Below, one piece after another: positions 1 to 64,000 of a DNA stretch of 64,000 nucleotides. The notes beneath the pieces were generated by a model. It had not been told where the DNA came from. It saw only the letters and a list, made by a program, of their open reading frames with translations, and searched no databases. The position numbers and the translations under genes are program-made. The stretch spans positions 208,030 to 272,029 of the forward strand of contig LBVU01000004.1 in NCBI GenBank assembly GCA_000993205.1, read 5' to 3'. How positions within the stretch are numbered: the first letter of the stretch is position 1; every line of letters begins with the position of its first letter. Origin of the DNA: Candidatus Woesebacteria bacterium GW2011_GWB1_39_10. GTDB taxonomy: Bacteria; Patescibacteriota; Microgenomatia; UBA8517.

Positions 1-1040
1 TCAAACCAAGTACTGTAGATTCTAAATAACGAAATTGACATATATCTGTCCTGAAAAAGTAATGGAACAACAAACGCTATTGCTCCAAGAAAAAATATTA
101 GTCTGGAAAGATCGGGTTTTTTAATGCAAAGAATTACCAAAAATGGCACAATCCAAAGGAGCCACTGAACATGGAATAATGCGAAGGAAAAAATAATCAA
201 AAACATGGAAACCCAATAGTTAAACAGGTTGATCTTTTTGTCAAATAGGGCTACATAGAAGAACAGGAGTGAAAGAGCCAATGTTGCAAAGTCGGATGTA
301 AATATACCGGTGGTAAGCCCCGAAACCAACGCCGATTGAAAAAACGCGCTAGAGATGAAAGGCAAGATTATTATTCCGAAAGTAATTAACGGAGTAACGG
401 AAAGAATAGCCTTCTCTTTTAAATTCCTCCCTGCCAAAAACAAAAATGGTATAAAAAGTAGCGGATATAATTTAAAACCGGAAGCCAGACCCAAAAAAAT
501 CGCTGCAGAAAACAATTTTTGTTTTTTGATCATTAAAAACGACAAGACTGTTAGAATTACAGAAAAGATATCGATATTAGAAAAAACATAAATAATAATT
601 ATTGTAAAAGGGTTGAATAACCAAAAAACAAAAGCCTTCTTCTTCTCCTCTTTATCTTCAAAAAACTTCATCAAAAGAAATGCAATTAGAACATCTAAAA
701 CCAAATACGGGAGTTTTAGTGTCACCAAATACTTAAATATATTTGGGTTCTCAACCGCAGAATATGAACCCGCATCGGCAAGCCAGGAATCAAAACCTTT
801 ACCCAGAACTCCCGACGCCGCCCATTGATATCCACCTACCGTAAAATAAGTTAGTGGGAAATAAACAAAATCATCCTTTAACGTAAGTGATTTTTTGTTA
901 TCTACAAGATAGGTATAAATATTAAATACTCCAGTTTTTAAAAATGAGGCTTGAAAATTGATTGTCTTAATATCCGGGTGAAATAAAAATCCTGCTACCA
1001 AAAGTCTCAAAACAATTGCCAAAATTAGAAGTCTCTTCAT
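1..1040 (-). CDS. polytopic membrane protein, 3' end beyond window start (absent from ORF track because it runs off the edge); paralog of 2677..3921; putative GT-C-type glycosyltransferase
   Basis: Manual minus-strand translation from ATG 1040-1038 (ATGA overlap with TGA stop of the upstream gene) gives an open frame of more than 340 aa, rich in TM helices. The segment LKLPYLVLDVLIAFLLMKFF..WLFNPFTI..FLGLASGFKLYPLLFIPFLF aligns with LKLPYLPFDLGVAALLYKFF..WMFNPINL..FLGLGASFKIFPFLFLVPLAL of 2677..3921. Confidence 0.5.
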   Translation of the reverse strand, partial: MKRLLILAIVLRLLVAGFLFHPDIKTINFQASFLKTGVFNIYTYLVDNKKSLTLKDDFVYFPLTYFTVGGYQWAASGVLGKGFDSWLADAGSYSAVENPNIFKYLVTLKLPYLVLDVLIAFLLMKFFEDKEEKKKAFVFWLFNPFTIIIIYVFSNIDIFSVILTVLSFLMIKKQKLFSAAIFLGLASGFKLYPLLFIPFLFLAGRNLKEKAILSVTPLITFGIIILPFISSAFFQSALVSGLTTGIFTSDFATLALSLLFFYVALFDKKINLFNYWVSMFLIIFSFALFHVQWLLWIVPFLVILCIKKPDLSRLIFFLGAIAFVVPLLFQDRYMSISLFRIYSTWF

Positions 1041-2680
1041 TGTACTTTATATATATTAACAGTATCGTTCTCAAAAATCTTAATCATTGGATATTCTTCC
1101 TCGGCCATAGGCAGTTGATAGATCTTGGGCAAATAAATATAACGTATATTGTTATCTTTCAAAAACTTGCTTGACCACTTTAAGTCTTTTTCATCGAAAA
1201 ACCTGTCGGCATTTTTTATCCTTGATTCATAATCAGTATTAAGGATTATCTGTTGTTCAACATCTTCAATGTAGACACTTTTACCGGAATAGGCGGACAC
1301 ATACGAATTATCTGCGTAAACACTTAATGGATACGGATCTTTAAATTTGCCGCGCAGATCTCTATCAAACGGATGCTTTAAGACAATACCGTCTGTCTGA
1401 GTAGATAGATATTTTAAGGCGGTGTACTCTGAAACCGGCAAATAAGCCGGGGGTTGGGGGTATAGCCAGCTTCGAAACGTAGCAGCCGAGCTAATTGGAG
1501 TAATTAATAAAACTAAAACCACCAGAGAAATTGAAGATTTTTTAAGAGCATTTGCCGCATATAAACCAGAAAAAAACAAAAAATAATAAAAAAACTGAAT
1601 AACGTTCCAAGGATTCCCTTTTTGAACGAAAATGAGCGTCGGGATAATTGAAATTGCCATCAAAGAAAAAATAAAGATATGCAAATCTTCCTTAAAATAA
1701 TTTTTTCTTAATCCCCAAAAACCAACTATCCTAGTTCCCAGGTTTCCTACAAAAAATATCATTAGAGCAATTAGTTCAAAAATAGCATAATTGAGCCATC
1801 TTCCACCCCCAATATAGGCAAATCTTCGTGCAGTAAAATTTGGAATACCTACCCTATCCCCGGCATCGATCATTGTATCGACCAGCCAAAGTGGCTGAAA
1901 TGCGACAAGACCGGCGGCCTCCTTGCTAATTGATAGATATATGGTGATAAATATACCTGCTGAAAAAATAAACACAGGCAGAAGGCTGAAATTTTTGTCG
2001 AAAAATATTTTCTTTAACGTCAAAACAAATAAAGCGCTCAGACATATTGCGCCTGCATACGCTTTAAAACCGACAAGAACCCCGAACGCAATTGATAAAA
2101 TCAAACCTTTTAAAAAGTCCGGTTTTTTTAGATATAAATCTAAAAGAATTACTGAAAAAATTATTATGACCAACGATATTGCATAGGGGGGGTTAAGGTT
2201 CATTGAAACCGGCTGGTTAGCCCAAAATGCGGACTCGCCGCCGATTTGCTGACCTTTGATCAAATTCACAACCCAACCAAAACTGCTTGCAAAATAGGCA
2301 AAAAACACAGCCAAGAGAGCTACTTTCTTATCTTTAAAAAGTAAATTGACCAACTTGTATGTTCCTATTCCAAGTAAAATCGAAAAGACGACCGGAAAAA
2401 ATCTATAAACAAGAAAGTTTGTAGATATTCCCAGGTTGTGTATTAAAGAAACTAAAAGGTCATATAAATAGTGATAGTTATATAATAACTGACCTGCGAA
2501 TCCCGGGTTTTGCGGGGGAACACCTTTACTCAACTGTCCGACAAGGGCTTCGTGCCATACTCCATCCCGAGCAAGCGGGCCGAAGTATCCTACTCCGTAA
2601 TTATAAAGCCACCCGCTTCTAAACATAGAAACGCCTTGAAAAATTACACCCAAGATAGTTAAAACCGTTAAGATAATCAT
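1037..2680 (-). CDS. GT-C-like polytopic membrane protein (YfhO/PTPS-related type) with C-terminal soluble domain
   Basis: 547 aa with about 10 N-terminal TM helices. The N-terminal motif GPLARDGVWHEALVGQLSKG..NPGFAGQLLYNYHYLYDLL is analogous to the D-x-x-H..G..P..FNFYxPLxYY motif of paralogs 3918..8794. About 150 aa of soluble C-terminus follow. Confidence 0.45.
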   Translation of the reverse strand: MIILTVLTILGVIFQGVSMFRSGWLYNYGVGYFGPLARDGVWHEALVGQLSKGVPPQNPGFAGQLLYNYHYLYDLLVSLIHNLGISTNFLVYRFFPVVFSILLGIGTYKLVNLLFKDKKVALLAVFFAYFASSFGWVVNLIKGQQIGGESAFWANQPVSMNLNPPYAISLVIIIFSVILLDLYLKKPDFLKGLILSIAFGVLVGFKAYAGAICLSALFVLTLKKIFFDKNFSLLPVFIFSAGIFITIYLSISKEAAGLVAFQPLWLVDTMIDAGDRVGIPNFTARRFAYIGGGRWLNYAIFELIALMIFFVGNLGTRIVGFWGLRKNYFKEDLHIFIFSLMAISIIPTLIFVQKGNPWNVIQFFYYFLFFSGLYAANALKKSSISLVVLVLLITPISSAATFRSWLYPQPPAYLPVSEYTALKYLSTQTDGIVLKHPFDRDLRGKFKDPYPLSVYADNSYVSAYSGKSVYIEDVEQQIILNTDYESRIKNADRFFDEKDLKWSSKFLKDNNIRYIYLPKIYQLPMAEEEYPMIKIFENDTVNIYKVQ

Positions 2681-3921
2681 GTTTTATCAATCCTTTTGGG
2701 GAAATAATAATAAATAAAATAGAGAGCCACCGAAGCAAACACGGTTTGCAAGATACTTCTCGCAAAGTTTATATCTACATTAATTCCTAAATTTGTCCAA
2801 ATTCCCGGTTGTCCATATAAACCCGGGGATATTGGGGAGAAAAGCCAAACCGACAGACCCGGGTCAAAAAAAGTCACTTGTCCAAGCCAAACGACAAACA
2901 ACGTAATGGTTAGCGGCCAATGGGAAAAACGCGACTTAATTAAATCAATCACTAAAAACGGCGTTAACCACAAAAACCATTGGGGATGGGTATGGGTAAA
3001 TATGAAAAAGGTGAGAATTAATATAAAAAATCTATTCCAAAGATCATCAGTCTTTGCTTTATTAAACAGAAATACTATGTAGCAAAAAAGTATAAAAAGA
3101 GGGAAATAAATTATTGCCTCACCTCCCGAAATCGGAAGAGTGGCATACAGACTTTTGGTGGTTTGACCGGCAAGTAGCGCAGTAGCTCTAAATCCGTGTG
3201 AATTTATGAAAGGCAGGATGGTTACAAGATATGTTAGCGCTCCGATTCCAAGGATTTTAATTCTATCCAACCACTTACTCTTCATCAACGCGAGCGGTAC
3301 AAGAAATAAAAACGGGAATATCTTAAAAGAAGCACCCAATCCCAAAAAAAGAGCCGCAATAAAATACTTTTCCCTCTTGACGGCAAAATAAAGCGTAAGA
3401 ATTGCCAAAAAGGTCGGAATGACATCGAATTGTCCCATCATATATGTTGCGTATAAATTAATAGGATTAAACATCCATATAGTAAATGCTAAAAATTTAT
3501 TTTTGGGATCTTTAAAAAATTTGTAAAGTAGAGCCGCTACTCCCAGGTCAAAAGGCAAGTACGGAAGTTTTAGAACCAGTAGCAAAAAATTTAGTTGAAT
3601 ATTACCCAAAAGTGCTGGCAAATTGAATATGAAATCATGAAGTAAGCCTCTATCGAAAGGAAGCGATAATAAATAGCTTACAGGGCCCAAGAAAAAGTAA
3701 ACCAAGGGCGGATAATTAAAGAGATCGGTCGGATAGATTTTCAAAATCGGATCGGAAGATGGCAGGTTTCTTAAATAATCGTAAAAATTTAGAACATTTC
3801 CTTTGGCAATCACCTCGCCGGCGAAGTAGAACGGTTGGACATCCGAATGGTACGTTGAAAATGCCAGAAAAAACCTGATTAAAATTCCAATAACCAGAAC
3901 CGTGATGATTTTCTTAGTCAT
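2677..3921 (-). CDS. polytopic membrane protein, putative GT-C glycosyltransferase (DUF2029/GT87-like)
   Basis: 414 aa, about 11 TM helices. It is a paralog of the partial gene at 1..1040. Start and stop overlap the neighbouring genes (operon). Confidence 0.45.
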   Translation of the reverse strand: MTKKIITVLVIGILIRFFLAFSTYHSDVQPFYFAGEVIAKGNVLNFYDYLRNLPSSDPILKIYPTDLFNYPPLVYFFLGPVSYLLSLPFDRGLLHDFIFNLPALLGNIQLNFLLLVLKLPYLPFDLGVAALLYKFFKDPKNKFLAFTIWMFNPINLYATYMMGQFDVIPTFLAILTLYFAVKREKYFIAALFLGLGASFKIFPFLFLVPLALMKSKWLDRIKILGIGALTYLVTILPFINSHGFRATALLAGQTTKSLYATLPISGGEAIIYFPLFILFCYIVFLFNKAKTDDLWNRFFILILTFFIFTHTHPQWFLWLTPFLVIDLIKSRFSHWPLTITLFVVWLGQVTFFDPGLSVWLFSPISPGLYGQPGIWTNLGINVDINFARSILQTVFASVALYFIYYYFPKRIDKT

Positions 3922-5489
3922 TTATTCCTTCTAACTAGTATTGTAATGGCACCTAAGACGCTTAGCAAAGAAATTATATCCAATACCTTCCTGAATCTCG
4001 TTTCTTTAAATGCAATTTTCAGTTCGTGTTCCCCTGCCGGAACTTTAAATTCTAGTTGTCCATACGGTTCGCCGGCATAGACGTCAACTTTCTTGCCATC
4101 GACAGTTACAATCCAGCCGGGAAAATAATATTTACTGTAGTCAAAAATAGTTTCCTTTGCATAGTTTACTTTAAAGGTAGCTCCTAAGCCTTGATCGGGC
4201 GAAAGTTTATCCGGACGCATTTGAGTTTTTTGTGGTAAACGCAAATACTCCTCCTGAGTTTTAAGATATTCGGCTGAGGCGGACGGGAACGGAATATATC
4301 TATTTAGATAATATGCATCGGTTCTCCCTAAAAAGTCATGAGGTTTGTAATTTGTAAAGTTAAGCGCAACAGCCGTAAGAACAACTACAATGCCAATGGT
4401 CTTTGCAAGTTTAAATTTGTCGAATGATATTACAAGAACTGAAGTGGCAAACGTGGTCAAACTCAAAAACCTCCAAGGAAATTGAAAGTATGGTAAATAC
4501 GGAATGATTTTCCATAAAAATGTTGATCTAAAATTCATCAGGAATACAGAAACGGCTATGGTAAAAAGCGCCCAATATATAATCGGCTTTCCTTTCCTGA
4601 TAAGAACTACCGTCGCAACAACCAGTAAAACATTTATCGCTCCCATAAAAAAACTCATTCCGTCATGGGGCCCCGGGACTGACGCGCCGTATCCAAAATG
4701 GGGAGTGACTAATTGTTTAAGAGTGGGGAAATGATCGATAAAATTAAAATTTCCCGTACCATACTTCATCAATTTGCTCTCAATGAGCGCCGGGAGCCAA
4801 AAATACAAACTTACTAAAAGACCCAATATAAATCCGTAAATGGATCTGAGTATTCCTTTCCATTGCACCAATGCAAACAATGCCAGAAACGGAATAAACA
4901 TATAAGCCATAATGTCGTGCGATAAGATGAGCCCCGCAACACCCAATGAAAGGAGGCAAATCCATTTAATTGATTTCTCTTTACCGATCTTTGTGATCGA
5001 AAAAGCGATCAATGGAGGAAAAACAAACGCCAATATTTCCCCTATTGCCCCCCTGACATATATATCTGTAGCCCTATACGGGGTATAAACATACAATACG
5101 GCCCCTGCAAGCGCTAAGAATTCATTTGTATACTCTTTTATAAATTTATACATGAAGTACATCGAAAGAGGCACACTCATAAGGAATATTGCTTTAACGC
5201 TGTCGACAAGGGATAAACCTAACTTGTGGAATATTTCTCCGATGTAAAAAGGCAACGGAAAAACAAAATTAAAAAGAGGGTAGCCGAATCCAAAGGAAAG
5301 ATCCGGAACAAACCTGGGGGGAAATTGGCCGAGAGATAGCGACCTATTCATCTCGAATAACCATCCAATATGCAAGTCGTCACTAGCGCCAAAGTATCCC
5401 GGTACAAATAGTGCCCAAACAGCCGGAATTGACAATAACAGAATAATTAGAAATGGATATTTAACTAAAAATTTTTCTACCTTTTGCAT
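3918..5489 (-). CDS. membrane glycosyltransferase-like protein, paralog 1 of tandem triplet (PTPS-related/YfhO-like GT-C family)
   Basis: N-terminal motif PGYFGASDDLHIGWLFEMNRS..GFGYPLFNFVFPLPFYIG is shared with 5461..7113, 7094..8794 and the N-terminal half of 20532..23645. There are 10 or more TM helices, a C-terminal beta-rich periplasmic domain and a terminal TM anchor. Confidence 0.5.
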   Translation of the reverse strand: MQKVEKFLVKYPFLIILLLSIPAVWALFVPGYFGASDDLHIGWLFEMNRSLSLGQFPPRFVPDLSFGFGYPLFNFVFPLPFYIGEIFHKLGLSLVDSVKAIFLMSVPLSMYFMYKFIKEYTNEFLALAGAVLYVYTPYRATDIYVRGAIGEILAFVFPPLIAFSITKIGKEKSIKWICLLSLGVAGLILSHDIMAYMFIPFLALFALVQWKGILRSIYGFILGLLVSLYFWLPALIESKLMKYGTGNFNFIDHFPTLKQLVTPHFGYGASVPGPHDGMSFFMGAINVLLVVATVVLIRKGKPIIYWALFTIAVSVFLMNFRSTFLWKIIPYLPYFQFPWRFLSLTTFATSVLVISFDKFKLAKTIGIVVVLTAVALNFTNYKPHDFLGRTDAYYLNRYIPFPSASAEYLKTQEEYLRLPQKTQMRPDKLSPDQGLGATFKVNYAKETIFDYSKYYFPGWIVTVDGKKVDVYAGEPYGQLEFKVPAGEHELKIAFKETRFRKVLDIISLLSVLGAITILVRRNK

Positions 5490-7113
5490 ATATTAAAACC
5501 AATATAATAAAACTTAATACGGTAAGATTGTTTCCTAAAATTCTAATAGGTGTATTTTTAAACCTTCCCTCAATACTCGACATTCCTTCCGGTATAGTTA
5601 TACCAATTCTACCCAAAACGTTGTCGTTCGTGTGGACAGATTCTTTACCGTTTACAAACACCGTCCAGCCCGGGAAATCAAAAACAGGTATCTCAATTTT
5701 AGACTCGCTTTCGGCATTTGTTTTAAACGACCATCTATCTGATTTATTAATAAAATCAGATATTTTTACCTTTCCTGAAACAACATATGGCGCAACCGGA
5801 GCAAGCTCTCTGGGCTCAAGTGCGGTTTTGGGAAGATAGTCTAAAAGAGCCCCCTTTTGTTGATCAATAAAGTTTTGACCGGAAAGAAGCTCTTTATCGG
5901 TCAAGTTGAAATAAAAATGCTCGGGCTTAAAATATTGCCAGTTCAGCAATATTGCTAATAACGAAAATGTAATAGCAAAAAGATAACGAGTTTTACCACT
6001 AAATAAAGATATAAAATAACCACCAATTAAACTTGATGTAAAAATTACAACTGACAGAAACCTCCAGGGAAATTGAACAAATGCCAAAATATTTATCCGC
6101 TCCCAAACAAACGAGGATTTATTGTGAGTCATGTACACTCCAAAAGTAAAAAGTAAAAAGTAAAAAGTAAAAAGTGCGATATCTTTTCTTTTCCTACAAA
6201 AAATCACAGCAACAAGAGATAAAACCACAAGCCACCAATGGGGCCAACCAATTTGATAAGAAATTGTATTGGCAGATTGGGGTTGTGACCCAGCATAATT
6301 CCATGACCTGTCAATAAACAGTTGTGAGACCTTTACAAACTGCGCCCTAAAATCCAGCTCATTTCTGGTTAGTGCTTCAGTTTGCACCAAACTCTTTTCT
6401 AAAAATGCAGGCAGAATAAAAAAGGCCGAAATGCCAACGGCCAATCCCAAACTCAAAATTGCGATTTTAAACCCATTCCATTTATCTTTATGTAGCAAAA
6501 ATAAAACCCAAATGACTATTAGTGGTGTAAAAATTAATGTCATAATGTTGTGGGACACTAAAAGTAATGACATCGAAACAGTAGCGAGTGCAAAATATTT
6601 CTTTTCTTTAGTTTTAATCAGTCTTAAATACAAGTAATAAACAAGAGGGATAATTGCAAGGGCAAAACTTTCCCCCACCGCACCTCTTACATATGAATCT
6701 AGCGCCCTATACGGCGCAAATAGATAAAGTATTGCTGAAACAGTTCCGGGAATTTTTCCAAAAAGTTCCTTTCCCAGAAAATACATTCCCAGCCCGCCAA
6801 AAACCAATGGAAGAAAGAATAAAAGTTTTGCTGACCAAATATAACCTAAAAGAAAACTCGCAACCGCACCCAGATAGTAAGACAGAGGTCCATAGAAATT
6901 AAAAAGCGGATAACCATTTCCAAATCCCATATCAGGAACCCACCTACAGGGAATTTGAAAATCAGCAAAACACCTCCTCATCTCGAAAATCCTCATTGCC
7001 TGAAGATTGTCGTGGTGAGAAAAGTAGCCTGGCATGAGTATTGGCCAAACAACAAGGACCGAAAGTGTAAATATCAAAATTAAGGACCAATTATTATGAA
7101 AGAATTTTTTCAT
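5461..7113 (-). CDS. membrane glycosyltransferase-like protein, paralog 2 of tandem triplet; contains (AAAAAGT)n tract
   Basis: Motif PGYFSHHDNLQAMRIFEMRRCF..GFGNGYPLFNFYGPLSYYLG. The architecture is the same as paralog 1. Confidence 0.5.
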   Translation of the reverse strand: MKKFFHNNWSLILIFTLSVLVVWPILMPGYFSHHDNLQAMRIFEMRRCFADFQIPCRWVPDMGFGNGYPLFNFYGPLSYYLGAVASFLLGYIWSAKLLFFLPLVFGGLGMYFLGKELFGKIPGTVSAILYLFAPYRALDSYVRGAVGESFALAIIPLVYYLYLRLIKTKEKKYFALATVSMSLLLVSHNIMTLIFTPLIVIWVLFLLHKDKWNGFKIAILSLGLAVGISAFFILPAFLEKSLVQTEALTRNELDFRAQFVKVSQLFIDRSWNYAGSQPQSANTISYQIGWPHWWLVVLSLVAVIFCRKRKDIALFTFYFLLFTFGVYMTHNKSSFVWERINILAFVQFPWRFLSVVIFTSSLIGGYFISLFSGKTRYLFAITFSLLAILLNWQYFKPEHFYFNLTDKELLSGQNFIDQQKGALLDYLPKTALEPRELAPVAPYVVSGKVKISDFINKSDRWSFKTNAESESKIEIPVFDFPGWTVFVNGKESVHTNDNVLGRIGITIPEGMSSIEGRFKNTPIRILGNNLTVLSFIILVLIYAKGRKIFS

Positions 7114-8794
7114 GCTTTTTTAATCTTATTACCAAATAAATAATATATCCAAGACTTATTAGGGTTAAAGTATTACCTATTTTTCTAATCGGAGTATCTA
7201 AGAGTCTGATCTCAATAAAATGTTTCCCTGACGGAACTGAAAAAGTAATAAGGCCACGACAATATCTTTCTCCGCTACAATTATCATTAACATGAGGAAC
7301 TTTTCTTCCGTCAATTTTCACGACCATTCCGGGGAAATCAAAAAGTGGAACACGAATCAGAGAATCTTTTGACACCTCGACAGTTCCTGTTTGAAAATCA
7401 CTACCCTTTTTATATTCTATAAACTTCGCGTTTCCTATCAAAACCTCCGGAAATTCAGGAGCTTTGCTCCAGGGAGGCAAGACTCCGTAAACCGGTAAAT
7501 AATCGAAAATGCTAATCGTAAGTTGCTTTTCCCAAGATATGCCCGAAAACTTGTCGGTATCGGTGATATCTAACCAGCTTTTGGGGATATAAAAAGAAAT
7601 TGTGAGTGCAAAAGAAACAGTGACCAGAACTACACCCAAAAAATACTTAAAACGTCCTGCAAAATAAATGGCAAAACCAGACAACATACAGAGCAGAAAA
7701 ATACTTATCGCCAAAAATCTCCATGGGAACTGCAAATACCACAGAGGTGGAATAAGCGTCCAAATAAAACTGGATTTCATATGTATCATGAATATGCTTG
7801 CGAGTGTTAATAAAATTAGGGCGAAAGCAAACAATGAATTTTTTTTGTTTTTACGAAAATTGAAAAATGCTAAGACCGGCAGGACAATTAATCCCGTCAC
7901 CCACTGCACAATTCCAAGTGAGAGGTTTAGTTTTTCATTAGGGAAACCTGACGAGCCATACCCCCACTCCCTGGAAATAAACAGTTTGTATAAATTCACA
8001 AAATGTTGTCTGTAATCAAAATATCCTGAAAGAAGACTTTCCGTATGCACGAATTTTTTTTCAAAAATAACAGGAAGAACAAAAAAAGCTGAGAGACCAA
8101 ACCCTAAGACTCCTCCCCACACGACCTTAATCCAATTACCCCATTTTTCTCTTATCAGCCAATAAACTGCCCAGATGACTGCAATTGGAACAAAAACCAT
8201 CGTCATTAAAGTATGCGTAGTTGCAAGGGCTGCGGAGGAGAGAGCAAACCAGATTAAATATTTTGCCTTCCCGGTTTTAACCAGTTTATATATTGCCCAT
8301 AAAATTAGCGGAAAGAAAATTTGCGCCCAAAACTCACTCAGCGCCCCCCTTACATAAACCTCTACTGCTTTATATGGAATATAGGTATACAAAAGTGAAG
8401 CAATCAATCCAGCCCAGGTATCGAATAGTTCTGCTACAAGAATGAACATCGTTATGGCCGAAAGAATATAACCCAAAACAAAAAGTATTTTGACAGAATC
8501 TATATATTGAACACCGATTCTGTGTAGTCCTGCCCCTAAATAATAAGGCAGAGGCGGGTAAAAATTGAATTGGGGATATCCATACTGGTAACCTGCATCG
8601 GGTACCCAGCGACAAGGAATTTGAAGATCGGTATAACATTTATCCATTTCAAAGACTCTAAAGGCCTGCAAATCATCCTGCATAGGGAAAAAACCCGGTT
8701 GAAGTAGTTTGAAAAATGTTGGGGAAATAAGAAAAATTAAAAGGATTACTATTAATTTTTTTGAAATATTTTTTGCCATTTTTGTCCAGCCCAA
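7094..8794 (-). CDS. membrane glycosyltransferase-like protein, paralog 3 of tandem triplet
   Basis: Motif PGFFPMQDDLQAFRVFEMDKCY..GYQYGYPQFNFYPPLPYYLG. The architecture is the same as paralogs 1 and 2. Confidence 0.5.
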   Translation of the reverse strand: MGWTKMAKNISKKLIVILLIFLISPTFFKLLQPGFFPMQDDLQAFRVFEMDKCYTDLQIPCRWVPDAGYQYGYPQFNFYPPLPYYLGAGLHRIGVQYIDSVKILFVLGYILSAITMFILVAELFDTWAGLIASLLYTYIPYKAVEVYVRGALSEFWAQIFFPLILWAIYKLVKTGKAKYLIWFALSSAALATTHTLMTMVFVPIAVIWAVYWLIREKWGNWIKVVWGGVLGFGLSAFFVLPVIFEKKFVHTESLLSGYFDYRQHFVNLYKLFISREWGYGSSGFPNEKLNLSLGIVQWVTGLIVLPVLAFFNFRKNKKNSLFAFALILLTLASIFMIHMKSSFIWTLIPPLWYLQFPWRFLAISIFLLCMLSGFAIYFAGRFKYFLGVVLVTVSFALTISFYIPKSWLDITDTDKFSGISWEKQLTISIFDYLPVYGVLPPWSKAPEFPEVLIGNAKFIEYKKGSDFQTGTVEVSKDSLIRVPLFDFPGMVVKIDGRKVPHVNDNCSGERYCRGLITFSVPSGKHFIEIRLLDTPIRKIGNTLTLISLGYIIYLVIRLKKHEKILS

Positions 8795-9585
8795 AGGATT
8801 GCGTTTATAATGTAATGTTTAAAAAAACCATGATAAATTTTACTGGAAGGAATTAATTTCCTCCAACGATTGGCCTCATCACCCAATTTTTTGAAGGTCG
8901 CCCCATGATAGTGTGTAATAACTGAATCAGGTAAATAATATACTTTAAGCCCCTGCTTCCATGTTTGCCTGCAATAATCTATGTCTTCAAAATAAGCAAA
9001 ATAATGTTCGTCCAAAATTCCGACGCTCTTTTTGGCCGCAGGTGTTATTAAAAAGGCGGCCCCAACCACAGAATCAACTGTAACAGGAGTCTTTTCCCGC
9101 GGTGCAAATTTTTCAAATAATCCCTTTTGCCCCAACCAATATTCTTTTATGGCATTTGTTATTGTAGGAAAATTAAAACAGGACATTTGTAAACTGCCGT
9201 CAATGTTAAGAAGACATGATCCGACAACTCCGGCATCCGGAGTATTTTTTACAAATTTTAGTAAATTTTGGAGGGCATCTTTGTGAACCACCGTATCGTT
9301 ATTCAAAAGAAATATATATTTTCCTTTCGCGCGCCTTATTCCCTGGTTGTTCGCCTTTGCATAACCGGTATTTGCCTCATTCAAAATTAAAGTGAAACGT
9401 TTTTTCCAAAACTTTTCTTCTTTTATCTCTTTAAAGGCTTCAACAGAACCGTCGTTACTGCCATTGTCTGTCAAAAGTACCTCAAAAGAAATATTTTTTG
9501 CTTGTTTTTCGATAGACCTAATGCACCCCACCGTAAGATCTTTGGTATTTAGATTAACGATAATTATAGAAAGCTCAATATTCAT
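8752..9585 (-). CDS. glycosyltransferase family 2
   Basis: N-terminal LSIIIVNLNTKD..LLTDNGSNDGS matches the GT-A fold DxD region. Confidence 0.7.
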   Translation of the reverse strand: MNIELSIIIVNLNTKDLTVGCIRSIEKQAKNISFEVLLTDNGSNDGSVEAFKEIKEEKFWKKRFTLILNEANTGYAKANNQGIRRAKGKYIFLLNNDTVVHKDALQNLLKFVKNTPDAGVVGSCLLNIDGSLQMSCFNFPTITNAIKEYWLGQKGLFEKFAPREKTPVTVDSVVGAAFLITPAAKKSVGILDEHYFAYFEDIDYCRQTWKQGLKVYYLPDSVITHYHGATFKKLGDEANRWRKLIPSSKIYHGFFKHYIINAILWAGQKWQKIFQKN

Positions 9586-9586
9586 A

Positions 9587-10492
9587 TTAACCTGTAAATT
9601 TTGAGAAAATAGCCTCGTCGGAAACCTTGCTATCCTTGATTTCCTTCTTTCGTGCTTTAATCGCGATTCCCAGCCGTCCCAAAGCCATAAGAACTACTCT
9701 TATGTACCCGGGGTGCTTAATAAGCCGCATAAAAAGGCCGGCAATATGTTTCCTAATCAAATTTTGTGAATGTATATTTTTCCAAAGCATAAGAAGTTGA
9801 TTTCGTTCGCGGACTTTTTGAACATACGATTTGGAAAATGTACTGATCGTCGACTCATGATTGTGTACCACATGCCCATCGGGTTCCCAAAGATTTAAAT
9901 ATCCTCGCTTGGCTGCTCGATAGCAGATATCTATATCCTCCCAATAAAAGGGGGAAAGCAATTTCTCGTCCATTCCACCCAGTTCAACCCATATACTTCT
10001 CCTAAAAACTCCGCTTCCTCCACTTACATAAAAGCTTGAATGGGGATCGATACTTTCTTTCCCCATACTCAACTGTATAAAGCCTTCAGCAAAAGAGCCT
10101 CCCGCCCACCCATAGCCATTCTCATGAAGAGAAACTGCAAATGTTCTTTTGTCTTCAAAATGCTTAAAAATGGGTGCCAGAAAGTTTTCTTCAGGTAATA
10201 CGTCCGTATTGAGAAGTAATATCAGATCTCCTTTTGCGGCTCGAACACCGGTATTTACCCCTGCAGAAAAACCCCGATTTTTTACATGTTTAATTAGCTT
10301 GACAGACGAGAATTTATTTTTAATCAGAGAAACGCTTGCATCAATGGAACCATCGTCAACTATAATAATTTCCTTAATTTGATTTCTCGAATCATTTTTG
10401 GCATCCAATACTCTAGGAAGATTTTTTTCAATCAACTTTTCCCCATTATAGTTGGGTACAACAATAGAAACCGAAAAGTTTTTGCTGTTCAT
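9587..10492 (-). CDS. glycosyltransferase family 2
   Basis: VSIVVPNYNGEKLIEKNL..IIVDDGSIDAS, with a DXD-like LLNTDVLPEE. Confidence 0.7.
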   Translation of the reverse strand: MNSKNFSVSIVVPNYNGEKLIEKNLPRVLDAKNDSRNQIKEIIIVDDGSIDASVSLIKNKFSSVKLIKHVKNRGFSAGVNTGVRAAKGDLILLLNTDVLPEENFLAPIFKHFEDKRTFAVSLHENGYGWAGGSFAEGFIQLSMGKESIDPHSSFYVSGGSGVFRRSIWVELGGMDEKLLSPFYWEDIDICYRAAKRGYLNLWEPDGHVVHNHESTISTFSKSYVQKVRERNQLLMLWKNIHSQNLIRKHIAGLFMRLIKHPGYIRVVLMALGRLGIAIKARKKEIKDSKVSDEAIFSKFTG

Positions 10493-10559
10493 ATCAGAAT
10501 TTTAGACTACAGATGGTCCAAAAGCCAGATGCTACAAACTTTTCATCCTGAATAAGTTT

Positions 10560-11213
10560 CTATTTTTCTGCTTTAACCAAGTGCAACATTCCCAAAAGGA
10601 ATTTTTTATCCACTTTGATTTTGAAACCGGCCTTTTTAACTATTTTTGGTAAATAATTACCGCTATAAGTTTGAATGTGAGTTTCTTTCCAAATACCGCC
10701 ACGCGGGTAAAAATTCAACCATAAATACCAAACAAATCTGAAAAGAATACTATCGGAGGGAACCAGAAAAATTCCGTATCCGCCTTTTTTAAGAACTCTG
10801 CGGGCTTCCGTTAGCACTTCCAACGGATCAAATACATGCTCTAGCATTTCCAAGGCAAAAACCGCATCAAACGAATTGTTTTCAAAGGGAAGATTGTGGG
10901 CATCCGCAACTTTAAATTCCATCTTTCCATTTGACGTCCAATGTTTATTGGCCCAGTCTACAGTCTTTTTAACAACATCAATCCCAACGAGCCCCGAAGC
11001 TCCTGATGTATTTAATATAACCTTTGAAAAAGTCCCGTCGTTGCAACCTAAATCCAAGATCTTTCCTTCAACTTTTTCTGTAACTGCCGAAACTTCTTCA
11101 AACCGTCTCTTGTGCCAATATCTTTGAAGCAGGTCAACCTTTATTGATTGAAAATACCAATTAGCCGGCACGTTCCTGTGAAGCTCCTCTGCTGAGATTT
11201 TTTGCATTGTCAA
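10560..11213 (-). CDS. class I SAM-dependent methyltransferase
   Basis: ILDLGCNDGTFS (motif I) and FDAVFALEMLEHV (motif II/post-I). Confidence 0.65.
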   Translation of the reverse strand: MTMQKISAEELHRNVPANWYFQSIKVDLLQRYWHKRRFEEVSAVTEKVEGKILDLGCNDGTFSKVILNTSGASGLVGIDVVKKTVDWANKHWTSNGKMEFKVADAHNLPFENNSFDAVFALEMLEHVFDPLEVLTEARRVLKKGGYGIFLVPSDSILFRFVWYLWLNFYPRGGIWKETHIQTYSGNYLPKIVKKAGFKIKVDKKFLLGMLHLVKAEK

Positions 11214-12268
11214 AGTATAGATGAAATTATTTCCTTTTCAAACCGTTCAAACGAAAAAGCACTTGAATCTCTTTTGGCTTTTTTTGAAACGGATGAATAT
11301 ACGCTCCTGTCTTTAAGGATATGATTTGTAATTTTTATAAGTTGGTCAGTTGATTCCCATAAAAATCCATTCACTCCATCTTTAATAATCTCCTTATGTC
11401 CTCCGGCATTAAAAACAACAGGTATTGCACCCGCCGACATTGCCTCAACTACTGTTATTCCAAAATGTTCAACTTTTTCAGGATTTTTTTCATTATCCTC
11501 ACCAAAACCGGATGCAGACCAAAAAATTCTTGCTTTTCCGTATAGGTTTTTTAGTATTGAAAAGTCAGGGCTTCTAATTATTTCAATCAAATATCTTTCC
11601 GACATTTTTTCCAAATTTTTTAAATAATCTGCATCCACTATCTCAGTCCCACCTGCAAGAATCAATTTCCAATCCTTTAAGCCATTGTCTACGAGTTTTT
11701 TGAAAACTTCTATCAAAACATTCTGATTCTTGTTTTGCTTCAACTGAGAAAATCTACCGACAAACAAAATTAAATTTTCTTTTCTCTTGGATATAATGCG
11801 ATCGACGTCAACCGGAGGATAGACAACCACACTTTCGGTTCCGTATTCTTTATCTATAATTTTCTTTGTAAACTTGGAGTTACAAATAATTTTTTCGATA
11901 CGAAATAATTTCATTTTATTAAGAAGATTGTTTCCCCCAATATTATGAAATGGCACTTGAAAATGGAGAAGGTTTTTTCTGGATCTTAACGTAGGAATAC
12001 TGCCATCGGACACCCAAAAACACAAATCGTATCCGTCTCCCTTTTTTATATCTTTTACCACTTCCAATCCTTTAAGGTTTATTCCAAACCTGTCTTGCAT
12101 TGAAGTTATTATTGAAGGATGGTTCCACTCAATATCCACCTTCCAACCGGAGTTCAAAAGAACTTTTGCAAAAGAAACTGTGTATCTTTCACCACCACCT
12201 AAAGTGTCGAGATATGGATTATATATTGCTGCTCGCATATTTAGTTTTTTCTTAATTGCATCTCCCAA
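11210..12268 (-). CDS. glycosyltransferase family 4 (GT-B); true start probably the ATG at 12238
   Basis: The C-terminal GFGEDNEK..EHFGITVVEAMSAGAIPVV matches the EX7E motif of GT4. The N-terminus has LGGGERYT. Confidence 0.7.
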   Translation of the reverse strand: MGDAIKKKLNMRAAIYNPYLDTLGGGERYTVSFAKVLLNSGWKVDIEWNHPSIITSMQDRFGINLKGLEVVKDIKKGDGYDLCFWVSDGSIPTLRSRKNLLHFQVPFHNIGGNNLLNKMKLFRIEKIICNSKFTKKIIDKEYGTESVVVYPPVDVDRIISKRKENLILFVGRFSQLKQNKNQNVLIEVFKKLVDNGLKDWKLILAGGTEIVDADYLKNLEKMSERYLIEIIRSPDFSILKNLYGKARIFWSASGFGEDNEKNPEKVEHFGITVVEAMSAGAIPVVFNAGGHKEIIKDGVNGFLWESTDQLIKITNHILKDRSVYSSVSKKAKRDSSAFSFERFEKEIISSIL

Positions 12269-12948
12269 AGTTTTGAGTATGAAATTAGCCTACTAAACAC
12301 CTGATACAATCCATAAATTACGCCCTCGGTTCCATCCAAAAAAGCGGCCTGAACAATCATTCTTAGCCAAAACTCCCTAAATCCCGCGCTAAAAAAACGC
12401 AACGCGTTCATTTTCGGATGACGAGCCTCAAACAGCAACTCCGCCTCGATTTCCGACCATTCATTAGTCTTATCTACCATTTCACCCAAACTTTTGTGTT
12501 TTACGTGAATTAAAGGTTCTTTTAGATGACATATTGTTCCAAGAACTTTTGGTTGTTCGTGCAATTTTCCAAACCACCCCTTAAGTTTATCCTTCCTTAT
12601 GAGACGCAAGACAAAATCAGGCCAAAGTCCGCAATGTTTCATTTCTTTTCCAAAAATAAAGTTACGTCTCGGAATCGCATATGCAGAAAATTCACTGGAG
12701 CCGACAACTTGTTGAATTATTTTTGCAAGACTTGGTGTAACCTGCTCATCCATGTCCACGTATATTAGCCAATCACTTTTTGCTTTTTTGGCTCCATAAT
12801 TCCTCCAATCAGAGAAACTGCCTTTTATTTTACTTGTGTCTACAATCACTTTTTCATCTGCAAATGAAATAGAATTTAAACATTTTTTATAAAGCGCTTC
12901 GTTTATTTTTCCACCTTTCAAAATTATCGCCGAAATTGAAGTTTTCAT
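12241..12948 (-). CDS. glycosyltransferase family 2-like (short)
   Basis: ISAIILKGGK followed by the DxD-like YVDMDEQ, and an operon position among other GTs. Confidence 0.5.
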   Translation of the reverse strand: MKTSISAIILKGGKINEALYKKCLNSISFADEKVIVDTSKIKGSFSDWRNYGAKKAKSDWLIYVDMDEQVTPSLAKIIQQVVGSSEFSAYAIPRRNFIFGKEMKHCGLWPDFVLRLIRKDKLKGWFGKLHEQPKVLGTICHLKEPLIHVKHKSLGEMVDKTNEWSEIEAELLFEARHPKMNALRFFSAGFREFWLRMIVQAAFLDGTEGVIYGLYQVFSRLISYSKLWEMQLRKN

Positions 12949-13886
12949 TTTTTACGTTTTAACCATCTTCCCGATTTCCATCTGCCCAAATAGAAATCAA
13001 TAACACCTTTTTTTTGCCATTCTCTCCCCGTAAAGAGTAAACGAACACTATCCCTAAACAGCGCAAATTTTGTCCTGAGACCCGAATATCTTAAACCAAA
13101 AATTAACCGATTTCGGATAATGAAATAGTCGTTTGACGGACTCCCGCTTTTACCTGTACTAACCGACACCATATGCCAAAGATGAGTTTCCGGGGTGTAC
13201 ATCACTCTAAACCCTGCCCGCCTGGCTTTCTCAGAATAGTCGGCGTCTTCCCAATACAAGAAAAACGTTTCGTCAATCAATCCGATTTTTTTAATTAAGT
13301 CCCTGGTAATCAAAAAGCACGCCCCGTTTACATAATCTGTATCATAAATTTCATCATATTGACCATTATCGACTTCATCTACTCCACGATGTTCGGAATA
13401 AACGTTATTCCTATCAATGACCCCTCCTGCATACCAAATTACCTTACCCAATTCCGACTCCTTATACCTGTCCTTATGAAATTCAAAACCCTTAGCAAAA
13501 TACATTTTAGGGGCAACAAGACCTATTTTATTATCTGATTCTGCAAGTTTTACTAGCTTGATCAAAATGTCTTTGGCAAGAATCAGGTCATTATTCATTG
13601 AAATTACGTAGTCCGCACCACGCTCAATCGCGTCTTTTATTCCGATATTGTTTCCGCCGGCAAAACCCAGGTTTGAACCGGTCTCGATAAATTTATATTG
13701 CATATTTGGAAGTTCAAATTTGGAAAGCTCATCTATTGTTGCGTCTGTTGAACCGTTGTCCACAACAATCATTTCCACATTAAGACCTGTTACATCAAGT
13801 TTGGCGACCCCTGCGAGTTGATTTTTAGTCATCTTACATTGGTTCCAAGTCAGGATTACTATCGAAACTTTGAGTTTAGTTGCCAT
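12945..13886 (-). CDS. glycosyltransferase family 2
   Basis: VSIVILTWNQCKMT..VVDNGSTDAT..MNNDLIL. Confidence 0.7.
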   Translation of the reverse strand: MATKLKVSIVILTWNQCKMTKNQLAGVAKLDVTGLNVEMIVVDNGSTDATIDELSKFELPNMQYKFIETGSNLGFAGGNNIGIKDAIERGADYVISMNNDLILAKDILIKLVKLAESDNKIGLVAPKMYFAKGFEFHKDRYKESELGKVIWYAGGVIDRNNVYSEHRGVDEVDNGQYDEIYDTDYVNGACFLITRDLIKKIGLIDETFFLYWEDADYSEKARRAGFRVMYTPETHLWHMVSVSTGKSGSPSNDYFIIRNRLIFGLRYSGLRTKFALFRDSVRLLFTGREWQKKGVIDFYLGRWKSGRWLKRKK

Positions 13887-13887
13887 T

Positions 13888-14787
13888 TTAAATCTTAAAT
13901 TTTCTTCGAATACGATCGGCCAACTTTCCTGATTCTTTAAATTGAGAGTCCCCTTGCCAATAATGAAGTTCCTTTTCTTCGTCGCGCATTAACAAGTTAA
14001 CCTCACTAATAGTCAAATCTTTTTCCGCGAATTTTTCCTTTTGCCAAATTTTAAGGTACATCACCAATTCGGAGAAAGCTTGAAGAAAAGAAAGTGCCAA
14101 TCCATGCAATCCATCCTTATACCCCTCTCCGAAAAAATATCTGCTGAAAAACTCGTTTGAGGGTTTTGTAATTACATCTTTCCAGGAGAACTCATAACCC
14201 TCATTTATTCTAAGGAGTGCATGTTGAGAAGTGTACCTATTCATCCTCTCAATATATTGTTCAACCGTATCGTAATTGTGGTGGACTATTGCAAGTTCTT
14301 CCTCAGATTCGAGTTCTGCACCAATTCCTTGTGTCATAGGGACAGCGTGAATGACTTCGTTCCAGGAAACAGACCCTTTTTTGAAAAGTCGGATGTTATA
14401 GTCCGGCCACCACCTTGAATGTTTCAGCCATTTGCCGAAAATAATATTTTTACGTGGAATTCTGTAATAATCAGCCTTTGGATTTTTTAATATTTTTTGA
14501 ATCTGCAAGGACAGTCCTTGAGTAACTTCCTCATCTGCATCTAAAACTAAAATCCATGGATTTGATGCTTTTGAAATGGCGAAGTTCCTGCCAGGCTCAA
14601 CATAGCCCATTTTTTTATGAAAAAATACTTTTGCACCCAATTTTTTTGATACTTCGACAGTTTTGTCCGTGGACTCCATATCAACAACTACAATTTCATC
14701 CGCAAACCCATTGATTGAAGCGATTGCACGAGGGAGATTTTCCTCCTCGTTTAGTGTATTAATTACTACCGAAATCTTGGAAGCCAT
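13888..14787 (-). CDS. glycosyltransferase family 2
   Basis: ISVVINTLNEEENLPRAI..VVVDMESTDKT..LDADEE. Confidence 0.7.
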   Translation of the reverse strand: MASKISVVINTLNEEENLPRAIASINGFADEIVVVDMESTDKTVEVSKKLGAKVFFHKKMGYVEPGRNFAISKASNPWILVLDADEEVTQGLSLQIQKILKNPKADYYRIPRKNIIFGKWLKHSRWWPDYNIRLFKKGSVSWNEVIHAVPMTQGIGAELESEEELAIVHHNYDTVEQYIERMNRYTSQHALLRINEGYEFSWKDVITKPSNEFFSRYFFGEGYKDGLHGLALSFLQAFSELVMYLKIWQKEKFAEKDLTISEVNLLMRDEEKELHYWQGDSQFKESGKLADRIRRKFKI

Positions 14788-14867
14788 GGCTAAATTTTAC
14801 CCCCACACCACACACAACTCAAGCATTGCTTTATTTTTGACAGAAATTGGTGTAGGGGTGAACCACT

Positions 14868-16349
14868 TTATCTGTTAAAAATCGTCTTAAAGCTCTTTTT
14901 GGCATCTTCAATAAGAGATAGCCCCATCATTGAAATCATGGAGGTTGCATAGATCGCCATTCCCGTAACTATCAAAATTTCCATGGAAACCAGACTCGTT
15001 GGTAAAAATCCTCGCAACATCAATAGGACAGCTCCCATAACAACTGCTCCTACTGCGGGCTTAATCATTGAGTCTGTTATTGAAAAATTAATGTATTTCT
15101 TAGTGATAAAAATTGCGACGACGGAGGATGCCCCTACCAATGAATAACCGATAGCAGCCCCGACAACATCAAATTTTATCGCAAGAACGGGTACAAGGGC
15201 CCAGGTAAGGGCTGTCCACATAACCATTAAATAGAATGTAATCTTGATTTTACCAATGGCATTTAACAAATTTGTAAGCTGCGTTGTCGCTGCTGCAAAT
15301 ACAAAATTAATCGATATAAAAATAATGGGAACAAGCGCCGGAATCCATTGACTATATCTGGGGATCACACGAACCAATATTGGCGCCAGAATTGAAATTC
15401 CGACAAGGCTAGGAAACACTAAGAAACAAATAAAAAAAACGGACCGCGTAACACTTCGTTCAAGATCAGCCTTTGCATCCTGCATACGCGAAAATGCGGG
15501 AAAGGTGACCCTGGTTACCGTATCCATAAAAAATGTCAGGGGAAGCCGGGAAATTTTTTGAGCAAAAGACAGAATTCCTACACCTGCCGGTCCAAGTATT
15601 CCACCCAGAACCAATGTCATTCCGTCATCCTTAAAGGTGGCCAGAAAAGTGTTGATTTGATAAGGAATTCCAAATTTAAAAAGCCCACTTAATGTCTTCC
15701 TTGAAAAAGCTACGCCCGGAATCCATGGCTGAAGTGTATAAATTGCAATAACACCGATAACTCCGCGTAAAAGTATCGCATATGTAAAACTCATGAGTCC
15801 AAACCCTTTCATTGCCAATAAAACCAATACAACGTTATAAACAACTTGTTCCAAAATTTGGGGAAATACAAGTTTTACAAATTCAAGTTTCCGTTCCAAA
15901 AGTACCGACGGAATGCTTTTCAGAGACGAAAAAAGAAGAGATACGCTTAATGCATACAAAAGGATTCGTCCATCCCAGTTAAGCGAATATTTCTGAACAA
16001 AAAAAGGTGCTAACAAAAAGACGGCTATAATAATCGAAAGTACAAGCAATTGTTGAACAAAAAATGTTGTCTTTAAATCAGAATCTGTGGGTTTGTCCTT
16101 TTTTTGAATAAGGGCTGCAGCCAAACCAATATCTGAAAAATAGACAAGAAAATTTATTATTGCGCTGACTATTGCGAAAACTCCAAATTCGTATTTACCT
16201 AAATACGCAAACAGAAACAATTGGGCAACAAGCCCTATTATCTGAAGCAGGAATGTTCTCCCGGTCAAAACAACAATACCCCGTACGGAACGCTCTTTGA
16301 CGGTTTCCAAAGAGATTTCAGTAGTTGGATCTAAATGTTCACCTTCCAT
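14868..16349 (-). CDS. Wzx-like oligosaccharide flippase (MOP superfamily polysaccharide biosynthesis protein)
   Basis: 493 aa with 12-14 TM helices, located within the glycosyltransferase operon. Confidence 0.6.
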   Translation of the reverse strand: MEGEHLDPTTEISLETVKERSVRGIVVLTGRTFLLQIIGLVAQLFLFAYLGKYEFGVFAIVSAIINFLVYFSDIGLAAALIQKKDKPTDSDLKTTFFVQQLLVLSIIIAVFLLAPFFVQKYSLNWDGRILLYALSVSLLFSSLKSIPSVLLERKLEFVKLVFPQILEQVVYNVVLVLLAMKGFGLMSFTYAILLRGVIGVIAIYTLQPWIPGVAFSRKTLSGLFKFGIPYQINTFLATFKDDGMTLVLGGILGPAGVGILSFAQKISRLPLTFFMDTVTRVTFPAFSRMQDAKADLERSVTRSVFFICFLVFPSLVGISILAPILVRVIPRYSQWIPALVPIIFISINFVFAAATTQLTNLLNAIGKIKITFYLMVMWTALTWALVPVLAIKFDVVGAAIGYSLVGASSVVAIFITKKYINFSITDSMIKPAVGAVVMGAVLLMLRGFLPTSLVSMEILIVTGMAIYATSMISMMGLSLIEDAKKSFKTIFNR

Positions 16350-17887
16350 TATTTCAGTTCAAATAAATAAAGCGCGTCTTGCGGTCCATTATGTAAAAAT
16401 TCAGTTGTACCAGGAACACGCGGCTCTTTGGGAAACTCCTGAATGAGTTTGATGTTCAACTTTGAAGGATCGACAATGAGTCTTGATTTATTAACTATTA
16501 AATACGTCGGGTTCCCGGCTTTTTTGGCCTCAACTAGGGGTTGCGGAATTTTATTTATCGCGAGCCCTGTTCCTACAACTATGACATTCGACAAATCTTG
16601 AACATACATGGTAAAACCGTCGGGAAGTGTACCAAAATATCCTTCGGTACCTACTACAATTTGTTTATCCGGATTTAGACTGTGTATATTTCTTACATAG
16701 TCTGCCGATTCTTTTATTCCGATTCCCGATGTCCACTCCTGAAAATACCCGGACCTATCGCGCGCCGGGAAATTGGCTTTCTGAGGACTGACTACAAGAA
16801 AATAATCAAAAATACCGGCCTGGATTAGGAAAATAGCAAAAAAAATTGCTGTTAAATACCTCCACTTGTTATTTAATTTACTAAACGCCGAGGCGGCAAA
16901 TACATAAAGCGGTGGAATTAAAAAAAGAATATATCTTAAAGTAAAACTTTTTGAAAACTCTGCTTCGTAAATGAGAGGCGTTATAAACCAAACGCCCAAT
17001 ATTAAAATATATTTTGTTTGTTTTTTGAAATTAGTTGCGATACCAACAAAAGCCAATAAAAGAAGGCCAACCGGCCCCATCGCAATTAGCCAACTAAGAG
17101 TCGTTGGTAAATTATATCGAATGGGGTCTGTCGGATACACAAATATTCTTGATAACGGAAAAATATAATCCGAAGTGCGCGAGGAAAGCATGCCAAAATT
17201 TGGTCCCAGTCGCTGAATATTATACATTCCTAAAGCGATAACATAGGCAACACCCAAAAGACCTGCGTATTTAAAAATATCCTTCGGTTTTTTGAGAAGA
17301 ATTACACATACAGGAATGAGTGCGGCAAAAAATAAGGCAGGAGATTTTGTAAGTCCCGCAAAACCCAAGACAAATCCTAAAATCATCGCCATATCAAGCC
17401 TCAAAGTGTCTGCAACAACCAAGCTTAGATAAAGCGTCCATATCCCAAAACATGTTAGCATTGCATCAACCAGGGCCATTCTGTCAAAAAAAAGAGATAC
17501 CGGAGAAACCGCCCAGAGAATCGAAGCGAAAAGCGCAGCCTTCTTTGACTTAAAAATATAATAAGTCAGTAAAAAAAGGCCAATCATGCTTCCAACTCCC
17601 GAGACGGCTGAAAGCAGTCTCCCGGCAAAAAGAGGGTCCGTCATTTTCTTGACGAAGAACATCAAAATCCACATAAAAAGAGGTTGCTTGCCGTCTGAGA
17701 GGGGCAAAAACCTCAAAGTCGGCTCAGAGGCCATAATTTGACTCCAGCGGATATAAATGGCCTCATCCGCAAAAACGGGGATAATTGTCAGGTGGAAAAT
17801 ACGAAGCACAAAACCAAAACCCAGAATGATAATACCAGCCACAATAACCCATTTCCAATCTTTCAGAAACTTTTTCATTCCCTTCAA
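16349..17887 (-). CDS. ArnT/PMT-type (GT39/GT83-like) GT-C membrane glycosyltransferase
   Basis: 512 aa with N-terminal TM helices. The DE motif FADEAIYIRW sits in the first loop, as in the PMT_2 family. There is a C-terminal soluble domain. Confidence 0.6.
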   Translation of the reverse strand: MKGMKKFLKDWKWVIVAGIIILGFGFVLRIFHLTIIPVFADEAIYIRWSQIMASEPTLRFLPLSDGKQPLFMWILMFFVKKMTDPLFAGRLLSAVSGVGSMIGLFLLTYYIFKSKKAALFASILWAVSPVSLFFDRMALVDAMLTCFGIWTLYLSLVVADTLRLDMAMILGFVLGFAGLTKSPALFFAALIPVCVILLKKPKDIFKYAGLLGVAYVIALGMYNIQRLGPNFGMLSSRTSDYIFPLSRIFVYPTDPIRYNLPTTLSWLIAMGPVGLLLLAFVGIATNFKKQTKYILILGVWFITPLIYEAEFSKSFTLRYILFLIPPLYVFAASAFSKLNNKWRYLTAIFFAIFLIQAGIFDYFLVVSPQKANFPARDRSGYFQEWTSGIGIKESADYVRNIHSLNPDKQIVVGTEGYFGTLPDGFTMYVQDLSNVIVVGTGLAINKIPQPLVEAKKAGNPTYLIVNKSRLIVDPSKLNIKLIQEFPKEPRVPGTTEFLHNGPQDALYLFELK

Positions 17888-17928
17888 TTCTAATTCAGTA
17901 TCACAACAGAAGCAATTATACCTTCCAT

Positions 17929-17961
17929 CATTGTTCTAATGTTCTAGAACAATAGAACATG
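17929..17961. promoter_or_regulatory. candidate operator: clustered TGTTCTA/TAGAACA half-sites around the perfect palindrome TGTTCTAGAACA
   Basis: Sequence CATTGTTCTAATGTTCTAGAACAATAGAACATG lies in the 108-bp gap upstream of the 16349..17887 operon. Confidence 0.4.
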
Positions 17962-17995
17962 ATGAAAAGAGAAAAAATTAAATTAGTTGGCCACT

Positions 17996-18460
17996 TTAAC
18001 GAACCAACTCAAAACGACCCGTGCTTCCGTAATACGGAGTGGTTATCTCGCGGAGGTCCCGATAACCACTTGAACCAACATCGTTAAAATTTTTCCAAAT
18101 TCCACCGCCTACGTCAAAAATATAAACACTTGCCCTTAAACAAATCCTTTTGTCTCTAGTCGGAATAGTTAGATATCCGGTCTCACCGGCATCATCCGCC
18201 CTTCCCATCTTATAAAATATAACTTCAGGCTTTATTTTATCGATAATTTGTTTAACTAAATCAGTGTCCCCCAGACCTTTCGGTGATATATCAACAACCA
18301 GTCTGGGAAAACCCTTCTTTTCATCGATCTCTACCCATTTGTTATCCGACTGTTCAATCCCGTATTCAGTTAAAATTTCTCGAAGATTTGTTTCGAACCC
18401 AGGAGAACTTATTTCTTTTTCAAATCTAACAATTATTCCTCTGTCTTTATTTTCGGTCAT
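17996..18460 (-). CDS. hypothetical protein (ORF track extends to 18571; likely start is MTENKD at 18460)
   Basis: Open frame with no recognisable domain. Confidence 0.3.
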   Translation of the reverse strand: MTENKDRGIIVRFEKEISSPGFETNLREILTEYGIEQSDNKWVEIDEKKGFPRLVVDISPKGLGDTDLVKQIIDKIKPEVIFYKMGRADDAGETGYLTIPTRDKRICLRASVYIFDVGGGIWKNFNDVGSSGYRDLREITTPYYGSTGRFELVR

Positions 18461-18549
18461 TGATCTGACTATAACACAGACGATACTTCTGCATTTCATA
18501 AAAGTTATATATAGAAGAATTTGTCCGTCACACGATATACAATAATATT

Positions 18550-19746
18550 GTGCTAAAGAGAAATATAACAATCGCCTATATTTTGGCTTTTTCTAAAAAT
18601 ACTTGGTTTTGGTTGGGAATCTGGATTTTTTACTATCTTCGTTTTACAGATTATGCGGGGATTGGAATAATAGAAACTATTCTTATTCTTACAATGACAC
18701 TGGCGGAAATTCCGACCGGCGCGGTTGCCGATTTGTTTGGCAAAAAGAAGACATTAATTCTTGCCTTCACGTTGGAAACTATTGGCGCCTTCATGATGGC
18801 TACCGCCCCAAACTTTCAAATGTTGGCCTTGTCTGTCTTTGTTATGTGTGTTGGGGGGACATTTTATTCTGGTACAATTGATGCCTTGATATTTGACACT
18901 CTAAAGGAAAGTGGTGAGGAAAGATCCTATGATACAAAAATCTCGAACACAAACACTCTTTCACTTATTGCTCCGGCAATTTGCAGTATTCTTGGAGGAT
19001 TCATGTACAAGGTCAACCCTACCTTTCCATTTTACGGTAATGCATTTGGATATATGGTAGGGCTTATTGCTTCGTTTTTCCTAATTGAACCGCACATCGA
19101 TACCACCAAGTTCTCCTTTAGAAATTTTGTTAATCAAACGGGGCAAGGATTAAAGGAACTTTTTAAAAATCTTGATATCAAAAAACAGACGATACTTCTT
19201 CTATCGATAGGTTTTATTGTAGTAATAGCCTCCGAAATGTTGGATAGCTTTTTAGGATTTGAGTTTGGTTTTAGCGCGGAACAGTTGGGGATTTTATGGT
19301 CCGTCATATTTATTATTTCCGCCTTGGCTTCACAGTTGACGCCGTTTATAAATAGATTGTTTAAGGGAAACCTGTCAATTTTATTTGTCGGAGTATTAAT
19401 GGTCGTAACATTTTTCTTTTCACCCTGGATAGGACTTGTCTTTGGAGGATTATCCTTAGTGTTCCGTTCTTCACTCGAAGCAATATTCGACAACCTTGCG
19501 TCGATTACTGTAAATCAAAACACAGAATCTAAATACCGCGCCACAACTATTTCCACCTTTAACATGATTAAAAACATCCCCTACGTTCTGAGTGCTTATT
19601 TTATAGGTTCACTTTCAGATAAAATTTCTGCCAAGACAACCGCAATGTATTTGGGGATTCTTCTGCTTGGGTTCATTCTTGCACAATCAATATTCTCCCG
19701 AAAAACTTTAAAAGACAACCAGACCACAAATAAGTACGGATGTTGA
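18550..19746 (+). CDS. MFS-type transporter
   Basis: 398 aa with about 12 TM helices. It is one of very few plus-strand genes. Confidence 0.55.
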   Translation: MLKRNITIAYILAFSKNTWFWLGIWIFYYLRFTDYAGIGIIETILILTMTLAEIPTGAVADLFGKKKTLILAFTLETIGAFMMATAPNFQMLALSVFVMCVGGTFYSGTIDALIFDTLKESGEERSYDTKISNTNTLSLIAPAICSILGGFMYKVNPTFPFYGNAFGYMVGLIASFFLIEPHIDTTKFSFRNFVNQTGQGLKELFKNLDIKKQTILLLSIGFIVVIASEMLDSFLGFEFGFSAEQLGILWSVIFIISALASQLTPFINRLFKGNLSILFVGVLMVVTFFFSPWIGLVFGGLSLVFRSSLEAIFDNLASITVNQNTESKYRATTISTFNMIKNIPYVLSAYFIGSLSDKISAKTTAMYLGILLLGFILAQSIFSRKTLKDNQTTNKYGC

Positions 19747-19766
19747 AAGCAAAAGGAGCATTATTA

Positions 19767-20525
19767 TCAGACTCCATATTTCCCCTGAAGTGCATTTAGA
19801 CGGACCATGAGAAGACCCCTGAAACCCTCGATGGAATCTTTAATAGGATCTACCTTTGTTCCTTCTTTGTGATGCCAATCAACGGGGACTTCCGCAATTT
19901 TATAACCAAGCTTGCGAGCAACATATAAAATTTCCAAATCAAAACCCGCTGTAACGGAGGCACCAACACTTTTGTTCTTCGAATCAAAAATTTTGAGACG
20001 ACTAAAAATCTCTTTTGCGGCATCTTTCGAAAAAGCCTTGAATCCGCATTGCGTATCTTTAAACGGAAGTCTCAAAATCATCAATATTAGGAACGAAAAA
20101 CCCCAAGCCATAACTTTTCGAATTAACGGGGCTCCTTCACGCCCTCTGCGGGAACCAATAACGACATTGTAGTCATTTTCAAACTTTGGCAAGACCTTGG
20201 TAATTTGATCTATAGGTGTAGCTTGGTCTGTATCTGTAAAAAGAATTATTTCTCCCTTAGATTTCAAAACTCCCGCTATAACCGTCCCGGCCTTGCCCCT
20301 ATGGGGTTCCTTAAGAACAAAAAAATTTTTACGCAACTGAGCAAACTCTTCCGCAATTTTTGCCGTATTGTCAGTCGAGCCATCATCAACGAATATAATC
20401 TCCCATGAATATTTTTGTCTAGTCAAATAATCGTAAACTGAATCGAGGACTCCAGTACGCAAATTGTATGCTTCATTAAAAGCAGGGATAACTACCGAGA
20501 GAAAAATTTTGTTCATATGAATCAT
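19767..20525 (-). CDS. polyprenol-phosphate glycosyltransferase (GT2, Dpm1/GtrB-like)
   Basis: SVVIPAFNEAYNL..IIFVDDGSTDNT..FTDTDQ. Confidence 0.7.
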   Translation of the reverse strand: MIHMNKIFLSVVIPAFNEAYNLRTGVLDSVYDYLTRQKYSWEIIFVDDGSTDNTAKIAEEFAQLRKNFFVLKEPHRGKAGTVIAGVLKSKGEIILFTDTDQATPIDQITKVLPKFENDYNVVIGSRRGREGAPLIRKVMAWGFSFLILMILRLPFKDTQCGFKAFSKDAAKEIFSRLKIFDSKNKSVGASVTAGFDLEILYVARKLGYKIAEVPVDWHHKEGTKVDPIKDSIEGFRGLLMVRLNALQGKYGV

Positions 20526-20531
20526 TGTATC

Positions 20532-23500
20532 TTACTTAGACTTTTCCGGCCAATTATTTTTCAGCCATACCGGTGGGACGTAGATCCCTAGTTGTCCAAA
20601 TGAAAAAGTTGTAACCCTCTTTTGGCGGGGAATTACAAATTCTATCAAAGGGTCATTTGCGCTTCCTGAATGACCAACTTTGTGAAATTTAAGTAAATAC
20701 CTAAATCCGGTATCTTCATTAAAAGGAACATCGAACGAGATATTAAAAGGACTGGAATTCTTGGTTATTTCCTTCAACAAACCAACAGCCCGATCTTTTT
20801 CTCTTAAACTCAGGGAAACATCTCTTAATAGAGGAAGTGAGCAAACTCCAAAATAAAGCATTATTAAAATTAACGCAAAAAGCCCGAAACGCTTCAAATT
20901 TTTAAGTAGAATACTTATCAAAACAAGAAACGGAACAAGCAAATAATTAAAATAATATTCCGACGGGCTTTTTATTAATATGTAAAACAAAGGAAGACTC
21001 GCTACCCAGACACTACCCAGACCAAATAAAACTCTTCTCTGAACAATATCTTTGATTCTCGTAGCCGTTACAAAAAGACCGACAGAAACAAATAAATAAA
21101 TTGTAATTGCCAGTAATACTGAAGGCGAACCACCCACCATAAAAGAAGAAACTCTTTCCCAGACCATCAGCACTCTACCAACCCCTTCTCCCACACTTTT
21201 GGTAAATCCTGCTATCAAATTTAAATTTAAAAAATTATGCCTTAAATCAAAAAACAGAATCGGCACGAAAGGTATGACTGATCCCAAAATAAGAAGGATG
21301 AAATGTTTATACTTTTTACACTTGAATATGTCTATTAGCAATGGGGCGAACATGGGGGCAATAAACAAAAATTGAAGATGGGAACTCAATCCCATTCCAA
21401 ATATTATTCCAGCCAAGAAAATATATTTTGCTTTTATTTTTTTAAGATAAAGATAAATTAAATAAATCAAAGAGATAAATAAAAGAGGAACCACTACCGG
21501 ATTCCAAGCAATGGTGTCGACTGAAACGCTTAGTGGATTTACCGCCCAAAGAGCAAGGAAAATTAAAGCCATCTTTTTATCAAAAACTCGGGATAGAACC
21601 AGATAGCTCACTCCGAAAAATAAAGTCGACCAGAAAATTATAAATACGTTAGTAGCTATTGGATTCAAACCAGTCAAAAGATAAAAAGGTGTAAGGATAT
21701 AAAAGAAATATGGGGGTAGAAAAAACCCACTTGGCCCCTGAACCCTTGGACCCAAGAGAGTCAATTTCCCAGCAAGAATATTTGACACTGTTACAGCGTC
21801 TCTTTCCTGATCCCAACCAAATCCAAGTCGCCCGGGCAGATTGTAGCTTCTAAAAAAAATATATAATGTAAATACTGTTATTGCTAATAAGAAGGATATC
21901 AATTTCTTCCTGTTTTTATTTATTCCGGTTAAATAAATTATCAAAATAATTAACCAAATTAAGAAAAAGGTTAATGCTAAATAATTGAAAATTTTTTCAA
22001 TTCTACTTTGCCCTACTTTCCAAGATACTAGATTCTCCCCATTTCTGGTTTTGTCTGTATTAAAACAAACTAACCCACCGCAATCTGTATAATCTGTACT
22101 CTTACCATTTAATGAAACTGTGTGTATGTCCGAAAAATATCCTAAACCAATAATAATTTTGTTTCCCTTAATTTTATTTTTATCAATGAGGAACTTTACC
22201 GACCCGAAAGTGTTATCCCTCTCTACAATCCTGGAACTGAGATCTTCATTATTGTTGGTAGAAATGACCGGGGTAGAAAACCAGCAAGCTTTGACCGCAT
22301 TCGGACTTATAACATCATCCCCTAAGGTGGTTGTTGAATACCTATGCTGATGAAGTTTCTCAAAATCATCGTATTTGTAAAGATCCTCTACAGAAATAGG
22401 TTGGGGTAACATAAAATTTCTTGTACCAATAACCGTTAAAAAACTGACACCGATAAAAATAATTAAATAGACATATTTGGATTTGATTTTTGCTAACATA
22501 AATGAAAAAAGAGAACTTGTTGTAAAAATACCTACCCCAAGGAGCCTCCACGAGAATTGAATTTCCTGAAGCGGTCTAATCTTTTCCCAAAGGGGAATAG
22601 ATATTGGAAGTATTAAATAAATTGTAAAAAGCGAGCCAAGAAAGAAAAAAATGATCCAAACATTACCTTCAATAAAATCCCAAAATTTCGATTTGTTTCT
22701 AATAAAAAAGTAGACCTGACATACAAAAAAGATGCCAGCAATGCCAATTATTAACCACTGCGCATACCCAAGCATAAAACTCATTCCATCATTCACAGTT
22801 CCCAAAGATGAATAAAAATATTCCCAATTAGATTTGAGAAGTTGTCCAAATGTCGGAAAATGTTCACGCCACTGAATAAAATTTAAACCAATCTGAGTGA
22901 ATTTTTGCTCCGTCAAGGCCGGACCAATAAAAAAAGATCCCATTCCAAAAGAGGCCAAAAAAGAAAATGCAATCCAGATAACTTTTTGTAAATTAAATTT
23001 GTGGAGCCGGAGTTTAATAATTAAATAGACAAGGATGATCGGCATTAAAAACATTGCCGCAAAATTGTGAGATATAGTAAGAACCGCCCCCATCAAACTC
23101 GCCAAAAACGCATATACCATAAACCTTTTGCCGTTTGAGTTAAAACACAAAGCATAAAAAAATAAAACGATTGGCAACACTGCATAAGCCAGATATTCAG
23201 GACTACCCCTTACAAAAATTAAGGAAAACCTATATGGCGCGTATAAATATGTGAGAGCTCCGCCAATGGCTGCCAGTTCCTTATTTGTTTCTTCTTTGAT
23301 CCAGAAATAAAAAAATAATGTGCCCAAAAGGAGTGATAGGAAATTAATTATTTTGAGTGTAAAAATTACATCTTTTGTAAACGGGTAAACAGCAACGGAA
23401 AGATAATAAATTAACGGATAGAAAAAATTATAAATCGGCGCGCCGCAGAAATAATTGAGACTTCCGGCCCACCTTAAAGGAAATTGACCTTCTTTAGCAG

Positions 23501-23645
23501 TTTGAATTACGTCAAAAATACGGGCGATGTGATGATCCCCGTCGTGAGTACTGAAAACATTATATTTAAAAATACCTTTCCCTGCCCAAATAACAGCGCC
23601 AACTAATAATGCAAAAATCAGTATTTGTATAAATTTTTTTTTCAT
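20532..23645 (-). CDS. 1037-aa fusion of two GT-C membrane glycosyltransferase-like modules (N-terminal PTPS-related/YfhO-like, C-terminal ArnT/GT39-like)
   Basis: The N-terminal THDGDHHIARIFDVIQTAKEGQFPLRW..GAPIYNFFYPLIYYLS resembles the triplet family. The C-terminal half carries GFGWDQERDAVTVSNIL, resembling the WFDQGRDALVIW motif of 23642..25150. An A9 tract follows the ATG. Confidence 0.5.
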   Translation of the reverse strand: MKKKFIQILIFALLVGAVIWAGKGIFKYNVFSTHDGDHHIARIFDVIQTAKEGQFPLRWAGSLNYFCGAPIYNFFYPLIYYLSVAVYPFTKDVIFTLKIINFLSLLLGTLFFYFWIKEETNKELAAIGGALTYLYAPYRFSLIFVRGSPEYLAYAVLPIVLFFYALCFNSNGKRFMVYAFLASLMGAVLTISHNFAAMFLMPIILVYLIIKLRLHKFNLQKVIWIAFSFLASFGMGSFFIGPALTEQKFTQIGLNFIQWREHFPTFGQLLKSNWEYFYSSLGTVNDGMSFMLGYAQWLIIGIAGIFFVCQVYFFIRNKSKFWDFIEGNVWIIFFFLGSLFTIYLILPISIPLWEKIRPLQEIQFSWRLLGVGIFTTSSLFSFMLAKIKSKYVYLIIFIGVSFLTVIGTRNFMLPQPISVEDLYKYDDFEKLHQHRYSTTTLGDDVISPNAVKACWFSTPVISTNNNEDLSSRIVERDNTFGSVKFLIDKNKIKGNKIIIGLGYFSDIHTVSLNGKSTDYTDCGGLVCFNTDKTRNGENLVSWKVGQSRIEKIFNYLALTFFLIWLIILIIYLTGINKNRKKLISFLLAITVFTLYIFFRSYNLPGRLGFGWDQERDAVTVSNILAGKLTLLGPRVQGPSGFFLPPYFFYILTPFYLLTGLNPIATNVFIIFWSTLFFGVSYLVLSRVFDKKMALIFLALWAVNPLSVSVDTIAWNPVVVPLLFISLIYLIYLYLKKIKAKYIFLAGIIFGMGLSSHLQFLFIAPMFAPLLIDIFKCKKYKHFILLILGSVIPFVPILFFDLRHNFLNLNLIAGFTKSVGEGVGRVLMVWERVSSFMVGGSPSVLLAITIYLFVSVGLFVTATRIKDIVQRRVLFGLGSVWVASLPLFYILIKSPSEYYFNYLLVPFLVLISILLKNLKRFGLFALILIMLYFGVCSLPLLRDVSLSLREKDRAVGLLKEITKNSSPFNISFDVPFNEDTGFRYLLKFHKVGHSGSANDPLIEFVIPRQKRVTTFSFGQLGIYVPPVWLKNNWPEKSK

Positions 23646-25150
23646 ATTCCAGATATCCTATCTCTTTCCTGAACCACAATACCGCCGAATCTTTGCTCTT
23701 TTACAACCCTGCCAATACTCTTTTGTCTGTCCAACCAAGCCGTAAGTCGCTCGGGATGAGCCGAATCAACCTCGTACAAAGTATATAGTAAAGGTGTTTG
23801 ATTTTCAGTAAATTGGCCACTTGCCCCGCGAAGCCTTGGCGTAGTGGGGAGCCATTTGAATAAATAGTCATATGCATAGGGTATGACGGGCGGCACGTAT
23901 ACATCAATATTAAAGTTTCTATCGTCGGCGTTGTTATAAACCCACTCTATTACCTTTTCCTGATCACTCAAAATTATTACACTATTAATATTGGTAGATC
24001 TTTCTGTTAATCTTGGTAAGAGAATTGAAAGATTTGCATTTAAAAATAAATAAATAAAATACAATACGAAAATCTTTCCTGCTGTAAATTTCCATATATC
24101 CCCCAAAACTATTGCGAACAATAAAATAAATATCAAATAATATCCGGTAAAATAATAATCATATAAAACGGCATTATTGCCCTGATAAAAATATAGTCCG
24201 ATAATCGGAGAGATTAGAATTAAAATCAGAAGCGAAATTTTTTTGTTTTTTAAATATTTTGGGGTGGAAACCAAAAACCATGTAGCGATTATGCCCAACA
24301 TAATTTTTTCTCTTCCCCCTCTGGAATCAAATATTTTTTTTGTAAAAACATCATAATAAAAAATAGTCCTTTCTACTAAAAACTTTTTTGTCGGAACGGT
24401 AAAACTCTTCTCGGATACAAATGATTGATAAATATTCGTCCTTAAAATTCTACTGTGTTTAAAATCAAAAATTACCAAAGGAGCAAAAGTGATAATAAAC
24501 AGCAATATTGATAATAATAAATTTTTTAAATCCGGCCAATTTTTCTTTTGCCAGATGGCAAAAAATAATAATACAGGGGAATAAAACAACTCTCCGGATG
24601 AACCAAAATTAAATAGCGACAAACCAAAACAAAAAGAGATAATTGGCCAACCCCATTTTTTTCCCTCTATAACTTTAAACATTCCAAGGATCATCACAAG
24701 CGACAAAAGCATCATTGGCGTGGGATTAGACAGCCATCGAGATGCATCGACAATGTAAAATGAGAATGCCGCAATTGTGGTTGCCAAAAGTCCGGTTGAT
24801 TTTCCTTGAATTTTGTAACCCAAATAGTAAATTACTCCCAGAGCGGCAATCGTCGTAAATATCAGAAAAATCGAAGGATAAACTGGATTCCCGCGTCCTA
24901 TCCAGTAAAATGGAGTAATCAACCAATAATACCAGGGACCTCTAAAAATTCCGGCAAGGCCTGTTGTCGGCCCTATTAAAAAAAATTTTCCGTTATGTAA
25001 AAGATCCCAAATTACTAACGCATCACGCCCCTGATCGAACCAAAAGCCTAAAAGTTCGTTTATCCTATATAATCGGAGAAATGCGCCTAATCCCAAAATT
25101 AAAACTAGAAGATAGTTGAATACCAATGAAGATTTAATCTTTTTTCGCAT
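23642..25150 (-). CDS. ArnT/PMT-type (GT39-like) GT-C membrane glycosyltransferase
   Basis: WFDQGRDALVIWDLL motif after TM1, with 11 or more TM helices. Confidence 0.55.
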   Translation of the reverse strand: MRKKIKSSLVFNYLLVLILGLGAFLRLYRINELLGFWFDQGRDALVIWDLLHNGKFFLIGPTTGLAGIFRGPWYYWLITPFYWIGRGNPVYPSIFLIFTTIAALGVIYYLGYKIQGKSTGLLATTIAAFSFYIVDASRWLSNPTPMMLLSLVMILGMFKVIEGKKWGWPIISFCFGLSLFNFGSSGELFYSPVLLFFAIWQKKNWPDLKNLLLSILLFIITFAPLVIFDFKHSRILRTNIYQSFVSEKSFTVPTKKFLVERTIFYYDVFTKKIFDSRGGREKIMLGIIATWFLVSTPKYLKNKKISLLILILISPIIGLYFYQGNNAVLYDYYFTGYYLIFILLFAIVLGDIWKFTAGKIFVLYFIYLFLNANLSILLPRLTERSTNINSVIILSDQEKVIEWVYNNADDRNFNIDVYVPPVIPYAYDYLFKWLPTTPRLRGASGQFTENQTPLLYTLYEVDSAHPERLTAWLDRQKSIGRVVKEQRFGGIVVQERDRISGI

Positions 25151-26120
25151 ATTTTCTGGCAGTCTCCAAAACTTTAATTACAGCCTGGTCATATGGCATA
25201 TAAAGACGTGCAGCCGACGCTGACTTGTGTCCCCCTCCGCCTAATTTCTCTGCGATTTTCGAAACATCGAAATCATTTCTCGACCTAAAACTAACTGAGC
25301 AGAAGTTATCGAACTGTTCGAGAACAAAACCGAAATCCGTATTTTCAATGGATTGGATAAACGATCCTGCTATATAACTTTTTGCATCCCTGCTTCCGGG
25401 ATAATTTTTTGTGAGATCTTTAGGAACAGCCACCCAAGCGAACCTTGCGTCTTCCTCAACGACAACTTTAGTTAACATTTCTCCCATCAAATGTATTTCA
25501 TCAATAGGACGCGACATGTAAAGATTAAAAAGAATGTTCCTTCTGTCTGCTCCATTTTTGACGAGAGTGTCTGCCATTGAAAATGCCGATTCTCCGATAA
25601 TGTCTGTCTGAAAAGACATTGTGTCCGCGATTATACCCGTCAATAGTGATGTGGCAAGATCTGTAGTTAATTCCAGTTTCCAATCCGAAAATATTTTAAA
25701 CAAAAGAGCGCAACACGAACCGGTTTTTTCATCGACCAGATTAATATCGCCTTCCTTTGTGTTTGTATAATGGTGATCTATCACCACTTTTCGTATTTTG
25801 GAAGACAAAATGTTGTCTTTTCCGGTTGTCTGGTTCCAATTGCCGGAATCGACTATCACAAAAGTGTCATATTGAGAAAAATCAAAATCGTCAAAATTTA
25901 CTACTTTTATTGATTTCGAATTTGGTAAAAATTTACAATTATCGGGAATCTCGTCGGGAGAAATAATAGTGACATCGTCTTTTCCCAGCTCTTTCAATGC
26001 AAGGGACATTGAGGTTGCGCTACCAATACTGTCCGGATCGGGACTTCTATGACAATTAACCAAAATTTTGTTGGCTTTTTTAATTTCCTCTAAAATATTT
26101 TTACTTTCTTTGTAATTCAT
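25134..26120 (-). CDS. nrnA: DHH-family phosphoesterase (NrnA-like oligoribonuclease/pAp phosphatase)
   Basis: DHH motif VVIDHHYTN and DHHA1 GGGGHKSASAA. Confidence 0.7.
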   Translation of the reverse strand: MNYKESKNILEEIKKANKILVNCHRSPDPDSIGSATSMSLALKELGKDDVTIISPDEIPDNCKFLPNSKSIKVVNFDDFDFSQYDTFVIVDSGNWNQTTGKDNILSSKIRKVVIDHHYTNTKEGDINLVDEKTGSCCALLFKIFSDWKLELTTDLATSLLTGIIADTMSFQTDIIGESAFSMADTLVKNGADRRNILFNLYMSRPIDEIHLMGEMLTKVVVEEDARFAWVAVPKDLTKNYPGSRDAKSYIAGSFIQSIENTDFGFVLEQFDNFCSVSFRSRNDFDVSKIAEKLGGGGHKSASAARLYMPYDQAVIKVLETARKYAKKD

Positions 26121-27736
26121 TCTACGTTTACGTGACCAAGTTTATAAAGCGTTCCCCCCCAGACCTCCCATCTATCCACTATTTTAGTCCATCCGAACCT
26201 GGTAATCCAGGCGGAAGGACTATGTGTCGGATCGCACTTAGATTCTTCAAACTCACAGACAACAAAGAGCTGATCTGTTTGTGTAAATTCGGAGGTAGAA
26301 GGGTCGGTGTCGACCACATTGGCCCCCCAAATAATCAAAAAGTAGAGATAAACACTTCGATCGTCAAAATCTGATATCGCAGCTAAATTAAATTTGGCCC
26401 CACCCGCCTTCTCCTGTATAACTTTTGCCACAGATATCGCCCTAGGCATTTGATATGTAGGGTGTACAAACGGAGGATCGTTTTGAAAACTAACAAAGAC
26501 AATAAAACCAATAGTCAAAGAAAGCAGTACTTTAGCTATCAAGTTTTTATTATTTAAAATTTTTTGAGCAAAAGTTCCTAATAATAAAAACGGCGCCGGA
26601 AACAAAAAACCAAGGTAATGATCATAAATCTGACCTTTATAATAGGCTGTTCCAATAAGACCTACTGTAATCCATAAAGATAAAAGGCCGTAAGCGTCTG
26701 TAAAAAGGTGTTTTTTATAAATCCAGACTAAAAATATTATTGAGACCAATACCGCCAAAATTCCCAAATACATATTTTTGCCCATGGGCAAATTTGTAAA
26801 AACCATAAGAGTTGTTGCGCCAATTTTTGATAAATAGGCTAAAAGCGGGAGGCCAACATCACGACTGGAAGTAAAAAATATTTTTATTGCATTATAATTT
26901 TGCCAATTATGACGGATATCAAAGATGAGAAGTGGTGACATTAGCAGAGCGAAGAGCGAAAAAGCTAAGAATGAAGAGCGGACAAATATCGCTTTAACAA
27001 GTTTGTCATTTTTAATTTTGAATAACGTTAATAACCAAAAAACAAAAAGAGTTGGGGCAAGGAAAAGACCTAGATAGTGCGACTGGAGAACAAAGGCGTA
27101 GGAAATCCCCAATGTTATCAGCCAACCTCCCACTCCGCGCGAGGCTCCGCGGGATTCGTATACTTTCCATATGGAATATATAGAAAGTAACGAAAAAAAG
27201 GGCATTATATTTGGATTCCAAGAAGATCTTGAAAATGTTATTACAGTCGGTGAAATTGCATAAAGCCCAGCTGCCACCAACGCACCTACGTTCAGAGAGA
27301 CTTGAATGCCTCCTGTAGTTTTAACCGGAAACCACTCCCGCGTGATAAACCAAACAAAAAAAACTGTTACAACGCCTAATAGCGCAATTTGAACTGCCGG
27401 TCCAACCGGTGAAAAGTTGGCAAGAAGTAAAGCCGGGGCCATCATATAGTAATAAAGCGGCCCCAAATACATATTTCCAACCGATGTGCCAGGTCCAATT
27501 AGAGGTGGGTGCAGCTCGGTGATAAATCTTCTAACTATAAGCACGTCCCGCCCTTCATCACTAAGAAACGTCATATAATCAGAAATTCTATACAATCTCA
27601 TGAATGCACCGACTAATAGAATTAATAATAAAATCAAAAATTCTTTTTTATTCAACAAAATCCACGATCGAATTTTAGAAACTGTTGACTGTTGACTGTT
27701 GACTGTTGACTGTTCGATCATTTGAGTTTTCTCCAA
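26117..27736 (-). CDS. ArnT/PMT-type (GT39-like) GT-C membrane glycosyltransferase; likely ATG start at 27721 followed immediately by a heptanucleotide repeat
   Basis: FLSDEGRDVLIVRRF motif with multiple TM helices. The ORF-track start at 27736 is a TTG codon. Confidence 0.55.
   Translation of the reverse strand: MEKTQMIEQSTVNSQQSTVSKIRSWILLNKKEFLILLLILLVGAFMRLYRISDYMTFLSDEGRDVLIVRRFITELHPPLIGPGTSVGNMYLGPLYYYMMAPALLLANFSPVGPAVQIALLGVVTVFFVWFITREWFPVKTTGGIQVSLNVGALVAAGLYAISPTVITFSRSSWNPNIMPFFSLLSIYSIWKVYESRGASRGVGGWLITLGISYAFVLQSHYLGLFLAPTLFVFWLLTLFKIKNDKLVKAIFVRSSFLAFSLFALLMSPLLIFDIRHNWQNYNAIKIFFTSSRDVGLPLLAYLSKIGATTLMVFTNLPMGKNMYLGILAVLVSIIFLVWIYKKHLFTDAYGLLSLWITVGLIGTAYYKGQIYDHYLGFLFPAPFLLLGTFAQKILNNKNLIAKVLLSLTIGFIVFVSFQNDPPFVHPTYQMPRAISVAKVIQEKAGGAKFNLAAISDFDDRSVYLYFLIIWGANVVDTDPSTSEFTQTDQLFVVCEFEESKCDPTHSPSAWITRFGWTKIVDRWEVWGGTLYKLGHVNVE
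27681..27715. repeat. heptanucleotide tandem repeat (ACTGTTG)x4 plus an imperfect fifth unit, i.e. (CAGTCAA)n on the coding strand, at codons 4-13 of gene 26117..27736
   Basis: Read directly: actgttgactgttgactgttgactgttgactgttc. Confidence 0.9.
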
Positions 27737-28428
27737 AGTCTAAAAAGATCTGTAAAACTTTTGATTATAACATCTATATTTCTTCCGGTTCCCTCTCCTT
27801 TAGTTCTCGGATAATGGGTGACAGGAATTTCCTCAATTTTAAATCCCGCTTTTTTGGCCTTGATCAGAAGTTCGCTGGAAATAAAAGCCCCGCGTTCACT
27901 TTCCAATTTTGAAATTTTGTCTAACACTTTTTTGGAAATCAATTTAAAACCACAATCAATATCGCGTACCGTAAGACCAAATAACAAATAAACCAAAAGC
28001 TCCCACAGTCTACTGGTAATTTTTTTTCCAAAATTTACTTTTCGTGATGTGTAATAACCTATGACTAGGTCTGCATTCGTGTTTTTCTGTTTTTCGATAA
28101 AATTTACGATTTCGGTAAAATCAAACTGACCATCAGAGTCAGTAAACGCAATCCATGAGAATCTTGAATTATAAAAACCGGATGCGAGTGCCGCCCCATA
28201 TCCTCTATTTTTTTCATTATCTATCAGTCGTACATTTTTATCGGATTTTGAAAATTCGAGAGCAACTTCCCGAGTTGAATCGGTTGAGCCGTCATTAACT
28301 ATCAGAAGTTCCCATTTTTCGGAGACAGATTTGAGTACTTCTGTTGTTTTAACAATAACCGGCCTTATATTTGATTCTTCATTGTAAGTTGGTAGAAAAA
28401 CCGATATTTCCTGAATTAGTTTAGCCAC
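27718..28428 (-). CDS. polyprenol-phosphate glycosyltransferase (GT2, Dpm1-like)
   Basis: SVFLPTYNEESNI..LIVNDGSTDST..FTDSDGQ. Confidence 0.7.
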   Translation of the reverse strand: MAKLIQEISVFLPTYNEESNIRPVIVKTTEVLKSVSEKWELLIVNDGSTDSTREVALEFSKSDKNVRLIDNEKNRGYGAALASGFYNSRFSWIAFTDSDGQFDFTEIVNFIEKQKNTNADLVIGYYTSRKVNFGKKITSRLWELLVYLLFGLTVRDIDCGFKLISKKVLDKISKLESERGAFISSELLIKAKKAGFKIEEIPVTHYPRTKGEGTGRNIDVIIKSFTDLFRLWRKLK

Positions 28429-28437
28429 ATAAGTAGT

Positions 28438-28500
28438 CTATATCAGATTCAAGAAAACTGCGAGCTACAGCTCGCATGTGAATTAAACCTGATATATCCT
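28438..28500. promoter_or_regulatory. nested palindrome in divergent promoter region: TATATCAG..GCGAGCTACAGCTCGC..CTGATATA
   Basis: Perfect 7+2+7 palindrome at 28460-28475, flanked by an 8-bp inverted repeat. It lies between divergently transcribed 27718..28428(-) and 28537..29697(+). Confidence 0.4.
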
Positions 28501-28536
28501 GGCATATACCACTGCCTGCGTGTTAATATTTAATGT

Positions 28537-29697
28537 ATGCATAAAAAATTCAAAAACTTGACTTTGATCTTGGTTTTTTCTCTCGTTCCAACTTTACTTA
28601 TCTGGCTTCCGTTCATATTCCGGGTAAATTCGTTCTGGAAAATTCCGCTTCCGCAAAACGGTTTGGCAACAATCGTCGCAAACTACGATGGTCCGCTATA
28701 TATGGTTGCAGCCAAAACTTTATATAACAAGACTGATATCCAATCTAACTTTCAGTTTCCCCTTCCAACAGAATATTACTCCGCACATTTTCCTCTCTTT
28801 CCGGTGTTAATTCGCTTGATTGGAACTGTGACAAACTACCCTTACGCTATGCTGATTGTAACCCTTTTGTCCGGAATCCTGGCAACTTTCTTTTTCTTTA
28901 AATTGGTTAGTCTTTATACGGATGAAAAAAGCGCGCTTTTTCTTACATTCTTATTTTCATTTTTTCCCGCCCGTTGGTTAATTGTAAAGTCGGTTGGTTC
29001 CGCCGACCCTCTGTTTATTGGAAGTATCATCGCATCCCTTTATTACTTTAAAAATAAAAAATATTTACTTGCCGGTGTTTGGGGGGCAATAGCGCAACTA
29101 ACCAAATCACCAGGAATCTTATTGTTCGCCTCTTACTTTGTATTTCTTTTATTTCCTTTTATACGAAATCAAATTAATGTAACCGGAAATAGACTTATTG
29201 AAAAACTGAATTTTAAAAAAACATATCCACTTCTCCTAATTCCATTGTCGTTAATTCTTGTTTTTATATTTTACGCATTTGCAACGGGGGACTTTTGGGC
29301 ATACTTCCATTCCGGAGACAATATTCATCTTATTTTTCCTCCTTTTTCTATATTTAATTATTCGGCACCGTGGGTGGGAACTAGCTGGTTGGAAGAAATA
29401 ATCTTTATTTACTTATTTGGAGCTATTGGAGTTTATAAACTTTTTGAAAAGAAAGAATATGAATTCGGAACGTTTGTCGGGATTTTCTACATTCTGAGCC
29501 TCTTTATAGCCCACAGAGATTTAATGAGATATTTTTTGCCCGTAATTCCTTTTCTTTTTGTAGCATTTTCTGACATTTTAATTAAAGGGGAATTTAAAAT
29601 TGCATTTGCAATAATAATAGTTCCTATATATCTTTTCTCGCTGGCCTTCCTAAGCCAAAACGTGATGCCCATCAGCAATTGGGGGCCATTTTTGTAG
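28537..29697 (+). CDS. polytopic membrane protein, possible GT-C-type glycosyltransferase
   Basis: 386 aa with about 11 TM helices and no soluble domains. Confidence 0.35.
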   Translation: MHKKFKNLTLILVFSLVPTLLIWLPFIFRVNSFWKIPLPQNGLATIVANYDGPLYMVAAKTLYNKTDIQSNFQFPLPTEYYSAHFPLFPVLIRLIGTVTNYPYAMLIVTLLSGILATFFFFKLVSLYTDEKSALFLTFLFSFFPARWLIVKSVGSADPLFIGSIIASLYYFKNKKYLLAGVWGAIAQLTKSPGILLFASYFVFLLFPFIRNQINVTGNRLIEKLNFKKTYPLLLIPLSLILVFIFYAFATGDFWAYFHSGDNIHLIFPPFSIFNYSAPWVGTSWLEEIIFIYLFGAIGVYKLFEKKEYEFGTFVGIFYILSLFIAHRDLMRYFLPVIPFLFVAFSDILIKGEFKIAFAIIIVPIYLFSLAFLSQNVMPISNWGPFL

Positions 29698-29704
29698 TTG
29701 AAAT

Positions 29705-32308
29705 TTACCAGCACCACCAGAGGAAACAGTGATTATTGCTTGGCTTTGGAGTTCCCACTTTCGCTTCAGGCTTCGTCGAGACCGGGCTGGTTGGTGGAGA
29801 TGTTTGAACAACAAATCTGTCTGAATGAAGCCGTGTTTGTGATGGGTATGTCAAAGCATACAAAGAAAAGTTTTTTGTTGTAGTGGAAACCATATTTTTG
29901 ATCCAGTCAACTACAATTGGAGTTTTAATTGTTTTCCATTTTTTAGATTCTGAATCAAAATATGAAACTTTTAAAACTGTAGGAGAAACTCCATTTAGTT
30001 TTGTTTTGTCATATGGCAGTTGTACTGTAAAAGGCTTGTCGGTTTTGTTAATAGGAAAACCATTAAAGGCAGAAACTGAGGAAATTTTAAAAATGTCAGA
30101 ATATGTATTTAATCCTTGACTCCAAGGGTATGGAATATTTGAAGTGTCTAAATCCTTCAGACCTTGCCTTTTTATTGTTACATACATATCATCATGACTA
30201 CTATATGAAGGAATTATTGTTCCTGCCCAGGAGTTATTAACAAAGGTTTGTAAAATTGAGGTATTTTTAGTGTAATTTGGTCCTGCATTGATACAGTATT
30301 TGTAATCTGCTTTACAATTAGAGTCAGATGATTCATTTTCAAAGCTTCCCACTTTGTAAACAATATAATGAGACTGGGGAGTATATGAACCATTGGTGTC
30401 GTATGCACGGACATATATTAAATGATTACCAGTTGATAAATTACTTATATCACAATCAAATTTGGTTGTTCCACTACAACTTGTCCAAGAAGTAGCTGGT
30501 TGATAATTATCATCAATACTATATTCAACTCCTGCAACAGCAGTTGTTGAGTTGGGTGCAGAAACTGTTCCACTTATTTTTACATTTGAAGTTAATGGAC
30601 TTGAAGTAACCGAAACATCAATAGTGTGGGGGAAATTATAAATTATGTAAAGAGAACCTGAATTGGTACGAGAGTTAAAACTTGCAGCACCAGCATCAAC
30701 TAAAATATCCATTTTACCGTTACCATATAAATTACCAACAGACAGCGCGTGACCCGAAAAAAAGCTTGAGGCTGTTGGACCATCGTATCGGATAGAATAA
30801 TTTGTGCCTGTTGCCAAATCGATATTATTTCCTGTCCCAGAATAACTAGCAATGAGTGAATCATAAATTACATAAAGGGACCCTGAATCGCTTCTACTAT
30901 TTTGGTCAGCCCGATATGCCACCACCAAAATATCATATATTCCGTTTGAATTATAATCAGTGGCCAGTAAAGAGAAATATCCGAGGCCATCACCTGCTAC
31001 GGCACCATCATAGCGGATAGAGTAATTTGTGCTTGTAGCTAAATCTATATTGTTGCCAGTTCCAGAATAACTAGCAATGAGTGCATTTTTGATGATATAG
31101 ATTGAACCTGAATCAGTTCTACTGTTATTGTCCTCTAAATAAGTTCCAATTAGTAAATCTTTTTTACCATCAATGTTTCCAGTTTTTAATGATCCAGACA
31201 GCTGATCATTAGCAATAGCACCGTCGTATCTTAAATTGTAGTTAGATGTTGTATTCATATCAACGATATTTCCAGTACCAGAGTAGTCATCAATCAATGA
31301 AGCATAGATTACATACACAGAACCGCTTCCAGTACGAGAGTTATAATCGGCTTGCCTTGCACCAATGATAAGATCTAATTTATTGTTATCGTTAAGATCG
31401 GAAACAACATCGTTGTGCCTACCAAAATTATCCCCCGTCGCAGCACCGTCGTATCTGATTGTAAAATTAGAAGTCGTTGCTAAATCAATAGTATTACCTG
31501 TTCCTAAGAGATTACCAAAGACTGTATTAGCGATATAATAGACTGAACCAGATTCATTTCTTGAATTATTGTCAGCAAAAACAGAAGCTAAAATTATATC
31601 CTGTTTATTATCGCCATCAATATCAAGATTCGTAGTATCTACACTTTTTGTTGATAAATTGTCACTAGCCGCAGCACCGTCGAAACGAATATTGAAGTTG
31701 TTTGAACTCGCAAGATCAATTGTATTACCCGTACCAGAATAATCATCAAGTAAGGTATCGTAGATTACAAATACAGACCCAGAGCCACTCCTAGAATTGT
31801 TATCTGATCCAATACTGGGGATAAGAAGGTCAAACTTTCCATTGCCATTTAAATCTTGAACAAAGACTCCTGCAGAAAAACCTAGCATATCGTTTGCTGC
31901 AGCACCATCGATACGAATGTTATAGTTATTTGGATTGGCTAAATCGATCGTATTGCCTGTACCGGTTAAGCCTTTCCATAGTGAACTATAAATTATATAT
32001 ATTGAGCCGGAATCTGCTCTTGAATTGTAGTCCGTCCAACGCGCACCAACGATGATATCTCTGTTCCCATCGTTATCTAGATCGACATTTGTCGCATTAG
32101 AATAAGTTAAAAGGTCAGAAGCATTGGCACCATCGATTCTAATGTTCCAATTCGTTGTCGTAGCCATATTGTAAGTAGTGGATGCCAGGATTTTAGAAGG
32201 AAAAACAAAGGAAGAAAAAAAAAGAAACAGGAAAATAAAGAAAAGAGATTTTACAAAACAGCGAAACTGTTTACTCTCTCTCTCTCTCTCTCTCTCTCTC
32301 GAAAACAC
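29705..32308 (-). CDS. secreted FG-GAP/VCBS-type repeat protein, predicted 7-bladed beta-propeller with Ca-binding loops plus C-terminal beta-rich domains; start codon GTG at 32308 (see SSR)
   Basis: Signal-peptide-like FIFLFLFFSSFVFPSKILA. There are seven roughly 60-aa repeats, each with a D-x-[DN]-x-[DN]-G-x-x-D loop (DLDNDGNRDIIVGA, DLNGNGKFDLLIPS, DIDGDNKQDIILAS, DLNDNNKLDLIIGA, NIDGKKDLLIGT, DYNSNGIYDILVVA, NLYGNGKMDILVDA). Each repeat is followed by NSR..SGS..Y-I-I/V-Y. Confidence 0.65.
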   Translation of the reverse strand: MFSRERERERESKQFRCFVKSLFFIFLFLFFSSFVFPSKILASTTYNMATTTNWNIRIDGANASDLLTYSNATNVDLDNDGNRDIIVGARWTDYNSRADSGSIYIIYSSLWKGLTGTGNTIDLANPNNYNIRIDGAAANDMLGFSAGVFVQDLNGNGKFDLLIPSIGSDNNSRSGSGSVFVIYDTLLDDYSGTGNTIDLASSNNFNIRFDGAAASDNLSTKSVDTTNLDIDGDNKQDIILASVFADNNSRNESGSVYYIANTVFGNLLGTGNTIDLATTSNFTIRYDGAATGDNFGRHNDVVSDLNDNNKLDLIIGARQADYNSRTGSGSVYVIYASLIDDYSGTGNIVDMNTTSNYNLRYDGAIANDQLSGSLKTGNIDGKKDLLIGTYLEDNNSRTDSGSIYIIKNALIASYSGTGNNIDLATSTNYSIRYDGAVAGDGLGYFSLLATDYNSNGIYDILVVAYRADQNSRSDSGSLYVIYDSLIASYSGTGNNIDLATGTNYSIRYDGPTASSFFSGHALSVGNLYGNGKMDILVDAGAASFNSRTNSGSLYIIYNFPHTIDVSVTSSPLTSNVKISGTVSAPNSTTAVAGVEYSIDDNYQPATSWTSCSGTTKFDCDISNLSTGNHLIYVRAYDTNGSYTPQSHYIVYKVGSFENESSDSNCKADYKYCINAGPNYTKNTSILQTFVNNSWAGTIIPSYSSHDDMYVTIKRQGLKDLDTSNIPYPWSQGLNTYSDIFKISSVSAFNGFPINKTDKPFTVQLPYDKTKLNGVSPTVLKVSYFDSESKKWKTIKTPIVVDWIKNMVSTTTKNFSLYALTYPSQTRLHSDRFVVQTSPPTSPVSTKPEAKVGTPKPSNNHCFLWWCW
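32274..32300. repeat. dinucleotide microsatellite (TC)13 (plus strand), i.e. (GA)13 on the coding strand, encoding (RE)n at codons 4-12 of the FG-GAP gene
   Basis: Read directly: ctctctctctctctctctctctctctc. Confidence 0.95.
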
Positions 32309-32455
32309 AGGTTAAATTTTGAAAATATTTCATATATCATACCCATTTTTGTTCTACCTTTGTAACCCTTCAAGATTGTAAAATTCTTCGCGGGTTGGTG
32401 CATCATCCATATTTTTAGTATACTCTTCACATCTTCCAGTTCAATAAGAATTATT

Positions 32456-33204
32456 ACCTTGCAAGGTTTCTCCTTACAAGGTAATATAAATTATGCCTGC
32501 AAGAAACTTAATAAGATTTGAGGGTGATGATTGTTACTATCACGTTTATAACCGTGGAGTTGAAAAGCGAATTATCTTTGAAGATGAACAGGACTACAAA
32601 GTCTTTTTAAATTATCTAAAAGAATATTTAAGCCCACCACCCGACCTCTCTAAAATAACAAAAACTTTTACCTTGCAAGGTTTCTCCTTTCAAGGTGTAC
32701 CACACCAGCCTAAAAACTATTTCGAGAAAGTTGAGCTTTTGGCATATTGCCTTATGCCTAATCATTTTCATCTATTTCTACACCAAAAGAATGAACATGA
32801 CATTGAAAAATTTATGCGATCGCTTTTAACCAGATATTCTATGTATTTTAACAAAAAATACGACCGTGTGGGTTCACTTTTTCAGGGACCATATAAATCT
32901 GCCATTGTGAGAGATGAATCATACTTTCTTCATTTAAGCAGATACATTCATTTGAATCCTTCTGAATATACAAAAGATTTAGTATCTGCATATTCTTCGT
33001 ATTCAGAATATTTGGGACTCAGAAAAACACCTTGGATACATCCAGAGAAAATATTATTTTTCTTTAAACAAGCAAGTAAAGATTTTATTCAAAAGGAAAA
33101 TAGTTACAAAAATTTTGTGAAGAATTATAAAATTGATAGCACTTCAATTCTGGAAAACCTTACGCTTGAATAACTAACCTTGAAGGGTCTCTCCTTACAA
33201 GGTA
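32456..33204 (+). mobile_element. RayT/IS200-like Y1 transposase gene bounded by direct copies of a 28-bp REP-like palindromic element
   Basis: Copies are ACCTTGCAAGGTTTCTCCTTACAAGGTA at 32456-32483 and ACCTTGAAGGGTCTCTCCTTACAAGGTA at 33177-33204, plus a third copy inside the ORF at 32670-32698. CCTTGCAAGG is itself palindromic. Confidence 0.65.
32493..33173 (+). CDS. IS200-like / REP-associated tyrosine transposase (Y1 HUH, TnpA_REP/RayT family)
   Basis: HUH motif LMPNHFHLFL, catalytic Tyr region RYIHLNPSEY and N-terminal YHVYNRG. The fold is shared with the second copy at 47792..48433. Confidence 0.75.
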   Translation: MPARNLIRFEGDDCYYHVYNRGVEKRIIFEDEQDYKVFLNYLKEYLSPPPDLSKITKTFTLQGFSFQGVPHQPKNYFEKVELLAYCLMPNHFHLFLHQKNEHDIEKFMRSLLTRYSMYFNKKYDRVGSLFQGPYKSAIVRDESYFLHLSRYIHLNPSEYTKDLVSAYSSYSEYLGLRKTPWIHPEKILFFFKQASKDFIQKENSYKNFVKNYKIDSTSILENLTLE

Positions 33205-33207
33205 GCC

Positions 33208-33654
33208 GTGGGTTTTGAGAAAAACTTCAGACTAACTTTGTATATGGGTCATGAAATTCCCCGTCATTGGAGACTGAATGCGCAGAGATACAGACTTACC
33301 GGCGAAGTGTGTAAAAACGGACACAAAGTTTTTCCGCCTCGTGATGTTTGCCCTGACTGTCACGGGGAGGCCCACATTCCCTTCACTTTGAGTGGCAGAG
33401 GCGAGATTTATTCATCAACGGTAATGTATGAACCACCGGCTGGTTTTGAAGGGTCCGTCCCATACCAAGTCGCCTTAGTCAAACTAGAGGAAGGACCAAT
33501 GATAACCGCCCAATTAACAGATCTGGCCAGTGCCAATGTTCCCTTAGAAATTGGGGCCAAGGTGGAAATGGTCACAAGAAAATTGAAAGAGGATGGTGGG
33601 GCTGGTTTAATATATTACGGGTATAAATTCAGAATTCCAGTTAATGCTTCTTAA
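33208..33654 (+). CDS. Zn-ribbon plus OB-fold protein (DUF35-like); probable start is the ATG at 33244
   Basis: CKNGHKVFPPRDVCPDCHG is a 4-Cys rubredoxin-like ribbon, followed by a beta-rich OB-like region. GC content is about 47%, well above the local background. Confidence 0.45.
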   Translation: MGFEKNFRLTLYMGHEIPRHWRLNAQRYRLTGEVCKNGHKVFPPRDVCPDCHGEAHIPFTLSGRGEIYSSTVMYEPPAGFEGSVPYQVALVKLEEGPMITAQLTDLASANVPLEIGAKVEMVTRKLKEDGGAGLIYYGYKFRIPVNAS

Positions 33655-34795
33655 AGAATTTGGGCATGTGCCATGTTCGCCAGATGAATAAATTATAGAC
33701 AGTGTAATTGTAAGGTAAAACAACGGCAAATAAAGCAAACAACAGTGCCCCAAGATGAACCAACGGGCTATCTCCGAAAAGTTTAGCTGCCCCTGATACT
33801 ATAAATGGCTGAACGATAACTGCAAATAGGGATGAAAAATTAAACTTAAAAAACTGAACAAAAATATCTGACACTTTTGTAATAATTTTGTCTTTGAATG
33901 TCCAAATATTATTAAAAATAAAGTTAGAAATAATCGCAGCCTCTGTGGCAAGAAGTGTGGCGACAAAAGTTGTAAATCCAAAACGTTTCAAAACCTCCAA
34001 GCCTACATAATTAACAACAAATCCTGTCCCTCCTACAACTCCAAATTTAATAAATCTTTGCTTGTCTTTTATTCCCAAAATTACGGCAACGGTGAAAGTC
34101 GCAACCATTTCTTTCCAATTAAACTTTGATTTCTCTTTAGTTCTTGCCGCAAACTCGAGCGGAACTTCAACAATCTTTTTAGAATTTTTAAGACATTGAT
34201 ATAAAAGATCGACTTTGTAAGCAAAGCGGTCCAGATCCATTAGTTTTTCGAGGTTAATTTTATCGAGAACCCCATTAACCCGTGATAACCTAAAACCGGT
34301 AGTCAAATCGTGAACTTTAAAATTAAGTAGAACAATCCGAATAAATAAATTGCCAAAAAAACTGACCGCCTTTCTGCTTATTGCCCACTCAGACGGAACG
34401 GAACCTCCTTTGATATATCTGGATCCTATTGCATAATCGGCGCCGGATAAGTATGCCTCAACCATTGGTCTTACAAACCTTGGAGGATGTTGAAAGTCCG
34501 CGTCCATTTCCAAAATCGCATCTGCGTGAAGTTTGTTCATTGCATACTGCATTCCCCGAACATATGCCCATCCCAAGCCTTCTTTTTCTTTTTGAAGAAT
34601 ATGGAGATTTTTGTGATGATTCATTAAATTTTTAACTACGTCCCCGGTTCCGTCCGGAGAAAAATCATCAACCACTAAAAGGTGCATTTCTACCCCATCA
34701 ATTTTTGGAAACTCCTTAGAAAAAAGCTCATGAACCATAAGAGCTATATTCTGAGCTTCGTTATACGCGGGCATGACTATGACAACTTTGTCCAT
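33641..34795 (-). CDS. polyprenol-phosphate glycosyltransferase (GT2) fused to a C-terminal GtrA-like 4-TM domain
   Basis: VVIVMPAYNEAQNI..LLVVDDFSPDGT..EMDADFQ. The C-terminal GVVGGTGFVVNYVGLEVL and TM helices match GtrA. Confidence 0.7.
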   Translation of the reverse strand: MDKVVIVMPAYNEAQNIALMVHELFSKEFPKIDGVEMHLLVVDDFSPDGTGDVVKNLMNHHKNLHILQKEKEGLGWAYVRGMQYAMNKLHADAILEMDADFQHPPRFVRPMVEAYLSGADYAIGSRYIKGGSVPSEWAISRKAVSFFGNLFIRIVLLNFKVHDLTTGFRLSRVNGVLDKINLEKLMDLDRFAYKVDLLYQCLKNSKKIVEVPLEFAARTKEKSKFNWKEMVATFTVAVILGIKDKQRFIKFGVVGGTGFVVNYVGLEVLKRFGFTTFVATLLATEAAIISNFIFNNIWTFKDKIITKVSDIFVQFFKFNFSSLFAVIVQPFIVSGAAKLFGDSPLVHLGALLFALFAVVLPYNYTVYNLFIWRTWHMPKFFKKH

Positions 34796-34835
34796 AGGTT
34801 AACTTTATCAGCTTTCACTGATAGAATACAAGAGT

Positions 34836-35474
34836 ATGAGGATAGATATAATCACGCTTTTCCCAAAAATGTTTGAGGGAACCATGAATCAATCAATTAT
34901 GTGGAGAGCCCAGGACAAAAATTTTATTGACTTGAACATAATCGACCTAAGACAGTTTGGTGACGGACTGAGGAAAAATGTTGATGATAGACCTTATGGC
35001 GGTGGGGCCGGAATGATTCTTAGAATTGACATTATCGACGCTTGCCTTAAATCGATTAAGGCAAAGCCTGGTTCGAAAAATCAGAAAATAATATTAACTT
35101 CGGCGGGGGGTGTGAAATTTACACAAGAAAAAGCCTATAAATATTCAAAATTCAAAAGGATGATTATCCTCTGTGGTCATTACGAAGGAGTTGATAATAG
35201 AGTCGCCGAAAATTTGGTAGATGAGGTAGTCTCTATTGGAGACTATGTTTTAACCGGTGGGGAAATCCCGGCCATGGTTATTGCCGATACTGTTACAAGA
35301 CTAATCCCTGACGTCATAAAGCCGGATTCCCTGATAGAGGAATCTTTTTCCGGAATGGAAAGTGAATATCCGCAGTACACCCGTCCCGAAGTATACCGCG
35401 GATGGAAAGTCGCCAAAGTGCTTCTTTCAGGAAACCATGCCGAAATTGACAAATGGAGAAAAAACAATACTTAA
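34836..35474 (+). CDS. trmD: tRNA (guanine37-N1)-methyltransferase
   Basis: MRIDIITLFPKMFEG..VDDRPYGGGAGM..GGE..D is the TrmD signature. Confidence 0.85.
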   Translation: MRIDIITLFPKMFEGTMNQSIMWRAQDKNFIDLNIIDLRQFGDGLRKNVDDRPYGGGAGMILRIDIIDACLKSIKAKPGSKNQKIILTSAGGVKFTQEKAYKYSKFKRMIILCGHYEGVDNRVAENLVDEVVSIGDYVLTGGEIPAMVIADTVTRLIPDVIKPDSLIEESFSGMESEYPQYTRPEVYRGWKVAKVLLSGNHAEIDKWRKNNT

Positions 35475-35492
35475 TTACTATATAGTAATTAA
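35471..35492. terminator. perfect 22-bp palindrome TTAATTACTATATAGTAATTAA containing the stop codons of both convergent genes (trmD TAA and rfbD TAA); candidate bidirectional terminator
   Basis: Read directly. The stem is AT-only. Confidence 0.35.
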
Positions 35493-36388
35493 GTATTTAA
35501 TTGAGAAACAAACTCGTCCACCATCGCTCGCCAAGTTTTAAATTTCAAATTTAGGATATTTTGAGTTTTTAGAGTTTTTAGACCACCTAGACGGGGGCGT
35601 GGTGTACGACCGGGAGCTTTTAGAAACTCACCCATTGAACCCTTTTGCAACTCAACTGGTTTACCTGTATATTTTCCCAACAAATATAGCCCTATTTCGT
35701 GCGGCGTGGTCATATCACTTGAGGCAACGTGGAAGATACCAGATATTTCTTCATTAATAATTTTAACCAAAGGCTCAACTAAATCATCTACAAATAACAC
35801 ACTCTGAACCTGGTCCGTGAACATTGGATATAATTTTTGTTCATTGTATAAATTGATCAAATTTCTTGCCCAATCTTTCTTTAAATCGAATGGTGCTGCA
35901 CGAAACGGATATCCATACCTTACAATTGCGTAATTTGTTGAAGTATTTTGAATCATTAACTCGGCCCGGTTTTTTGTCCAACCATACCAACCGATTCCGA
36001 CAGGAGTCTCCGGAAGGCGGGCGTCTTCATCGTACGGACCTGGTTCCTCTTCTGTTCCGGGAAAAACAAAATCTGTAGAAATGTGAACTAGAAACGTGTT
36101 ATTGTCGTTACAATACTCGGCCAGATTTTTTGGTCCTAAAACATTTAATCGATATGTAAGACCTGTCTCGTCCCCGGTTTCTTTCTCAGCCGCGTCGACA
36201 TTTGTAAAAGCGGCAAAGTTAATCACAGCGTCAAATTTATTTTTTGTGAAATATTTTTCCACTGCCGTGTTGTCTATAATATCTAGGGTTTTTTCATCAA
36301 CTGAAACAATCTCCAGCTTGTCTTTTGCCAAATCAACAAATCTTGAAGCTACCATTCCAGTCCCACCAATTATCAATACTTTTTTCAT
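35489..36388 (-). CDS. rfbD: dTDP-4-dehydrorhamnose reductase
   Basis: Rossmann motif MKKVLIIGGTGMVASRF, a YGWTK (YxxxK) motif, and adjacency to rfbC and rfbB. Confidence 0.7.
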   Translation of the reverse strand: MKKVLIIGGTGMVASRFVDLAKDKLEIVSVDEKTLDIIDNTAVEKYFTKNKFDAVINFAAFTNVDAAEKETGDETGLTYRLNVLGPKNLAEYCNDNNTFLVHISTDFVFPGTEEEPGPYDEDARLPETPVGIGWYGWTKNRAELMIQNTSTNYAIVRYGYPFRAAPFDLKKDWARNLINLYNEQKLYPMFTDQVQSVLFVDDLVEPLVKIINEEISGIFHVASSDMTTPHEIGLYLLGKYTGKPVELQKGSMGEFLKAPGRTPRPRLGGLKTLKTQNILNLKFKTWRAMVDEFVSQLNT

Positions 36389-36408
36389 AATGTCATCCTG
36401 AATTCATT

Positions 36409-36990
36409 TCAGGATCTAAATTTTTCCGGGAAAAGCTCTCTTAATGTTGGATTGTGTTGGTCGCGCTCGGAAAGAATTGGCTCCTTTATCGGCCATTTTA
36501 TTTTTAGATCCGGATCGTTCCAGGCAACTCCCTTTGCCTTTGCATCGTCCCAATATTCATCAATAAGATAGAAATAATGCATCATTTCGGTTCCTAGTAC
36601 GCATACCGAATTACCAATCCCTCCAGCCGGCAGGAAAAGCGCCTGGCGTTTTGAATCTTCTTTGGTGTTGTCAATCGTGATATATTCAACCTTCCCAAAT
36701 GTTGAACTCTCCGGTCTAAGATCCACAATAGGGGCGTAAAGAATCCCCGTAATGGGGTAAATCATTTTGTTCCAATCTTCCGAATGAATGGCTTTAATAA
36801 CACCGGGTTTTATATAAGCATGAGTCCATTGCACCGGATTAAATTCAATCCCTGTTGCGGCTTTAAGTTCTTCTTTGTTATATGGTTCGTGAACAAATCC
36901 CCTGAAGTCTCCAAAAAGAGGGCGCTCGATAATAACAACGCCGGGAATAGAAGTATGCTTTATATGCTTTCTGTGATCAATTCGTATCAT
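36409..36990 (-). CDS. rfbC: dTDP-4-dehydrorhamnose 3,5-epimerase (cupin)
   Basis: 193 aa with PLFGDFRGFVHEPY and WTHAYIKPGVIKAIH. It sits between rfbD and rfbB. Confidence 0.7.
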   Translation of the reverse strand: MIRIDHRKHIKHTSIPGVVIIERPLFGDFRGFVHEPYNKEELKAATGIEFNPVQWTHAYIKPGVIKAIHSEDWNKMIYPITGILYAPIVDLRPESSTFGKVEYITIDNTKEDSKRQALFLPAGGIGNSVCVLGTEMMHYFYLIDEYWDDAKAKGVAWNDPDLKIKWPIKEPILSERDQHNPTLRELFPEKFRS

Positions 36991-36993
36991 ATT

Positions 36994-38919
36994 TTAATCG
37001 TTTTTTTTGTTATTCGTAGAAAAGTTTATCGTATAAATTCCGGAAAGAGTTAATCTCGACATTGCAGACAAGAAATATGAATCATCGCACTTACTTACTA
37101 TTTCGCTTACTTCACCAACTGGCCAAAGAACTATTCCCTCATTTTCTTCAAGTTTTTCTCCTGTCTGCACCTCCGGATAAATTCCGCGCCCAAAATCTAC
37201 TATAACCGCATACAAATTAGGATGGTTATTAGTCATTCCGGAATCGGGCGCAACTCGACCAAGACTTATTATTTCATTTAAAGTGATGTTTGGGTTGTGA
37301 ACATTCAAACCCAGATCTTTTTTAAGCGACCTAAGAATGAAGTTTAAAACGCTCTCGTTAAGCCTGGGGAAACCACCCGCCAAATTATACTCAATTGAGC
37401 CAGTAGGAAATTTACCTTCCCTTTGGAACGCAAAATGAGTTATTTCCCCATTCCTCCTAATCAAAACCAGCAGTTTTGCCCCAGACTTCGGACCCCAACC
37501 CCAAGAATAATATCCCTCCGACCTTCTCTCGCCTTTAGAATTCTCCACCACAAACCATGTTGCAATACCGTAAATTCCAAACTCGGGAGAGGCGTGATCG
37601 ATTTTTACCAATTTAAGCAGAGTATCTTCACCTATTTTATCTTCATGACTTGAAAGGTCTTCAACGTAACCAAAAGTTGCAGGACTTATTGCCAGCGCTT
37701 TTATCTCATCTTTTATGTTGTCCAAACTGTTCTGATACCACTTTTTAGACGCGAGATTTTTCATAACCATTTCATAACGAACAATATTAGCTTCAACAAA
37801 ATGCTCTTTGAGATCGCTTTTCGGAATTTTTATTCCTTCTTTTTCTTCAAGTTTTCCGAATATAAACTTAGTTTTCCCCGTCTCTCTATCCAATGTTATA
37901 AAAGCGCTAACTATTTTATCTTCATCCGAAATAACTGCGCGTCTCTTAAGAAGCGGTCTCCACCAATCCTGATTATTTTTGTACCAATCAATAGTTTCTT
38001 TTAGACCATCGTCAAAATTTTCCCTGCCGATTTCCGGTTTCCAACCCAATTCCTGAATTATCTTTGTGGCATCTATTGCATATCTTCTGTCGTTGCTGTG
38101 CCTGTCCGGAACGTGTCTGATCTTTCCGGCATCTTCACCGTAAATAGAAACAATTTTTTCTGCAATATAATTGTTATCCCTATCGTTATCGGAACCTATT
38201 AAATACGTTTGACCTTTTTTACCTTTTTGAAGGATTAAATCGATCGCGTATGCATGATCTTTCGTATGGATCCAATCACGTACATTACGACCATCGCCAT
38301 GGATTGGAACCTGAATACCGTCAATTAAATTGGCAATAACTATTGGCATAAATTTTTCCGGGAATTGATAGGGACCATAATTATTTGAACAATTAGAAAT
38401 TGTTGTAAACATATCGGTTTTTTTGTAAAAATCCAAAACGAGCTTGTCTGCTTCGGCTTTACTTAAGGCGTAAAGATTGTCGGGACGCGGGGAGTATGGT
38501 GTTTTTTCGTTAAATTTTTCGCTGGATAATAGAGGAAGTTCGCCATAAACTTCATCTGTAGAAATATGATGAAATCTGGGGATGCCTAATTTATGCGCTT
38601 CTTCCAAAAGAGTTACCGTACCGTGAACATTAGTCTGCCAATATCTACTGGGGTCGAAGATGCTTCTGTCTACGTGGCTTTCTGCAGCAAAATGGACAAC
38701 AGTGTCGACACCTTTCATTGCCTGCGAGACTTTGGGGCGGTCGTTAATATCGGCCTCGATAAATTTAATTTTCTTAATGACTGGAGCAAGATTTTCGATA
38801 TTGCCGGCATAGGTTAATGAATCAATAACGCGTATTTCGTCTTTGGGATATTTATGATTCCAATAATGAACAAAATTTGCCCCGATAAAACCCGCAGCTC
38901 CTGTAACAAGTAACTTCAT
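36994..38919 (-). CDS. rfbB: dTDP-glucose 4,6-dehydratase fused to a roughly 300-aa C-terminal Nudix-like domain with degenerate catalytic box
   Basis: The N-terminal 330 aa (MKLLVTGAAGFIGANFVHYW..YAGN..YALSKAEAD) is typical RmlB. The C-terminus has LAGGFPRLNESVLNFILRSLKKDLGL, which resembles a Nudix box (Gx5Ex7REUxEExGU) with RE and EE replaced by RS and KD. Confidence 0.65.
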   Translation of the reverse strand: MKLLVTGAAGFIGANFVHYWNHKYPKDEIRVIDSLTYAGNIENLAPVIKKIKFIEADINDRPKVSQAMKGVDTVVHFAAESHVDRSIFDPSRYWQTNVHGTVTLLEEAHKLGIPRFHHISTDEVYGELPLLSSEKFNEKTPYSPRPDNLYALSKAEADKLVLDFYKKTDMFTTISNCSNNYGPYQFPEKFMPIVIANLIDGIQVPIHGDGRNVRDWIHTKDHAYAIDLILQKGKKGQTYLIGSDNDRDNNYIAEKIVSIYGEDAGKIRHVPDRHSNDRRYAIDATKIIQELGWKPEIGRENFDDGLKETIDWYKNNQDWWRPLLKRRAVISDEDKIVSAFITLDRETGKTKFIFGKLEEKEGIKIPKSDLKEHFVEANIVRYEMVMKNLASKKWYQNSLDNIKDEIKALAISPATFGYVEDLSSHEDKIGEDTLLKLVKIDHASPEFGIYGIATWFVVENSKGERRSEGYYSWGWGPKSGAKLLVLIRRNGEITHFAFQREGKFPTGSIEYNLAGGFPRLNESVLNFILRSLKKDLGLNVHNPNITLNEIISLGRVAPDSGMTNNHPNLYAVIVDFGRGIYPEVQTGEKLEENEGIVLWPVGEVSEIVSKCDDSYFLSAMSRLTLSGIYTINFSTNNKKND

Positions 38920-39806
38920 ATATTGAGGGATTTTAAATACTCTCTAAATTCACCATTAATATCCGGACGGGCGAGGGCAAATTCGACTACGGTTTTGAGG
39001 TATTCCATCTTGTTACCAGTATCGTAATATTTGCCGTTTTTGATCTCAACAGCCAGAACTCTCTTTTTGTCATCAAGCATAAGTTTCAATGCGTCGTTGT
39101 AATAAAGTTCAGCACCAACCTTTAAATTTGCTAAAGCTGTATCCAAATAGTCGAAAATGTCGGAAGTAAACAGATAACCCGAAATATTCATCATGTCTGA
39201 AGGAGCTTTGTCTTTACCCGGTTTCTCGATAATTTCTTTTACATCCATTATCCCATCTTCAAGCATTACCCCACCAGAGCACCCATACCTATTGTAATCT
39301 TCATCCTTAGTAGCCCTTAGACTTGCCATACAACTGGCACCATATTTTTCATATGCCACAATAAGTTGTTTAAACCTGTTAGGTTCAGCTTTAATGAAAT
39401 CGTCACTCCAGGTATAAATAAATGGTTCATCTCCAATTAAATGTTTCACATTAAAAAGCGGGGTACCATTGCCATATGGGCCTTTTTGCCTAACATAAAC
39501 AAAATTGGCCATATTTGAAATTTTTTCTACTTCTTCCAACAAATAGCGTTTCTTTTCTCCTCCCATTTTGAGATTTTCAATTAAATCAAGATTGGGGGAA
39601 TCAAAATGGTCTTCAATCCCTCTTTTGTGATAACCGGTAACTATAAAAATGTCCTGAATTCCGGCCTCGACCAACTCCTCTACAACATACTGAATGACCG
39701 GTTTGTCTACAATCGGAAGCATCTCCTTGGGCATTGCTTTTGTTTGGGGAAGAAAACGGGTTCCAAAGCCGGCTGCGGGGATAACTGCTTTACGAACTTT
39801 ATTCAT
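38916..39806 (-). CDS. galU: UTP--glucose-1-phosphate uridylyltransferase (GalU-like sugar-1-phosphate nucleotidyltransferase)
   Basis: KAVIPAAGFGTRFLPQTKAMPKEMLPIVDKPVIQYVVEE matches the GalU N-terminal signature better than RmlA. Confidence 0.65.
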   Translation of the reverse strand: MNKVRKAVIPAAGFGTRFLPQTKAMPKEMLPIVDKPVIQYVVEELVEAGIQDIFIVTGYHKRGIEDHFDSPNLDLIENLKMGGEKKRYLLEEVEKISNMANFVYVRQKGPYGNGTPLFNVKHLIGDEPFIYTWSDDFIKAEPNRFKQLIVAYEKYGASCMASLRATKDEDYNRYGCSGGVMLEDGIMDVKEIIEKPGKDKAPSDMMNISGYLFTSDIFDYLDTALANLKVGAELYYNDALKLMLDDKKRVLAVEIKNGKYYDTGNKMEYLKTVVEFALARPDINGEFREYLKSLNI

Positions 39807-39832
39807 TGGTAGCTGAAAGTATACAGGTTGCG

Positions 39833-40090
39833 TTATTGCAAAATCAAGGAAAAGATAATTACAGTTCCTAAAATAGCCACAGCCAGATATTCCATAAAAA
39901 CCTCGAAGTGTAAATCTCTATGAATGTGGTGATGAATCAATCCCCATGAAACGTATGAAATTCCAGTTGCCAGTGCCACGGCAATTTGGAAGTTTCTGTC
40001 ATAGGAAAAAAGGGTGAGACCTGCAAAACCGGCCAAAAGAATGCCAATCAGAAGCATGTAGTGTGGTAAATCCCGAACAAAAGATTTCAT
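39833..40090 (-). CDS. small 2-3 TM membrane protein with a His-rich loop (HHHIHRDLH)
   Basis: 85 aa open frame with predicted TM helices. Confidence 0.3.
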   Translation of the reverse strand: MKSFVRDLPHYMLLIGILLAGFAGLTLFSYDRNFQIAVALATGISYVSWGLIHHHIHRDLHFEVFMEYLAVAILGTVIIFSLILQ

Positions 40091-40098
40091 AATAGTAA

Positions 40099-41049
40099 TT
40101 ATATAATTTGTCCTGCCTTAAGTATCAGTATAACTGCCAAAATCATTCCAAGGAAAGCTATATGGGCAAGGGTTCTGCCGCCAATCCTGGCAATCCTTTT
40201 TCTCCTTATAACAATTATGTCAATTGAAAGAGCCATAAGAAGTAATCCCAGAACTGCCGATGAAAGATTTTTAGTTGAACTAAAAGGTGAAATGAAAACA
40301 GACGAGATTGATTGCGGGGACGCTTGGGGAAGTGGTGTGGGAGTCCTGATGATAACCGGTGCAATGGTTGGCTCTGGCGATAAAGACGGGGTTGCCAATT
40401 TTTTGGGAGCGATCGATGGCTTGAGTGCCACTGATTTACCCTGTTCCTGAGCCTGAGCAATCGGAATTGAGGGGGAGTTCCCCAGTGGAGCGCCGAAAAA
40501 TTGGACAATAACCGTTGTATCAACCCCGGCCAAATTACCCTCAACAACTCCAATACCGATTTCCTTGTATTTAGAATTTAATATATTTTCTCTATGTGTT
40601 GGAGAGTTCATCCAAGCGTTAACAGCATCATTGGCGTTACTGAAATCTCTGGCCAAATTTTCCCCGGCATATTGATATTTATAGCCAAAACTCAGGAAAA
40701 AACTCCAAGGCGAGGTTCCGTCCGGAGCAAAGTGGGCCCAATACCCTTTTGCCAACATATCGTTACCCTTGGCCAAGGCTGCAGAATCCAAATTCGCATT
40801 TTCGGTAACTGTCGATAAACCATTTGCCGCCCTTTGAGCATTGGTTAAACGGATTACCTCACCAGGCGAAATGTTGGCTGCATAACCTAAAACCCGTGGA
40901 AGACCTCTGGGGAAAACATTTAGAAGCAACTGAAAACCAACCAGAAAAACAGCGATTATAGTTAAACTTGATGGATGCAAAATCTTACCCTTTTGATTGT
41001 TGGACTCATGAGGAATAAAAAGGTGATGTAAAAATCTAAGAAGTTGCAT
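40099..41049 (-). CDS. CAP/SCP/PR-1-like domain protein (YkwD-type) with N-terminal TM, Pro/Ser-rich linker and C-terminal TM anchor
   Basis: GYWAHFAPDGTSPWSFF, GENLARDF and AWMNSPTHRENIL..YKEIGIGV are CAP-domain motifs. Confidence 0.6.
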   Translation of the reverse strand: MQLLRFLHHLFIPHESNNQKGKILHPSSLTIIAVFLVGFQLLLNVFPRGLPRVLGYAANISPGEVIRLTNAQRAANGLSTVTENANLDSAALAKGNDMLAKGYWAHFAPDGTSPWSFFLSFGYKYQYAGENLARDFSNANDAVNAWMNSPTHRENILNSKYKEIGIGVVEGNLAGVDTTVIVQFFGAPLGNSPSIPIAQAQEQGKSVALKPSIAPKKLATPSLSPEPTIAPVIIRTPTPLPQASPQSISSVFISPFSSTKNLSSAVLGLLLMALSIDIIVIRRKRIARIGGRTLAHIAFLGMILAVILILKAGQII

Positions 41050-41080
41050 TAATCAATATTAGCCCTTAGGAGCCACTGAA

Positions 41081-42085
41081 TCAACGATCACTATTATATC
41101 CTCGGGGGTGATTTTTGTGCCATAAATATGCAGACTCGACTATTTTTTGAAGATCGTATCTTGGTTCCCAATTTAATTCTTTTTTAATTTTTCCGTTATC
41201 CGCATAAAGGGCGGCTGCATCGCCTTCCCGTCTCGGAGCTATCCTAATCTGGATCTTTGAACCCGTTACTTCTTCAACTTTACTAACAACTTCCCGATTC
41301 GAATAACCCTTACCAATTCCCATGTTATAAAAACCGCTTGGTTTACCATCAATAATAGCTTGAATCGCAAGTGAATGCGCTTCCGTCAAATCCAATACAT
41401 GGATATAATCCCGAATACACGTTCCATCCGGAGTCTCATAATTATCTCCAAAGAGAGTAAATTCTGTATTTTCTAAAACTGATTTAATTAGGTTTGGAAT
41501 TAAATGGCTTTCTTCTGGGTGATCCTCTCCTATCGATCCATCCAAGGCGGCACCGGCCGCGTTAAAATATCTGAGACTTATAAATTTAATTCCATAAGCG
41601 GAATCGTAGTCTTCGAGCATTCTTTCCATCATATATTTGGAATCACCATAGGCGTTTAAAGGATTCTTAATGTCTTCTTCCATAATAGGAACGCGGATTG
41701 GATTTCCGTAAATACCGGCGGTCGAGGATAGTATAATGTTGGTTACTTTATTGTTCTTCATAGAATCCAAAAGATTGATAAAACCACTAACATTGTTGCG
41801 ATAGTATTTGGCTGGATCTTTGAAGGATTCACCCATCTGAATGAAGCTTGCCATGTGAATTACCCCATCAAACTTTTCCTGCGAGAAAAGCGCGTCAAGT
41901 TTTTCTTTTTGAGTGACTAAATCGATTTTTTCCAGTCTAAAATCTTTAACCGATTCTTTATGTCCTTGAGAAAGGTTATCGAGAACGACAGGGTCGCACC
42001 CTGTCAGTCGAAGTTGGCGAACCATGAACGATCCTATGTAACCTGCGCCACCTGTAACAAGTATTTTTTTCATTTTCTTAGACAA
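41081..42085 (-). CDS. galE: UDP-glucose 4-epimerase
   Basis: KILVTGGAGYIGSFMVRQL, YGDSKYMMERM (YxxxK) and a length of about 330 aa. Confidence 0.75.
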   Translation of the reverse strand: MSKKMKKILVTGGAGYIGSFMVRQLRLTGCDPVVLDNLSQGHKESVKDFRLEKIDLVTQKEKLDALFSQEKFDGVIHMASFIQMGESFKDPAKYYRNNVSGFINLLDSMKNNKVTNIILSSTAGIYGNPIRVPIMEEDIKNPLNAYGDSKYMMERMLEDYDSAYGIKFISLRYFNAAGAALDGSIGEDHPEESHLIPNLIKSVLENTEFTLFGDNYETPDGTCIRDYIHVLDLTEAHSLAIQAIIDGKPSGFYNMGIGKGYSNREVVSKVEEVTGSKIQIRIAPRREGDAAALYADNGKIKKELNWEPRYDLQKIVESAYLWHKNHPRGYNSDR

Positions 42086-42500
42086 AACCTAAGTCTTTCA
42101 AGATAGATTGTACTTTTTTTGGCAGCTTTTGTAAAAATCTATAGATAAGGAAAATAACAATGCCTGCCCCGAGTGTATCAAATACGACATCGCGGATGCG
42201 CGCCTCGCGCCCCTGAGTAAACAACTGATGAAATTCATCGGAAGCTCCATAAAAAAATGCCAATATTACGGCCCAAATTGCAGCTTTTTTTTTGGGAATA
42301 TTTTCACCAAGTAGGCCCCTGTAAATTAATATTGCCAAAGCTCCAAAAAGAAACATATGACCGGTCTTTTTTACAGCAAAATCCCGCCAAAAAACTGAAG
42401 AGGCCGTAGGAACTGTACCTGATGAAAAATGAAATATTAGGTAAGCCCATATGGCGACCGGGAGCCAGAGGTCCAATTGTTTAAAAACTTTTTTACCCAC
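42078..42500 (-). CDS. VanZ-like family membrane protein
   Basis: 4 TM helices, with SDEFHQLFTQGREARIRDVVFDTLGAGIV resembling the VanZ consensus. Confidence 0.45.
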   Translation of the reverse strand: MGKKVFKQLDLWLPVAIWAYLIFHFSSGTVPTASSVFWRDFAVKKTGHMFLFGALAILIYRGLLGENIPKKKAAIWAVILAFFYGASDEFHQLFTQGREARIRDVVFDTLGAGIVIFLIYRFLQKLPKKVQSILKDLGFV

Positions 42501-42512
42501 CGGATTAGTATA

Positions 42513-43307
42513 TCAAGATTCCAGACTTGTAGGTTGTTTGATTTTTCTTACCACTGTATATCCGGAGAATCCGATAAGCAAAAGCCCTGTTCCAATTAAG
42601 ATAACCGCAATAAATGGAAATTTTTTCTGATCAGCTACCTCTTTTTGAACTGGGGTAGGAGAAGCAGTGGAAAGTTCCGGTTCCGCCACAGTTGTTTGTT
42701 CACCCAAAACCTCCGGGGTTGGTGTTGGAGTTGGTCTTGGAGTAGGAGTTTTTGTAGGGGTGGGGACGGGAGTAGGAGTTTTTGTTGGCGAAGGAGTGGG
42801 AGTCGGTGTTGTAGTTGGAGAGGAGGTCGGCAGTGGGGTGGGTGTTGGAGTCGGCCCTGTAATTTTTATTGAAAGTTCATTCGACCAATCGGCGCCGGCG
42901 TCCCCGGCCGAAGTATATCTCCCAATTTTGAATAAATATTCACCGGGGCCAAGATAACTGGGATCCAGAGTATCAAGTTTAACATGAAGTTTACCGCTCC
43001 AACTTGCGTCAACCAGATCTTCCTTTGCAATTTTAAAATATCTAGACCTATCGTTATCAGATCCTATCCATTCTCCAATATTATTTTGAGTAAGACCGAA
43101 ATAACTAGTTCCGTTCGGATAAAATACCCCTCGCATATATGAGTCACCGCACCCGCTACAAGTCAAAAAAACATTTGTCTCAGCTTCATTCGATTGATCC
43201 ATTGTTGTCGGTAAATCTGAAATTGTAATTGACCAAGCCTCAACTATTGAAGGAAAAATAAACAACCAAATTGCAGAAATAACTATAATTGAAATTAACT
43301 TTTTCAT
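42513..43307 (-). CDS. secreted protein with N-terminal globular domain, a (PT)n/TPTP proline-threonine linker and a C-terminal TM anchor
   Basis: Signal peptide [15 protein letters not shown], the run [47 protein letters not shown], and a C-terminal [21 protein letters not shown]. Confidence 0.5.
42690..42870. repeat. degenerate tandem DNA repeat (GGAGTNGG / GTNGGNGTTGG units) encoding the Pro-Thr linker
   Basis: Read directly within gene 42513..43307. Confidence 0.7.
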
Positions 43308-43314
43308 CTTGCAT

Positions 43315-43342
43315 TTGTTTCAATGATTCGAATCATTGAAAC
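43315..43342. promoter_or_regulatory. perfect 28-bp palindrome TGTTTCAATGATTCGAATCATTGAAACA (12-bp stem, TCGA loop)
   Basis: Located between the M23 peptidase stop (43366) and the start of gene 42513..43307 (43307). Confidence 0.4.
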
Positions 43343-43365
43343 AATAATATTAAATATTAATAATA

Positions 43366-44499
43366 CTATTGTACGTGCAAATATAGACTTACAACTCCGT
43401 TTCCGTGTTCAATATAGACTATATTTATAGTGCTACCTCCACAACTTTCCGCCGATTTAAATAGATCTCCGTCTGCGGGTGCGCGGATTACATCGGACGA
43501 GGTAGATACCATATCAAAACCAGTATGAATTCCACCTGAATATGAATATTTCCATGACCATGGTGTATGGCCAAAATGCTGAGTAAGTCGAACAGTATCC
43601 TGTATTGGCCATTGCCAATTTCCGGAACCAATATTTACATTTCCACCTTTTTCTTCATCGTTAACTACTTTATTCTGCAAGTAAGTTGAGGGGTCAACCC
43701 AAACATTGTCCTTTCTAATCTCAAAGTGAAGATGTTTTCCCGTTGAACATCCGGGGTAACCGGAATTGCCAATGAGGGCAATTGCGTCACCAGCCTTAAC
43801 CGGACCAACTTTAATACCCGAAATAAGTGCTTTTTCAACTGCCGCTTTTTCGGCTAGCGCTTGAGAAAGAAGCGATTGATATTTGCTTTCATCGTTTTTA
43901 GTAGCAGTTAAAAGGTTTGCCTTGGCAATCTTTTGAGCGCCCAAATTTGCTTTCTGCTTTGTAAGCTGAGTCTGTAATTCTTCCTGATCCTGTTTTTGAT
44001 TTTGATATGTAGTTTGGGCAGTTTGAAGCCTTTCCAGAAGACTCCTGTCTTCTTCCTGGATACGTTTTAGATAGTGAAATCTTGAAACGGCATCATTAAT
44101 ATCTGGAGCTGTTATAACAAAAGTAAAATTGGTTTCGAACCGGGACATTCGATAAGTTTCTACCGCCCTGGAAGAAAACGCTTTGGTTAAACTCTCAAGT
44201 GAAATTTCCAATTGATCGATTCTGCCACCCAAAAGAAGAATTTTATCCTCGGTATCCGCAATTTTGAGTGTGTTTAATCTTATTTGGGCGTCGAACTGAG
44301 CAATTTGATTTTTGAGCGTGCTTGCCTGAGTTTTCTTTTGAAGTACGGCAGACTCCAAACACTTTATTTTTTCGTCAATCCTGTCTGGGGTCGAAGGAAT
44401 ATTGTCACAGTCATCAGCCAAAACAGAAGATAACCTGCCTATTAAAACTAATGCTAGGAGGATTGTTGCGAAAACCAAAAAATTTTTTGCATTTCTCAT
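43366..44499 (-). CDS. M23-family (LytM) peptidase with N-terminal coiled-coil, EnvC-like partner of FtsEX
   Basis: C-terminal HTGFDM..GNSGYPGCSTGKHLHFEIR (HxH motif). The N-terminal 250 aa is heptad-rich. It sits immediately downstream of ftsX. Confidence 0.7.
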   Translation of the reverse strand: MRNAKNFLVFATILLALVLIGRLSSVLADDCDNIPSTPDRIDEKIKCLESAVLQKKTQASTLKNQIAQFDAQIRLNTLKIADTEDKILLLGGRIDQLEISLESLTKAFSSRAVETYRMSRFETNFTFVITAPDINDAVSRFHYLKRIQEEDRSLLERLQTAQTTYQNQKQDQEELQTQLTKQKANLGAQKIAKANLLTATKNDESKYQSLLSQALAEKAAVEKALISGIKVGPVKAGDAIALIGNSGYPGCSTGKHLHFEIRKDNVWVDPSTYLQNKVVNDEEKGGNVNIGSGNWQWPIQDTVRLTQHFGHTPWSWKYSYSGGIHTGFDMVSTSSDVIRAPADGDLFKSAESCGGSTINIVYIEHGNGVVSLYLHVQ

Positions 44500-45413
44500 T
44501 ATCTTGACTTCTTTACTCTAGAAATCGCAAATAAACTTCCTGTCATGGCCAGAACCAATCCTGCAACAAGTTCAACGGCTAAAAATATTCCAAAAAGTTC
44601 AAAAAGTCCTAATGTATCGCGAGGAAGAACCGGAATTTCACCAAAATAGGTTACTGCGGACGGAGCAGAATAAAGAATCGCTATGAAGGAAATGAGCCAA
44701 CCCAAAAAAGCGCCGAACAATGAGTAGAAAAGAGCTTCAACTATAATGGGACTTCTGATAAATGCCGGGGTGGCACCGATCAGATTCAAAATCTCCACTT
44801 CTTCGCGGCGTACGGCCATTCTCATACTGATGATTATTAGAAGGACAACAAAAGAAGCGGCTCCAAGAATTCCCACAAAGGCTATTCCACCGATCCTGAC
44901 ATACATCGTTATAGTTCTTAATCTTGTAACGACATCTTTAAGACTGGATTCGCCTCCAATGGCAGCGGTAAAGCCCACTGAGTCGACTATTTTTTCTCCC
45001 TTCACCTGATCGATAACAGCTTGGGCAAAGGACAAATCTTTGACCGAAAATTCGAGAGATGCGGGGAATATCGAAGGGCTGACAAGTTCCCCAAGAAGGG
45101 GATTATCGCTTGTTGCATTTTTGTAAATAGAAAGAGCTTCTTCTTTACTGACATATTTAACTTCTTTTACACGAGTATCTTTTTCTAATTTATGTTGTAA
45201 ATCAGCAATATCCGTTTGACCTGTGTCGTCTTTTAGAAAAGCGATCACCTGAGGACGTGTCTCAAAATAAGTAATCAGTTTTGAGGAGCTATAAACCAAG
45301 GTGGCAACGAGTGTTGCGACAAAAAAAGTTAAAGTTAGAACAAACGTGGCGGCAAATGCCTGAAAGGGAGAGCGCTTTATATAACCGACTGCTGTACGAA
45401 AATGTATATTCAT
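44499..45413 (-). CDS. ftsX: cell-division permease FtsX-like
   Basis: 304 aa with a large extracellular loop after TM1 and 3 C-terminal TM helices, adjacent to ftsE. Confidence 0.65.
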   Translation of the reverse strand: MNIHFRTAVGYIKRSPFQAFAATFVLTLTFFVATLVATLVYSSSKLITYFETRPQVIAFLKDDTGQTDIADLQHKLEKDTRVKEVKYVSKEEALSIYKNATSDNPLLGELVSPSIFPASLEFSVKDLSFAQAVIDQVKGEKIVDSVGFTAAIGGESSLKDVVTRLRTITMYVRIGGIAFVGILGAASFVVLLIIISMRMAVRREEVEILNLIGATPAFIRSPIIVEALFYSLFGAFLGWLISFIAILYSAPSAVTYFGEIPVLPRDTLGLFELFGIFLAVELVAGLVLAMTGSLFAISRVKKSR

Positions 45414-45499
45414 AGCTAATTAAAAATTAATAACTCAAAATTAATAACCATAACTTAAATCTAAAAACCATGAGAGTAAAAATTCTTAGTTATTAGATA

Positions 45500-46156
45500 T
45501 TAGTCCTTAGTTACTATTTTACCATTCACAATATTTATTATTCTCTTTTTAAATTTTTTAATTATATCCATATTGTGTGTTGCCATTATTACAGTTTTAC
45601 CTTCTTCGTTAATTTTTTCAAACAGTTTAACTACTCCTTCCGAAGTGTCCCAATCTAGATTCCCTGTGGGTTCGTCTGCTAAAAGTAGTTTTGGGTTTAC
45701 AACCAAGGCACGGGCAAGTGAAACCCTTTGAAGTTCGCCTCCGGAAAGCTGGGAGGGGAAGAGATTTATTTGTTTGGTAAGACCGACGAGTTTAAGAACA
45801 TGGTTAATTCTCTCTTTCCATTCATTCTCGGGAAGCCCGATAACCGCCAAGGCCACCTCTACATTTTCGCCCACTGTTCGTTCCGGTAAAACTTTAAAGT
45901 CCTGAAATACGGTACCTATTTTTTGCCTAAAATACGGAACATCTTTTGTCTTTAAATTTTTGATGTCTAAACCGTCAACGATAATGGTACCGCCATCGGG
46001 CGCAAGCTCCCCTAAAATTAATTTCAAAATAGTGCTTTTCCCGGCCCCTGAAGGGCCTGTTATAAAAACAAATTCACCTTTTTTGATCTCAAATGAGACG
46101 TCGGTTAAGGCGCTAACTGATCCAAACTTTTTTGTGACATTTTTGAAGTTGATCAC
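45500..46156 (-). CDS. ftsE: cell-division ABC ATPase FtsE
   Basis: Walker A GPSGAGKST, signature LSGGELQRVSLARAL and Walker B LLLADEPTGNLD. Confidence 0.85.
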   Translation of the reverse strand: MINFKNVTKKFGSVSALTDVSFEIKKGEFVFITGPSGAGKSTILKLILGELAPDGGTIIVDGLDIKNLKTKDVPYFRQKIGTVFQDFKVLPERTVGENVEVALAVIGLPENEWKERINHVLKLVGLTKQINLFPSQLSGGELQRVSLARALVVNPKLLLADEPTGNLDWDTSEGVVKLFEKINEEGKTVIMATHNMDIIKKFKKRIINIVNGKIVTKD

Positions 46157-46158
46157 GT

Positions 46159-46587
46159 TTATTGAACCTGAATTTTAGAAATATCCATTAACCATCCGGC
46201 CTTTTTGGACGCCAATGTCTCCCCCCAAATGCGGACTTTCTTCCCAACAAAGCTTTCCAAATCGATTACGCTGGAAGTTAAATAAACAGTCTGACTCACT
46301 CCACCATCACGGTCAAGATGGTGAGTTCCTTCGTTTCCAATCCCGCCAGATACCAATGTTCCGACTGCATCAGTGTATTGAATTTTAGGATCCAATCTCC
46401 CTGCTTCCGTATCGGTCACCTTTGACCCCGGAGCGGCAACTGAAGAAGAATTATTATTCATAACTTTAAAGAAAAGAAGCCAGGCGGCCGCGACTCCAAC
46501 AACAACTGTGGCAAGAGCCCCGGCAATGAGTGGCCACGATTTTGATATTTTGGGAGTTTCCACAGCTACTTGATTTTGATTTTCCAT
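46159..46587 (-). CDS. membrane-anchored hypothetical protein
   Basis: N-terminal TM (LIAGALATVVVGVAAAWLLFF) plus a soluble domain. Confidence 0.35.
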   Translation of the reverse strand: MENQNQVAVETPKISKSWPLIAGALATVVVGVAAAWLLFFKVMNNNSSSVAAPGSKVTDTEAGRLDPKIQYTDAVGTLVSGGIGNEGTHHLDRDGGVSQTVYLTSSVIDLESFVGKKVRIWGETLASKKAGWLMDISKIQVQ

Positions 46588-46655
46588 AACTTAATATACC
46601 ACTTAAAAAGCTAATAGCGCAAATCGAAAAAGTAAAAGCTTTTCGTTTTTCCTTT

Positions 46656-47732
46656 TTAGCTCTTCGTTAATTTTAATTCTGCGTCTATAAATTCATCTAT
46701 CTCCCCGTCAAGAACCGCATCCGTGTTCCCCGTTTCCTCTTGAGTGCGAAGATCTTTTACCATTTTATAGGGATGTAATACGTACGAGCGTATTTGGGTT
46801 CCCCAGGAGGCGGGCCGGTAGTCCCCTTTAATTTCCTTTTTAACTCCCTTTTCAATCTCCTGCTGTCTAATCCATAGTTTTCCACGAAGAAGATCCAGGG
46901 CGATTTTTCTATTTTGCTCCTGAAAACGTTCGGTTGAAGCCGTAATCACAATTCCGGTCGGAATGTGGGTAAGCCGTACCGCTGTAGCCACTTTGTTAAC
47001 ATTTTGACCTCCATGCCCGCCGGCATGAATAAACTGCCAATCGAGATCGTTATCTTTAATTTCCATATCATGAAGGTCGGTATCGGTTAGTTCAGGCATG
47101 ACTTCGACAAGCGCAAACGAGGTTTGTCTGAGCTTGTCCGCATTAAAAGGAGATTGGCGCACCAACCTGTGAGTTCCCGCCTCTCTTTTTAAGTAGCCGT
47201 AGGCATAATGCCCTGTAACTTTGAAAGTAACGCTCTTAATTCCGGCTTCTTCTCCCGAAGTATAATCAAGGTTCTCGGTTGGCCACCCACGGCGTTCACA
47301 AAAACGCAGGTACATGCGATATAGCATATTGCTCCAATCCATGGCTTCTGTGCCTCCTTGGCCGGCATGGATTGAAACTAGGGCATTCTTAGCGTCATAT
47401 TCTCCGGAAAGATAGGACATGAGCTCGAGCCTGGCAAGAGTTTTTTCCGCCTTTATTACTTCAGATTCATCCTGAACCAGTCCATCATCCTGAACTAGTT
47501 TCAGGATCTCCAAAGTTTCTGCGAGACTTTCAATTTCCTCAACTTCTTTTTTAATGTCCGAAAGCTCCTGGGTAACCGCCCTGGCTTGGTTTGGATCATC
47601 CCAAAGTGTAGGCTCGGACGCCTTGGCCTCAAGTTCAACTATTTTTTGCTTTTTTTCCGGAAGACCAACAACCTCGATAAGCTTTTCCAGACGTACTATT
47701 AGCTCATCAATTTTTTGTTTAAATTCCTGCAT
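46656..47732 (-). CDS. prfB: peptide chain release factor 2 (no programmed frameshift)
   Basis: SPF tripeptide (RF2-specific) and GGQ motif GGHGGQNVNK. The frame is uninterrupted from ATG. Confidence 0.85.
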   Translation of the reverse strand: MQEFKQKIDELIVRLEKLIEVVGLPEKKQKIVELEAKASEPTLWDDPNQARAVTQELSDIKKEVEEIESLAETLEILKLVQDDGLVQDESEVIKAEKTLARLELMSYLSGEYDAKNALVSIHAGQGGTEAMDWSNMLYRMYLRFCERRGWPTENLDYTSGEEAGIKSVTFKVTGHYAYGYLKREAGTHRLVRQSPFNADKLRQTSFALVEVMPELTDTDLHDMEIKDNDLDWQFIHAGGHGGQNVNKVATAVRLTHIPTGIVITASTERFQEQNRKIALDLLRGKLWIRQQEIEKGVKKEIKGDYRPASWGTQIRSYVLHPYKMVKDLRTQEETGNTDAVLDGEIDEFIDAELKLTKS

Positions 47733-47750
47733 GAAGTAAATTTTACCACA

Positions 47751-47773
47751 GTTCCGTTCCGGGATCGGAATAG
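47751..47773. repeat. REP-like palindrome family 2, inverted copy (GTTCCGTTCCGGGATCGGAATAG)
   Basis: Its reverse complement ATTCCGATCCCGGAACGGAA matches TTCCGATCCCGGATCGGAA at 48477-48495 and 61000-61018. Confidence 0.6.
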
Positions 47774-47791
47774 CTAGGCGAAACGGGTATT

Positions 47792-48433
47792 TTAGTCCAA
47801 AATCAACTGTTTGATTCGTGACAGGTCTCGTTGATATCCAACTCTATCGAGAACAAATTTTTGATAACTTTGTTTACCTAAAATATCTAATATAAGTGTT
47901 GGGTCAATTAAATTCGATTTTTCTTTGTGTAAATATTGAATGTATGATGAATATTTGTAATCTTCGGGTTTGTTGACAATATAATCAGTGACTGGATTCA
48001 AATGAATATACCTTGAAAGATGTAACAATTGCCTTTCATCAGAAATCCTAACAGCTTTAAAGTTACCAGAAAATAAGGCACCATTGACGTCGTACTTTTT
48101 ATTAAAATAGTGGGCATAGCTTCCACACAATCTCTGAATAAAATTTTTAATTCCATCCTCTGCTTCTTGTCTCAAGGTAAAATGATAGTGATTAGGCATC
48201 AAACAATAATTAAGCATTGAGACCAATTTATCATCTAACTGAAAAACATGTTTGTCTTTTTGTCTTCGATAAAAGGAAAACTTCACTTTGGGGAATTGTT
48301 GAAGATAATAGAGTGAAGCCTCCGTGAAAATTTGAAAGTCTTTATCGGATTTGAAAATTTGAATTTTGTGGGTTGATCTATTAAAAACATGGTAAATCTC
48401 ACCGGTTGCCAAAATAGTTTTTCTACGACTCAT
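47792..48433 (-). CDS. IS200-like / REP-associated tyrosine transposase (Y1 HUH, RayT-like), second family
   Basis: YHVFNRS, HUH motif LMPNHYHFTL and Tyr region SRYIHLNPV. It is flanked by inverted REP-like palindromes. Confidence 0.7.
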   Translation of the reverse strand: MSRRKTILATGEIYHVFNRSTHKIQIFKSDKDFQIFTEASLYYLQQFPKVKFSFYRRQKDKHVFQLDDKLVSMLNYCLMPNHYHFTLRQEAEDGIKNFIQRLCGSYAHYFNKKYDVNGALFSGNFKAVRISDERQLLHLSRYIHLNPVTDYIVNKPEDYKYSSYIQYLHKEKSNLIDPTLILDILGKQSYQKFVLDRVGYQRDLSRIKQLILD

Positions 48434-48460
48434 TGTATGTTAATAATATCACTGTTTAGA

Positions 48461-48500
48461 ACTAATAATACTGGTTCGTGGACACGTTCCGATCCCGGAT
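48461..48500. repeat. REP-like palindrome family 2 copy (CTGGTTCGTGGACACGTTCCGATCCCGGATCGGAATTTTG)
   Basis: Imperfect palindrome TTCCGATCC-C-GGATCGGAA. It matches the copy at 60985-61019 over 35 bp with 6 mismatches. Confidence 0.7.
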
Positions 48501-48690
48501 CGGAATTTTGCCAAAAAAAGCCCCGGTCAGGTTATTGAAACCCGATCAGGGCGAAGTGGGACCGGTACTATACCATAGAATCAATTAAGCTTAATAGTAC
48601 AACTACTATAAGATTGTGAAAACAATTTATGTATGGTAAAATCCCTTTCGATAGTTGGCACATTTTTCAAATCAAAAAAAGGAGTTCGTT

Positions 48691-49044
48691 ATGACTAAAG
48701 ATGTTTCTTTCTATGATCGTTTGAAGCACTATCCCTGGAAACTTTTTGGACAGTTAAACCCTCTGTTCAAAGTGATTGTCATTGTATTGGCACTCGGAGC
48801 CTGGGTTCCTGACCCCTTGGACATTGTTGGTATTTCGTTCTGGGGTATTCTGGCCGGTATATTGTTTCAGAAGATGGTTGCAACCTGGATCGTAGTGATC
48901 CTGAGCGTCCTTTTCTGGATCATAACCCAGATGATCGAATCGCTCTTGGTGATTTTAGTCACCGTCTATCTGATCCCTGCAGGTGTAGGCTTGATCTGTA
49001 TGTTCTTTGAAAAGGACCCAAACCCGATCATATTTAACAGTTAA
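48691..49044 (+). CDS. small 3-4 TM membrane protein (ORF track starts at 48655; ATG at 48691 has an AAGGAG SD)
   Basis: SD aaaaaggagttcgttATG. GC content is about 45%, intermediate between background and the downstream GC-rich cassette. Confidence 0.4.
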   Translation: MTKDVSFYDRLKHYPWKLFGQLNPLFKVIVIVLALGAWVPDPLDIVGISFWGILAGILFQKMVATWIVVILSVLFWIITQMIESLLVILVTVYLIPAGVGLICMFFEKDPNPIIFNS

Positions 49045-49058
49045 AAAAACAACATAGC

Positions 49059-49118
49059 AATCCCCGTGAGTCGGAACAACGCCATTTTGGCACCGAAACT
49101 TGCGGGGATTTTTTTTGG
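49059..49118 (+). terminator. putative rho-independent terminator (stem AATCCCCG..CGGGGATT followed by T8)
   Basis: Read directly downstream of gene 48691..49044. Confidence 0.4.
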
Positions 49119-49262
49119 AAAAAATAGTCAATCGAAATGAGGATAATTGAGGAAATTTGAATGAAGGTATTGCAGGGGCCGGAAGTCAAAGTGAGAGGTT
49201 ATCTCAATTTGATCTTCCGACCCCAATTTTAGAACTAAACTTCAAGAATATTAGGCCAGAGC

Positions 49263-49964
49263 CTAGAAAAACAGGCGAGCGCCAACGAGCAAAAGCACTG
49301 CAATCAGCACGTATACAGGCATCTTTGCCTTGTTCAAAGCGCCGAGAGCGTCCTTCTGATCAACCGCAGTCAGCAGTCCCAATGTAAAGAGCAGGCCACC
49401 GAGGCTGGCTGTAGCGATAATCAAAGCCGAATTAACGGTAAAGGGCGAAGGACTCGCAGCCGCCAAGCCTAAGACGATGAAAAGCCAACCGCCATTTTGC
49501 TGATCAAGGCGATCCTTGAAATCAGCCGACGCAAAAGTGAGAGCCGAAAAGGTCGCCAACATGGTGGCCATGGCAACAGGTACAACAAGGGTAACAAGCG
49601 CGTGAGTGTTGTAAACCTGAGTGCCCAAGGAACCCGCGCGGTAGGCGAGGAACGCCAAAACGGAATACACAACACCGAAAACTGGTTGGAATAACCGATC
49701 GGTGTAATAGTCGTCAACCAAAATGACGGTTCCGAAGGCGACAAAGGTAAAACCAATACCCACGAGCATACGTGCCGCAGTGTAGTCCAGGAACGAGACA
49801 AGCACGCCCAAGAGCACAAGCCCGAAGCCGATGACTAAAGGATCGCGTCCGTCACGATTGGATGACAGAAGGGCATTTTTGTTGTTCTTGCCCAGGAACG
49901 AAAACGCCGCGGCCAGGCCGAACAGAATAACCAAAGCAGGGTAGAAAACGAAATTTAAAATGTT
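49263..49964 (-). CDS. integral membrane protein (6-7 TM), unknown function; foreign cassette
   Basis: Start MNILNFVFYPALVILFGL is preceded by GGAGAGACGAG. The longer ORF-track start overlaps the upstream gene. Confidence 0.4.
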   Translation of the reverse strand, partial: NILNFVFYPALVILFGLAAAFSFLGKNNKNALLSSNRDGRDPLVIGFGLVLLGVLVSFLDYTAARMLVGIGFTFVAFGTVILVDDYYTDRLFQPVFGVVYSVLAFLAYRAGSLGTQVYNTHALVTLVVPVAMATMLATFSALTFASADFKDRLDQQNGGWLFIVLGLAAASPSPFTVNSALIIATASLGGLLFTLGLLTAVDQKDALGALNKAKMPVYVLIAVLLLVGARLFF

Positions 49965-49980
49965 CATCTCGTCTCTCCAA

Positions 49981-50901
49981 TTAAGGTGCCGCTGTCGGGG
50001 TGGCCGGGAAGAGTTCCTGGTCCTGACCAGATTCGATGATCTGCTGAGTATCAGCGCCAACAATACTGCGGGTCATGTACTCAAGGGCCGCATAGCGGGT
50101 CATACGACATTCGCCGTTGCCGCCGTTGGCCGCAGGATTCCAGGTGCTCTCGTAAAGACGGGCAAGGGCTGATTCATGGCCAGTGAACTTCAGTTTGGAC
50201 GAGTAAGAGATGTTCTGCATAAACTCGCCACTGATGTAATATTGACACAGGTTCTTATCACCATGGCTTACCCACAGGTTCGCTGTCGGGAGCCAGCTCC
50301 AATCGGAAACACCGACGCCATTGTCTGCCAATTTCTGGTAGACCAGCGTGGTATCGCCGTAGGTCTGCATGAGGTCGTTCATAAAATCGACCTCGGGGAA
50401 GGAACTAGTGTAGTTCATGTAGTCCGTAGCGGCCTCAAACGCCATGAGATTGGCATTCTGTACAGCGGCGCGGTTAGCGACGATGTAATCGGCAAGCTGG
50501 CGGAAAATCTGTGTGCATTCGGTCGTGGCTTGTTCGCCGGAGACGCTGTTTGTGACAAGCGCTGAGAAGATGGCATCGCCATCCATATTACCGGTAACTG
50601 CATTGCCGATCGTTGACTCAGTCGAAGCGACGCTTGCAGAGCATGCATTGGCCGCACCGAACAAATCCTTACCGCCGAGACGGAAGGTGTTCAACGAAAG
50701 TTCATATTTCCGCCACAGAACAGTAATGCTGGTCTCACGATCAACTCCGCCCTTGTAGTACGTCCGCGCCTGAGCCAAAATCGCAACAGGATCGAGTTTT
50801 GGCAAAGCCGGAACCGTGTCCTGAGGAGCCTTAGTCCCGCACGCAGACAAAACGAACATTGCCAGCAAAAACAGGGAAACGATTCTTTTAGTGACGTTCA
50901 T
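49981..50901 (-). CDS. predicted lipoprotein, unknown function; foreign cassette
   Basis: Signal peptide with lipobox LSAC-G, and SD AAAGGAGAAAAACCAATG. Confidence 0.45.
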   Translation of the reverse strand: MNVTKRIVSLFLLAMFVLSACGTKAPQDTVPALPKLDPVAILAQARTYYKGGVDRETSITVLWRKYELSLNTFRLGGKDLFGAANACSASVASTESTIGNAVTGNMDGDAIFSALVTNSVSGEQATTECTQIFRQLADYIVANRAAVQNANLMAFEAATDYMNYTSSFPEVDFMNDLMQTYGDTTLVYQKLADNGVGVSDWSWLPTANLWVSHGDKNLCQYYISGEFMQNISYSSKLKFTGHESALARLYESTWNPAANGGNGECRMTRYAALEYMTRSIVGADTQQIIESGQDQELFPATPTAAP

Positions 50902-50928
50902 TGGTTTTTCTCCTTTGTTGAAATGTAT

Positions 50929-52896
50929 CTACATCTGACTCCGCGCCGAACCGGCGAGGAACAGACAGATTATGGCTAAGACGAGGACAACCCACGCACC
51001 CCAAACGGGTGTAGAAGCAATTGCCCCGGCCGTAACCGTGTTCATGATCAGGAACCGACCGTCCTCGTTGACCTCGATGGTCGTCTTGAGGTAATCGGTG
51101 TTGCAAGTCGAGTACCGTACAAAGCCAACATGCTCAGCCTTGGCTTGATTACAAGCAGGGTCCGATGGGTCTGGAGGGGTGTAGTTGGGATCTGTCTCGT
51201 AGAGAAGCCCCACAACACTGTCGGCCTGAGTCAGGTCAGAAAACTGGTATTGGAATTTGTCCGCCTGCGAAGCGACATAACTTGCCGAGAATGAACCAAA
51301 GAGGTTTTCCTTGGTCAAGGACAAATTATCGCCCGCACGAACACTTGCCGTTACGTGACTGATGAGTACATCATTGCCGGTAGGCATGCCTGTTTCGAGA
51401 CCGCGGCCGGTAATCCGTGTTCCGTCATCGCTGATGGAGGTCACAGAAATCACGAGGTTTTTGGGCATTGAAAACAAGCTCCACACGCCCGAGTCACGGA
51501 GGTACGCCTTTACTGCAGAAACCGTGTAGGGCATTCCGCCGAGACGCTGAACGATACTATCACAAACAAGGAACCAGCGGAGTGAACCCTGTTTTGTAGG
51601 ACCGAAGTCCCCTTGGACCACCATGGCATATTCTGCATAACCCTGAAGTTGTTCCGGGCTTAAACAGCTGCCAATGACAAAGATCGGATTGAAACCGATT
51701 GCAAGGTCACCGTCCGTGGCCACCAGTTGAGTGGGCAAAGTTGCAGGCTTGCCGTATGCATCATTGATTGTAAAGTCAACGCCATTGGGGCCGGGTAAGT
51801 TCACGATGCCTCTGAGGTTGTTGTAGTCACCGTCATAAACATCGTAAAGTGGGCTGTCAGCCGCAAAACCCCAGTTGAAATAGGGTCCCACGAACGTTGC
51901 ATCCACAACCAAGCCGCCATTTTCTTTGGCAAGCTTCACCACCATATACGCATCGGGGATATGCTCATTGTATGAGCCGCGAGGTTCCTCGCAGGTCGTC
52001 CCGAAAAAGCCTGTTTCACAATAGAGATGATTCGGAGCATCTTGTGGGGCGCGCCAATCTGTATTTGCATACACAACAGGCTTACGCTTATCATTGATAC
52101 TCCCGTATTCATCCTTCGAACAAGGTTCAAACGCGCCATTATCTGCCAAACAGCTCTGATGATAGATCTGCTCGGATAAATATTTGGCACGAGTGTCCGG
52201 AATGATGTAATACCGCACAACGTTAGTAAACCAGGGGGTATACTCGTCATCGTGCTCCTCATGACAACTTTCAGTTGTATTACCATCTGAGTCTGTCGAA
52301 GTCGTACACACTTGATGTGAGTTGATCTCGCGATGGGTATAGTAGTTCGTGTTGCTTGAACAGAAGTCATGGTGATTCACGGTCCGTTCACAGGGTTGCG
52401 ATTCCATTCCGATCTGTGAAACAACTGCGTGGATGTATTGATAGTTGGTGGCTTGAGCACGCTGTGCCAAGTCAACTCCTTGAGTGACCGCTTTATCCGC
52501 CAGATCATGACCAACTTGGTCAACTTTTTCGGAGATTTGGAAATTGTTTATTGCGGCACCAAATGAGCCAAGCAGGATTGCCACCACAACGGCGACAGAC
52601 CACCATCCACATCCCTCGACTCCCAAAAAAATACCCGCACTGATCACGAACAAAACGAGGGCAAAGAACCAAAGCCAGGCACGCGTGTGCATACGACTCG
52701 TAACGTTGGTGTCAGCAATTTGCTGAGCCTCGTTATAGAGCTCTTGCACAGTGTAGTGCACCTGACCACCAGTGTTAGTGCCTGCAACCGGGGATGCCGT
52801 TGGTGAAGGTGTGGTTGAGCCGCAGGCCAGAACAACAAGCGCTAAAACACCGATTGCCAGCAAAACCACAACCAAATTCTTCTTTCGATTCTTCAT
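50929..52896 (-). CDS. 655-aa cysteine-rich predicted lipoprotein/membrane protein with two TM helices near the N-terminus and one at the C-terminus, unknown function; foreign cassette
   Basis: Lipobox VVLAC-G and SD GAAAGGAGATTTTGATATG. Many paired Cys residues lie in the predicted extracytoplasmic region. Confidence 0.45.
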   Translation of the reverse strand: MKNRKKNLVVVLLAIGVLALVVLACGSTTPSPTASPVAGTNTGGQVHYTVQELYNEAQQIADTNVTSRMHTRAWLWFFALVLFVISAGIFLGVEGCGWWSVAVVVAILLGSFGAAINNFQISEKVDQVGHDLADKAVTQGVDLAQRAQATNYQYIHAVVSQIGMESQPCERTVNHHDFCSSNTNYYTHREINSHQVCTTSTDSDGNTTESCHEEHDDEYTPWFTNVVRYYIIPDTRAKYLSEQIYHQSCLADNGAFEPCSKDEYGSINDKRKPVVYANTDWRAPQDAPNHLYCETGFFGTTCEEPRGSYNEHIPDAYMVVKLAKENGGLVVDATFVGPYFNWGFAADSPLYDVYDGDYNNLRGIVNLPGPNGVDFTINDAYGKPATLPTQLVATDGDLAIGFNPIFVIGSCLSPEQLQGYAEYAMVVQGDFGPTKQGSLRWFLVCDSIVQRLGGMPYTVSAVKAYLRDSGVWSLFSMPKNLVISVTSISDDGTRITGRGLETGMPTGNDVLISHVTASVRAGDNLSLTKENLFGSFSASYVASQADKFQYQFSDLTQADSVVGLLYETDPNYTPPDPSDPACNQAKAEHVGFVRYSTCNTDYLKTTIEVNEDGRFLIMNTVTAGAIASTPVWGAWVVLVLAIICLFLAGSARSQM

Positions 52897-53223
52897 ATCA
52901 AAATCTCCTTTCAGACTGAATGGTTGATGCCGATTAAAAGAGGTCGTCTCTATGTTTAGATTTAGAGATGACGTCTTGCATCGGCACCAATTTTAAAGAG
53001 AAAAAAGTTTTACTTTTTTAATATTCTTGAAGATGTTAATGTCCACTTTTTACACTGAAATTCCAGTCGCAAAAAAAATGACTGGCTCCCAGTCAAAAGA
53101 CGAAAGGCAAGTGTACCAGAAAAATAGAAAAAGTCAAGAGCTATGGGATGAAACTTTAATTTAAAATTAATAATTTAGAATTAAGAATTACGGAGAGTAA
53201 AACGAGGCTAAAAATCAGAATTT

Positions 53224-53472
53224 TCAACTGTAGTGGTTATTGATATCAACAATTTCTATAAAGTCTGGGGTAAGAAACACGAAAACAGCCCTATATTTCT
53301 TGTCTACTCGAAATGAATAAATTCTAAGGTTTTTAGGCTCCAGAACTTCGGTATTCAGTGAAGGATGTCTCGGATTTGCAACAAAAACCTGACTTTGACG
53401 AGCGAATTTCCTAGTTAAGTTTCTTTTTTTCAAAAATGAAGTCAAATCTTGCCTTAATGGTTTAATCCGCAT
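53224..53472 (-). CDS. type II toxin, RelE/ParE superfamily (mRNA interferase-like)
   Basis: 82 aa. It overlaps the upstream small RHH gene by 11 nt. The C-terminal YRAVFVFLTPDFIEIVDINNH is a RelE-like beta-sheet region. Confidence 0.5.
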   Translation of the reverse strand: MRIKPLRQDLTSFLKKRNLTRKFARQSQVFVANPRHPSLNTEVLEPKNLRIYSFRVDKKYRAVFVFLTPDFIEIVDINNHYS

Positions 53473-53725
53473 ACAAAGAAGACTTGGAAAGTCCTTTTGT
53501 TACACTTTCGATAAATTCCTGAGTATATTTGCCACTTTGGGCCAATTGAAGCTTAACCTCTGCAAGTGGAGTTTTATCAAAAACCTCAAATTTAGCTTCA
53601 TCTGACATATATTTTCTTAACACGTCACGCACAAACTCAGATCTGGTGGCAAACCCGAGTTTCTTGGTTTCGCGGTCTACAACCTGTGCAACTTGATCTG
53701 GTAACGAAATCGTAAATGTTGTCAT
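53462..53725 (-). CDS. ribbon-helix-helix (CopG/ParD-like) antitoxin; alternative longer start at 53746
   Basis: N-terminal beta-strand MTTFTISLPDQVAQVVD, then helices TRSEFVRDVLRKY. Confidence 0.5.
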   Translation of the reverse strand: MTTFTISLPDQVAQVVDRETKKLGFATRSEFVRDVLRKYMSDEAKFEVFDKTPLAEVKLQLAQSGKYTQEFIESVTKGLSKSSLYAD

Positions 53726-53727
53726 AT

Positions 53728-53755
53728 TGTTAATATTTAACAACATTTGTTAATT
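53728..53755. promoter_or_regulatory. TA operator candidate: near-palindrome TTGTTAATATTTAACAA plus repeated TTGTTAAT
   Basis: Located immediately upstream of, and overlapping, the antitoxin start. Confidence 0.4.
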
Positions 53756-53769
53756 TTTGTCAATACTTC

Positions 53770-54240
53770 TTATGGTTGGCAGATGAGGCTTTTGACCTTT
53801 TTAAGGTCTGCGGGGCTTAGAGTCTGAATATTTTCCAAGGCACCCTGAAAAGTGGAGCTGTCTTTAGCCAAAGAAGAAGGAATGGAACTTTTAACCCCCA
53901 AAACCTGAATAAGCTGGGTCCTCCCCGCATCCAAGGCTATCTGCAGGGGTTTTGGGGCGTTTTTCCAGCCTAAAAACTCGGTTAGGGCGGTTTTTCCCCC
54001 GACAATCAAAAATCCTTCTAAAAGTAATGCCAGAAGGAAGCCAAAAAATATTCCAAAGAGAGCACCTTTAAGACCCCAATCTACATAATGACGCCTGAAC
54101 TGAGCCATGCTCAAAATCAAAAGGAAAATGAGAAAAACTATAGCTGCCACTTCCCAGTAGGCCAAAGGGATCGAGAATTTTCCAAGGTTTAAATCAAAAC
54201 CGCGGCTTAAAAATTTAGAGGTTTGGGCAAACTGGTTCAT
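53770..54240 (-). CDS. membrane protein (3 TM), unknown
   Basis: 156 aa open frame with predicted TM helices. Confidence 0.35.
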   Translation of the reverse strand: MNQFAQTSKFLSRGFDLNLGKFSIPLAYWEVAAIVFLIFLLILSMAQFRRHYVDWGLKGALFGIFFGFLLALLLEGFLIVGGKTALTEFLGWKNAPKPLQIALDAGRTQLIQVLGVKSSIPSSLAKDSSTFQGALENIQTLSPADLKKVKSLICQP

Positions 54241-54327
54241 GGCAAAATAATATTAGCATAAAAGAAAAAACGGGAGCAACATTTTTTTCACACGGCTTTT
54301 CACAAGCCATGAGTTTGCGTGAAAATA

Positions 54328-54999
54328 TTAGATGGAGGTTGAGGTAGGAGAGGTGCTGGGGCTGGCACTTGGGGATACGCTTGGTTTGGGAGTGGGAGTG
54401 GCGGATGGCTTTGCTGTTGCCCCTTTCCTTAGACCTGTAACAATCACTGCGTCAAATGTCGGAGAGGTTGCGGTTTTAACAGTAACATTCTGATAAATAG
54501 AATTAAGTTTTAGAGTTAATTCGCTGACAACCGCTGAATCAAGTGAGCTTCCGAAAGTAACTACCGTTGCCGAAGCCGTTTGGTCTGGGGCATTCCCGAC
54601 TTTAATGTCTGTATATCCCAAATCCTTGAGCGCTGTTTGTAGGTAAGCTGCTTCTCCTGTTATACCTGTGCCATTTTGGATCTGAATAGAAACCTGAGTT
54701 TTGTCAATAGGCTTGGCAGTAGCTGTTGGAGAGGGTGTAGTCACATTTACATTCTCTTCTCCCAAGATTTGATTTTCGATCGGAGTTGGTTCGACTAAGG
54801 CCTCACCTTTGCTGGTCGCGCTTTTGTAAATGACAAAGCCCAGTATAGCTACAAGCACTAAGATGCCGATAACCAAAAGGGTTTTAGCCCCGCTACTTTT
54901 TTGAGGTTGACCAACAGTTGGAAAAGAAATGTTCGGTGAAGAATTCTCCTGGGGTGAAGCTTGAACTCCGCTATTTTCTGTATTTTGATTCCCTTCCAT
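54328..54999 (-). CDS. membrane-anchored LytR_C-domain protein (ORF track extends to 55293 in a frame overlapping tgt; real start is MEGNQ at 54999)
   Basis: Pro/Gln-rich N-terminus, a TM helix, then VSIQIQNGTGITGEAAYLQTALKDLGYTDIKVGNAPDQTASATVV, which matches the LytR/CpsA/Psr C-terminal domain pattern. Confidence 0.5.
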   Translation of the reverse strand: MEGNQNTENSGVQASPQENSSPNISFPTVGQPQKSSGAKTLLVIGILVLVAILGFVIYKSATSKGEALVEPTPIENQILGEENVNVTTPSPTATAKPIDKTQVSIQIQNGTGITGEAAYLQTALKDLGYTDIKVGNAPDQTASATVVTFGSSLDSAVVSELTLKLNSIYQNVTVKTATSPTFDAVIVTGLRKGATAKPSATPTPKPSVSPSASPSTSPTSTSI

Positions 55000-55042
55000 A
55001 GTTTTTGCGACTTCTGTCGTAAGTGCGCAAGTATAAACGCAT

Positions 55043-56155
55043 CTATCGCGAGATGTCAAGCGATAAATGCGACCGCAGTTTTTCCATAAGAATGGAGTAA
55101 AAGCGAAGGTTGTGGATTGTAGCAAGGCGCCCAGCAGTAAAATCTCCGATTTTAAATAAATGAGCAAGGTACGCCCTTGAATAGCGTGTACAAAGCAGGC
55201 AATCACATGCAAGACTAACGGGAGAACTGTCTTTATAATAAACTTCCTTGCTTGGAGTAAAAAACGAATAAATTTTTGGAGCAAAAACATCAATTCCTTT
55301 TAGGGAATTTGCGTTATAAACGTAAAGCCTTCCATGCCTGCCATCGCGCGTAGGTAAAACACAATCAAAAATATTAAAACCTAATTTAAAACATTCGACG
55401 ATTTCGTCTGGTTTTCCAACTCCGAGTCCGTATAGAAAATAATCCGGCGGAACATTGTTTGCAATGGATTTTGCGGATTCGTAATCAAAGTTTCCATCTT
55501 CCGTAATCGGCCAGCCGCCGTACCCCAAACCGTCAAATCCTATTTTGACCAGCTCTTTAGTGCAATATTCCCTTAAGTCTTGAAATTTGCCCCCTTGTAC
55601 TACCCCTAATAAATATGGCTGTTTGCTTTTTGCAATATGCTTTATGCGGCAAATTTTGTCAAATTCTTTTTTACTCCGGCGCGCCCAGTCGATTGTTCTT
55701 TCAACTGAGATTTTGGCCTCATCATAATTTGACTTTGGGTCGGTAAAGTCATCTAAAACGACTACCATATCTGTGTTAAGGGTCATTTGAAATTCGATTG
55801 ATTTTTCGGGGGTAAGAATCTTCTTTTTGTTTTGTGACGGGTAAAACACGGCTCCTTCATTTGTAATCTTGCCTTTAAGTTGCCCGGATTTAATAACAGA
55901 CATTACTTGAAACCCGCCGGAGTCGGAAATTACCCCTCCTTTATAGTCCATAAGCTCCCTGATCCCACCAAACTTTTTCAGGACATCTTTTCCAAGTCCC
56001 TGCCACAAATGAAAAGTGTTGACTAAAATTCCCGGAGTTTTGGTACTCTCAAGATCTGTTGTATCAATTGACCTCACAACGGCACGGGTGGCATCAGGAA
56101 AAAATACAGGAAGGGGAATGTCCCCGTTTTTCGATTTAAAGTATTTTCTTGCCAC
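55043..56155 (-). CDS. tgt: queuine tRNA-ribosyltransferase (GTG start)
   Basis: PVFFPDATRAVV, SDSGGFQVMS and the zinc site CDCLLC..H. Confidence 0.85.
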   Translation of the reverse strand: MARKYFKSKNGDIPLPVFFPDATRAVVRSIDTTDLESTKTPGILVNTFHLWQGLGKDVLKKFGGIRELMDYKGGVISDSGGFQVMSVIKSGQLKGKITNEGAVFYPSQNKKKILTPEKSIEFQMTLNTDMVVVLDDFTDPKSNYDEAKISVERTIDWARRSKKEFDKICRIKHIAKSKQPYLLGVVQGGKFQDLREYCTKELVKIGFDGLGYGGWPITEDGNFDYESAKSIANNVPPDYFLYGLGVGKPDEIVECFKLGFNIFDCVLPTRDGRHGRLYVYNANSLKGIDVFAPKIYSFFTPSKEVYYKDSSPVSLACDCLLCTRYSRAYLAHLFKIGDFTAGRLATIHNLRFYSILMEKLRSHLSLDISR

Positions 56156-56175
56156 GAGGAGATTTTAACATCTAA

Positions 56176-56433
56176 CTAGATTAATTTCCTTCGGGGATCG
56201 ATAAAGGGATCCGGATGATCGGTTCCTCCCATTCTGTCGATAGCCTCTAATGACTCGGGGAAAAGATCTTGGCCTTCTTCCATGCGTTTTAAACCAACCG
56301 CCAGCCACTGCGCAATTTGCATATCCGGGGTTATTTGTCCATACCTCATTCCGCGACCATATGCGTCCTTTATCAGGCTCAATCTAATCTGATCAGAATC
56401 GAATAGTACTTCTGTCATGGCCGGATTATACAC
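56176..56433 (-). CDS. hypothetical protein
   Basis: 85 aa open frame. Confidence 0.3.
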   Translation of the reverse strand: MYNPAMTEVLFDSDQIRLSLIKDAYGRGMRYGQITPDMQIAQWLAVGLKRMEEGQDLFPESLEAIDRMGGTDHPDPFIDPRRKLI

Positions 56434-56947
56434 CTAAAAACGCTAGCGAACTTGCACCAGCATACGCAATCGCACTAAATTTGATAAGTTTTCCCAACCA
56501 AACAGCTATTAGATATTTTTTAACCGAAACTTCGGTTGCTCCGGCCACAAATCCTGCCATATCAAATATCGGGTTAGGAATTGCGGCCAATAAAAAAAGT
56601 GTCAAAAAACCTCGTTTTTTCATCCACCCTCTAATCCTTTGGACTTTTGGATCCTTTTCCAAAATATCTTCAGCACCGTACCCGGCCAAATACCCAGTAA
56701 GTTCACCTATTGCCGAACCCGCCGATGCCACTACGGCCACCAAAATTGGATTATAAATTGAACCCGCGACAAAAGCGGTTAAAAAAAGTGGAGTGGGCAA
56801 AAAAATAGTGGCGCTTCCTAAAATATTTAAGACAAAGAGACCTAAAAATCCATAACCCTGAAGAGTTACTAATTTATCTCTGAAGATAAAAATTGAAATT
56901 GAAAGAACTATAGCCAGAACTATCACCCATACTTTTGAATGCTTCAC
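56426..56947 (-). CDS. DedA/TVP38 (SNARE-associated) family small membrane protein
   Basis: GYGFLGLFVLNILGSATIFLPTPLFLTAFVAGSIYNP is the DedA core. Confidence 0.55.
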   Translation of the reverse strand: MKHSKVWVIVLAIVLSISIFIFRDKLVTLQGYGFLGLFVLNILGSATIFLPTPLFLTAFVAGSIYNPILVAVVASAGSAIGELTGYLAGYGAEDILEKDPKVQRIRGWMKKRGFLTLFLLAAIPNPIFDMAGFVAGATEVSVKKYLIAVWLGKLIKFSAIAYAGASSLAFLGV

Positions 56948-57456
56948 TATTCTACTTTAAGGAGTTCCACCTCAAAAATCAAAGTGGCGCCGCCGGGAAT
57001 CGCGCCAGGAATACCATTAGGGCCATAAGCCAAGTCTGATGGAATTGTTAATTTTCTTTTTCCGCCAACTTTCATGCCGGCAAAGCCTTGGTCCCAACCT
57101 TTTATAACTTCACCCGCGCCCAAATTAAAAGAAAAGGGAGTCCCGCGGTCGTAAGAACTATCGAACTTTGTTCCATCGGTAAGAGTTCCCGAATAATTAA
57201 CTGTTATTTTTTTACCTACAACCGCCTCCGCTCCTGTTCCGATTATTTCATCTACTATTATTAATTTGTTTTCCATTTTTGGATTGGCTGAACCTGTTGC
57301 AATTGGTTCGGCCGAAGGTTCAATTGTAACTGAAGGAGTTGTGGTTGCCAAGGGTTGATTATTTATGGAATTTTTGGGACTAAAAATATAAATTCCGACG
57401 ACGATGGCCAGAACCGCCACAAAAATCATTATGTATAAGTTATTTTTGTTTTCCAT
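56947..57456 (-). CDS. FKBP-type peptidyl-prolyl cis-trans isomerase, membrane anchored
   Basis: VNYSGTLTDGTKFDSSYDRGTPFSFNLGAGEVIKGWDQGFAGMKVGGKRKLTIPSDLAYG. Confidence 0.75.
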   Translation of the reverse strand: MENKNNLYIMIFVAVLAIVVGIYIFSPKNSINNQPLATTTPSVTIEPSAEPIATGSANPKMENKLIIVDEIIGTGAEAVVGKKITVNYSGTLTDGTKFDSSYDRGTPFSFNLGAGEVIKGWDQGFAGMKVGGKRKLTIPSDLAYGPNGIPGAIPGGATLIFEVELLKVE

Positions 57457-57664
57457 TTTGTTTTAATTTTAAATATTCGTCCAAAATTTTTTCTGCCCAA
57501 AAAAGCCTACTGATTTGATTATCGGTTTTAAGACCTTCAAATGTTATACCAGATTTGTCCAAAAATTCCAAGCCAACTTTGTTTGATCCTTTTGCAAGAT
57601 AAAATGCCGCCCGGTAAAGATTGGCCAATTTGTCCGATGCTCGGGAAAATTTATTTAATGCCAT
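57440..57664 (-). CDS. hypothetical small protein
   Basis: 74 aa open frame. Confidence 0.25.
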   Translation of the reverse strand: MALNKFSRASDKLANLYRAAFYLAKGSNKVGLEFLDKSGITFEGLKTDNQISRLFWAEKILDEYLKLKQNGKQK

Positions 57665-57993
57665 AATTTCTCAAAATATTCTTTTACAATACTAACAAAT
57701 TTTTCCCGTCTTGTAGAATCCAATATTTCCATGCTGTCGTTTCCAAGTCTTGAACGAATATTTAATACAGCCGTTGTATCGATGATTTTATCTTCTAAGT
57801 TTAATCCTCCACCCCAAATGTTGTCCTGTTTTCCACCCTTTTCGAGAAGAATTTTTTCCCCATCTGCATGAAGTTCGCAACCAACTATGATTTTTTTATT
57901 TTCTAGATCCGCTGTTATTTTTACATAATTCCCAAATTCTTTTTTAATATTCTCAATCTCGGTTTTAGAAAGAACCTTGTCCATATATTTCAT
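57655..57993 (-). CDS. hypothetical protein
   Basis: 112 aa open frame. Confidence 0.3.
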   Translation of the reverse strand: MKYMDKVLSKTEIENIKKEFGNYVKITADLENKKIIVGCELHADGEKILLEKGGKQDNIWGGGLNLEDKIIDTTAVLNIRSRLGNDSMEILDSTRREKFVSIVKEYFEKLWH

Positions 57994-58115
57994 ATTTAGT
58001 TGAAGTATATGAGAAATTGAAAGGAATTTAAAGGATGTTAAAAAACTATTACCATGGGAAGAATCAAACTACCTACTTGCGCAGTATATGGGTTTTTAAA
58101 AGAAATTTAAAGAGG

Positions 58116-58160
58116 TTTGTTGACATCTATCCGATTAATCGATTATTCGGATAGATATGT
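58116..58160. promoter_or_regulatory. 45-bp near-palindrome TTGACATCTATCCGA-TTAATCGATTA-TTCGGATAGATATGTCAA
   Basis: 15-bp arms with one 2-nt indel and a palindromic centre. It lies between the secA stop and the start of the 57993 operon. Confidence 0.4.
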
Positions 58161-58189
58161 CAAATTAACCCTCGAAAAATTGTATCAAA

Positions 58190-60934
58190 CTATTGAGGCA
58201 ACTGAGGATAATGGCACTTTTTCCACTTTTTGCCACTACCGCACCAACAGGGGTCATTGCGGCTCAACTTGCGACTCGATACTTGTGACTCGATACTTGA
58301 TGGGAATGCTTTAGTACCTGATTTAGAAGTTTGATCTGCGTTGCCTGAAAGACCGGTTGTATCGGATTTGTCTAGATTTTCTCGGGCTAAGTTAAGTGGA
58401 ATTTCGGACTGGGGTTGCGCGACTCCAATACGGAAAATTCTGTGAGAAAGCTCTTCGTCTACCCTGTCAATTAATCTTTCAAAAAGATTGAAGGCTTCAT
58501 TTTTAAATTCGACTAAGGGGTCGCGCTGTCCGTAGGCCCTAAGTGTCACGCCTTCTCTAAGGTCGTCAATGTGGTCAATATGGTCCATCCACAAGTGGTC
58601 AATTGCACCAAGGTAGGCATACTTTTCCACCTCGCGCATAACTTTTTCCCCTAAATCTTTTTCCCTTTTTCCGTAAACATCAGTTAAAATCTGAAGCATA
58701 AACTCATTGATTTTTGCCTGCCCGCCAATGCTTTGCTCAGGCGCATGCAGGTGGGATATTTGATTTTTGATATTTCTTAACGATGCATCGTCAAAAGGAA
58801 TTATGTCCGCAAAACCCACAGCCAGCTGATCTGCATCCAGTTTTTCATCCGCCTGAGAGGTGGCGAGAAGGATGTTTTTTTCGATTTGATGTTTAAGTTT
58901 TTCGACCACTTCATCTTTAACGTCGGTAGAGTCGAGAATTCTCCTTCTTAATTTATAGACAATCTCTCTTTGTTGGTTTGCAACATCATCGTATTCTACA
59001 AGACGTTTACGGATATCAAAATGAAATCCTTCGACTTTCACCTGCGCCTGCTCAATTGCACGCCCAATTAGCGAATTTTCAATTGGTTGATCTTCAGGAA
59101 GGTTAAGCCTGTCCATAATTCCACTAATTTGTTCCCCGCCAAATATGCGCATTAGGTCGTCTTCCAGTGAAAGATAAAAACGAGAAGAACCCGGGTCGCC
59201 CTGACGTCCTGCCCGACCGCGCAACTGATTGTCTACACGACGGGCTTCATGGCGTTCGGTGCCAATTACATGCAAACCACCCGCACTAACCACTTTTTCG
59301 TGTAGATCCTTCCACATTTTGTATTCCTTAGATGATTCGTACTTTTCATTTGTCTCCCCCGCCTTTCTGTCCGGTTGCGCGCCTCCTAAAACTATGTCGA
59401 CACCTCGTCCTGCCATGTTTGTGGCAACTGTTACCCCACCTGGTTTACCGGCTCCTGCAATTATTTCTGCCTCTTTTTCGTGATTTTTGGCATTTAAAAC
59501 ATTGTGGGGAATCTTTTTTCTTTTTAGATATTCTGAAACAATTTCGTTTTTCTCGATCGAGGTGGTTCCCACAAGAACCGGCTGGCCATTTTTATAGCAT
59601 TCCGAAATTTCTTCAACCATGGCTCCATACTTTCCACGCAGGGTTTTGAAAATCTGGTCGGGTTTATCTTTCCTGACCATTGGCATGTGTGTAGGAATAG
59701 CTATGACCTCCAGTTTGTAAATCTTTCTAAACTCCTCCGCCTCGGTAGAGGCAGTTCCCGTCATACCAGATAGATGCTCATACATTCTGAAGTAGTTCTG
59801 GAAAGAGATAGTCGCCAAGGTTTTACTTTCTTGTTGAATCGTCACGCTTTCTTTTGCCTCAACTGCCTGGTGAAGTCCGTCGCTCCAGCGCCTGCCAACC
59901 ATAAGTCGGCCCGTAAATTCATCGACAATTGTGACCTGATTGTCTTTTACCACATAATCTTTGTCTTTTAGATAAAGTGTTTTGGCCCTAAGCGCGTTCT
60001 CTATATGATGAATTGAGTCAAAATCTTTCTCATATAAATTATCTATACCGAGTATTTTTTCTACTCGAGTAATTCCTGTCTCCGTTAAGGTCGCGCTCTT
60101 AGCTTTTTCGTCGATCTTAAAATCTGTATCCGGATTTAATTTTTCAACTAAGTGCGCGAATTCGTAATATTTTTTTGTAGGTTCTGTGTCGGGAGCCGAA
60201 ATAATTAGAGGGGTACGGGCTTCGTCGATTAAAATAGAGTCAACTTCGTCCACTATTGCAAAATAATGCCCACGCTGAACCATTTCCGGCAGACTTGATA
60301 CCATGTTATCGCGCAAGTAGTCGAATCCAAACTCATTATTGGTTCCATACAAGATGTCGCATTTGTAGGCATCGCGCCGCTCAGAGATTTTTAAATGGGC
60401 AAGGCGTTCATCGCCGTGACTTGTGTCAGAAAAATCGGGATCATAGACAAAGGATTTTGTTTCTTGGATTATCGAACCGGTTGTTAGTCCCAAAAGATGA
60501 AAAACGGGCCCGTTCCAGCCAGCGTCACGACGTGCCAAATAATCGTTAACGGTTACCAGATGCACTCCGCGGCCGGTGAGAGCGCGAAGATAAAGAGCGG
60601 GAACAGCCGAAAGCGTTTTTCCTTCTCCTGTTTTTTGCTCAGCAACTCGGCCTTCAAATAAAGCAGTAGCGGCAATAAGTTGAACGTCATAGTGGCGTTT
60701 ACCTAAAACACGATAGGTTGCCTCACGCACCAATGCGTACGCCTCAGGTAAAATCGCTATTAGCTCTTCGCCTTTCGCTATTCGCTTTTTGAACTCTTCA
60801 GTTTTCTTTTTAAAATCGGAGTCTTTAAGTTTTTTAGCTTTTGGTTCATAAGAATTTATTTTTTCGACAATCTTTTTAAGCCTATCTACCTCGCGGGCAT
60901 TAAGATCGAGAAGTTTGGAAAATATGTTTAACAC
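58190..60934 (-). CDS. secA: preprotein translocase ATPase SecA
   Basis: 914 aa with DEAD-like motor motifs and a C-terminal zinc finger CWCGSGKKWKKCH. Confidence 0.9.
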   Translation of the reverse strand: MLNIFSKLLDLNAREVDRLKKIVEKINSYEPKAKKLKDSDFKKKTEEFKKRIAKGEELIAILPEAYALVREATYRVLGKRHYDVQLIAATALFEGRVAEQKTGEGKTLSAVPALYLRALTGRGVHLVTVNDYLARRDAGWNGPVFHLLGLTTGSIIQETKSFVYDPDFSDTSHGDERLAHLKISERRDAYKCDILYGTNNEFGFDYLRDNMVSSLPEMVQRGHYFAIVDEVDSILIDEARTPLIISAPDTEPTKKYYEFAHLVEKLNPDTDFKIDEKAKSATLTETGITRVEKILGIDNLYEKDFDSIHHIENALRAKTLYLKDKDYVVKDNQVTIVDEFTGRLMVGRRWSDGLHQAVEAKESVTIQQESKTLATISFQNYFRMYEHLSGMTGTASTEAEEFRKIYKLEVIAIPTHMPMVRKDKPDQIFKTLRGKYGAMVEEISECYKNGQPVLVGTTSIEKNEIVSEYLKRKKIPHNVLNAKNHEKEAEIIAGAGKPGGVTVATNMAGRGVDIVLGGAQPDRKAGETNEKYESSKEYKMWKDLHEKVVSAGGLHVIGTERHEARRVDNQLRGRAGRQGDPGSSRFYLSLEDDLMRIFGGEQISGIMDRLNLPEDQPIENSLIGRAIEQAQVKVEGFHFDIRKRLVEYDDVANQQREIVYKLRRRILDSTDVKDEVVEKLKHQIEKNILLATSQADEKLDADQLAVGFADIIPFDDASLRNIKNQISHLHAPEQSIGGQAKINEFMLQILTDVYGKREKDLGEKVMREVEKYAYLGAIDHLWMDHIDHIDDLREGVTLRAYGQRDPLVEFKNEAFNLFERLIDRVDEELSHRIFRIGVAQPQSEIPLNLARENLDKSDTTGLSGNADQTSKSGTKAFPSSIESQVSSRKLSRNDPCWCGSGKKWKKCHYPQLPQ

Positions 60935-60984
60935 AGAGTAATTCTAGCAGATTGGACGAATCAATACTAAATCAGGAAAAATAC

Positions 60985-61019
60985 TGGTTCGTAGCCTCAT
61001 TCCGATCCCGGATCGGAAA
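60985..61019. repeat. REP-like palindrome family 2, solitary copy (CTGGTTCGTAGCCTCATTCCGATCCCGGATCGGAA)
   Basis: Matches the copy at 48461-48495. It abuts the stop codon of gene 61020..61991. Confidence 0.7.
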
Positions 61020-61991
61020 TTACTTTTCTCCAACTAGAAGCATGGTACTGTCGGGGTAAGGGGCAGGGACCAATTTTCCACTATTGTCTAAACGGTAAAC
61101 CTTAAAATCTCTTGAATAATGAGTATCCCTAAGGTATGGTAAAAGGTAACTTACAGCGTGAACTACTTTCAATCCGAACATCCTAAGAACCTTCTGATAT
61201 TCATTTAGTGTCCAAATTCCAAATTTCTCGGAAAGCTCAACCGGCAAATTTTCCTCAGCATAATGATACTTTGATAGCATCTCATTAGTATCCTGAGAAC
61301 CAATCTTTATAAGAAGGTTGTTTCTTTCAACTTCTCCAAAACTTGGAGCATTCCTAACTGCAAAATTATTTCCATTAAATTTGCCAAACGTAAAATCCAC
61401 ATTTTTTACCGCGCTAAAACCATTTATAAACTTTAAAAATCTATTATATGCAAAGTAGTTAAGTGGTTCTACAAAAAGAGTCTCCGGTTCGGGCATAACT
61501 CCGTCACGAATAATCAGTCTCCCTCCTTTTTTAAAGTTTTTATTATTCGCAACATTGTGTAAAGCCTGAACGACAGTACTGAAGTCAAAACCATTTCCCG
61601 AATATACTTCATGAAGAGCCGACACAAATATTGCCGTATCAAAAGATTTGTCGTAGGCAAAATCGACAGCATCTGCCTGAACAACGTCAATATTTTTTGT
61701 TCCGGAAAAACGTTTTTTGAGCCTTTCTACCATATTGCCGGAAAAATCAATTGGTACAAACTCGCTAGCCGGAAATCTTGCAGTCAAACCTGCCGTAACC
61801 GCGCCCGCCCCCGCGCATATATCCAGTATTCGACCCGGTTTTACAAACGGGGAAATTTCATCAACTTTTGCAGGTCCGCTTTTTTCCATGCTATCAACAT
61901 AAATTTTCTGACCAAAGGTCTGACGCTCACCAAGCCCCACTTGAATAGACATACTATTTAATGTTTCCATTGCCAAGCATGATACACCCAA
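61020..61991 (-). CDS. class I SAM-dependent methyltransferase
   Basis: ILDICAGAGAVTAGL (motif I) and AIFVSALHEV. Confidence 0.5.
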   Translation of the reverse strand: MGVSCLAMETLNSMSIQVGLGERQTFGQKIYVDSMEKSGPAKVDEISPFVKPGRILDICAGAGAVTAGLTARFPASEFVPIDFSGNMVERLKKRFSGTKNIDVVQADAVDFAYDKSFDTAIFVSALHEVYSGNGFDFSTVVQALHNVANNKNFKKGGRLIIRDGVMPEPETLFVEPLNYFAYNRFLKFINGFSAVKNVDFTFGKFNGNNFAVRNAPSFGEVERNNLLIKIGSQDTNEMLSKYHYAEENLPVELSEKFGIWTLNEYQKVLRMFGLKVVHAVSYLLPYLRDTHYSRDFKVYRLDNSGKLVPAPYPDSTMLLVGEK

Positions 61992-62143
61992 AACCCTCCA
62001 AAAGCAATACTATAGGAAATAAAATCATGCGCAAAAAAAAGGAGAACTCTTTGAAACACCCAGGGGGTGAAGCAAAAAATTCTCCTTTGTACTAACACGT
62101 ACCAAACTTGAGCCTTGAGGGCGTCTTCAGATATCCCTGCAAT

Positions 62144-62923
62144 TTAGGGAGTGAAGAAGCTGCTCTGGCTTCCGCCTGCAATCTTGGTCTGTGAGGTCTT
62201 GATGACGCTCGAGCTCCAGGTGCCGAATGCGCGGCGGCGGCCCGCGGGGGTCTTATCGAACTGCTTGGGATCGGGGAATCCCATCGAATTGGCCAAAACC
62301 GTTTCGTCAACGTCATTCCCCAATGCAATCAGGGTGAATGTTGCGTTTTCGCGTTTTCGACGAATTTCCTCGACAACGGTCTTGACATCCTGCGCTGACG
62401 CATGGCTTGAGTTATCATCCCCGTCCGTAAGCACGGCCACGTTCAGCTTGACACGCATGCCCTGCTGCTTGAGCGTATTCTCGTAATCCACCAAACCAGT
62501 GAGACCGTCAAGAATTGCGTCATAAAGCGCAGTACCACCGTCAGGGTGATAGTCTGTCAACTTTTCCACCAGATCCATGGTCAGGTAACTATGGATAAGG
62601 CGTGAGCGTGTATTGAAAGCCCAAAGGGTCAGAAGGATCTGGTCTGCTTGCTTGCTGCCACGAATGGCGTCAATGTTGTCGTCGTACTCGCGTACAACTT
62701 GGGCTTGGTCGTCATCCATCGACCCACTTTCGTCAAGAATGACAAGGGCCAAGGTGACTTCATCAGCAACATTCAGATCGTTGACATCGGGACCGGCTGC
62801 CCCTGCGACATTTTTTGCACTCAGGTTCTTGACCAGAATGTTTTGAGCTGCCTGGGAAAGGCCGGAGGCGACGATTGACTGCGAGGCCTGAGCCTTACTT
62901 GATTTGACAGTGTTTTTAGACAT
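62144..62923 (-). CDS. von Willebrand factor type A (vWA) domain protein (start MSKNTV at 62923)
   Basis: MIDAS motif LVILDESGSMDDD with downstream T and D residues (TLWAF, LTDGDDN). Confidence 0.55.
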   Translation of the reverse strand: MSKNTVKSSKAQASQSIVASGLSQAAQNILVKNLSAKNVAGAAGPDVNDLNVADEVTLALVILDESGSMDDDQAQVVREYDDNIDAIRGSKQADQILLTLWAFNTRSRLIHSYLTMDLVEKLTDYHPDGGTALYDAILDGLTGLVDYENTLKQQGMRVKLNVAVLTDGDDNSSHASAQDVKTVVEEIRRKRENATFTLIALGNDVDETVLANSMGFPDPKQFDKTPAGRRRAFGTWSSSVIKTSQTKIAGGSQSSFFTP

Positions 62924-62977
62924 TTCATCCTCCTTGTGGATGAGAAAGGTAATAAGAGGCGGAACCAAAACTTAGAA

Positions 62978-63901
62978 CTACTTAAGCGGGTCGGTGCTCT
63001 TGACCACAACTACGCCCTTTTTGACCATTTCGTCGAGCGAAGCTTTGGCAAGCATCGCAAAATCGATGGTGGGGTGCGCGACCGGTGAGGTGCAGTCGAT
63101 CATGAAGTGAAGCTTTTTGATGACATCCGGTTGATTACCGAAATGTTTTACTTCCTGCTTCATTGTTTCGTCCACACAGTGGCTCCAAGCCTCGCCGCCT
63201 TCATTGATCTCATCATAACCGGCCACCATGTCCAGCGCATCGACATCAATAAGAGAGGCTGGGTCTTTGGGGTCGGGAATTTCTGCGCCGAAGATGCCAT
63301 AGTGCTCAACACGTGGGTCAGTACCCTTTGTAATAAACCAGGGTTTTGTCTGACGTGCAGCGGCATGCCAAGCGATCGCTTCAGCAAGCGCCGGGACGAG
63401 CTTTTGGCCATCCGTGCCAACCAGGCAGTGGTACGGCCAAATCATCAGGTTCTTTTTGGCATTCTTTTCCAAAAGATCCACATAACGAACAGACCACGCG
63501 GGATCAACCAAAGCCTGCCATTTACCTGCCCTGATATCTGCCAAGGTAATCGGCGTAAAAGGATCAGGGTGCTTGTGGTTTTCCAGATTCATCCACCATT
63601 CTGGGTGGAAAATCATACGTGAAATGTGGGTGTCGAGACTGGCTGCAATCGTTGTTATCTTGTCCGCATTGCGGTAGATAAACTCAATAATGCGCTGAAT
63701 GTCACCGATTGCGCCCGGAACCGGAAGAGCCCCATCAGGGTGAACAAAGTCACGCTGCGGATCTACCAAAAGTAGAAGCCGACGAAACTTGTCGTCAGTG
63801 GCCGGTTTGAGACCAACTTTTTTACCGAGAGCCTCATGCTTCTTCAGATCCGGGTCATAGTTCTGACCCAAAACCGAAGGGTTTAAAAGTGATGTTGCCA
63901 T
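62978..63901 (-). CDS. isochorismatase-like cysteine hydrolase family protein (long form, 307 aa)
   Basis: LLLLVDPQRDF (catalytic Asp region) and GEAWSHCVDETM (nucleophile Cys) match the isochorismatase/nicotinamidase fold. Confidence 0.5.
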   Translation of the reverse strand: MATSLLNPSVLGQNYDPDLKKHEALGKKVGLKPATDDKFRRLLLLVDPQRDFVHPDGALPVPGAIGDIQRIIEFIYRNADKITTIAASLDTHISRMIFHPEWWMNLENHKHPDPFTPITLADIRAGKWQALVDPAWSVRYVDLLEKNAKKNLMIWPYHCLVGTDGQKLVPALAEAIAWHAAARQTKPWFITKGTDPRVEHYGIFGAEIPDPKDPASLIDVDALDMVAGYDEINEGGEAWSHCVDETMKQEVKHFGNQPDVIKKLHFMIDCTSPVAHPTIDFAMLAKASLDEMVKKGVVVVKSTDPLK

Positions 63902-64000
63902 TTTTTCTCCTTACTTCATGGTTATTTGAAGAACTCTATCTTGCTTGCTTGCCAAGATTGAGCCTCCAAAACGAATAAGACTGTCTCCACCATCTACAAA

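Follow-up and report, generated by a model that had tools for sequence, protein, structure and literature searches.

The 64,000-nucleotide stretch analyzed here (the window), from a Candidatus Woesebacteria (Patescibacteria/CPR) chromosome, probably carries a core locus for envelope-glycan assembly that works through polyprenyl-phosphate-linked intermediates. Its first 29.7 kb encode 11 GT-C proteins with 12 GT-C modules. Nine of the proteins (A and C through J) pass the curated cut-offs of the Pfam families GT87, PMT/PMT_2, or YfhO/PTPS_related, in keeping with a preliminary description that counted at least nine GT-C membrane glycosyltransferases and whose open reading frames we recovered exactly in position and strand; K was added through its orthologs and B through an AlphaFold2 (AF2) model and Foldseek. 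The assignments were computed from family, fold, paralogy, synteny, and conserved candidate catalytic residues, and we infer mechanism from family membership and gene order.

1..1040, minus strand: A, GT87-like GT-C, C-terminus cut; Pfam GT87 (31 bits), PIG-U, PIG-M
1037..2680, minus strand: B, GT-C-fold family without a Pfam model; OST/DPY19/Aft-like predicted fold
2677..3921, minus strand: C, GT87/PIG-M-like GT-C by Pfam; CP066686 ortholog 89%
3918..5489, minus strand: D, YfhO/PTPS-related-type GT-C, paralog 1; PMT_2 30 bits, PTPS_related below cut-off; ortholog 84%
5461..7113, minus strand: E, YfhO/PTPS-related-type GT-C, paralog 2; PTPS_related 62 bits; ortholog 89%
7094..8794, minus strand: F, YfhO/PTPS-related-type GT-C, paralog 3; YfhO 34 bits; ortholog 87%
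16349..17887, minus strand: G, GT39/PMT-like GT-C; PMT_2 46 bits, PMT 34 bits; ortholog 90%
20532..21920, minus strand: H C-module (aa 576-1037), PMT_2/ArnT-like GT-C; PMT_2 32.6 bits (aa 644-797)
21921..23645, minus strand: H N-module (aa 1-575), YfhO/PTPS-related-type GT-C; PTPS_related 27.6 bits (aa 72-421)
23642..25150, minus strand: I, PMT_2-like GT-C, FDQGRD loop; ortholog 87%
26117..27736, minus strand: J, PMT-like GT-C, PMT 26 bits, SDEGRD loop; ortholog 85%
28537..29697, plus strand: K, probable GT-C, divergently transcribed, kept in all relatives

When HMM searches were checked for non-glycosyltransferase families, every assignable membrane protein among these fell into a GT-C family, and a simple hydropathy scan (no dedicated predictor) placed a loop of 60-80 aa after TM1 in all candidates and showed that D, E, F, and the H N-module end in a return helix. 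A and C, described earlier as DUF2029-like paralogs, are GT87 matches sharing 32% identity, and the CP066686 ortholog of A is 389 aa long (85% identity). Four GT39-like proteins had been credited with a D-E/Q-x-R-D loop, which is present in the H C-module, I, and J, but loop 1 of G holds only a DE motif (ADEA). Among five proteins called YfhO/PTPS-related, the assignment stands for D, which carries the loop-1 motif common to the group, for E and F, and for the H N-module, but not for B. K is a probable GT-C that the description missed: its PMT_2 match is sub-threshold (E 0.0016), three of four orthologs match that family (best E 7e-7), and it resembles the NCBIfam "cell surface glycopolymer formation protein" family below cut-off (E 1.4e-8).

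For B, searches returned no BLAST, Pfam, or NCBIfam match, the STT3 Pfam model included, and hhalign gave a probability of only 3.9% against the H family, which rules out membership in the YfhO/PTPS-related group. Its AF2 model (pLDDT 85.8, pTM 0.87) nevertheless finds STT3/AglB/PglB as best Foldseek matches (E 6e-9), followed by DPY19, AftD, AftA, and ArnT, and by this predicted structure B is a GT-C with an oligosaccharyltransferase/DPY19-like fold. The WWDYG motif of oligosaccharyltransferases (OST) is absent from B, whose family numbers 1716 relatives at the 50%-identity cluster level. B-family genes overlap the end of the Wzx gene in three loci (L004, L009, and L010) and form a fusion with it in L008; the two lie 12 kb apart in the window and in its closest relative.

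The 1037-aa fusion of both GT-C types in H, as originally described, is real and conserved. Full-length H occurs in >60 protein clusters and ~24 species genomes, almost all of which carry Woesebacteria, Shapirobacteria, or another Patescibacteria name in their titles, and we found no description of a double GT-C fusion in the literature searched. The N half is 25-30% identical to D/E/F and the C half 27-30% identical to I and J. Invariant columns number 52 in the N-module, with H34-D35 and four Cys, and 26 in the C-module, with W611-D612-x-x-R615-D616; the loop-1 Asp is invariant in both. Hydropathy and AF2 secondary structure give the N-module a periplasmic beta-rich domain before its return helix, and the intermodule linker is short and basic. 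The high-probability Foldseek matches of the AF2 model (pLDDT 89.2; pTM 0.85, the sole measure bearing on how the modules pack) are all GT-C structures, namely, STT3/PglB/AglB, ArnT, Pmt4, ALG3/9/12, Emb, Aft, PimE, and DPY19, and the C-module aligns with ArnT at a TM-score of 0.54, normalized to target. We propose that H joins two GT-C modules, both catalytically competent, in a covalent pseudo-heterodimer. The last N-module helix would bring the chain back to the cytoplasm and the linker would connect it to TM1 of the C-module, so that both catalytic loops would face outward. Such a protein would probably carry out two consecutive or coupled transfers with donor from the GT2 that always directly follows it.

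Donor synthases, cytoplasmic enzymes, and other genes accompany the GT-Cs, as follows.

8752..9585 and 9587..10492, minus strand: two cytoplasmic GT2s; Glycos_transf_2, 94 and 89 bits
10560..11213, minus strand: SAM-dependent methyltransferase; Methyltransf_11, 82 bits
11210..12268, minus strand: GT4 (GT-B fold) glycosyltransferase; Glycos_transf_1, 94 bits
12241..12948 (weak match), 12945..13886, and 13888..14787, minus strand: three GT2s by Pfam; order kept in L001
14868..16349, minus strand: Wzx-type (MOP) lipid-linked oligosaccharide flippase; Polysacc_synt_3, 180 bits
17996..18571, minus strand: soluble conserved protein, probable start at an internal Met (~154 aa)
18550..19746, plus strand: MFS transporter; MFS_1, 84 bits; kept in the clusters of close relatives
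19767..20525, minus strand: polyprenyl-phosphate sugar synthase-like GT2; nearest solved relatives GtrB, DPMS, ArnC
25134..26120, minus strand: DHH/DHHA1 phosphoesterase (NrnA-like) inside the operon; Pfam, NCBIfam
27718..28428, minus strand: polyprenyl-phosphate sugar synthase-like GT2; ArnC (E 4e-19), then GtrB, DPMS; NCBIfam
33641..34795, minus strand: DPMS-type polyprenyl-phosphate glycosyl synthase; Pfam GT2 plus C-terminal GtrA_DPMS_TM
35489..39806, minus strand: dTDP-L-rhamnose genes rmlD, rmlC, rmlB, rmlA; Pfam; TIGR01181, 383 bits
41081..42085, minus strand: NAD-dependent sugar epimerase/dehydratase; Epimerase, 177 bits

Pfam bears out the five further GT2s, one GT4, Wzx-type flippase, and methyltransferase of the preliminary description, and its three Dpm1-like polyprenol-phosphate GT2s have ArnC, GtrB (5EKP), and Pyrococcus furiosus DPMS (5MLZ) as nearest solved relatives. 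Their NCBIfam top matches are PgfS, ArnC, Dol-P-hexose transferase, and PpgS (PgfS and ArnC for the GT2 downstream of H), and the 384-aa protein at 33641-34795 matches 5MLZ over its full length (E 2e-41). It holds the sole GtrA domain, there being no stand-alone GtrA-type flippase. The GT-C assignments by HMM and fold, together with GT2s that are closest to polyprenyl-phosphate sugar synthases and sit beside GT-C genes in every relative examined, support lipid-linked extracytoplasmic glycosylation as a reading of family membership and gene order.

A near-continuous minus-strand series of 28 kb had been described. The remaining genes do lie on the minus strand up to 28428, but the MFS gene interrupts them and the cluster extends on both sides, being cut by the left edge of the window within A and reaching to the right, ~40 kb in, up to the DPMS-type GT2 and rmlABCD. 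Neighboring genes overlap, as in translational coupling (the GT2 at 27718-28428 overlaps the start of J). The MFS gene has an equivalent position in L001 and L003, and the phosphoesterase keeps its place in L001, L003, L006, and L007; both are absent from L004. The 17996-18571 protein has no Pfam or NCBIfam match, and L001 carries a 186-aa gene at the matching position. The rml neighborhood is also matched in L001; RmlB is 641 aa long, its C-terminal half without a recognized family. DHH phosphoesterase, MFS, and trmD are unrelated genes among the glycosylation genes, and the window also holds two Y1-transposase-like genes, a secreted protein (42513-43307) that has a C-terminal anchor and a long linker rich in Pro/Thr, and an FG-GAP protein with a Ser/Thr/Pro-rich tail.

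In the pathway that we propose, RmlABCD and the epimerase would supply nucleotide sugars, and the five GT2s, the GT4, and the methyltransferase would assemble a lipid-carried oligosaccharide on the cytoplasmic side. The scanned window ORFs include no initiating phosphoglycosyl transferase, Wzy, chain-length regulator, or LCP ligase catalytic domain, so the pathway as drawn is incomplete within the window, and initiation would occur elsewhere in the genome or through a GtrB-like GT2 acting on polyprenyl monophosphate, as proposed for lactococcal pellicle polysaccharide. Wzx would flip this lipid-linked product across the membrane to its outer side, where B may transfer or polymerize it, a role to which the overlap or fusion of B-family genes with Wzx at the four more distant loci points. 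The three ArnC/GtrB/DPMS-like GT2s would make polyprenyl-P-monosaccharide donors, with which ~10 further GT-C modules (GT39/PMT_2-like, YfhO/PTPS-related-like, and GT87-like) would attach single sugars on the outer side, each presumably with its own linkage or acceptor specificity. Candidate final acceptors are a surface or S-layer protein, a membrane-anchored lipoglycan, or a wall-linked polysaccharide. Published analogs include three- and four-component GT2/flippase/GT-C systems and the lactococcal Wzx plus GT-C pellicle pathway (PMC10821137, PMC8035078, PMC5836110).

Comparison with relatives bears on whether this is one conserved machinery at all. In CP066686 (a 1.08-Mb chromosome-level MAG assembly) the genes have 1:1 orthologs at 75-90% identity in unchanged order, and the core order is kept in CP055308 (a 0.80-Mb complete genome), where H is only 37-38% identical. 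A strain-variable surface-antigen island, with recent GT-C duplications for phage or host evasion, would fit the tandem paralogs, the transposase-like genes, and slight differences in gene content (CP066686 has additional GT-Cs of 375 and 774 aa, the window has the FG-GAP insertion). D, E, and F, however, are only 30-38% identical to one another (E and F 38%) against 84-89% for their CP066686 orthologs, and the triplication noted earlier is an array of ancient paralogs. GC is flat across the cluster (0.35-0.39), only slightly under the flanking housekeeping genes (0.39-0.43). Orthology and synteny largely refute the island, which we consider very improbable, and indicate core envelope machinery. 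Several independent three-component decoration systems beside an unrelated Wzx-dependent polysaccharide locus, co-located only through a compact genome and conserved gene order, are an unlikely account. There are two constant GT2/GT-C pairs (the GT2 at 27718-28428 directly before J, and H directly before the GT2 at 19767-20525) plus a separate DPMS-type gene, and interspersed unrelated genes and a plus-strand gene break the series; but block order persists over deep divergence, gene overlaps suggest coupling, and GT-C density is far beyond that expected from unrelated systems.

Two other readings concern the acceptor. Protein glycosylation, a special case of the envelope-glycan pathway with protein as acceptor, is possible but doubtful: after lipid assembly and flipping, Alg-like GT-Cs would extend the glycan outside and OST-like B would transfer it en bloc, while PMT-like G, J, I, and the H C-module would O-glycosylate Ser/Thr/Pro-rich surface proteins. 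G and J both score above the cut-off of the PMT (protein O-mannosyltransferase) model, B finds its best structural matches in oligosaccharyltransferases and in DPY19, a protein C-mannosyltransferase, and the 42513-43307 linker and FG-GAP tail resemble the Pro/Thr- or Ser/Thr/Pro-rich regions that streptococcal GT-C enzymes glycosylate (PMC12041528). Against this, B lacks WWDYG and an STT3 match, PMT_2-type enzymes such as ArnT also act on lipids and polysaccharides, and the FG-GAP gene is not kept at the matching position in relatives. A lipoglycan anchored in the membrane, or a polysaccharide of the wall, made in the manner of mycobacterial LM/LAM/arabinogalactan, with many GT-Cs extending and branching a polymer outside the membrane from few polyprenyl-P-sugar donors, is likewise possible but doubtful. 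GT87 proteins (the PimE family) A and C, GT39-like, and other GT-Cs adjoin three donor synthases, PimE, Emb, AftA, and AftD are among the Foldseek matches, and rml genes adjoin the cluster, as in rhamnose-containing wall polysaccharide loci (PMC10821137); yet a phosphatidylinositol mannosyltransferase set (the single GT4 has no assigned role), decaprenyl-phosphoarabinose genes, and an LCP ligase catalytic domain are all missing from the window.

We favor the broader envelope-glycan pathway. This groundwater Candidatus Woesebacteria has a tiny genome and gives ~30 kb of it to membrane sugar-transferring enzymes (~46 kb in a complete relative), a set that probably builds an elaborate extracellular sugar coat.

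The window encodes 11 GT-C proteins, comprising 12 modules, between position 1 and 29.7 kb. The preliminary description had proposed at least nine GT-C membrane glycosyltransferases, with HMM annotation as a check; every ORF coordinate it gave was recovered in our ORF list, and nine membrane proteins exceed the curated Pfam cut-offs for GT-C families. The total rises to 11 because these nine are joined by B, a GT-C by its fold, and by K. Structural comparison covered H and B, and the remaining nine proteins were placed by Pfam. We refer to the proteins by letter as follows.

A, 1-1040, minus strand: GT87/PIG-M (GT87 31.2 bits against a cut-off of 25)
B, 1037-2680, minus strand: member of a GT-C-fold family without a Pfam model
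C, 2677-3921, minus strand: GT87/PIG-M (GT87 29.7 bits against a cut-off of 25)
D, 3918-5489, minus strand: PMT_2 above the cut-off, PTPS_related under it
E, 5461-7113, minus strand: PTPS_related (62 bits)
F, 7094-8794, minus strand: YfhO (34 bits)
G, 16349-17887, minus strand: PMT_2 and PMT (PF02366, 34.5 bits); loop motif ADEA
H, 20532-23645, minus strand: PTPS_related at aa 72-421 (27.6 bits, cut-off 26.4) and PMT_2 at aa 644-797
I, 23642-25150, minus strand: PMT_2
J, 26117-27736, minus strand: PMT (26.2 bits); loop motif SDEGRD
K, 28537-29697, plus strand: further probable GT-C; PMT_2 under threshold

PMT_2 is matched by three of the four K orthologues (best E 7e-7). In each of the 11 proteins, and in each module of the 1037-aa protein H (H-N, aa 1-575; H-C, aa 576-1037), a simple Kyte-Doolittle hydropathy scan placed a first extracytoplasmic loop of 55-80 aa after TM1. 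Acidic residues in this loop are invariant at D35 of H-N, D612/D616 of H-C and D39 of B (alignments of 64 sequences for H and 50 for B), and single-sequence alignments show a loop-1 D or DE in D, E, F, G, I, J, A, and C. The high-probability Foldseek matches of the H and B models to the PDB are all GT-C enzymes. G and J combine a PMT domain with a DE motif in loop 1, and I and H-C match PMT_2 alone. Four GT39-like proteins with a D-E/Q-x-R-D loop had been described; their placement in the PMT/PMT_2 families stands, but the motif is limited to H-C, I, and J, with ADEA in its place in G. The PMT_2-type proteins resemble ArnT at the level of fold and PMT_2 only, and the window holds no Arn genes beyond an ArnC-like GT2 and no LPS genes, so that we do not identify them as ArnT (GT83).

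Several of these proteins are paralogues of one another. In an all-against-all BLASTP comparison D, E, and F were 30-38% identical, with D at 30-32% to the other two despite its subthreshold PTPS_related score, H-N was 25-30% identical to these three, and H-C 27-30% identical to I and J. The two paralogues noted at the left edge, A and C, both belong to GT87 and share 32% identity. D, E, and F had been presented as a tandem triplication, and paralogues they are, but the triplication is ancient, since orthologues in a relative are 84-89% identical compared with the 30-38% between paralogues.

The GT-C genes are accompanied by three DPMS/GtrB/ArnC-like GT2s and by nucleotide-sugar genes, some of which lie to the right of the 28 kb originally assigned to the cluster; that extent was too small, since the cluster also takes in the third, fourth, and fifth of the following features.

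27718-28428: GT2; PDB phmmer match to ArnC (4e-19)
19767-20525: GT2; PDB phmmer matches to GtrB (1e-12) and DPMS (4e-12)
33641-34795: DPMS-type GT2, 384 aa; PDB phmmer match to full-length P. furiosus DPMS including its transmembrane domain (E 2e-41)
35489-39806: rmlD/C/B/A, dTDP-rhamnose genes
41081-42085: epimerase

The Dpm1-like character suggested for the three GT2s is borne out by their closest solved structures, ArnC, GtrB, and the P. furiosus dolichol-phosphate-mannose synthase. Their top-ranked NCBIfam models (PgfS, ArnC, Dol-P-hexose transferase, and PpgS) all score under the equivalog cut-offs and so assign no sugar specificity. Pfam likewise recovered the described cytoplasmic set, namely five GT2s, of which one match is weak, a single GT4, a single SAM methyltransferase, and a flippase of the Wzx type. 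The ORFs scanned across the window include no phosphoglycosyl transferase (PF00953/PF02397), Wzy_C, Wzz, or LCP catalytic domain; of a classical Wzx/Wzy-dependent pathway the window thus holds Wzx, and the rest may lie elsewhere in the genome. RmlB (36994-38919, minus strand) consists of a dTDP-glucose 4,6-dehydratase (aa 1-323) fused to a C-terminal half of ~310 aa without a Pfam match. The minus-strand gene at 56426-56947 encodes a membrane protein of the VTT/DedA family (PF09335, 69 bits). Members of this family have been linked to the recycling of polyprenyl phosphate across the membrane, which any cell with many GT-C reactions would need.

Protein H had been described as an unusual fusion of both GT-C types, with structure prediction suggested as a check. 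Both modules exceed their Pfam cut-offs, and the fusion is conserved: full-length relatives of ~1000-1070 aa with 37-77% identity form >60 clusters at 90% identity and occur in ~24 species-representative genomes titled Woesebacteria, Shapirobacteria, Microgenomatus, or Patescibacteria. Full-length H homologues on contigs of a few third-party MAGs (L012, L015, L016, L021, L023, and L036) come under titles that name Alpha- or Gammaproteobacteria or Candidatus Methanoperedens; these contigs are probably mislabelled or misbinned, because their H sequences are closest to Patescibacteria proteins. In a 64-sequence alignment H-N averages 55% identity to the window protein with 52 invariant columns and H-C 47% with 26. 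Among the invariant positions are H34-D35 and W611-D612-x-x-R615-D616 of the first loops, as well as four cysteines (positions 67, 454, 522, and 527). Profile searches of PDB sequences that started from the alignments of the H and B families found no relatives, and comparison at the level of fold was therefore needed. The AlphaFold2 model of H (pLDDT 89.2, pTM 0.85) gave high-probability Foldseek matches to STT3/PglB/AglB, ArnT (TM-score 0.54, normalised to the target), Pmt4, ALG3/9/12, Emb, Aft, PimE, and DPY19; these matches apply to the whole model, with the modules not told apart.

Hydropathy and the AlphaFold2 model agree that H-N ends, as do D, E, and F, in a beta-rich extracytoplasmic domain and a single helix back to the cytoplasm, and a short basic linker (TGIxKNKKNL) joins it to TM1 of H-C. 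Because of this return helix and cytoplasmic linker the fusion would be topologically permissible, with both catalytic loops outside. Homo- or heterodimeric complexes (Pmt1-Pmt2, Pmt4, and EmbA-EmbB) are among the structural matches, and since several matches are themselves dimers we read H as a covalent pseudo-heterodimer, a model in which the packing between modules is judged from the pTM. Dimeric GT-Cs (Pmt1-Pmt2, the Pmt4 homodimer, EmbA-EmbB, and EmbC2) similarly place two GT-C protomers side by side in the membrane, whereas the protomers of H belong to different GT-C families and share one polypeptide with a short cytoplasmic linker. The modules are not joined everywhere: an H-N orthologue (61% identical) stands alone in two relatives (L006 and L007), and in a third (L003) a single frame change in the linker divides the H gene in two, either a real gene fission or an assembly error. 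The 461-aa gene that follows the GT2 in L006 and L007 was considered as a relocated H-C, a proposal we reject, as it is 26% identical to H-C and no closer to it than I or J are.

The preliminary description had counted B among five YfhO/PTPS-related-type proteins. That assignment fits D, E, F, and H-N and fails for B, which does not have their loop-1 motif and returned no BLAST, Pfam, or NCBIfam match; hhalign against the H family gave a probability of 3.9%, with the alignment falling on the PMT_2-like module. None of 50 B-family members matches any relevant Pfam model, STT3 included, even at E<=1. The AlphaFold2 model of B, built from the 50-sequence alignment (pLDDT 85.8, pTM 0.87), resembles the oligosaccharyltransferases STT3, AglB, and PglB (down to E 6e-9), then DPY19, AftD, AftA, and ArnT, and its C-terminal domain is weakly similar to the AglB globular domain. 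This would invite placement among the true oligosaccharyltransferases (GT66), but none of the 50 sequences has the WWDYG motif or even WW[DE], and the similarity is one of fold alone. We therefore regard B as a GT-C by fold and not as a member of the oligosaccharyltransferase family.

An exhaustive profile search found 1716 representatives of the B family at 50% identity, 895 of them with E<=1e-30. Many are 1000-1160 aa long, a length that raised the possibility of more double GT-C fusions; their N-terminal part is instead a signal anchor and a ~450-aa soluble domain, unlike the window GT-Cs and without a Pfam match. B-family proteins from other Patescibacteria with a large N-terminal extracytoplasmic domain that has no Pfam match are the following.

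L008, 1868-6787
L009, 6818-10294
L010, 3151-6225

The B-family gene overlaps the end of the Wzx gene in L004, L009, and L010, and in L008 the two are fused in one 1639-aa ORF, so that coupling is seen in all four of the more distant loci examined. On the basis of these overlaps and the fusion we propose that B may act on the Wzx-flipped glycan, a proposal that is weaker for this genome because B lies 12 kb from Wzx both in the window and in the closest relative.

H and B have homologues in MAGs of Candidatus Woesebacteria, Shapirobacteria, and other Patescibacteria, and among named relatives Woesebacteria GW2011_GWA2_40_7 is the nearest (95% identity over a partial protein). The 1.08-Mb Woesebacteria chromosome-level assembly CP066686 has a single orthologue of each of A to K in the same order, at 75-90% identity, and two additional GT-Cs (375 aa and a 774-aa YfhO). 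Its block runs past the position of the window's left edge with a 584-aa H-N paralogue, a 634-aa B paralogue, and three PMT/PMT_2 genes, giving 18 GT-C genes in ~46 kb, or ~4% of the genome. Even in the 0.80-Mb complete genome CP055308, where H is 37-38% identical, the core order is kept (K, then GT2-J-I-H-GT2-G-Wzx-(B family)-GT2s-GT4). In every locus examined the GT2 orthologue of 19767-20525 directly follows H or H-N, and that of 27718-28428 directly precedes J. On orthology and synteny we reject a recent duplication or a variable island, and the locus is core machinery. GC content across the cluster is flat (0.35-0.39), and Rfam and tRNA scans found no rRNA, tRNA, or Rfam elements in the window.

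Other genes lie in or near the cluster. A DHH/DHHA1 (NrnA-like) phosphoesterase (25134-26120, minus strand) sits between J and I with overlapping ends, a position kept in L001, L003, L006, and L007 and not in L004. Inserted between K and the DPMS-type GT2 is a gene (29705-32308, minus strand) for an 867-aa surface protein that has FG-GAP repeats and a tail rich in Ser, Thr, and Pro; the three relatives examined do not have it at that position. Diverged Y1 (IS200-like) transposase-domain proteins are encoded at 32493-33173 (plus strand, 226 aa) and 47792-48433 (minus strand, 213 aa); the first of these and the FG-GAP gene occupy the site of a small zf-ChsH2/OB protein in relatives. The segment 49263-52896 (minus strand), with GC up to ~0.52 against ~0.38-0.43 around it, may be foreign DNA. 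It has three ORFs without Pfam matches, for a 266-aa polytopic membrane protein, a 306-aa protein resembling a lipoprotein (LSACG), and a 655-aa Cys-rich protein that has a lipoprotein-like signal (LACGS) and a C-terminal anchor. A second higher-GC region (~0.50; 62144-63901, minus strand) encodes a 274-aa vWA-domain protein and a 307-aa protein without a Pfam match.

Our in silico results comprise family and fold assignments, paralogy, synteny, conserved candidate catalytic residues, and gene coupling. From the roles of these families elsewhere we infer a pathway in which nucleotide sugars, including dTDP-rhamnose, would be supplied, an oligosaccharide built up on a polyprenyl carrier in the cytoplasm, and the lipid-linked glycan flipped by Wzx. 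B would then transfer or polymerise the flipped glycan, and the other GT-Cs would add sugars stepwise outside, fed, by analogy, with polyprenyl-phosphate-linked monosaccharides from the three DPMS/GtrB/ArnC-like enzymes. A plausible candidate acceptor for O-glycosylation adjoins the cluster (42513-43307, minus strand), a 264-aa secreted protein that has a signal peptide, a ~50-aa Pro/Thr-rich linker, a C-terminal membrane anchor, and no Pfam match.

Elements of this scheme recur in several known systems. Mycobacterial and corynebacterial glycan assembly (Ppm1, PimE/GT87, Mpt, Emb, Aft, and Pmt) serves many GT-Cs from few polyprenyl-P-sugar donors, as the window locus would, likewise has GT87 and GT39 members, and supplies the structural matches PimE, Emb, AftA, and AftD. 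The mycobacterial counterparts are scattered over a much larger chromosome, whereas the genes here form one contiguous block (~4% of a 1-Mb genome) without arabinose-donor genes, and the kinship is at the superfamily level only. The eukaryotic/archaeal LLO pathway (DPM1/ALG5, ALG3/9/12, and STT3/AglB) would share flipping, GT-C extension from Pren-P-sugars, and en bloc transfer; B has its best structural matches in STT3/AglB/PglB and one GT2 is a full-length DPMS homologue, but B shows neither the WWDYG motif nor a match to an STT3 HMM, and a sequon or protein acceptor would be hypothetical here.

By analogy, the closest published logic is that of the lactococcal pellicle, with the three- and four-component systems also close (PMC8035078, PMC5836110). 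In the lactococcal pathway undecaprenyl monophosphate is primed by a GtrB-like enzyme and the glycan is then lengthened by cytoplasmic glycosyltransferases. After export through a Wzx-like flippase it is polymerised and ligated by GT-C enzymes, in a branch that runs without a phosphoglycosyl transferase (PMC10821137). Compared with the lactococcal rhamnose-rich cell-wall polysaccharide/PSP pathway (WpsA/B, WpsC-F, the Wzx-like WpsG, and the GT-Cs WpsH/I/J), the window locus has no ABC-transporter rhamnan branch, many more GT-Cs, and a Wzx-coupled GT-C (the B family) without detectable sequence relation to any Pfam family. In the three- and four-component systems (GtrA/GtrB/GtrV; CsbB/GtcA/YfhO of Bacillus and Listeria; GacI/J/K/L of Streptococcus pyogenes) a cytoplasmic GT2 makes a polyprenyl-P-monosaccharide that a GT-C uses outside (PMC8035078, PMC5836110, PMC10821137), as would be the case here, and GT2 and GT-C genes are similarly adjacent, with YfhO/PTPS-related and PMT_2-type GT-Cs present. 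The window locus differs in its 12 GT-C modules for three putative donor synthases, its two-module fusion, its CPR host, and the absence from the window of a stand-alone GtrA flippase and of teichoic acid genes.

A more far-reaching reading, which we consider improbable as a whole, would join these elements. In it, the Woesebacteria/Microgenomatia surface glycan would be made by a pathway like that of eukaryotic/archaeal N-glycans, from cytoplasmic assembly through Wzx flipping and GT-C extension from polyprenyl-P-sugars to en bloc transfer. That transfer would fall to B, as a previously unrecognised, Pfam-less OST-like family (~1,700 clusters) coupled to Wzx physically and genetically, and H would become the first example of a covalent hetero-dimeric GT-C, channelling an intermediate between its two active sites.

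All components of the locus belong to known superfamilies, and its overall logic is already known. The literature searched appears not to describe a GT-C set of this scale and contiguity in a ~1-Mb genome, the conserved heterologous double GT-C fusion, or the Pfam-less, Wzx-coupled, OST-like GT-C family. That literature held no paper on fused GT-C enzymes and no relevant one on GT-C expansions in CPR bacteria, with CPR genome papers making passing mention only of multiple Dpm1-like and GT87 genes (Saccharibacteria and Peregrinibacteria). CPR/Patescibacteria, whose genomes measure ~1 Mb, are believed to live attached to other cells, and their surface chemistry has, to our knowledge, hardly been described. 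The H fusion is a natural construct for the study of GT-C cooperation. The B family may provide the transferase or polymerase that is missing from Wzx pathways without Wzy, and a family model would allow the annotation of thousands of "hypothetical proteins." That ~4% of the CP066686 genome goes to a conserved locus speaks for an elaborate surface glycoconjugate across the lineage, and the genes of the locus are those with which to test this.

Follow-up and report, generated by a model that had tools for sequence, protein, structure and literature searches.

Contingency loci are considered characteristic of pathogens and commensals that are adapted to a host. The lifestyle presumed for bacteria of the candidate phyla radiation (CPR) is one of attachment to other microbes, and surface variation in these organisms is known mainly through diversity-generating retroelements. 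The presence of a dinucleotide tract at the 5' end of a gene coding for a secreted FG-GAP repeat protein, in an uncultivated groundwater bacterium of the Woesebacteria, raises the question of whether the synthesis of this protein could be switched by slippage of the repeat and, if so, which tract lengths would correspond to the ON state. All coordinates given below refer to the whole 64-kb stretch of DNA analysed, called the window.

The FG-GAP gene, its signal peptide and the GA tract

The FG-GAP gene occupies positions 29705..32308 of the minus strand and, when read from the GTG codon at its 5' end (GTG32308) with 13 repeat units, it codes for a protein of 867 amino acids. This product, labelled as FG-GAP repeat protein in the NCBI MAGs (KKQ91875.1 and KKR27032.1), matches the Pfam family PF01839 (FG-GAP) above the gathering threshold (91.4 bits against a cutoff of 22.1, E 2.6e-26). 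FG-GAP and FG-GAP_2 are its only Pfam matches, and the NCBIfam search gave no match. The closest ortholog is P0006 (80% identical), the first blade is matched by close homologs in 7 stretches in a search of representatives, and the C-terminus consists of a PT-rich linker and a CFLWWCW tail. The protein is presumably located at the cell surface, and its function, as well as the adhesin role and the host-associated context suggested in a preliminary description of this DNA, are likewise putative.

From GTG32308 the open reading frame begins with MFS(RE)4SKQFRCFVK, continues with a hydrophobic core and ends this region with PSKILA|STT. The signal-peptide coding region (32183..32275, minus strand) comprises a positive n-region (SKQFRCFVK), the hydrophobic core (SLFFIFLFLFFSSFVF) and PSKILA, and contains a T9 run (32215..32223); cleavage is predicted after the A of PSKILA on the basis of the A-x-A pattern. 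The signal peptide is present family-wide and is followed by the motif T-Y-D/N-M-x-x-x-x-N-W-N-I-R-I-D-G (also given as TYDMATTxNWNIRIDG).

The perfect 27-bp dinucleotide repeat that had been noticed at the 5' end of the gene is borne out as a (GA)13G microsatellite located at 32274..32300 of the minus strand, (CT)13.5 on the plus strand. As read from the window on the gene-sense strand it is 27 nt long and 100% pure, and it begins at the third base of codon 3 and ends at the second base of codon 12 of the 867-aa reading frame, in which it reads as (RE)4. No other dinucleotide repeat of at least 5 units is present in the window, and a 15-nt GA pattern occurred 0.00 times in 100 dinucleotide-preserving shuffles. 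As in known contingency loci, it is a perfect simple repeat whose unit is not divisible by 3 and which lies in the 5' coding region. There is no in-frame ATG, GTG or TTG between the tract and the hydrophobic core. Non-canonical starts 3' of the tract (ATT, CTG) were rejected because, as the sequence reads, they fall inside the core. Since no canonical start separates the tract from a conserved signal peptide, export of the protein would require translation of the GA tract.

Start codons and reading frames upstream of the tract

GTG32308 (32306..32308, minus strand) is situated 8 nt 5' of the tract and, in agreement with the preliminary description, is the sole in-frame initiator at 13 units. 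Its frame is open for only 3 codons upstream of the tract, with an in-frame TAA just upstream (32314..32312), and it is preceded by no Shine-Dalgarno motif. Further upstream, ATG32346 and ATG32340 (32338..32346, minus strand) share one frame and the leader MGMIYEIFSKFNLCF, and they are in the gene frame when the number of units is 0 mod 3 (12 or 15). The codon ATG32333 (32331..32333, minus strand; leader MKYFQNLTCVF) is in the gene frame at 2 mod 3 units (11 or 14). At 13 units, the frame of ATG32346/32340 crosses the tract and stops at TAA 32253..32251, while that of ATG32333 ends right after the tract at TAA 32273..32271, as had been described for 32340 and 32333, two upstream ATGs said to be out of frame and to terminate within or after the repeat. 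The loss of one unit does bring ATG32340 into frame, as had been stated, and ATG32346 likewise. The gain of one unit was correctly said to break the GTG frame, but it had been overlooked that ATG32333 then comes into frame. According to a simulation of the frames, in which changes in unit number shift the frame as a contingency switch would need, each unit-number class in the window thus has its own in-frame initiator.

The Shine-Dalgarno motif is missing from most genes in this region, so that the strength of the different start codons is not rankable from sequence; GTG is the called start in 3 of 19 neighbouring genes. A promoter-like site (TTGAAC-16-TATACT; 32417..32444, minus strand), recognized by its match to the consensus, would put the transcription start near 32410, upstream of all the candidate starts except GTG32430. 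This site is not conserved in the other tract loci.

Natural variation of tract length

The tract was compared among 10 public assemblies of a near-clonal Woesebacteria population. In 9 of them it has 13 units, and these nine loci differ from the window by 0-3 SNPs. The remaining one, L004 (ENA ERZ909588, a 166-kb contig), has 12 units, and the 2-nt indel that yields (GA)12G is all that distinguishes it from the window in 8,724 bp. L004 carries the gene in frame with ATG32346/32340, and the protein constructed for 12 units (907 aa) matches exactly a protein in a public collection. When the assemblies in which tract length was read or inferred are put together, 13 units are found in 16 of 17, with a single length variant, in an assembly-level comparison in which all the samples are related and apparently come from one groundwater study site. 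Tract length therefore differs between near-identical genomes, as is expected of a contingency locus, with one variant seen at the level of assemblies.

A scan of metagenome contigs with a gap pattern bounded by the exact flanks gave 0 matches; the set scanned evidently lacks the JGI contigs known to carry the sequence. Proteins called as 820 aa (P0002) were considered as candidates for other repeat lengths and rejected, because they correspond to 13-unit loci called from a downstream ATG. The length under which the product of one and the same gene has been deposited (820, 867 or 907 aa) varies with the repeat state and with the start that was called, which constitutes a recurrent annotation problem.

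Homologous loci in other Patescibacteria

Three other FG-GAP loci, which belong to two other Patescibacteria, have a pure GA tract at the corresponding site. Repeat number in related loci, whose comparison had been recommended in the preliminary description, does vary: 8 units in L011-13, 7 in L014/L017 and 12 in L015/L016 versus 13 in the window. The distance from the end of the tract to the FPSKILA codons is 70 nt in each of three loci, and the protein bodies of the tract-bearing loci are only 36-44% identical. Within each of the three other loci no length variation was seen in the 2-3 assemblies available per locus.

All four loci possess paired ATGs in different frames, 4-7 nt apart and 24-46 nt upstream of the tract, although this conservation does not amount to independent cases, since three of the four loci are alignable. 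Relative to the tract, the pairs are located at -40/-33 in the window, -44/-39 in L014, -38/-33 in L015 and -28/-24 in L011. A third-frame initiator exists in the window (GTG at -8) and in L015 (ATG at -67), so that in both of them all three frames have an initiator; none was found in L014 and L011. The gene is in an ATG frame in the assemblies of L014, L011-13 and L004, and in the third frame in the window majority and in L015/16.

The leader that starts at the first ATG is conserved (MIYEIFSKFNL in the window, MICLKKVLSKFSL in L014 and MLCFKNLLSSL in L015), its codon differences are of synonymous type (TCA AAA TTT AAC CTG versus TCA AAG TTC AGT CTG), and it resembles MCLKK, the plain N-terminus of the tract-less homolog L043.

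The GA tract is limited to a small subset of the family, since three homologs with truncated N-termini that might have hidden a tract (P0030, P0039 and P0081) simply had wrongly called starts, their signal peptides being ordinary and free of any repeat. An exhaustive search of representatives over the first 110 aa, whose matches were dominated by blade repeats, gave no further (RE)n N-termini. No additional close relatives were obtained in a homolog search with P0125, and a 77-aa N-terminal query returned nothing. Protein scans of genome contigs and scans of viral contigs found no relatives, and the 24 matches of a metagenome scan with the conserved signal-peptide DNA were all unrelated chance ones.

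A putative translational switch and its alternatives

The reading that we favour, with a probability of roughly 0.6, is that this locus is a slipped-strand translational switch, probably with three states, whose common 13-unit allele is OFF or weak. The (GA)n tract would act as a hypermutable repeat that separates the start codons from the signal peptide in the gene of a secreted FG-GAP beta-propeller protein, so that the gain or loss of one unit (2 nt) would put a different upstream start in frame. With 12 or 15 units, ATG32346/32340 and the conserved leader frame would be in use and the gene is predicted to be ON; with 11 or 14 units, ATG32333 and another leader would give what is predicted to be a second ON state; with 10, 13 or 16 units, GTG32308 alone would be in frame and the gene is predicted to be OFF or weak. 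Ribosomes initiating at the ATGs of a 13-unit allele would stop at one of the two TAA codons mentioned above, before or inside the signal-peptide region. At the population level, most cells would make little or none of the protein and a minority would express it, which would represent a form of bet-hedging for a surface protein. Start usage, the rate and reversibility of switching and protein output are here matters that we infer.

The paired ATGs of all four loci and the conserved leader of the first ATG make it likely that 12 and 14 units are ON, and 13 units, being served only by a GTG without Shine-Dalgarno motif, are probably OFF or weak. The polarity implied in the preliminary description, in which 13 units and GTG would be ON and one more unit OFF, would thus be reversed. 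Its central proposal of a slipped-strand contingency repeat is supported by the natural 12-unit allele, by the other lengths of the homologous tracts and by the need to translate the tract. The dominance of the 13-unit allele would be equally expected if GTG32308 were functional and 13 units were ON.

This last point leads to the best of the alternatives, which we nevertheless consider unlikely: the tract slips, every frame has an initiator and the protein is made in all states, only a disposable leader and the length of (RE)n being changed, so that there is no ON/OFF and the repeat is tolerated, neutral or a modest volume control. The window and L015, in which each unit class has an in-frame start, fit this possibility, as does the predominance of 13 units if the GTG state is functional, and the general scarcity of Shine-Dalgarno motifs means that GTG32308 cannot be dismissed. 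However, the lack of a third-frame start in L014 and L011 indicates that the architecture is not generally frameshift-proof. The short open stretch around GTG32308 is also compatible with a chance GTG, and a pure tract under neutrality should decay, yet it has been kept at one site in genes of such low identity.

It is improbable that the tract is a stable coding repeat that forms a charged (RE)4 n-region from GTG32308, the 12-unit contig being a stutter or assembly error and no relevant variation existing. PCR stutter is common at dinucleotide tracts, 16 of 17 assemblies agree on 13 units and no length variation was seen within the other loci. Nevertheless, 12 units is the consensus of an otherwise identical 166-kb contig, while stutter reads are normally a minority. 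Moreover, the lengths 7, 8, 12 and 13 are not congruent modulo 3, which implies repeated frame changes by slippage in the course of evolution, and a stable repeat would leave the paired ATGs in two frames unexplained.

Very unlikely is a structural element in which the polypurine tract tunes transcription or translation, and not the frame, through an mRNA hairpin formed with CU-rich codons of the signal peptide, or through an H-DNA triplex: the predicted fold (MFE -57.6 kcal/mol, z -2.46), whose stability was reached by 1 of 200 shuffles, does pair the tract with the CU-rich sequence downstream of it, but such pairing is expected from a purine tract beside Phe/Leu/Ser-rich codons, a 2-nt change in a coding region shifts the frame whatever the structure, and an Rfam search of the region gave no family, only chance miRNA matches (E ~0.9).

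Returning to the slipped-strand switch, a broader and tentative proposal, to which we give somewhat less than even chances, is that selection may have kept the three-state cassette (paired ATGs in two frames, pure (GA)n and signal peptide) in divergent FG-GAP surface-protein genes, in Woesebacteria as well as in other Patescibacteria, and that the cassette may form a small set of phase-variable genes together with neighbouring genes for envelope glycosyltransferases, in which heptanucleotide repeats break the frame; heptamer tracts lie at 6142..6175 and 27681..27714. If true, this would be the first evidence that localized hypermutation varies the cell surface in ultra-small uncultivated groundwater CPR bacteria, for instance to tune host attachment or phage susceptibility.

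Comparison with known phase-variable systems

The mechanism is a classic one, represented by Helicobacter pylori oipA and the Haemophilus influenzae lic genes, but its occurrence in Patescibacteria (CPR) appears to be unreported, since no report of repeat-slippage switches in this bacterial group was found in the literature. In CPR bacteria, control of a secreted beta-propeller protein in this manner would be a second and simpler mechanism of surface variation, a case that rests on the natural one-unit polymorphism and on conservation across lineages.

In H. pylori, oipA carries a CT repeat within its signal-peptide coding region (PMC10564699), and sabA and babA also have a 5' CT repeat. The gene described here resembles them in that a dinucleotide repeat sits among the signal-peptide codons of a surface or adhesion protein, here a putative one. 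In both systems the slippage of one unit shifts the frame and determines, by prediction in the present case, whether translation goes on through the conserved end of the signal peptide into the mature protein, and ON and OFF alleles, predicted as such here, coexist among isolates (PMC10564699). There is, however, no sequence homology between the two systems: the H. pylori product is a Hop porin, while the protein studied here is an FG-GAP propeller whose Pfam and NCBIfam results include no Hop outer-membrane family. In addition, the motif of the sense strand is GA instead of CT, the tract is placed in the n-region before the hydrophobic core, alternative starts fill the other frames, and the organism is not an animal pathogen but a groundwater bacterium of the CPR.

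The upstream ATGs have their counterpart in H. influenzae. There, three codons distributed over two frames are potential starts of lic1A (PMC4019658, where Dixon et al. 2007 J Bacteriol 189:511 is cited on lic2A). ATGs in two frames upstream of the repeat are a feature that lic1A/lic2A share with all four loci described here. Of the three repeat classes of the lic genes, two allow translation, the level of which may differ between them, and the third is off (PMC4019658). The repeat unit in these genes is a tetranucleotide (CAAT etc.), not a dinucleotide, and their products are cytoplasmic enzymes of LOS biosynthesis and not secreted FG-GAP proteins. Moreover, their initiation codons were, by that account, mapped experimentally, whereas those proposed here are deduced.

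Within the CPR, the closest parallel is the hypervariable PTD-repeat protein of a Gracilibacterium (PMC6851277), a predicted surface protein which also shows a locus-specific repeat polymorphism in a near-clonal population recovered from metagenomes. However, the PTD repeat consists of 9-nt coding units that keep the frame and vary synonymously, which involves neither frame-shifting nor start-codon logic (PMC6851277), the two features on which the switch proposed for the FG-GAP gene would depend.

The GA tract and the signal peptide of the FG-GAP gene

The 867-aa FG-GAP repeat protein is encoded on the minus strand by an ORF (29705..32308) that starts at a GTG codon (GTG32308) and whose product has a Pfam FG-GAP score of 91.4 bits (cutoff 22.1). 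Near its 5' end, the gene carries a GA tract of 27 nt (32274..32300, minus strand, which is the sense strand) with a period of 2 and 100% purity. The order in the gene-sense strand is AAAATGGGTATGATATATGAAATATTTTCAAAATTTAACCTGTGTTTTC, (GA)13G and TAAACAGTTTCGC, and translation from GTG32308 yields MFS(RE)4SKQFRCFVK, followed by SLFFIFLFLFFSSFVF, PSKILA and then STTYNMATTTNWNIRIDG. The preliminary description had presented the tract as a (TC)13 microsatellite poised for ON/OFF phase variation, and its coordinates, unit count and frame statements were recovered when derived again from the sequence. No other dinucleotide repeat of at least five units is present in the 64-kb window, and a 15-nt GA pattern occurred in none of 100 dinucleotide-preserving shuffles. 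The hydrophobic core of the signal peptide contains another simple run (A9 on the plus strand, 32215..32223; T9 in the gene sense), which is T5 in homologous loci and showed no length variation among 10 assemblies.

In about 160 homologs, the N-terminus opens with a short basic segment, continues with a hydrophobic core and closes with an A-x-A type site, after which the mature protein starts with T-Y-D/N-M-x-x-x-x-N-W-N-I-R-I-D-G. For three homologs (P0030, P0039 and P0081), the database entry begins only at the mature end; their DNA encodes a usual signal peptide in frame and carries no repeat. As read from sequence, the window gene must require its signal peptide and, since the sole route to translating it leads through the tract, translation must start 5' of the tract. 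There is no in-frame ATG, GTG or TTG from the tract to the hydrophobic core.

Reading frames and start codons

The locus was rebuilt in silico with 8 to 19 GA units. When the unit number is 1 modulo 3 (10, 13, 16), GTG32308 is the only in-frame start, the frame being closed by a TAA three codons 5' of it. With 0 modulo 3 (12, 15), ATG32346 and ATG32340 are in frame (leader MGMIYEIFSKFNLCF), and with 2 modulo 3 (11, 14) it is ATG32333 (leader MKYFQNLTCVF). In the 13-unit state, the ATG32333 frame ends at a TAA directly 3' of the tract (32273..32271) and that of ATG32340 and ATG32346 at another TAA (32253..32251). The preliminary description was right that adding one unit breaks the GTG frame, but this frame simulation shows that it overlooked ATG32333 coming into frame at the same time.

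GTG32308 may be a working start, because Shine-Dalgarno motifs are absent from most neighbouring genes and a GTG start is called in 3 of 19. A promoter-like TTGAAC-16-TATACT (32444..32417) is a consensus match only and is not conserved at the other loci. In the predicted mRNA fold, the GA tract pairs with CU-rich signal-peptide codons (z -2.46), a pairing that in our view would be a compositional by-product. An Rfam search of the locus gave no family match.

Length variation among near-clonal assemblies

The exact 867-aa protein is present on nine public contigs, one of them labelled groundwater metagenome (PRJNA268031); NCBI names it FG-GAP repeat protein, from Candidatus Woesebacteria GW2011_GWB1_39_10 and Microgenomates GW2011_GWC1_39_7b. 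Protein sequences were constructed for each repeat number from 10 to 16 and searched for as exact matches in the public collection. An exact match exists for the 12-unit protein of 907 aa read from GTG32430, and none for the other constructed forms (10, 11, 14, 15 and 16 units, and 12 units with different starts). The locus with this allele (L004; ENA ERZ909588, SRR1658462 assembly, 166 kb) reads (GA)12G between the same flanks, and over 8,724 bp its sole difference from the window is the 2-nt indel in the tract. At nine other loci, from other assemblies, the tract has 13 units and the sequence shows 0 to 3 SNPs relative to the window. Given this indel against nine 13-unit loci, the tract is the sole frame-changing indel site among these near-clonal assemblies, in one instance and as assembly consensus. 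Entries of 820 aa (e.g., KKS90865.1) were rejected as length variants, being 13-unit loci in which a downstream ATG had been called.

The FG-GAP gene has a second structural variant among otherwise identical assemblies. In L010 (JGI sample 3300025308), an in-frame 30-nt deletion (window 30684..30713) takes out MDILVDAGAA, in the last blade.

Tracts and paired ATGs in related loci

GA tracts are also found in two other Patescibacteria. Three contigs from three samples (L011-L013) contain ATGAATCATATTTCGGCACAAATC (GA)8G TAAACC, and their protein (P0118) is 36-38% identical to that of the window. In the MAG FK_Sedi_B_Bin.317 (GCA_023485845.1), two paralogous loci bear tracts, (GA)7G in L014/L017 and (GA)12G in L015/L016. 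Both are followed by the same two genes, one Trp-repressor/HTH_38-like and one of 125 aa, an arrangement that points to duplication of a module. Exactly 70 nt separate the end of the tract from the FPSKILA codons in the window, in L014 and in L015, and the alignment of this region is gapless. Over the first 50 residues past the tract, P0125 and P0127, proteins of tract-bearing relatives, are 76% and 48% identical to the window protein, and over the remainder 42-44%. All four loci have pure tracts, with unit numbers (7, 8, 12 and 13/12) that are not congruent modulo 3.

Frame simulation at all loci places two ATGs in different frames shortly 5' of each tract, at -40 (plus -46) and -33 in the window, -44 and -39 in L014, -38 and -33 in L015, and -28 and -24 in L011. 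In the third frame, L014 and L011 are startless, the window offers only the GTG at -8, and L015 a distant ATG at -67. The first-ATG leaders are alike across loci (MIYEIFSKFNLCF, MICLKKVLSKFSLNL, MLCFKNLLSSLGS), with differences of codon-third-position type (TCA AAA TTT AAC CTG vs TCA AAG TTC AGT CTG), and also resemble MCLKKISIF, the simple N-terminus of L043, a Woesebacteria homolog that has no tract. The latter (CP066686.1) carries an A8 run at signal-peptide codons 3-5 (L043 1913..1920; ATGTGTTTAAAAAAAATC), a homopolymer that is shorter, may be prone to slippage and occupies the corresponding position.

An ATG is in frame with the gene in L014, L011-L013 and the 12-unit L004, and the window majority (13 units) and L015/L016 (12 units) are in the third frame. 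Such mixed states are the typical pattern of contingency loci. The reading we favour, with a probability of roughly 0.6, is a slipped-strand switch with three states, in which the common 13-unit form would be OFF or weak and those of 12 and 14 units ON. The 12-unit natural allele and the cross-lineage tract support the slipped-strand switch of the preliminary description, but not its ON/OFF assignment, 13 units being probably OFF or weak.

Gene neighbourhood and other repeats

The FG-GAP gene is surrounded by envelope genes, among them those for dTDP-sugar enzymes, GT2 and GtrA glycosyltransferases and several PMT/ArnT-like membrane glycosyltransferases. Upstream and divergent lies a Y1 transposase-like gene (Y1_Tnp, IS200-like, 32493..33173). 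A hairpin element of about 30 nt (ACCTTGCAAGGTTTCTCCTTACAAGGT) stands before, within and after it (32452..32486, 32668..32696 and 33177..33204) and is similar to REP/RAYT or IS200 end hairpins. The first of the three copies is intergenic, upstream of the FG-GAP gene.

Two perfect heptanucleotide repeats of about 4.9 copies were observed. The first (27681..27714, sense CAGTCAA) covers codons 4-15 in the gene of a PMT/ArnT-like glycosyltransferase of 534 aa (26117..27721, minus), whose frame would be broken by gain or loss of a single unit; the eight assemblies that span the repeat showed no difference in its length. The second (6142..6175, sense TACTTTT, peptide ALFTFYFLLFTFG) sits in the middle of the gene of a 550-aa PTPS_related membrane protein (5461..7113, minus). 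The 90% cluster of this protein includes P0133 (223 aa, three contigs, up to 18 kb), which starts at a Met immediately 3' of the repeat and may be a frameshift variant.

The C-terminus of the FG-GAP protein (29705..29740) consists of a Pro/Thr-rich linker and a tail of the form basic-x-CFLWWCW. A regular-expression search found this type of tail in 16 of 124 homologs, with near variants such as CFLFICW in several more, and in L043 an unrelated protein with Kelch repeats ends in the comparable CYLWNFVCF. An NCBIfam search gave no match. The tail may serve as a signal for sorting or anchoring.

Comparison with known systems

A literature search for "phase-variable" and Patescibacteria retrieved no report, and the papers retrieved for "phase variation" and "Candidate Phyla Radiation", judged in part by titles and abstracts, contained no frame-shifting repeat switch. 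Among them, the repeat described in a Gracilibacterium has a 9-nt unit and is in-frame (PMC6851277), and another paper touches on phase variation only incidentally. The tract is a candidate switch of a known type in an unexpected lineage, accompanied by a natural polymorphism and by cross-lineage conservation. In Helicobacter pylori oipA, a CT dinucleotide repeat lies in the signal-peptide coding region and the frame decides whether the conserved signal-peptide end is made (PMC10564699). In Haemophilus influenzae lic1A, three codons 5' of the repeat, distributed over two frames, are potential translation starts (PMC4019658); the mapping work cited there for lic initiation codons (Dixon 2007) is described as done on lic2A. 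The window arrangement would work like that of oipA and like that of lic1A, with no homology to either.

What the first reader, a model, noticed from the sequence alone, without database searches (positions are those of the whole stretch)
29705..32308. Large secreted 7-bladed FG-GAP/VCBS beta-propeller protein with Ca-binding loops (adhesin-like)
There are seven tandem modules, each with a D-x-D/N-x-D/N-G-x-x-D calcium-loop and a conserved NSR..SGS..Y-I-I-Y strand. This is the signature of integrin-alpha-type FG-GAP propellers. About 300 aa of beta-rich C-terminal domains follow, ending CFLWWCW, with no TM anchor. It is the only large surface protein in the window and carries the phase-variable SSR. 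For an organism with reduced metabolism, such a protein is a candidate for host-cell or surface attachment.
Basis: partly seen in the sequence, partly recalled or inferred. Interest (0 to 1): 0.55.

Follow-up and report, generated by a model that had tools for sequence, protein, structure and literature searches.

The report
Phase-variable integrin-like surface propeller, odd tail
This is a real but already annotated integrin-like seven-bladed propeller protein of a tiny groundwater bacterium; its new features are a slippery DNA repeat that can switch it on or off and an undescribed nine-residue Cys/Trp tail, shared with ammonia-oxidising archaea, that probably tethers it to the cell surface.

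Summary
The ORF at 29705-32308 (-) is real. It is 100% identical to GenBank 'FG-GAP repeat protein' of Woesebacteria/Microgenomates MAGs. Pfam finds 7 FG-GAP repeats. AlphaFold2 (pLDDT 87) gives a propeller plus Ig-like domain, and its best PDB matches are integrin-alpha headpieces (E 1e-18). Five of the seven Ca-loops are canonical. The family is large, with 5,256 cluster representatives.

Two things are less ordinary.
- **The C-terminal tail.** The ending CFLWWCW belongs to a conserved tail, K-x-C-F-L-[WF]-[WI]-C-W-COOH. It is always terminal and follows a Pro/Thr-rich stalk. It occurs on 18 of 190 homologues and on 56 exported proteins with unrelated domains in Patescibacteria and in Nitrosopumilaceae archaea. 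No Pfam or NCBIfam model covers it, and no paper in the searched library contains the motif. Sister proteins carry a TM helix, an amphipathic helix or a wall-binding domain at the same position, so I infer an anchor.
- **The (GA)13.5 tract.** It lies in the leader-coding region. It measures 25 nt in one other assembly and 27 nt here. Two paralogues in another MAG have a GA tract at the same spot. The upstream ATG frame, conserved in those paralogues, is out of frame here, so this allele is probably OFF or low.

Adhesin function remains an inference.

The parts
29705..32308 (-). ORF as called (GTG start), 867 aa. It is identical to GenBank KKQ91875.1/KKR27032.1 'FG-GAP repeat protein'.
32274..32300 (-). 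(GA)13.5 simple-sequence repeat, 27 nt, encoding RERERERE in the leader. One other assembly of the same organism has 25 nt.
32338..32360 (-). Probable native start region: AAGG (32360-32357), then ATG 32346-32344 and ATG 32340-32338. These are in a different frame from the body in this 27-nt allele and in frame in the 25-nt allele. The peptide of this frame (..IFSKFNLCF-RERE) resembles the in-frame leader of paralogue L085 (..VLSKFSLNL-RERE).
32183..32308 (-). Signal peptide, residues 1-42: basic n-region, h-region LFFIFLFLFFSSFVF, c-region PSKILA, predicted cleavage ILA|STTY. This 105-nt stretch is 69-80% identical at DNA level to two paralogues that are otherwise about 50% identical.
30641..32179 (-). 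Seven-bladed FG-GAP beta-propeller, residues 44-556, with seven 75-aa units; 5 canonical and 2 degenerate Ca-binding loops.
30350..30625 (-). Ig-like beta-sandwich, residues 562-653, in the position of the integrin 'thigh' domain. W608, C611, C619, R634 and D637 are conserved.
30257..30349 (-). Ser/Asn-rich linker, residues 654-684, with a C-x6-C loop (C665-C672, CKADYKYC-INAGP). AlphaFold2 confidence is low here.
29843..30256 (-). Beta-sandwich domain, residues 685-822, with no Pfam family. The fold weakly resembles ZU5 / GAIN subdomain B.
29738..29842 (-). Pro/Thr/Ser/Lys-rich disordered stalk, residues 823-857.
29708..29737 (-). C-terminal tail NNH-CFLWWCW-COOH, residues 858-867 (core 29708-29728). 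It is a member of the conserved K-x-C-F-L-[WF]-[WIV]-C-W terminal motif.

Best explanation
The gene encodes a Sec-exported, cell-surface ligand-binding protein. A Ca2+-loaded, integrin-alpha-like seven-bladed propeller 'head' sits on an Ig-like domain, a ZU5/GAIN-like beta-sandwich and a Pro/Thr-rich stalk.

Shown by tools:
- the architecture, the predicted fold and the membership of a large Patescibacteria family;
- the conservation of the tail, its strictly terminal position and its occurrence on unrelated exported proteins;
- the SSR length difference between assemblies.

Inferred:
1. After signal-peptidase cleavage (ILA|STTY) the protein stays tethered to the outer face of the cytoplasmic membrane through its last nine residues. 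These form a Lys-preceded, probably disulfide-stapled (C861-C866) Trp/Phe-rich mini-hairpin that partitions into the membrane interface (about -7.7 kcal/mol on the Wimley-White scale). It needs no TM helix and no lipid-modifying enzyme.
2. Slippage of the (GA)n tract in the leader-coding region shifts the frame between the native ATG (32346/32340) and the body. This switches production on and off, as the CTCTT repeats do in Neisseria opa leaders. The 27-nt allele in this window is the OFF or low state: only an SD-less GTG is in frame. The 25-nt allele is ON.
3. The head binds a ligand, either a host-cell or mineral-surface glycan or a protein. This is the weakest step.
For: Fold and family:
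- Pfam FG-GAP x7.
- AlphaFold2 pLDDT 86.7, with the propeller above 90.
- Foldseek hits to integrin alpha5/alphaV/alpha4/alphaIIb, E 1e-18; profile against PDB sequences, integrins at E 1e-10.
- 5,256 cluster representatives at E<=1e-3 and 484 at E<=1e-30.

Export:
- The h-region and the A-x-A-like site are conserved in homologues.
- The mature protein has six Cys in three local pairs, 611/619, 665/672 and 861/866, as expected for an oxidised extracytoplasmic protein.

Anchor slot:
- Of 120 homologues, 16 end C-x4-C-W, 22 end in a TM helix plus KR tail, and at least 19 end in an amphipathic helix. Others carry PG_binding_1, SLH or LysM.
- P0002 has an 80%-identical propeller and ends in FN3 + LysM + a TM anchor.

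Tail:
- In the set not selected by the search pattern: K-9 14/16, C-7 16/16, F-6 14/16, L-5 14/16, C-2 16/16, W-1 15/16.
- It is never internal, 0 of 190 proteins.
- In the species-representative genomes, 56 long exported ORFs carry it on FN3, FG-GAP, NHL, GLUG, BNR/sortilin, subtilase, cadherin-like and other domains.
- It is multi-copy per genome: 4 in MAG FK_Sedi_B_Bin.317.
- No recurrent neighbouring gene was found, which fits a self-sufficient tail.
- AlphaFold2 draws residues 861-866 as a two-strand hairpin.

SSR:
- 27 nt here and in L002-L004, 25 nt in L001, with identical flanks. The 25-nt allele puts the upstream ATG in frame (P0124).
- In 430 kb of other loci the only dinucleotide tracts of 6 or more units are (GA)12 and (GA)7. 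Both lie at the same leader position of two paralogous FG-GAP/CxxxxCW genes, and both are in frame with an upstream ATG.
- The signal-peptide cassette is 69-80% identical at nucleotide level, against about 50% for the rest of the gene.
Against: - No experiment and no ligand are known. FG-GAP propellers also occur in enzymes and lectins, so 'adhesin' is not proven.
- The tail model has low confidence (pLDDT about 55). The disulfide and the membrane insertion are inferred only.
- A processing enzyme encoded elsewhere in the genome cannot be excluded, because only 8-kb flanks were examined.
- SSR length variation rests on one variant assembly out of five and could be an assembly artefact.
- The GTG start could be functional, which would make the 27-nt allele ON.
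- Two of the seven Ca-loops are degenerate, and metal binding is untested.
- The lifestyle of Woesebacteria (host-attached or free-living) is unknown.
Confidence: 0.55

Rival explanations
1. The tail is a sorting signal for a dedicated, still unidentified enzyme, analogous to sortase, exosortase or archaeosortase or to CaaX-type Cys lipidation. That enzyme would cleave or modify the tail and attach the protein covalently to lipid, cell wall or S-layer. The peptide would not be the anchor itself.
For: - The motif is extremely constrained, with invariant C-x4-C-W at the exact C-terminus and a preceding Lys. This looks more like a recognition site than a generic hydrophobic patch.
- It marks many unrelated exported proteins per genome, as known sorting signals do.
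- It is shared by two very distant lineages.
Against: - It lacks the TM helix plus basic cluster that all known sortase-type signals use to pause the substrate in the membrane.
- No gene recurs next to tail-bearing genes in 54 loci.
- No NCBIfam sorting-signal model matches.
Confidence: 0.25
2. The protein is a released or wall-associated glycan-binding lectin or carbohydrate-active protein, acting in nutrient scavenging or in handling the cell's own surface glycan. It is not a host adhesin. The tail would mediate protein-protein docking, for example a disulfide to an S-layer or pilus partner.
For: - The gene sits at the edge of a large glycan-biosynthesis cluster with at least 8 GT-C (PMT_2/PMT/YfhO/PTPS_related) paralogues, GT2s, a flippase and a sugar epimerase.
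- From general knowledge, integrin-like FG-GAP propellers include a fungal GlcNAc lectin (PVL) and PL11 lyases.
Against: - No catalytic domain was detected.
- The best fold matches are integrins, not lyases.
- The neighbourhood is not conserved around homologues in other genomes.
- Homologues with TM or amphipathic-helix ends argue for membrane tethering.
Confidence: 0.15
3. The locus is a decaying or silent gene in this population. The ORF is kept open only by a fortuitous GTG, the GA tract is neutral slippage-prone DNA, and no regulated switching occurs.
For: - The upstream ATG frame, conserved in the paralogues, is out of frame in 4 of 5 assemblies.
- No Shine-Dalgarno-like sequence precedes the GTG.
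Against: - The 2.6-kb body is intact and identical across assemblies.
- GA tracts occur at the homologous position in two paralogues of another genome, both in frame.
- The leader cassette is more conserved than the mature protein.
- The 25-nt allele restores the frame exactly.
Confidence: 0.05

Closest known systems
Integrin alpha subunits (FG-GAP seven-bladed propeller plus thigh domain)
   Same: - Seven FG-GAP blades.
- D-x-D/N-x-D/N-G-x-x-D Ca2+ loops on the lower face.
- The propeller is followed directly by an Ig-like domain.
- Best sequence-profile and fold matches.
   Different: - About 12% identity.
- Blades are 75 aa long, with an extra GTGNxIDL strand and a short helix.
- Ca-loops occur in 5 blades, not 3-4.
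- There are no calf domains, no TM helix, no GFFKR motif and no beta-subunit partner nearby.
- It is bacterial, with a C-terminal CxxxxCW tail.
Patescibacteria 'FG-GAP repeat protein' family (GenBank annotations of Woese-, Roizman- and Campbellbacteria MAGs)
   Same: - The protein is 100% identical to KKQ91875.1/KKR27032.1.
- Hundreds of homologues are 35-50% identical and share the same 75-aa repeat and the YNFPHT boundary.
   Different: No family member has been studied. This member combines the leader SSR, the ZU5/GAIN-like domain and the CxxxxCW tail.
Neisseria opa genes (CTCTT repeats in the signal-peptide-coding region); Mycoplasma vlp/vlhA contingency loci
   Same: - An SSR whose unit is not a multiple of 3 lies inside the leader-coding region of a surface protein.
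- Copy number decides whether the start codon is in frame.
- The leader cassette is conserved among divergent paralogues.
   Different: - The unit here is a GA dinucleotide.
- The organism is an uncultured CPR bacterium.
- All three frames have some start codon upstream of the tract.
- Switching was not observed directly.
C-terminal membrane anchors without a TM helix (amphipathic helices of E. coli PBP5/6; Trp-rich interfacial peptides such as indolicidin/tritrpticin; polybasic plus lipid tails of Ras)
   Same: - The element is short, terminal, preceded by basic residues and rich in aromatic residues.
- Its calculated interfacial free energy is about that of a myristoyl group.
- It is interchangeable with amphipathic-helix tails in sister proteins.
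   Different: - It is only 7 hydrophobic residues long.
- It has an invariant C-x4-C pair.
- It is not helical in the model.
- No family or motif entry exists for it.
Sortase/exosortase/archaeosortase-type C-terminal sorting signals (LPXTG, PEP-CTERM, PGF-CTERM, and similar)
   Same: - It is a C-terminal tag after a low-complexity stalk.
- It sits on many unrelated exported proteins in one genome.
   Different: - It has no signature-TM-basic tripartite structure.
- There is no LPXTG-like site.
- No known model hits it.
- No linked enzyme gene was found.

Membership tests
FG-GAP repeat proteins (Pfam PF01839 / integrin-alpha propeller superfamily) | Multiple FG-GAP repeats scoring above the Pfam gathering threshold | tested here: met
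   7 stretches, 91.4 bits against a 22.1-bit cut-off, E 2.6e-26. FG-GAP_2 also scores above its cut-off.
FG-GAP repeat proteins (Pfam PF01839 / integrin-alpha propeller superfamily) | Seven repeats folding into a seven-bladed beta-propeller | tested here: met
   The AlphaFold2 model has pLDDT above 90 over residues 44-556, with seven repeated 4-strand units. Foldseek gives prob 1.0 to integrin-alpha propellers. This is a prediction, not an experimental structure.
FG-GAP repeat proteins (Pfam PF01839 / integrin-alpha propeller superfamily) | Ca2+-binding D-x-D/N-x-D/N-G-x-x-D loops | tested here: met
   The motif is present in repeats 1-4 and 6 and degenerate in repeats 5 and 7. Metal binding itself cannot be tested here.
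Bona fide integrin alpha chain | Thigh + calf-1 + calf-2 legs, a single C-terminal TM helix with a GFFKR-type cytoplasmic motif, and pairing with a beta subunit | tested here: not met
   Only one Ig-like domain follows the propeller. There is no TM helix (max KD19 of the last 60 aa is -0.1). No VWA/beta-I protein lies among the neighbours.
VCBS / FG-GAP_3 (PF13517) | Match to PF13517 | tested here: not met
   PF13517 is absent at E<=1 for this protein. It is present in many homologues.
SSR contingency (phase-variable) locus | A perfect tract, with a unit not divisible by 3, inside the 5' coding region or promoter of a surface-protein gene | tested here: met
   (GA)13.5, 100% perfect, lies in the leader codons.
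SSR contingency (phase-variable) locus | Tract length differs between otherwise identical natural sequences and changes the reading frame | tested here: met
   25 nt in L001 against 27 nt in the window and L002-L004, with identical flanks. The called proteins differ accordingly. Only one variant assembly was found. Two metagenome scans for more alleles found nothing.
SSR contingency (phase-variable) locus | Reversible ON/OFF expression | not testable with these tools
   This needs read-level allele counts, proteomics or a cultured strain.
LPXTG/sortase substrates | LPXTG-like motif + hydrophobic helix + basic tail | tested here: not met
   A regular-expression search finds no LPxTG-like site. 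There is no C-terminal helix.
Known -CTERM sorting domains (PEP-, PGF-, GlyGly-, MYXO-CTERM and similar) as modelled in NCBIfam | Match to a curated sorting-signal model | tested here: not met
   NCBIfam gives 0 families for this protein at E<=1. No model is shared among the 56 tail-bearing proteins.
Bacterial lipoproteins | Lipobox [LVI][ASTVI][GAS]C at the signal-peptide cleavage site | tested here: not met
   There is no lipobox in the first 60 residues. The predicted cleavage site is ILA|S.
ZU5 / GAIN-B beta-sandwich (for residues 685-822) | Significant fold match, and an autoproteolytic H-[LF]-[ST] site where relevant | tested here: inconclusive

The most novel reading that the evidence does not exclude
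K-x-C-F-L-[WF]-[WIV]-C-W-COOH is a previously undescribed C-terminal surface-retention signal. It is shared across domains of life, by Patescibacteria (mainly Microgenomates lineages) and by Nitrosopumilaceae archaea. It tags dozens of unrelated exported propeller, FN3 and protease proteins. It works without a transmembrane segment, either as a disulfide-stapled Trp-rich interfacial membrane anchor or as the substrate of an unknown sorting enzyme. In this gene it is combined with opa-like GA-repeat phase variation, which would be a documented contingency locus in a CPR bacterium.
Probability: 0.4. Interest if true: 0.75.

Novelty: new variant of a known kind. Interest (0 to 1): 0.5.

Why it matters
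- **The propeller is routine.** It is an annotated member of a very large family.
- **Surface tethering in CPR bacteria is an open question.** These ultrasmall, probably episymbiotic organisms have few recognisable anchoring systems. How they keep big binding proteins on their surface, and vary them, is unknown. A 9-residue anchor that needs no enzyme, or a new sorting signal, would explain the tethering for a whole class of their surface proteins.
- **The archaeal link makes it testable.** The same tail occurs in Nitrosopumilaceae, a family with cultured members, so the idea could be tested if a cultured strain carries it.
- **The GA tract suggests contingency-type phase variation.** The mechanism is classic for host-adapted pathogens and mycoplasmas. 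Here it would operate in groundwater CPR bacteria, which supports the view that this protein faces a changing partner or predator (host, phage or grazer).

Tried and rejected
1. NCBIfam on the protein and on 56 tail-bearing proteins gave no sorting-signal model.
2. Literature search for the motif strings found 0 papers. 'FG-GAP' with Patescibacteria or CPR gave 0 and 1 passing mentions. 'Phase variation' with CPR gave nothing on SSR switches. Sortase/anchor terms gave nothing relevant.
3. I looked for a conserved partner gene by clustering all ORFs of 80 aa or more in 54 tail-bearing loci. None recurred apart from local synteny in the thaumarchaeal loci.
4. A protein-database search with a 12-column tail profile was not possible, because max_evalue is capped at 10 and a motif this short cannot reach that.
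5. Two metagenome-contig scans, one for the SSR plus leader cassette and one for this locus's SSR flank, found 0 matches. No further alleles could be obtained.
6. The contig of P0002, the 80%-identical relative, has no DNA on file.
8. A lipoprotein or LPXTG reading was rejected.
9. An rRNA or other known RNA explanation for the GC-rich parts of the window was rejected, because Rfam finds nothing at gathering scores.
10. About 45 of the 108 pattern matches in genome contigs are short chance ORFs in unrelated taxa and were discarded.
11. The promoter and terminator consensus scan around the gene was no better than shuffled sequence.
Full report

Yes. The ORF listing returns an 867-aa ORF at exactly 29705..32308 on the minus strand. 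Splitting it at the N-[WYF]-x-[ILV]-R strand gives seven units of about 75 aa, starting at residues 53, 128, 204, 281, 356, 428 and 503. The units are 39-58% identical to each other (mean 48%). Each carries N-S-R...S-G-S-x-Y-x-I.

The Ca-loop pattern D-x-[DN]-x-[DN]-[GN]-x-x-D is present in repeats 1-4 and 6. Repeats 5 and 7 are degenerate. The protein ends ...NNHCFLWWCW. A perfect (GA)13.5 tract of 27 nt lies at 32274-32300, inside codons 3-12.

**2. What is it?**

*Family.*
- Pfam FG-GAP matches seven stretches (E 2.6e-26), and FG-GAP_2 is above its cut-off. VCBS/FG-GAP_3 does not hit. NCBIfam gives nothing.
- The protein is 100% identical to GenBank KKQ91875.1/KKR27032.1. These are annotated 'FG-GAP repeat protein' in Microgenomates group bacterium GW2011_GWC1_39_7b and Candidatus Woesebacteria bacterium GW2011_GWB1_39_10. 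The window therefore comes from a CPR (Patescibacteria) MAG, and the basic annotation already exists.
- An exhaustive HMMER search of 1.84 billion cluster representatives finds 5,256 relatives at E<=1e-3 and 484 at E<=1e-30.

*Structure.* AlphaFold2 with a 112-sequence alignment gives pLDDT 86.7 and pTM 0.76. The model divides as follows:

| Residues | Element | Confidence |
|---|---|---|
| 44-556 | seven repeated four-strand units (propeller) | pLDDT above 90 |
| 562-653 | Ig-like sandwich | high |
| 656-685 | linker | disordered |
| 685-822 | second beta-sandwich | high |
| 825-854 | stalk | disordered |
| 861-866 | two-strand mini-hairpin | pLDDT about 55 |

- Foldseek against the PDB puts integrin alpha5, alphaV, alpha4 and alphaIIb headpieces on top (E 1e-18, prob 1.0, TM on target about 0.52).
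- A family profile also finds integrin alpha chains by sequence, at their Ca-binding blades (E 1e-10).
- The second sandwich was modelled alone at pLDDT 85. It has no Pfam family and only weak fold matches to ZU5 and GAIN subdomain B (E 2.5e-3 to 1e-2, TMq 0.41-0.50).

**3. Export and cysteines**

The N-terminus has a basic n-region and a 15-residue Phe/Leu core (KD19 maximum 2.3). The c-region is PSKILA|STTY. Homologues show V-L-A|A, S-L-A|V or S-F-A|T at the aligned place. There is no lipobox and no LPXTG-like site.

The mature chain has exactly six cysteines, arranged in three local pairs: 611/619, 665/672 and 861/866. This fits an oxidised extracytoplasmic protein.

**4. The tail is the unexpected part**

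Among the 120 best homologues:
- 16 end in [K]-x-C-[FI]-[LIW]-x-x-C-[WF] directly at the C-terminus after a Pro/Thr/Ser/Lys stalk. Some of these have different middle domains.
- 22 end in a TM helix plus a KR tail.
- At least 19 end in a short amphipathic helix, for example TFWQKLLKYIQKIIH.
- Others carry PG_binding_1, SLH or LysM.

P0002 has a propeller 80% identical to the query and ends in FN3 + LysM + a TM anchor. The C-terminal slot of this family is therefore an envelope-attachment slot, and the tail is one of its interchangeable fillers. Over 190 homologues the motif is terminal 18 times and internal 0 times.

*Across genomes.* I scanned one genome per species (185,579 species) for K-x-C-F-L-[WFC]-x-C-W-stop. 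This gave 108 matches.
- About 45 are chance matches in ORFs of 9-50 aa in unrelated taxa.
- 56 end long ORFs (up to 1,665 aa). Most of those with a complete 5' end begin with a signal-peptide-like N-terminus, by my reading of the first 45 residues.
- Their domains are diverse: fn3 in 27, FG-GAP in 9, NHL in 6, GLUG in 6, sortilin/BNR in 5. Big_13, laminin-G, subtilase, cadherin-like and LVIVD also occur.
- The hosts named as Patescibacteria are Woese-, Shapiro-, Levyi-, Roizman-, Gottesman- and Collierbacteria and one Parcubacteria MAG. Many further tail-bearing loci come from ENA MAGs titled 'uncultured Gammaproteobacteria' or 'Pseudomonadales'. One of these (L033) is the 950-kb contig that carries homologue P0011.
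- About ten matches are in Nitrosopumilaceae/Thaumarchaeota genomes, including complete chromosomes. There the tail sits on FG-GAP, NHL, FN3 and transthyretin-like proteins and on a conserved 127-131-aa protein.
- One MAG (FK_Sedi_B_Bin.317) has four tail-bearing genes.

*Is it known?* No NCBIfam model is shared by these proteins. No paper in the searched library contains the motif. No gene recurs next to them.

*Energetics.* The seven core residues sum to -7.7 kcal/mol on the Wimley-White interfacial scale. The mean for the last seven residues of the other homologues is +0.4.

My reading, which is an inference: a Lys-flanked, disulfide-stapled Trp/Phe hairpin that sticks in the membrane interface. 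The main rival is a recognition tag for an unknown sorting enzyme.

**5. The SSR and the true start**

*Frames in the window.* Upstream of the tract each of the three frames has a start codon:
- ATG 32346/32340, preceded by AAGG;
- ATG 32333;
- GTG 32308.

Only the SD-less GTG is in frame with the body in this 27-nt allele.

*Variation between assemblies.* The 90%-identity cluster of this protein contains gene calls of 820, 857, 867 and 907 aa.
- The 907-aa call comes from another assembly of the same aquifer organism (L001). Its tract is 25 nt with identical flanks, and the upstream ATG frame then reads through.
- L002-L004 have 27 nt.

*Paralogues in another genome.* In the 54 tail-bearing loci from other genomes (430 kb), the only dinucleotide tracts of six or more units are (GA)12 and (GA)7.
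- Both lie at the same leader position of two paralogous FG-GAP/CxxxxCW genes of MAG FK_Sedi_B_Bin.317.
- Both are in frame with an upstream ATG.
- The leader peptide of the window's ATG frame (..IFSKFNLCF-RERE) resembles that of L085 (..VLSKFSLNL-RERE).
- The 105 nt after the tract, which encode the signal peptide, are 69-80% identical between these genes. The rest of the genes is about 50% identical.

I conclude that the ATG is the native start. The tract then behaves like the CTCTT repeats in Neisseria opa leaders, and the allele in the window is probably OFF or low. The weak point is that only one variant assembly exists. Two metagenome scans for more alleles found nothing.

**6. Context**

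The gene lies at the edge of a glycan-assembly cluster. The cluster holds at least eight GT-C paralogues (PMT_2, PMT, YfhO, PTPS_related), GT2 enzymes, a GtrA fusion, a flippase and a sugar epimerase/dehydratase. An IS200-like Y1 transposase is divergent from the gene. O-glycosylation of the Ser/Thr/Pro stalk by these PMT-like enzymes is possible but untested.

**7. Verdict**

It matches an existing annotation and a very large family, so it is ordinary as stated. Adhesin function remains an inference from architecture, family expansion and the contingency-type SSR.

The added value lies in two points:
- the conserved, undescribed C-x4-C-W terminal motif, shared between Patescibacteria and ammonia-oxidising archaea;
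- the evidence that the leader GA tract is a real, positionally conserved frame switch.

I rate the finding a new variant of a known kind, interest 0.5. There is a 0.4 chance that the tail is a truly new surface-retention signal, which would deserve about 0.75.

Noticed in passing
window 27681-27714 (- strand: CAACAGT x4.9): A perfect heptanucleotide repeat begins three codons after an ATG (27722-27720) near the 5' end of the PMT-like GT-C glycosyltransferase ORF 26117-27736, which overlaps the end of the upstream GT2 gene. The unit is not divisible by 3, so this is a second candidate contingency locus. Copy number is the same in the window, L001 and L002; L003 is cut off by its contig end.
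   Followed up: partly
window 6142-6175 (AAAAGTA x4.9): Another perfect heptanucleotide repeat lies inside the PTPS_related/GT-C membrane-protein ORF 5461-7113 (-). It is a possible third frame-switch tract.
   Followed up: no
window 3918-27736 (- strand): There is a run of at least eight GT-C paralogues (PMT_2, PMT, YfhO, PTPS_related), with a Polysacc_synt flippase within it at 14868-16349. GT2, GT2-GtrA and epimerase/dehydratase genes flank the run at 27718-28428, 33641-34795 and 36994-38919. This is a large surface-glycan or protein O-glycosylation cluster.
   Followed up: partly
window 49981-52896 (- strand), GC 0.52 against about 0.37 around the propeller gene: A GC-rich island encodes two lipoprotein-like ORFs. 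One is 306 aa with ...LSAC-GT. The other is 655 aa with ...VVLAC-GS and a C-terminal TM helix, and has no Pfam match. This is another large envelope protein, possibly acquired horizontally.
   Followed up: partly
window 32452-32486 and 32493-33173: A hairpin with a 15-bp stem (TATTACCTTGTAAGG...CCTTGCAAGGTAATA) lies directly upstream of a divergent IS200-like Y1 transposase gene. It sits between that gene and the propeller gene's leader.
   Followed up: no
L011, L024, L072, L084, L106 (Nitrosopumilaceae/Thaumarchaeota): A conserved small (127-131 aa) exported archaeal protein has a signal peptide and ends ...TEKTKFCFLWWCW. It has no significant Pfam family and lies in conserved local synteny.
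   Followed up: partly
homologues P0006, P0008, P0012, P0044, P0118 and others: A second recurrent C-terminal module occurs in the family. After the stalk comes a 12-18-residue amphipathic helix of the type [ST]-[FLW]-[FW]-[QDE]-[KR]-[IL]-x-x-[FI]..., in at least 19 of 120 homologues.
   Followed up: partly
window residues 663-680 (nt about 30269-30322) and homologues P0007, P0016, P0025, P0092: A conserved motif N-C-x-x-[ND]-[YWF]-x-[YH]-C-[IL]-x-[AS]-G-P (a C-x6-C loop) lies between the Ig-like and beta-sandwich domains. AlphaFold2 leaves it unstructured.
   Followed up: no
L033 (with L005, L009, L013, L032 and others): L033 is titled 'uncultured Gammaproteobacteria' but is the 950-kb contig that carries homologue P0011. 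That suggests a mislabelled Patescibacteria genome. Other ENA MAGs titled 'uncultured Gammaproteobacteria/Pseudomonadales' also carry tail-bearing ORFs and may be mislabelled too; their taxonomy was not checked.
   Followed up: no
window 28537-29697 (+): A 386-aa polytopic membrane protein with no Pfam family is convergent with the propeller gene, and their stop codons are 8 nt apart. The pairing is conserved in all assemblies of this organism, but no such neighbour recurs beside tail-bearing genes in other genomes.
   Followed up: partly
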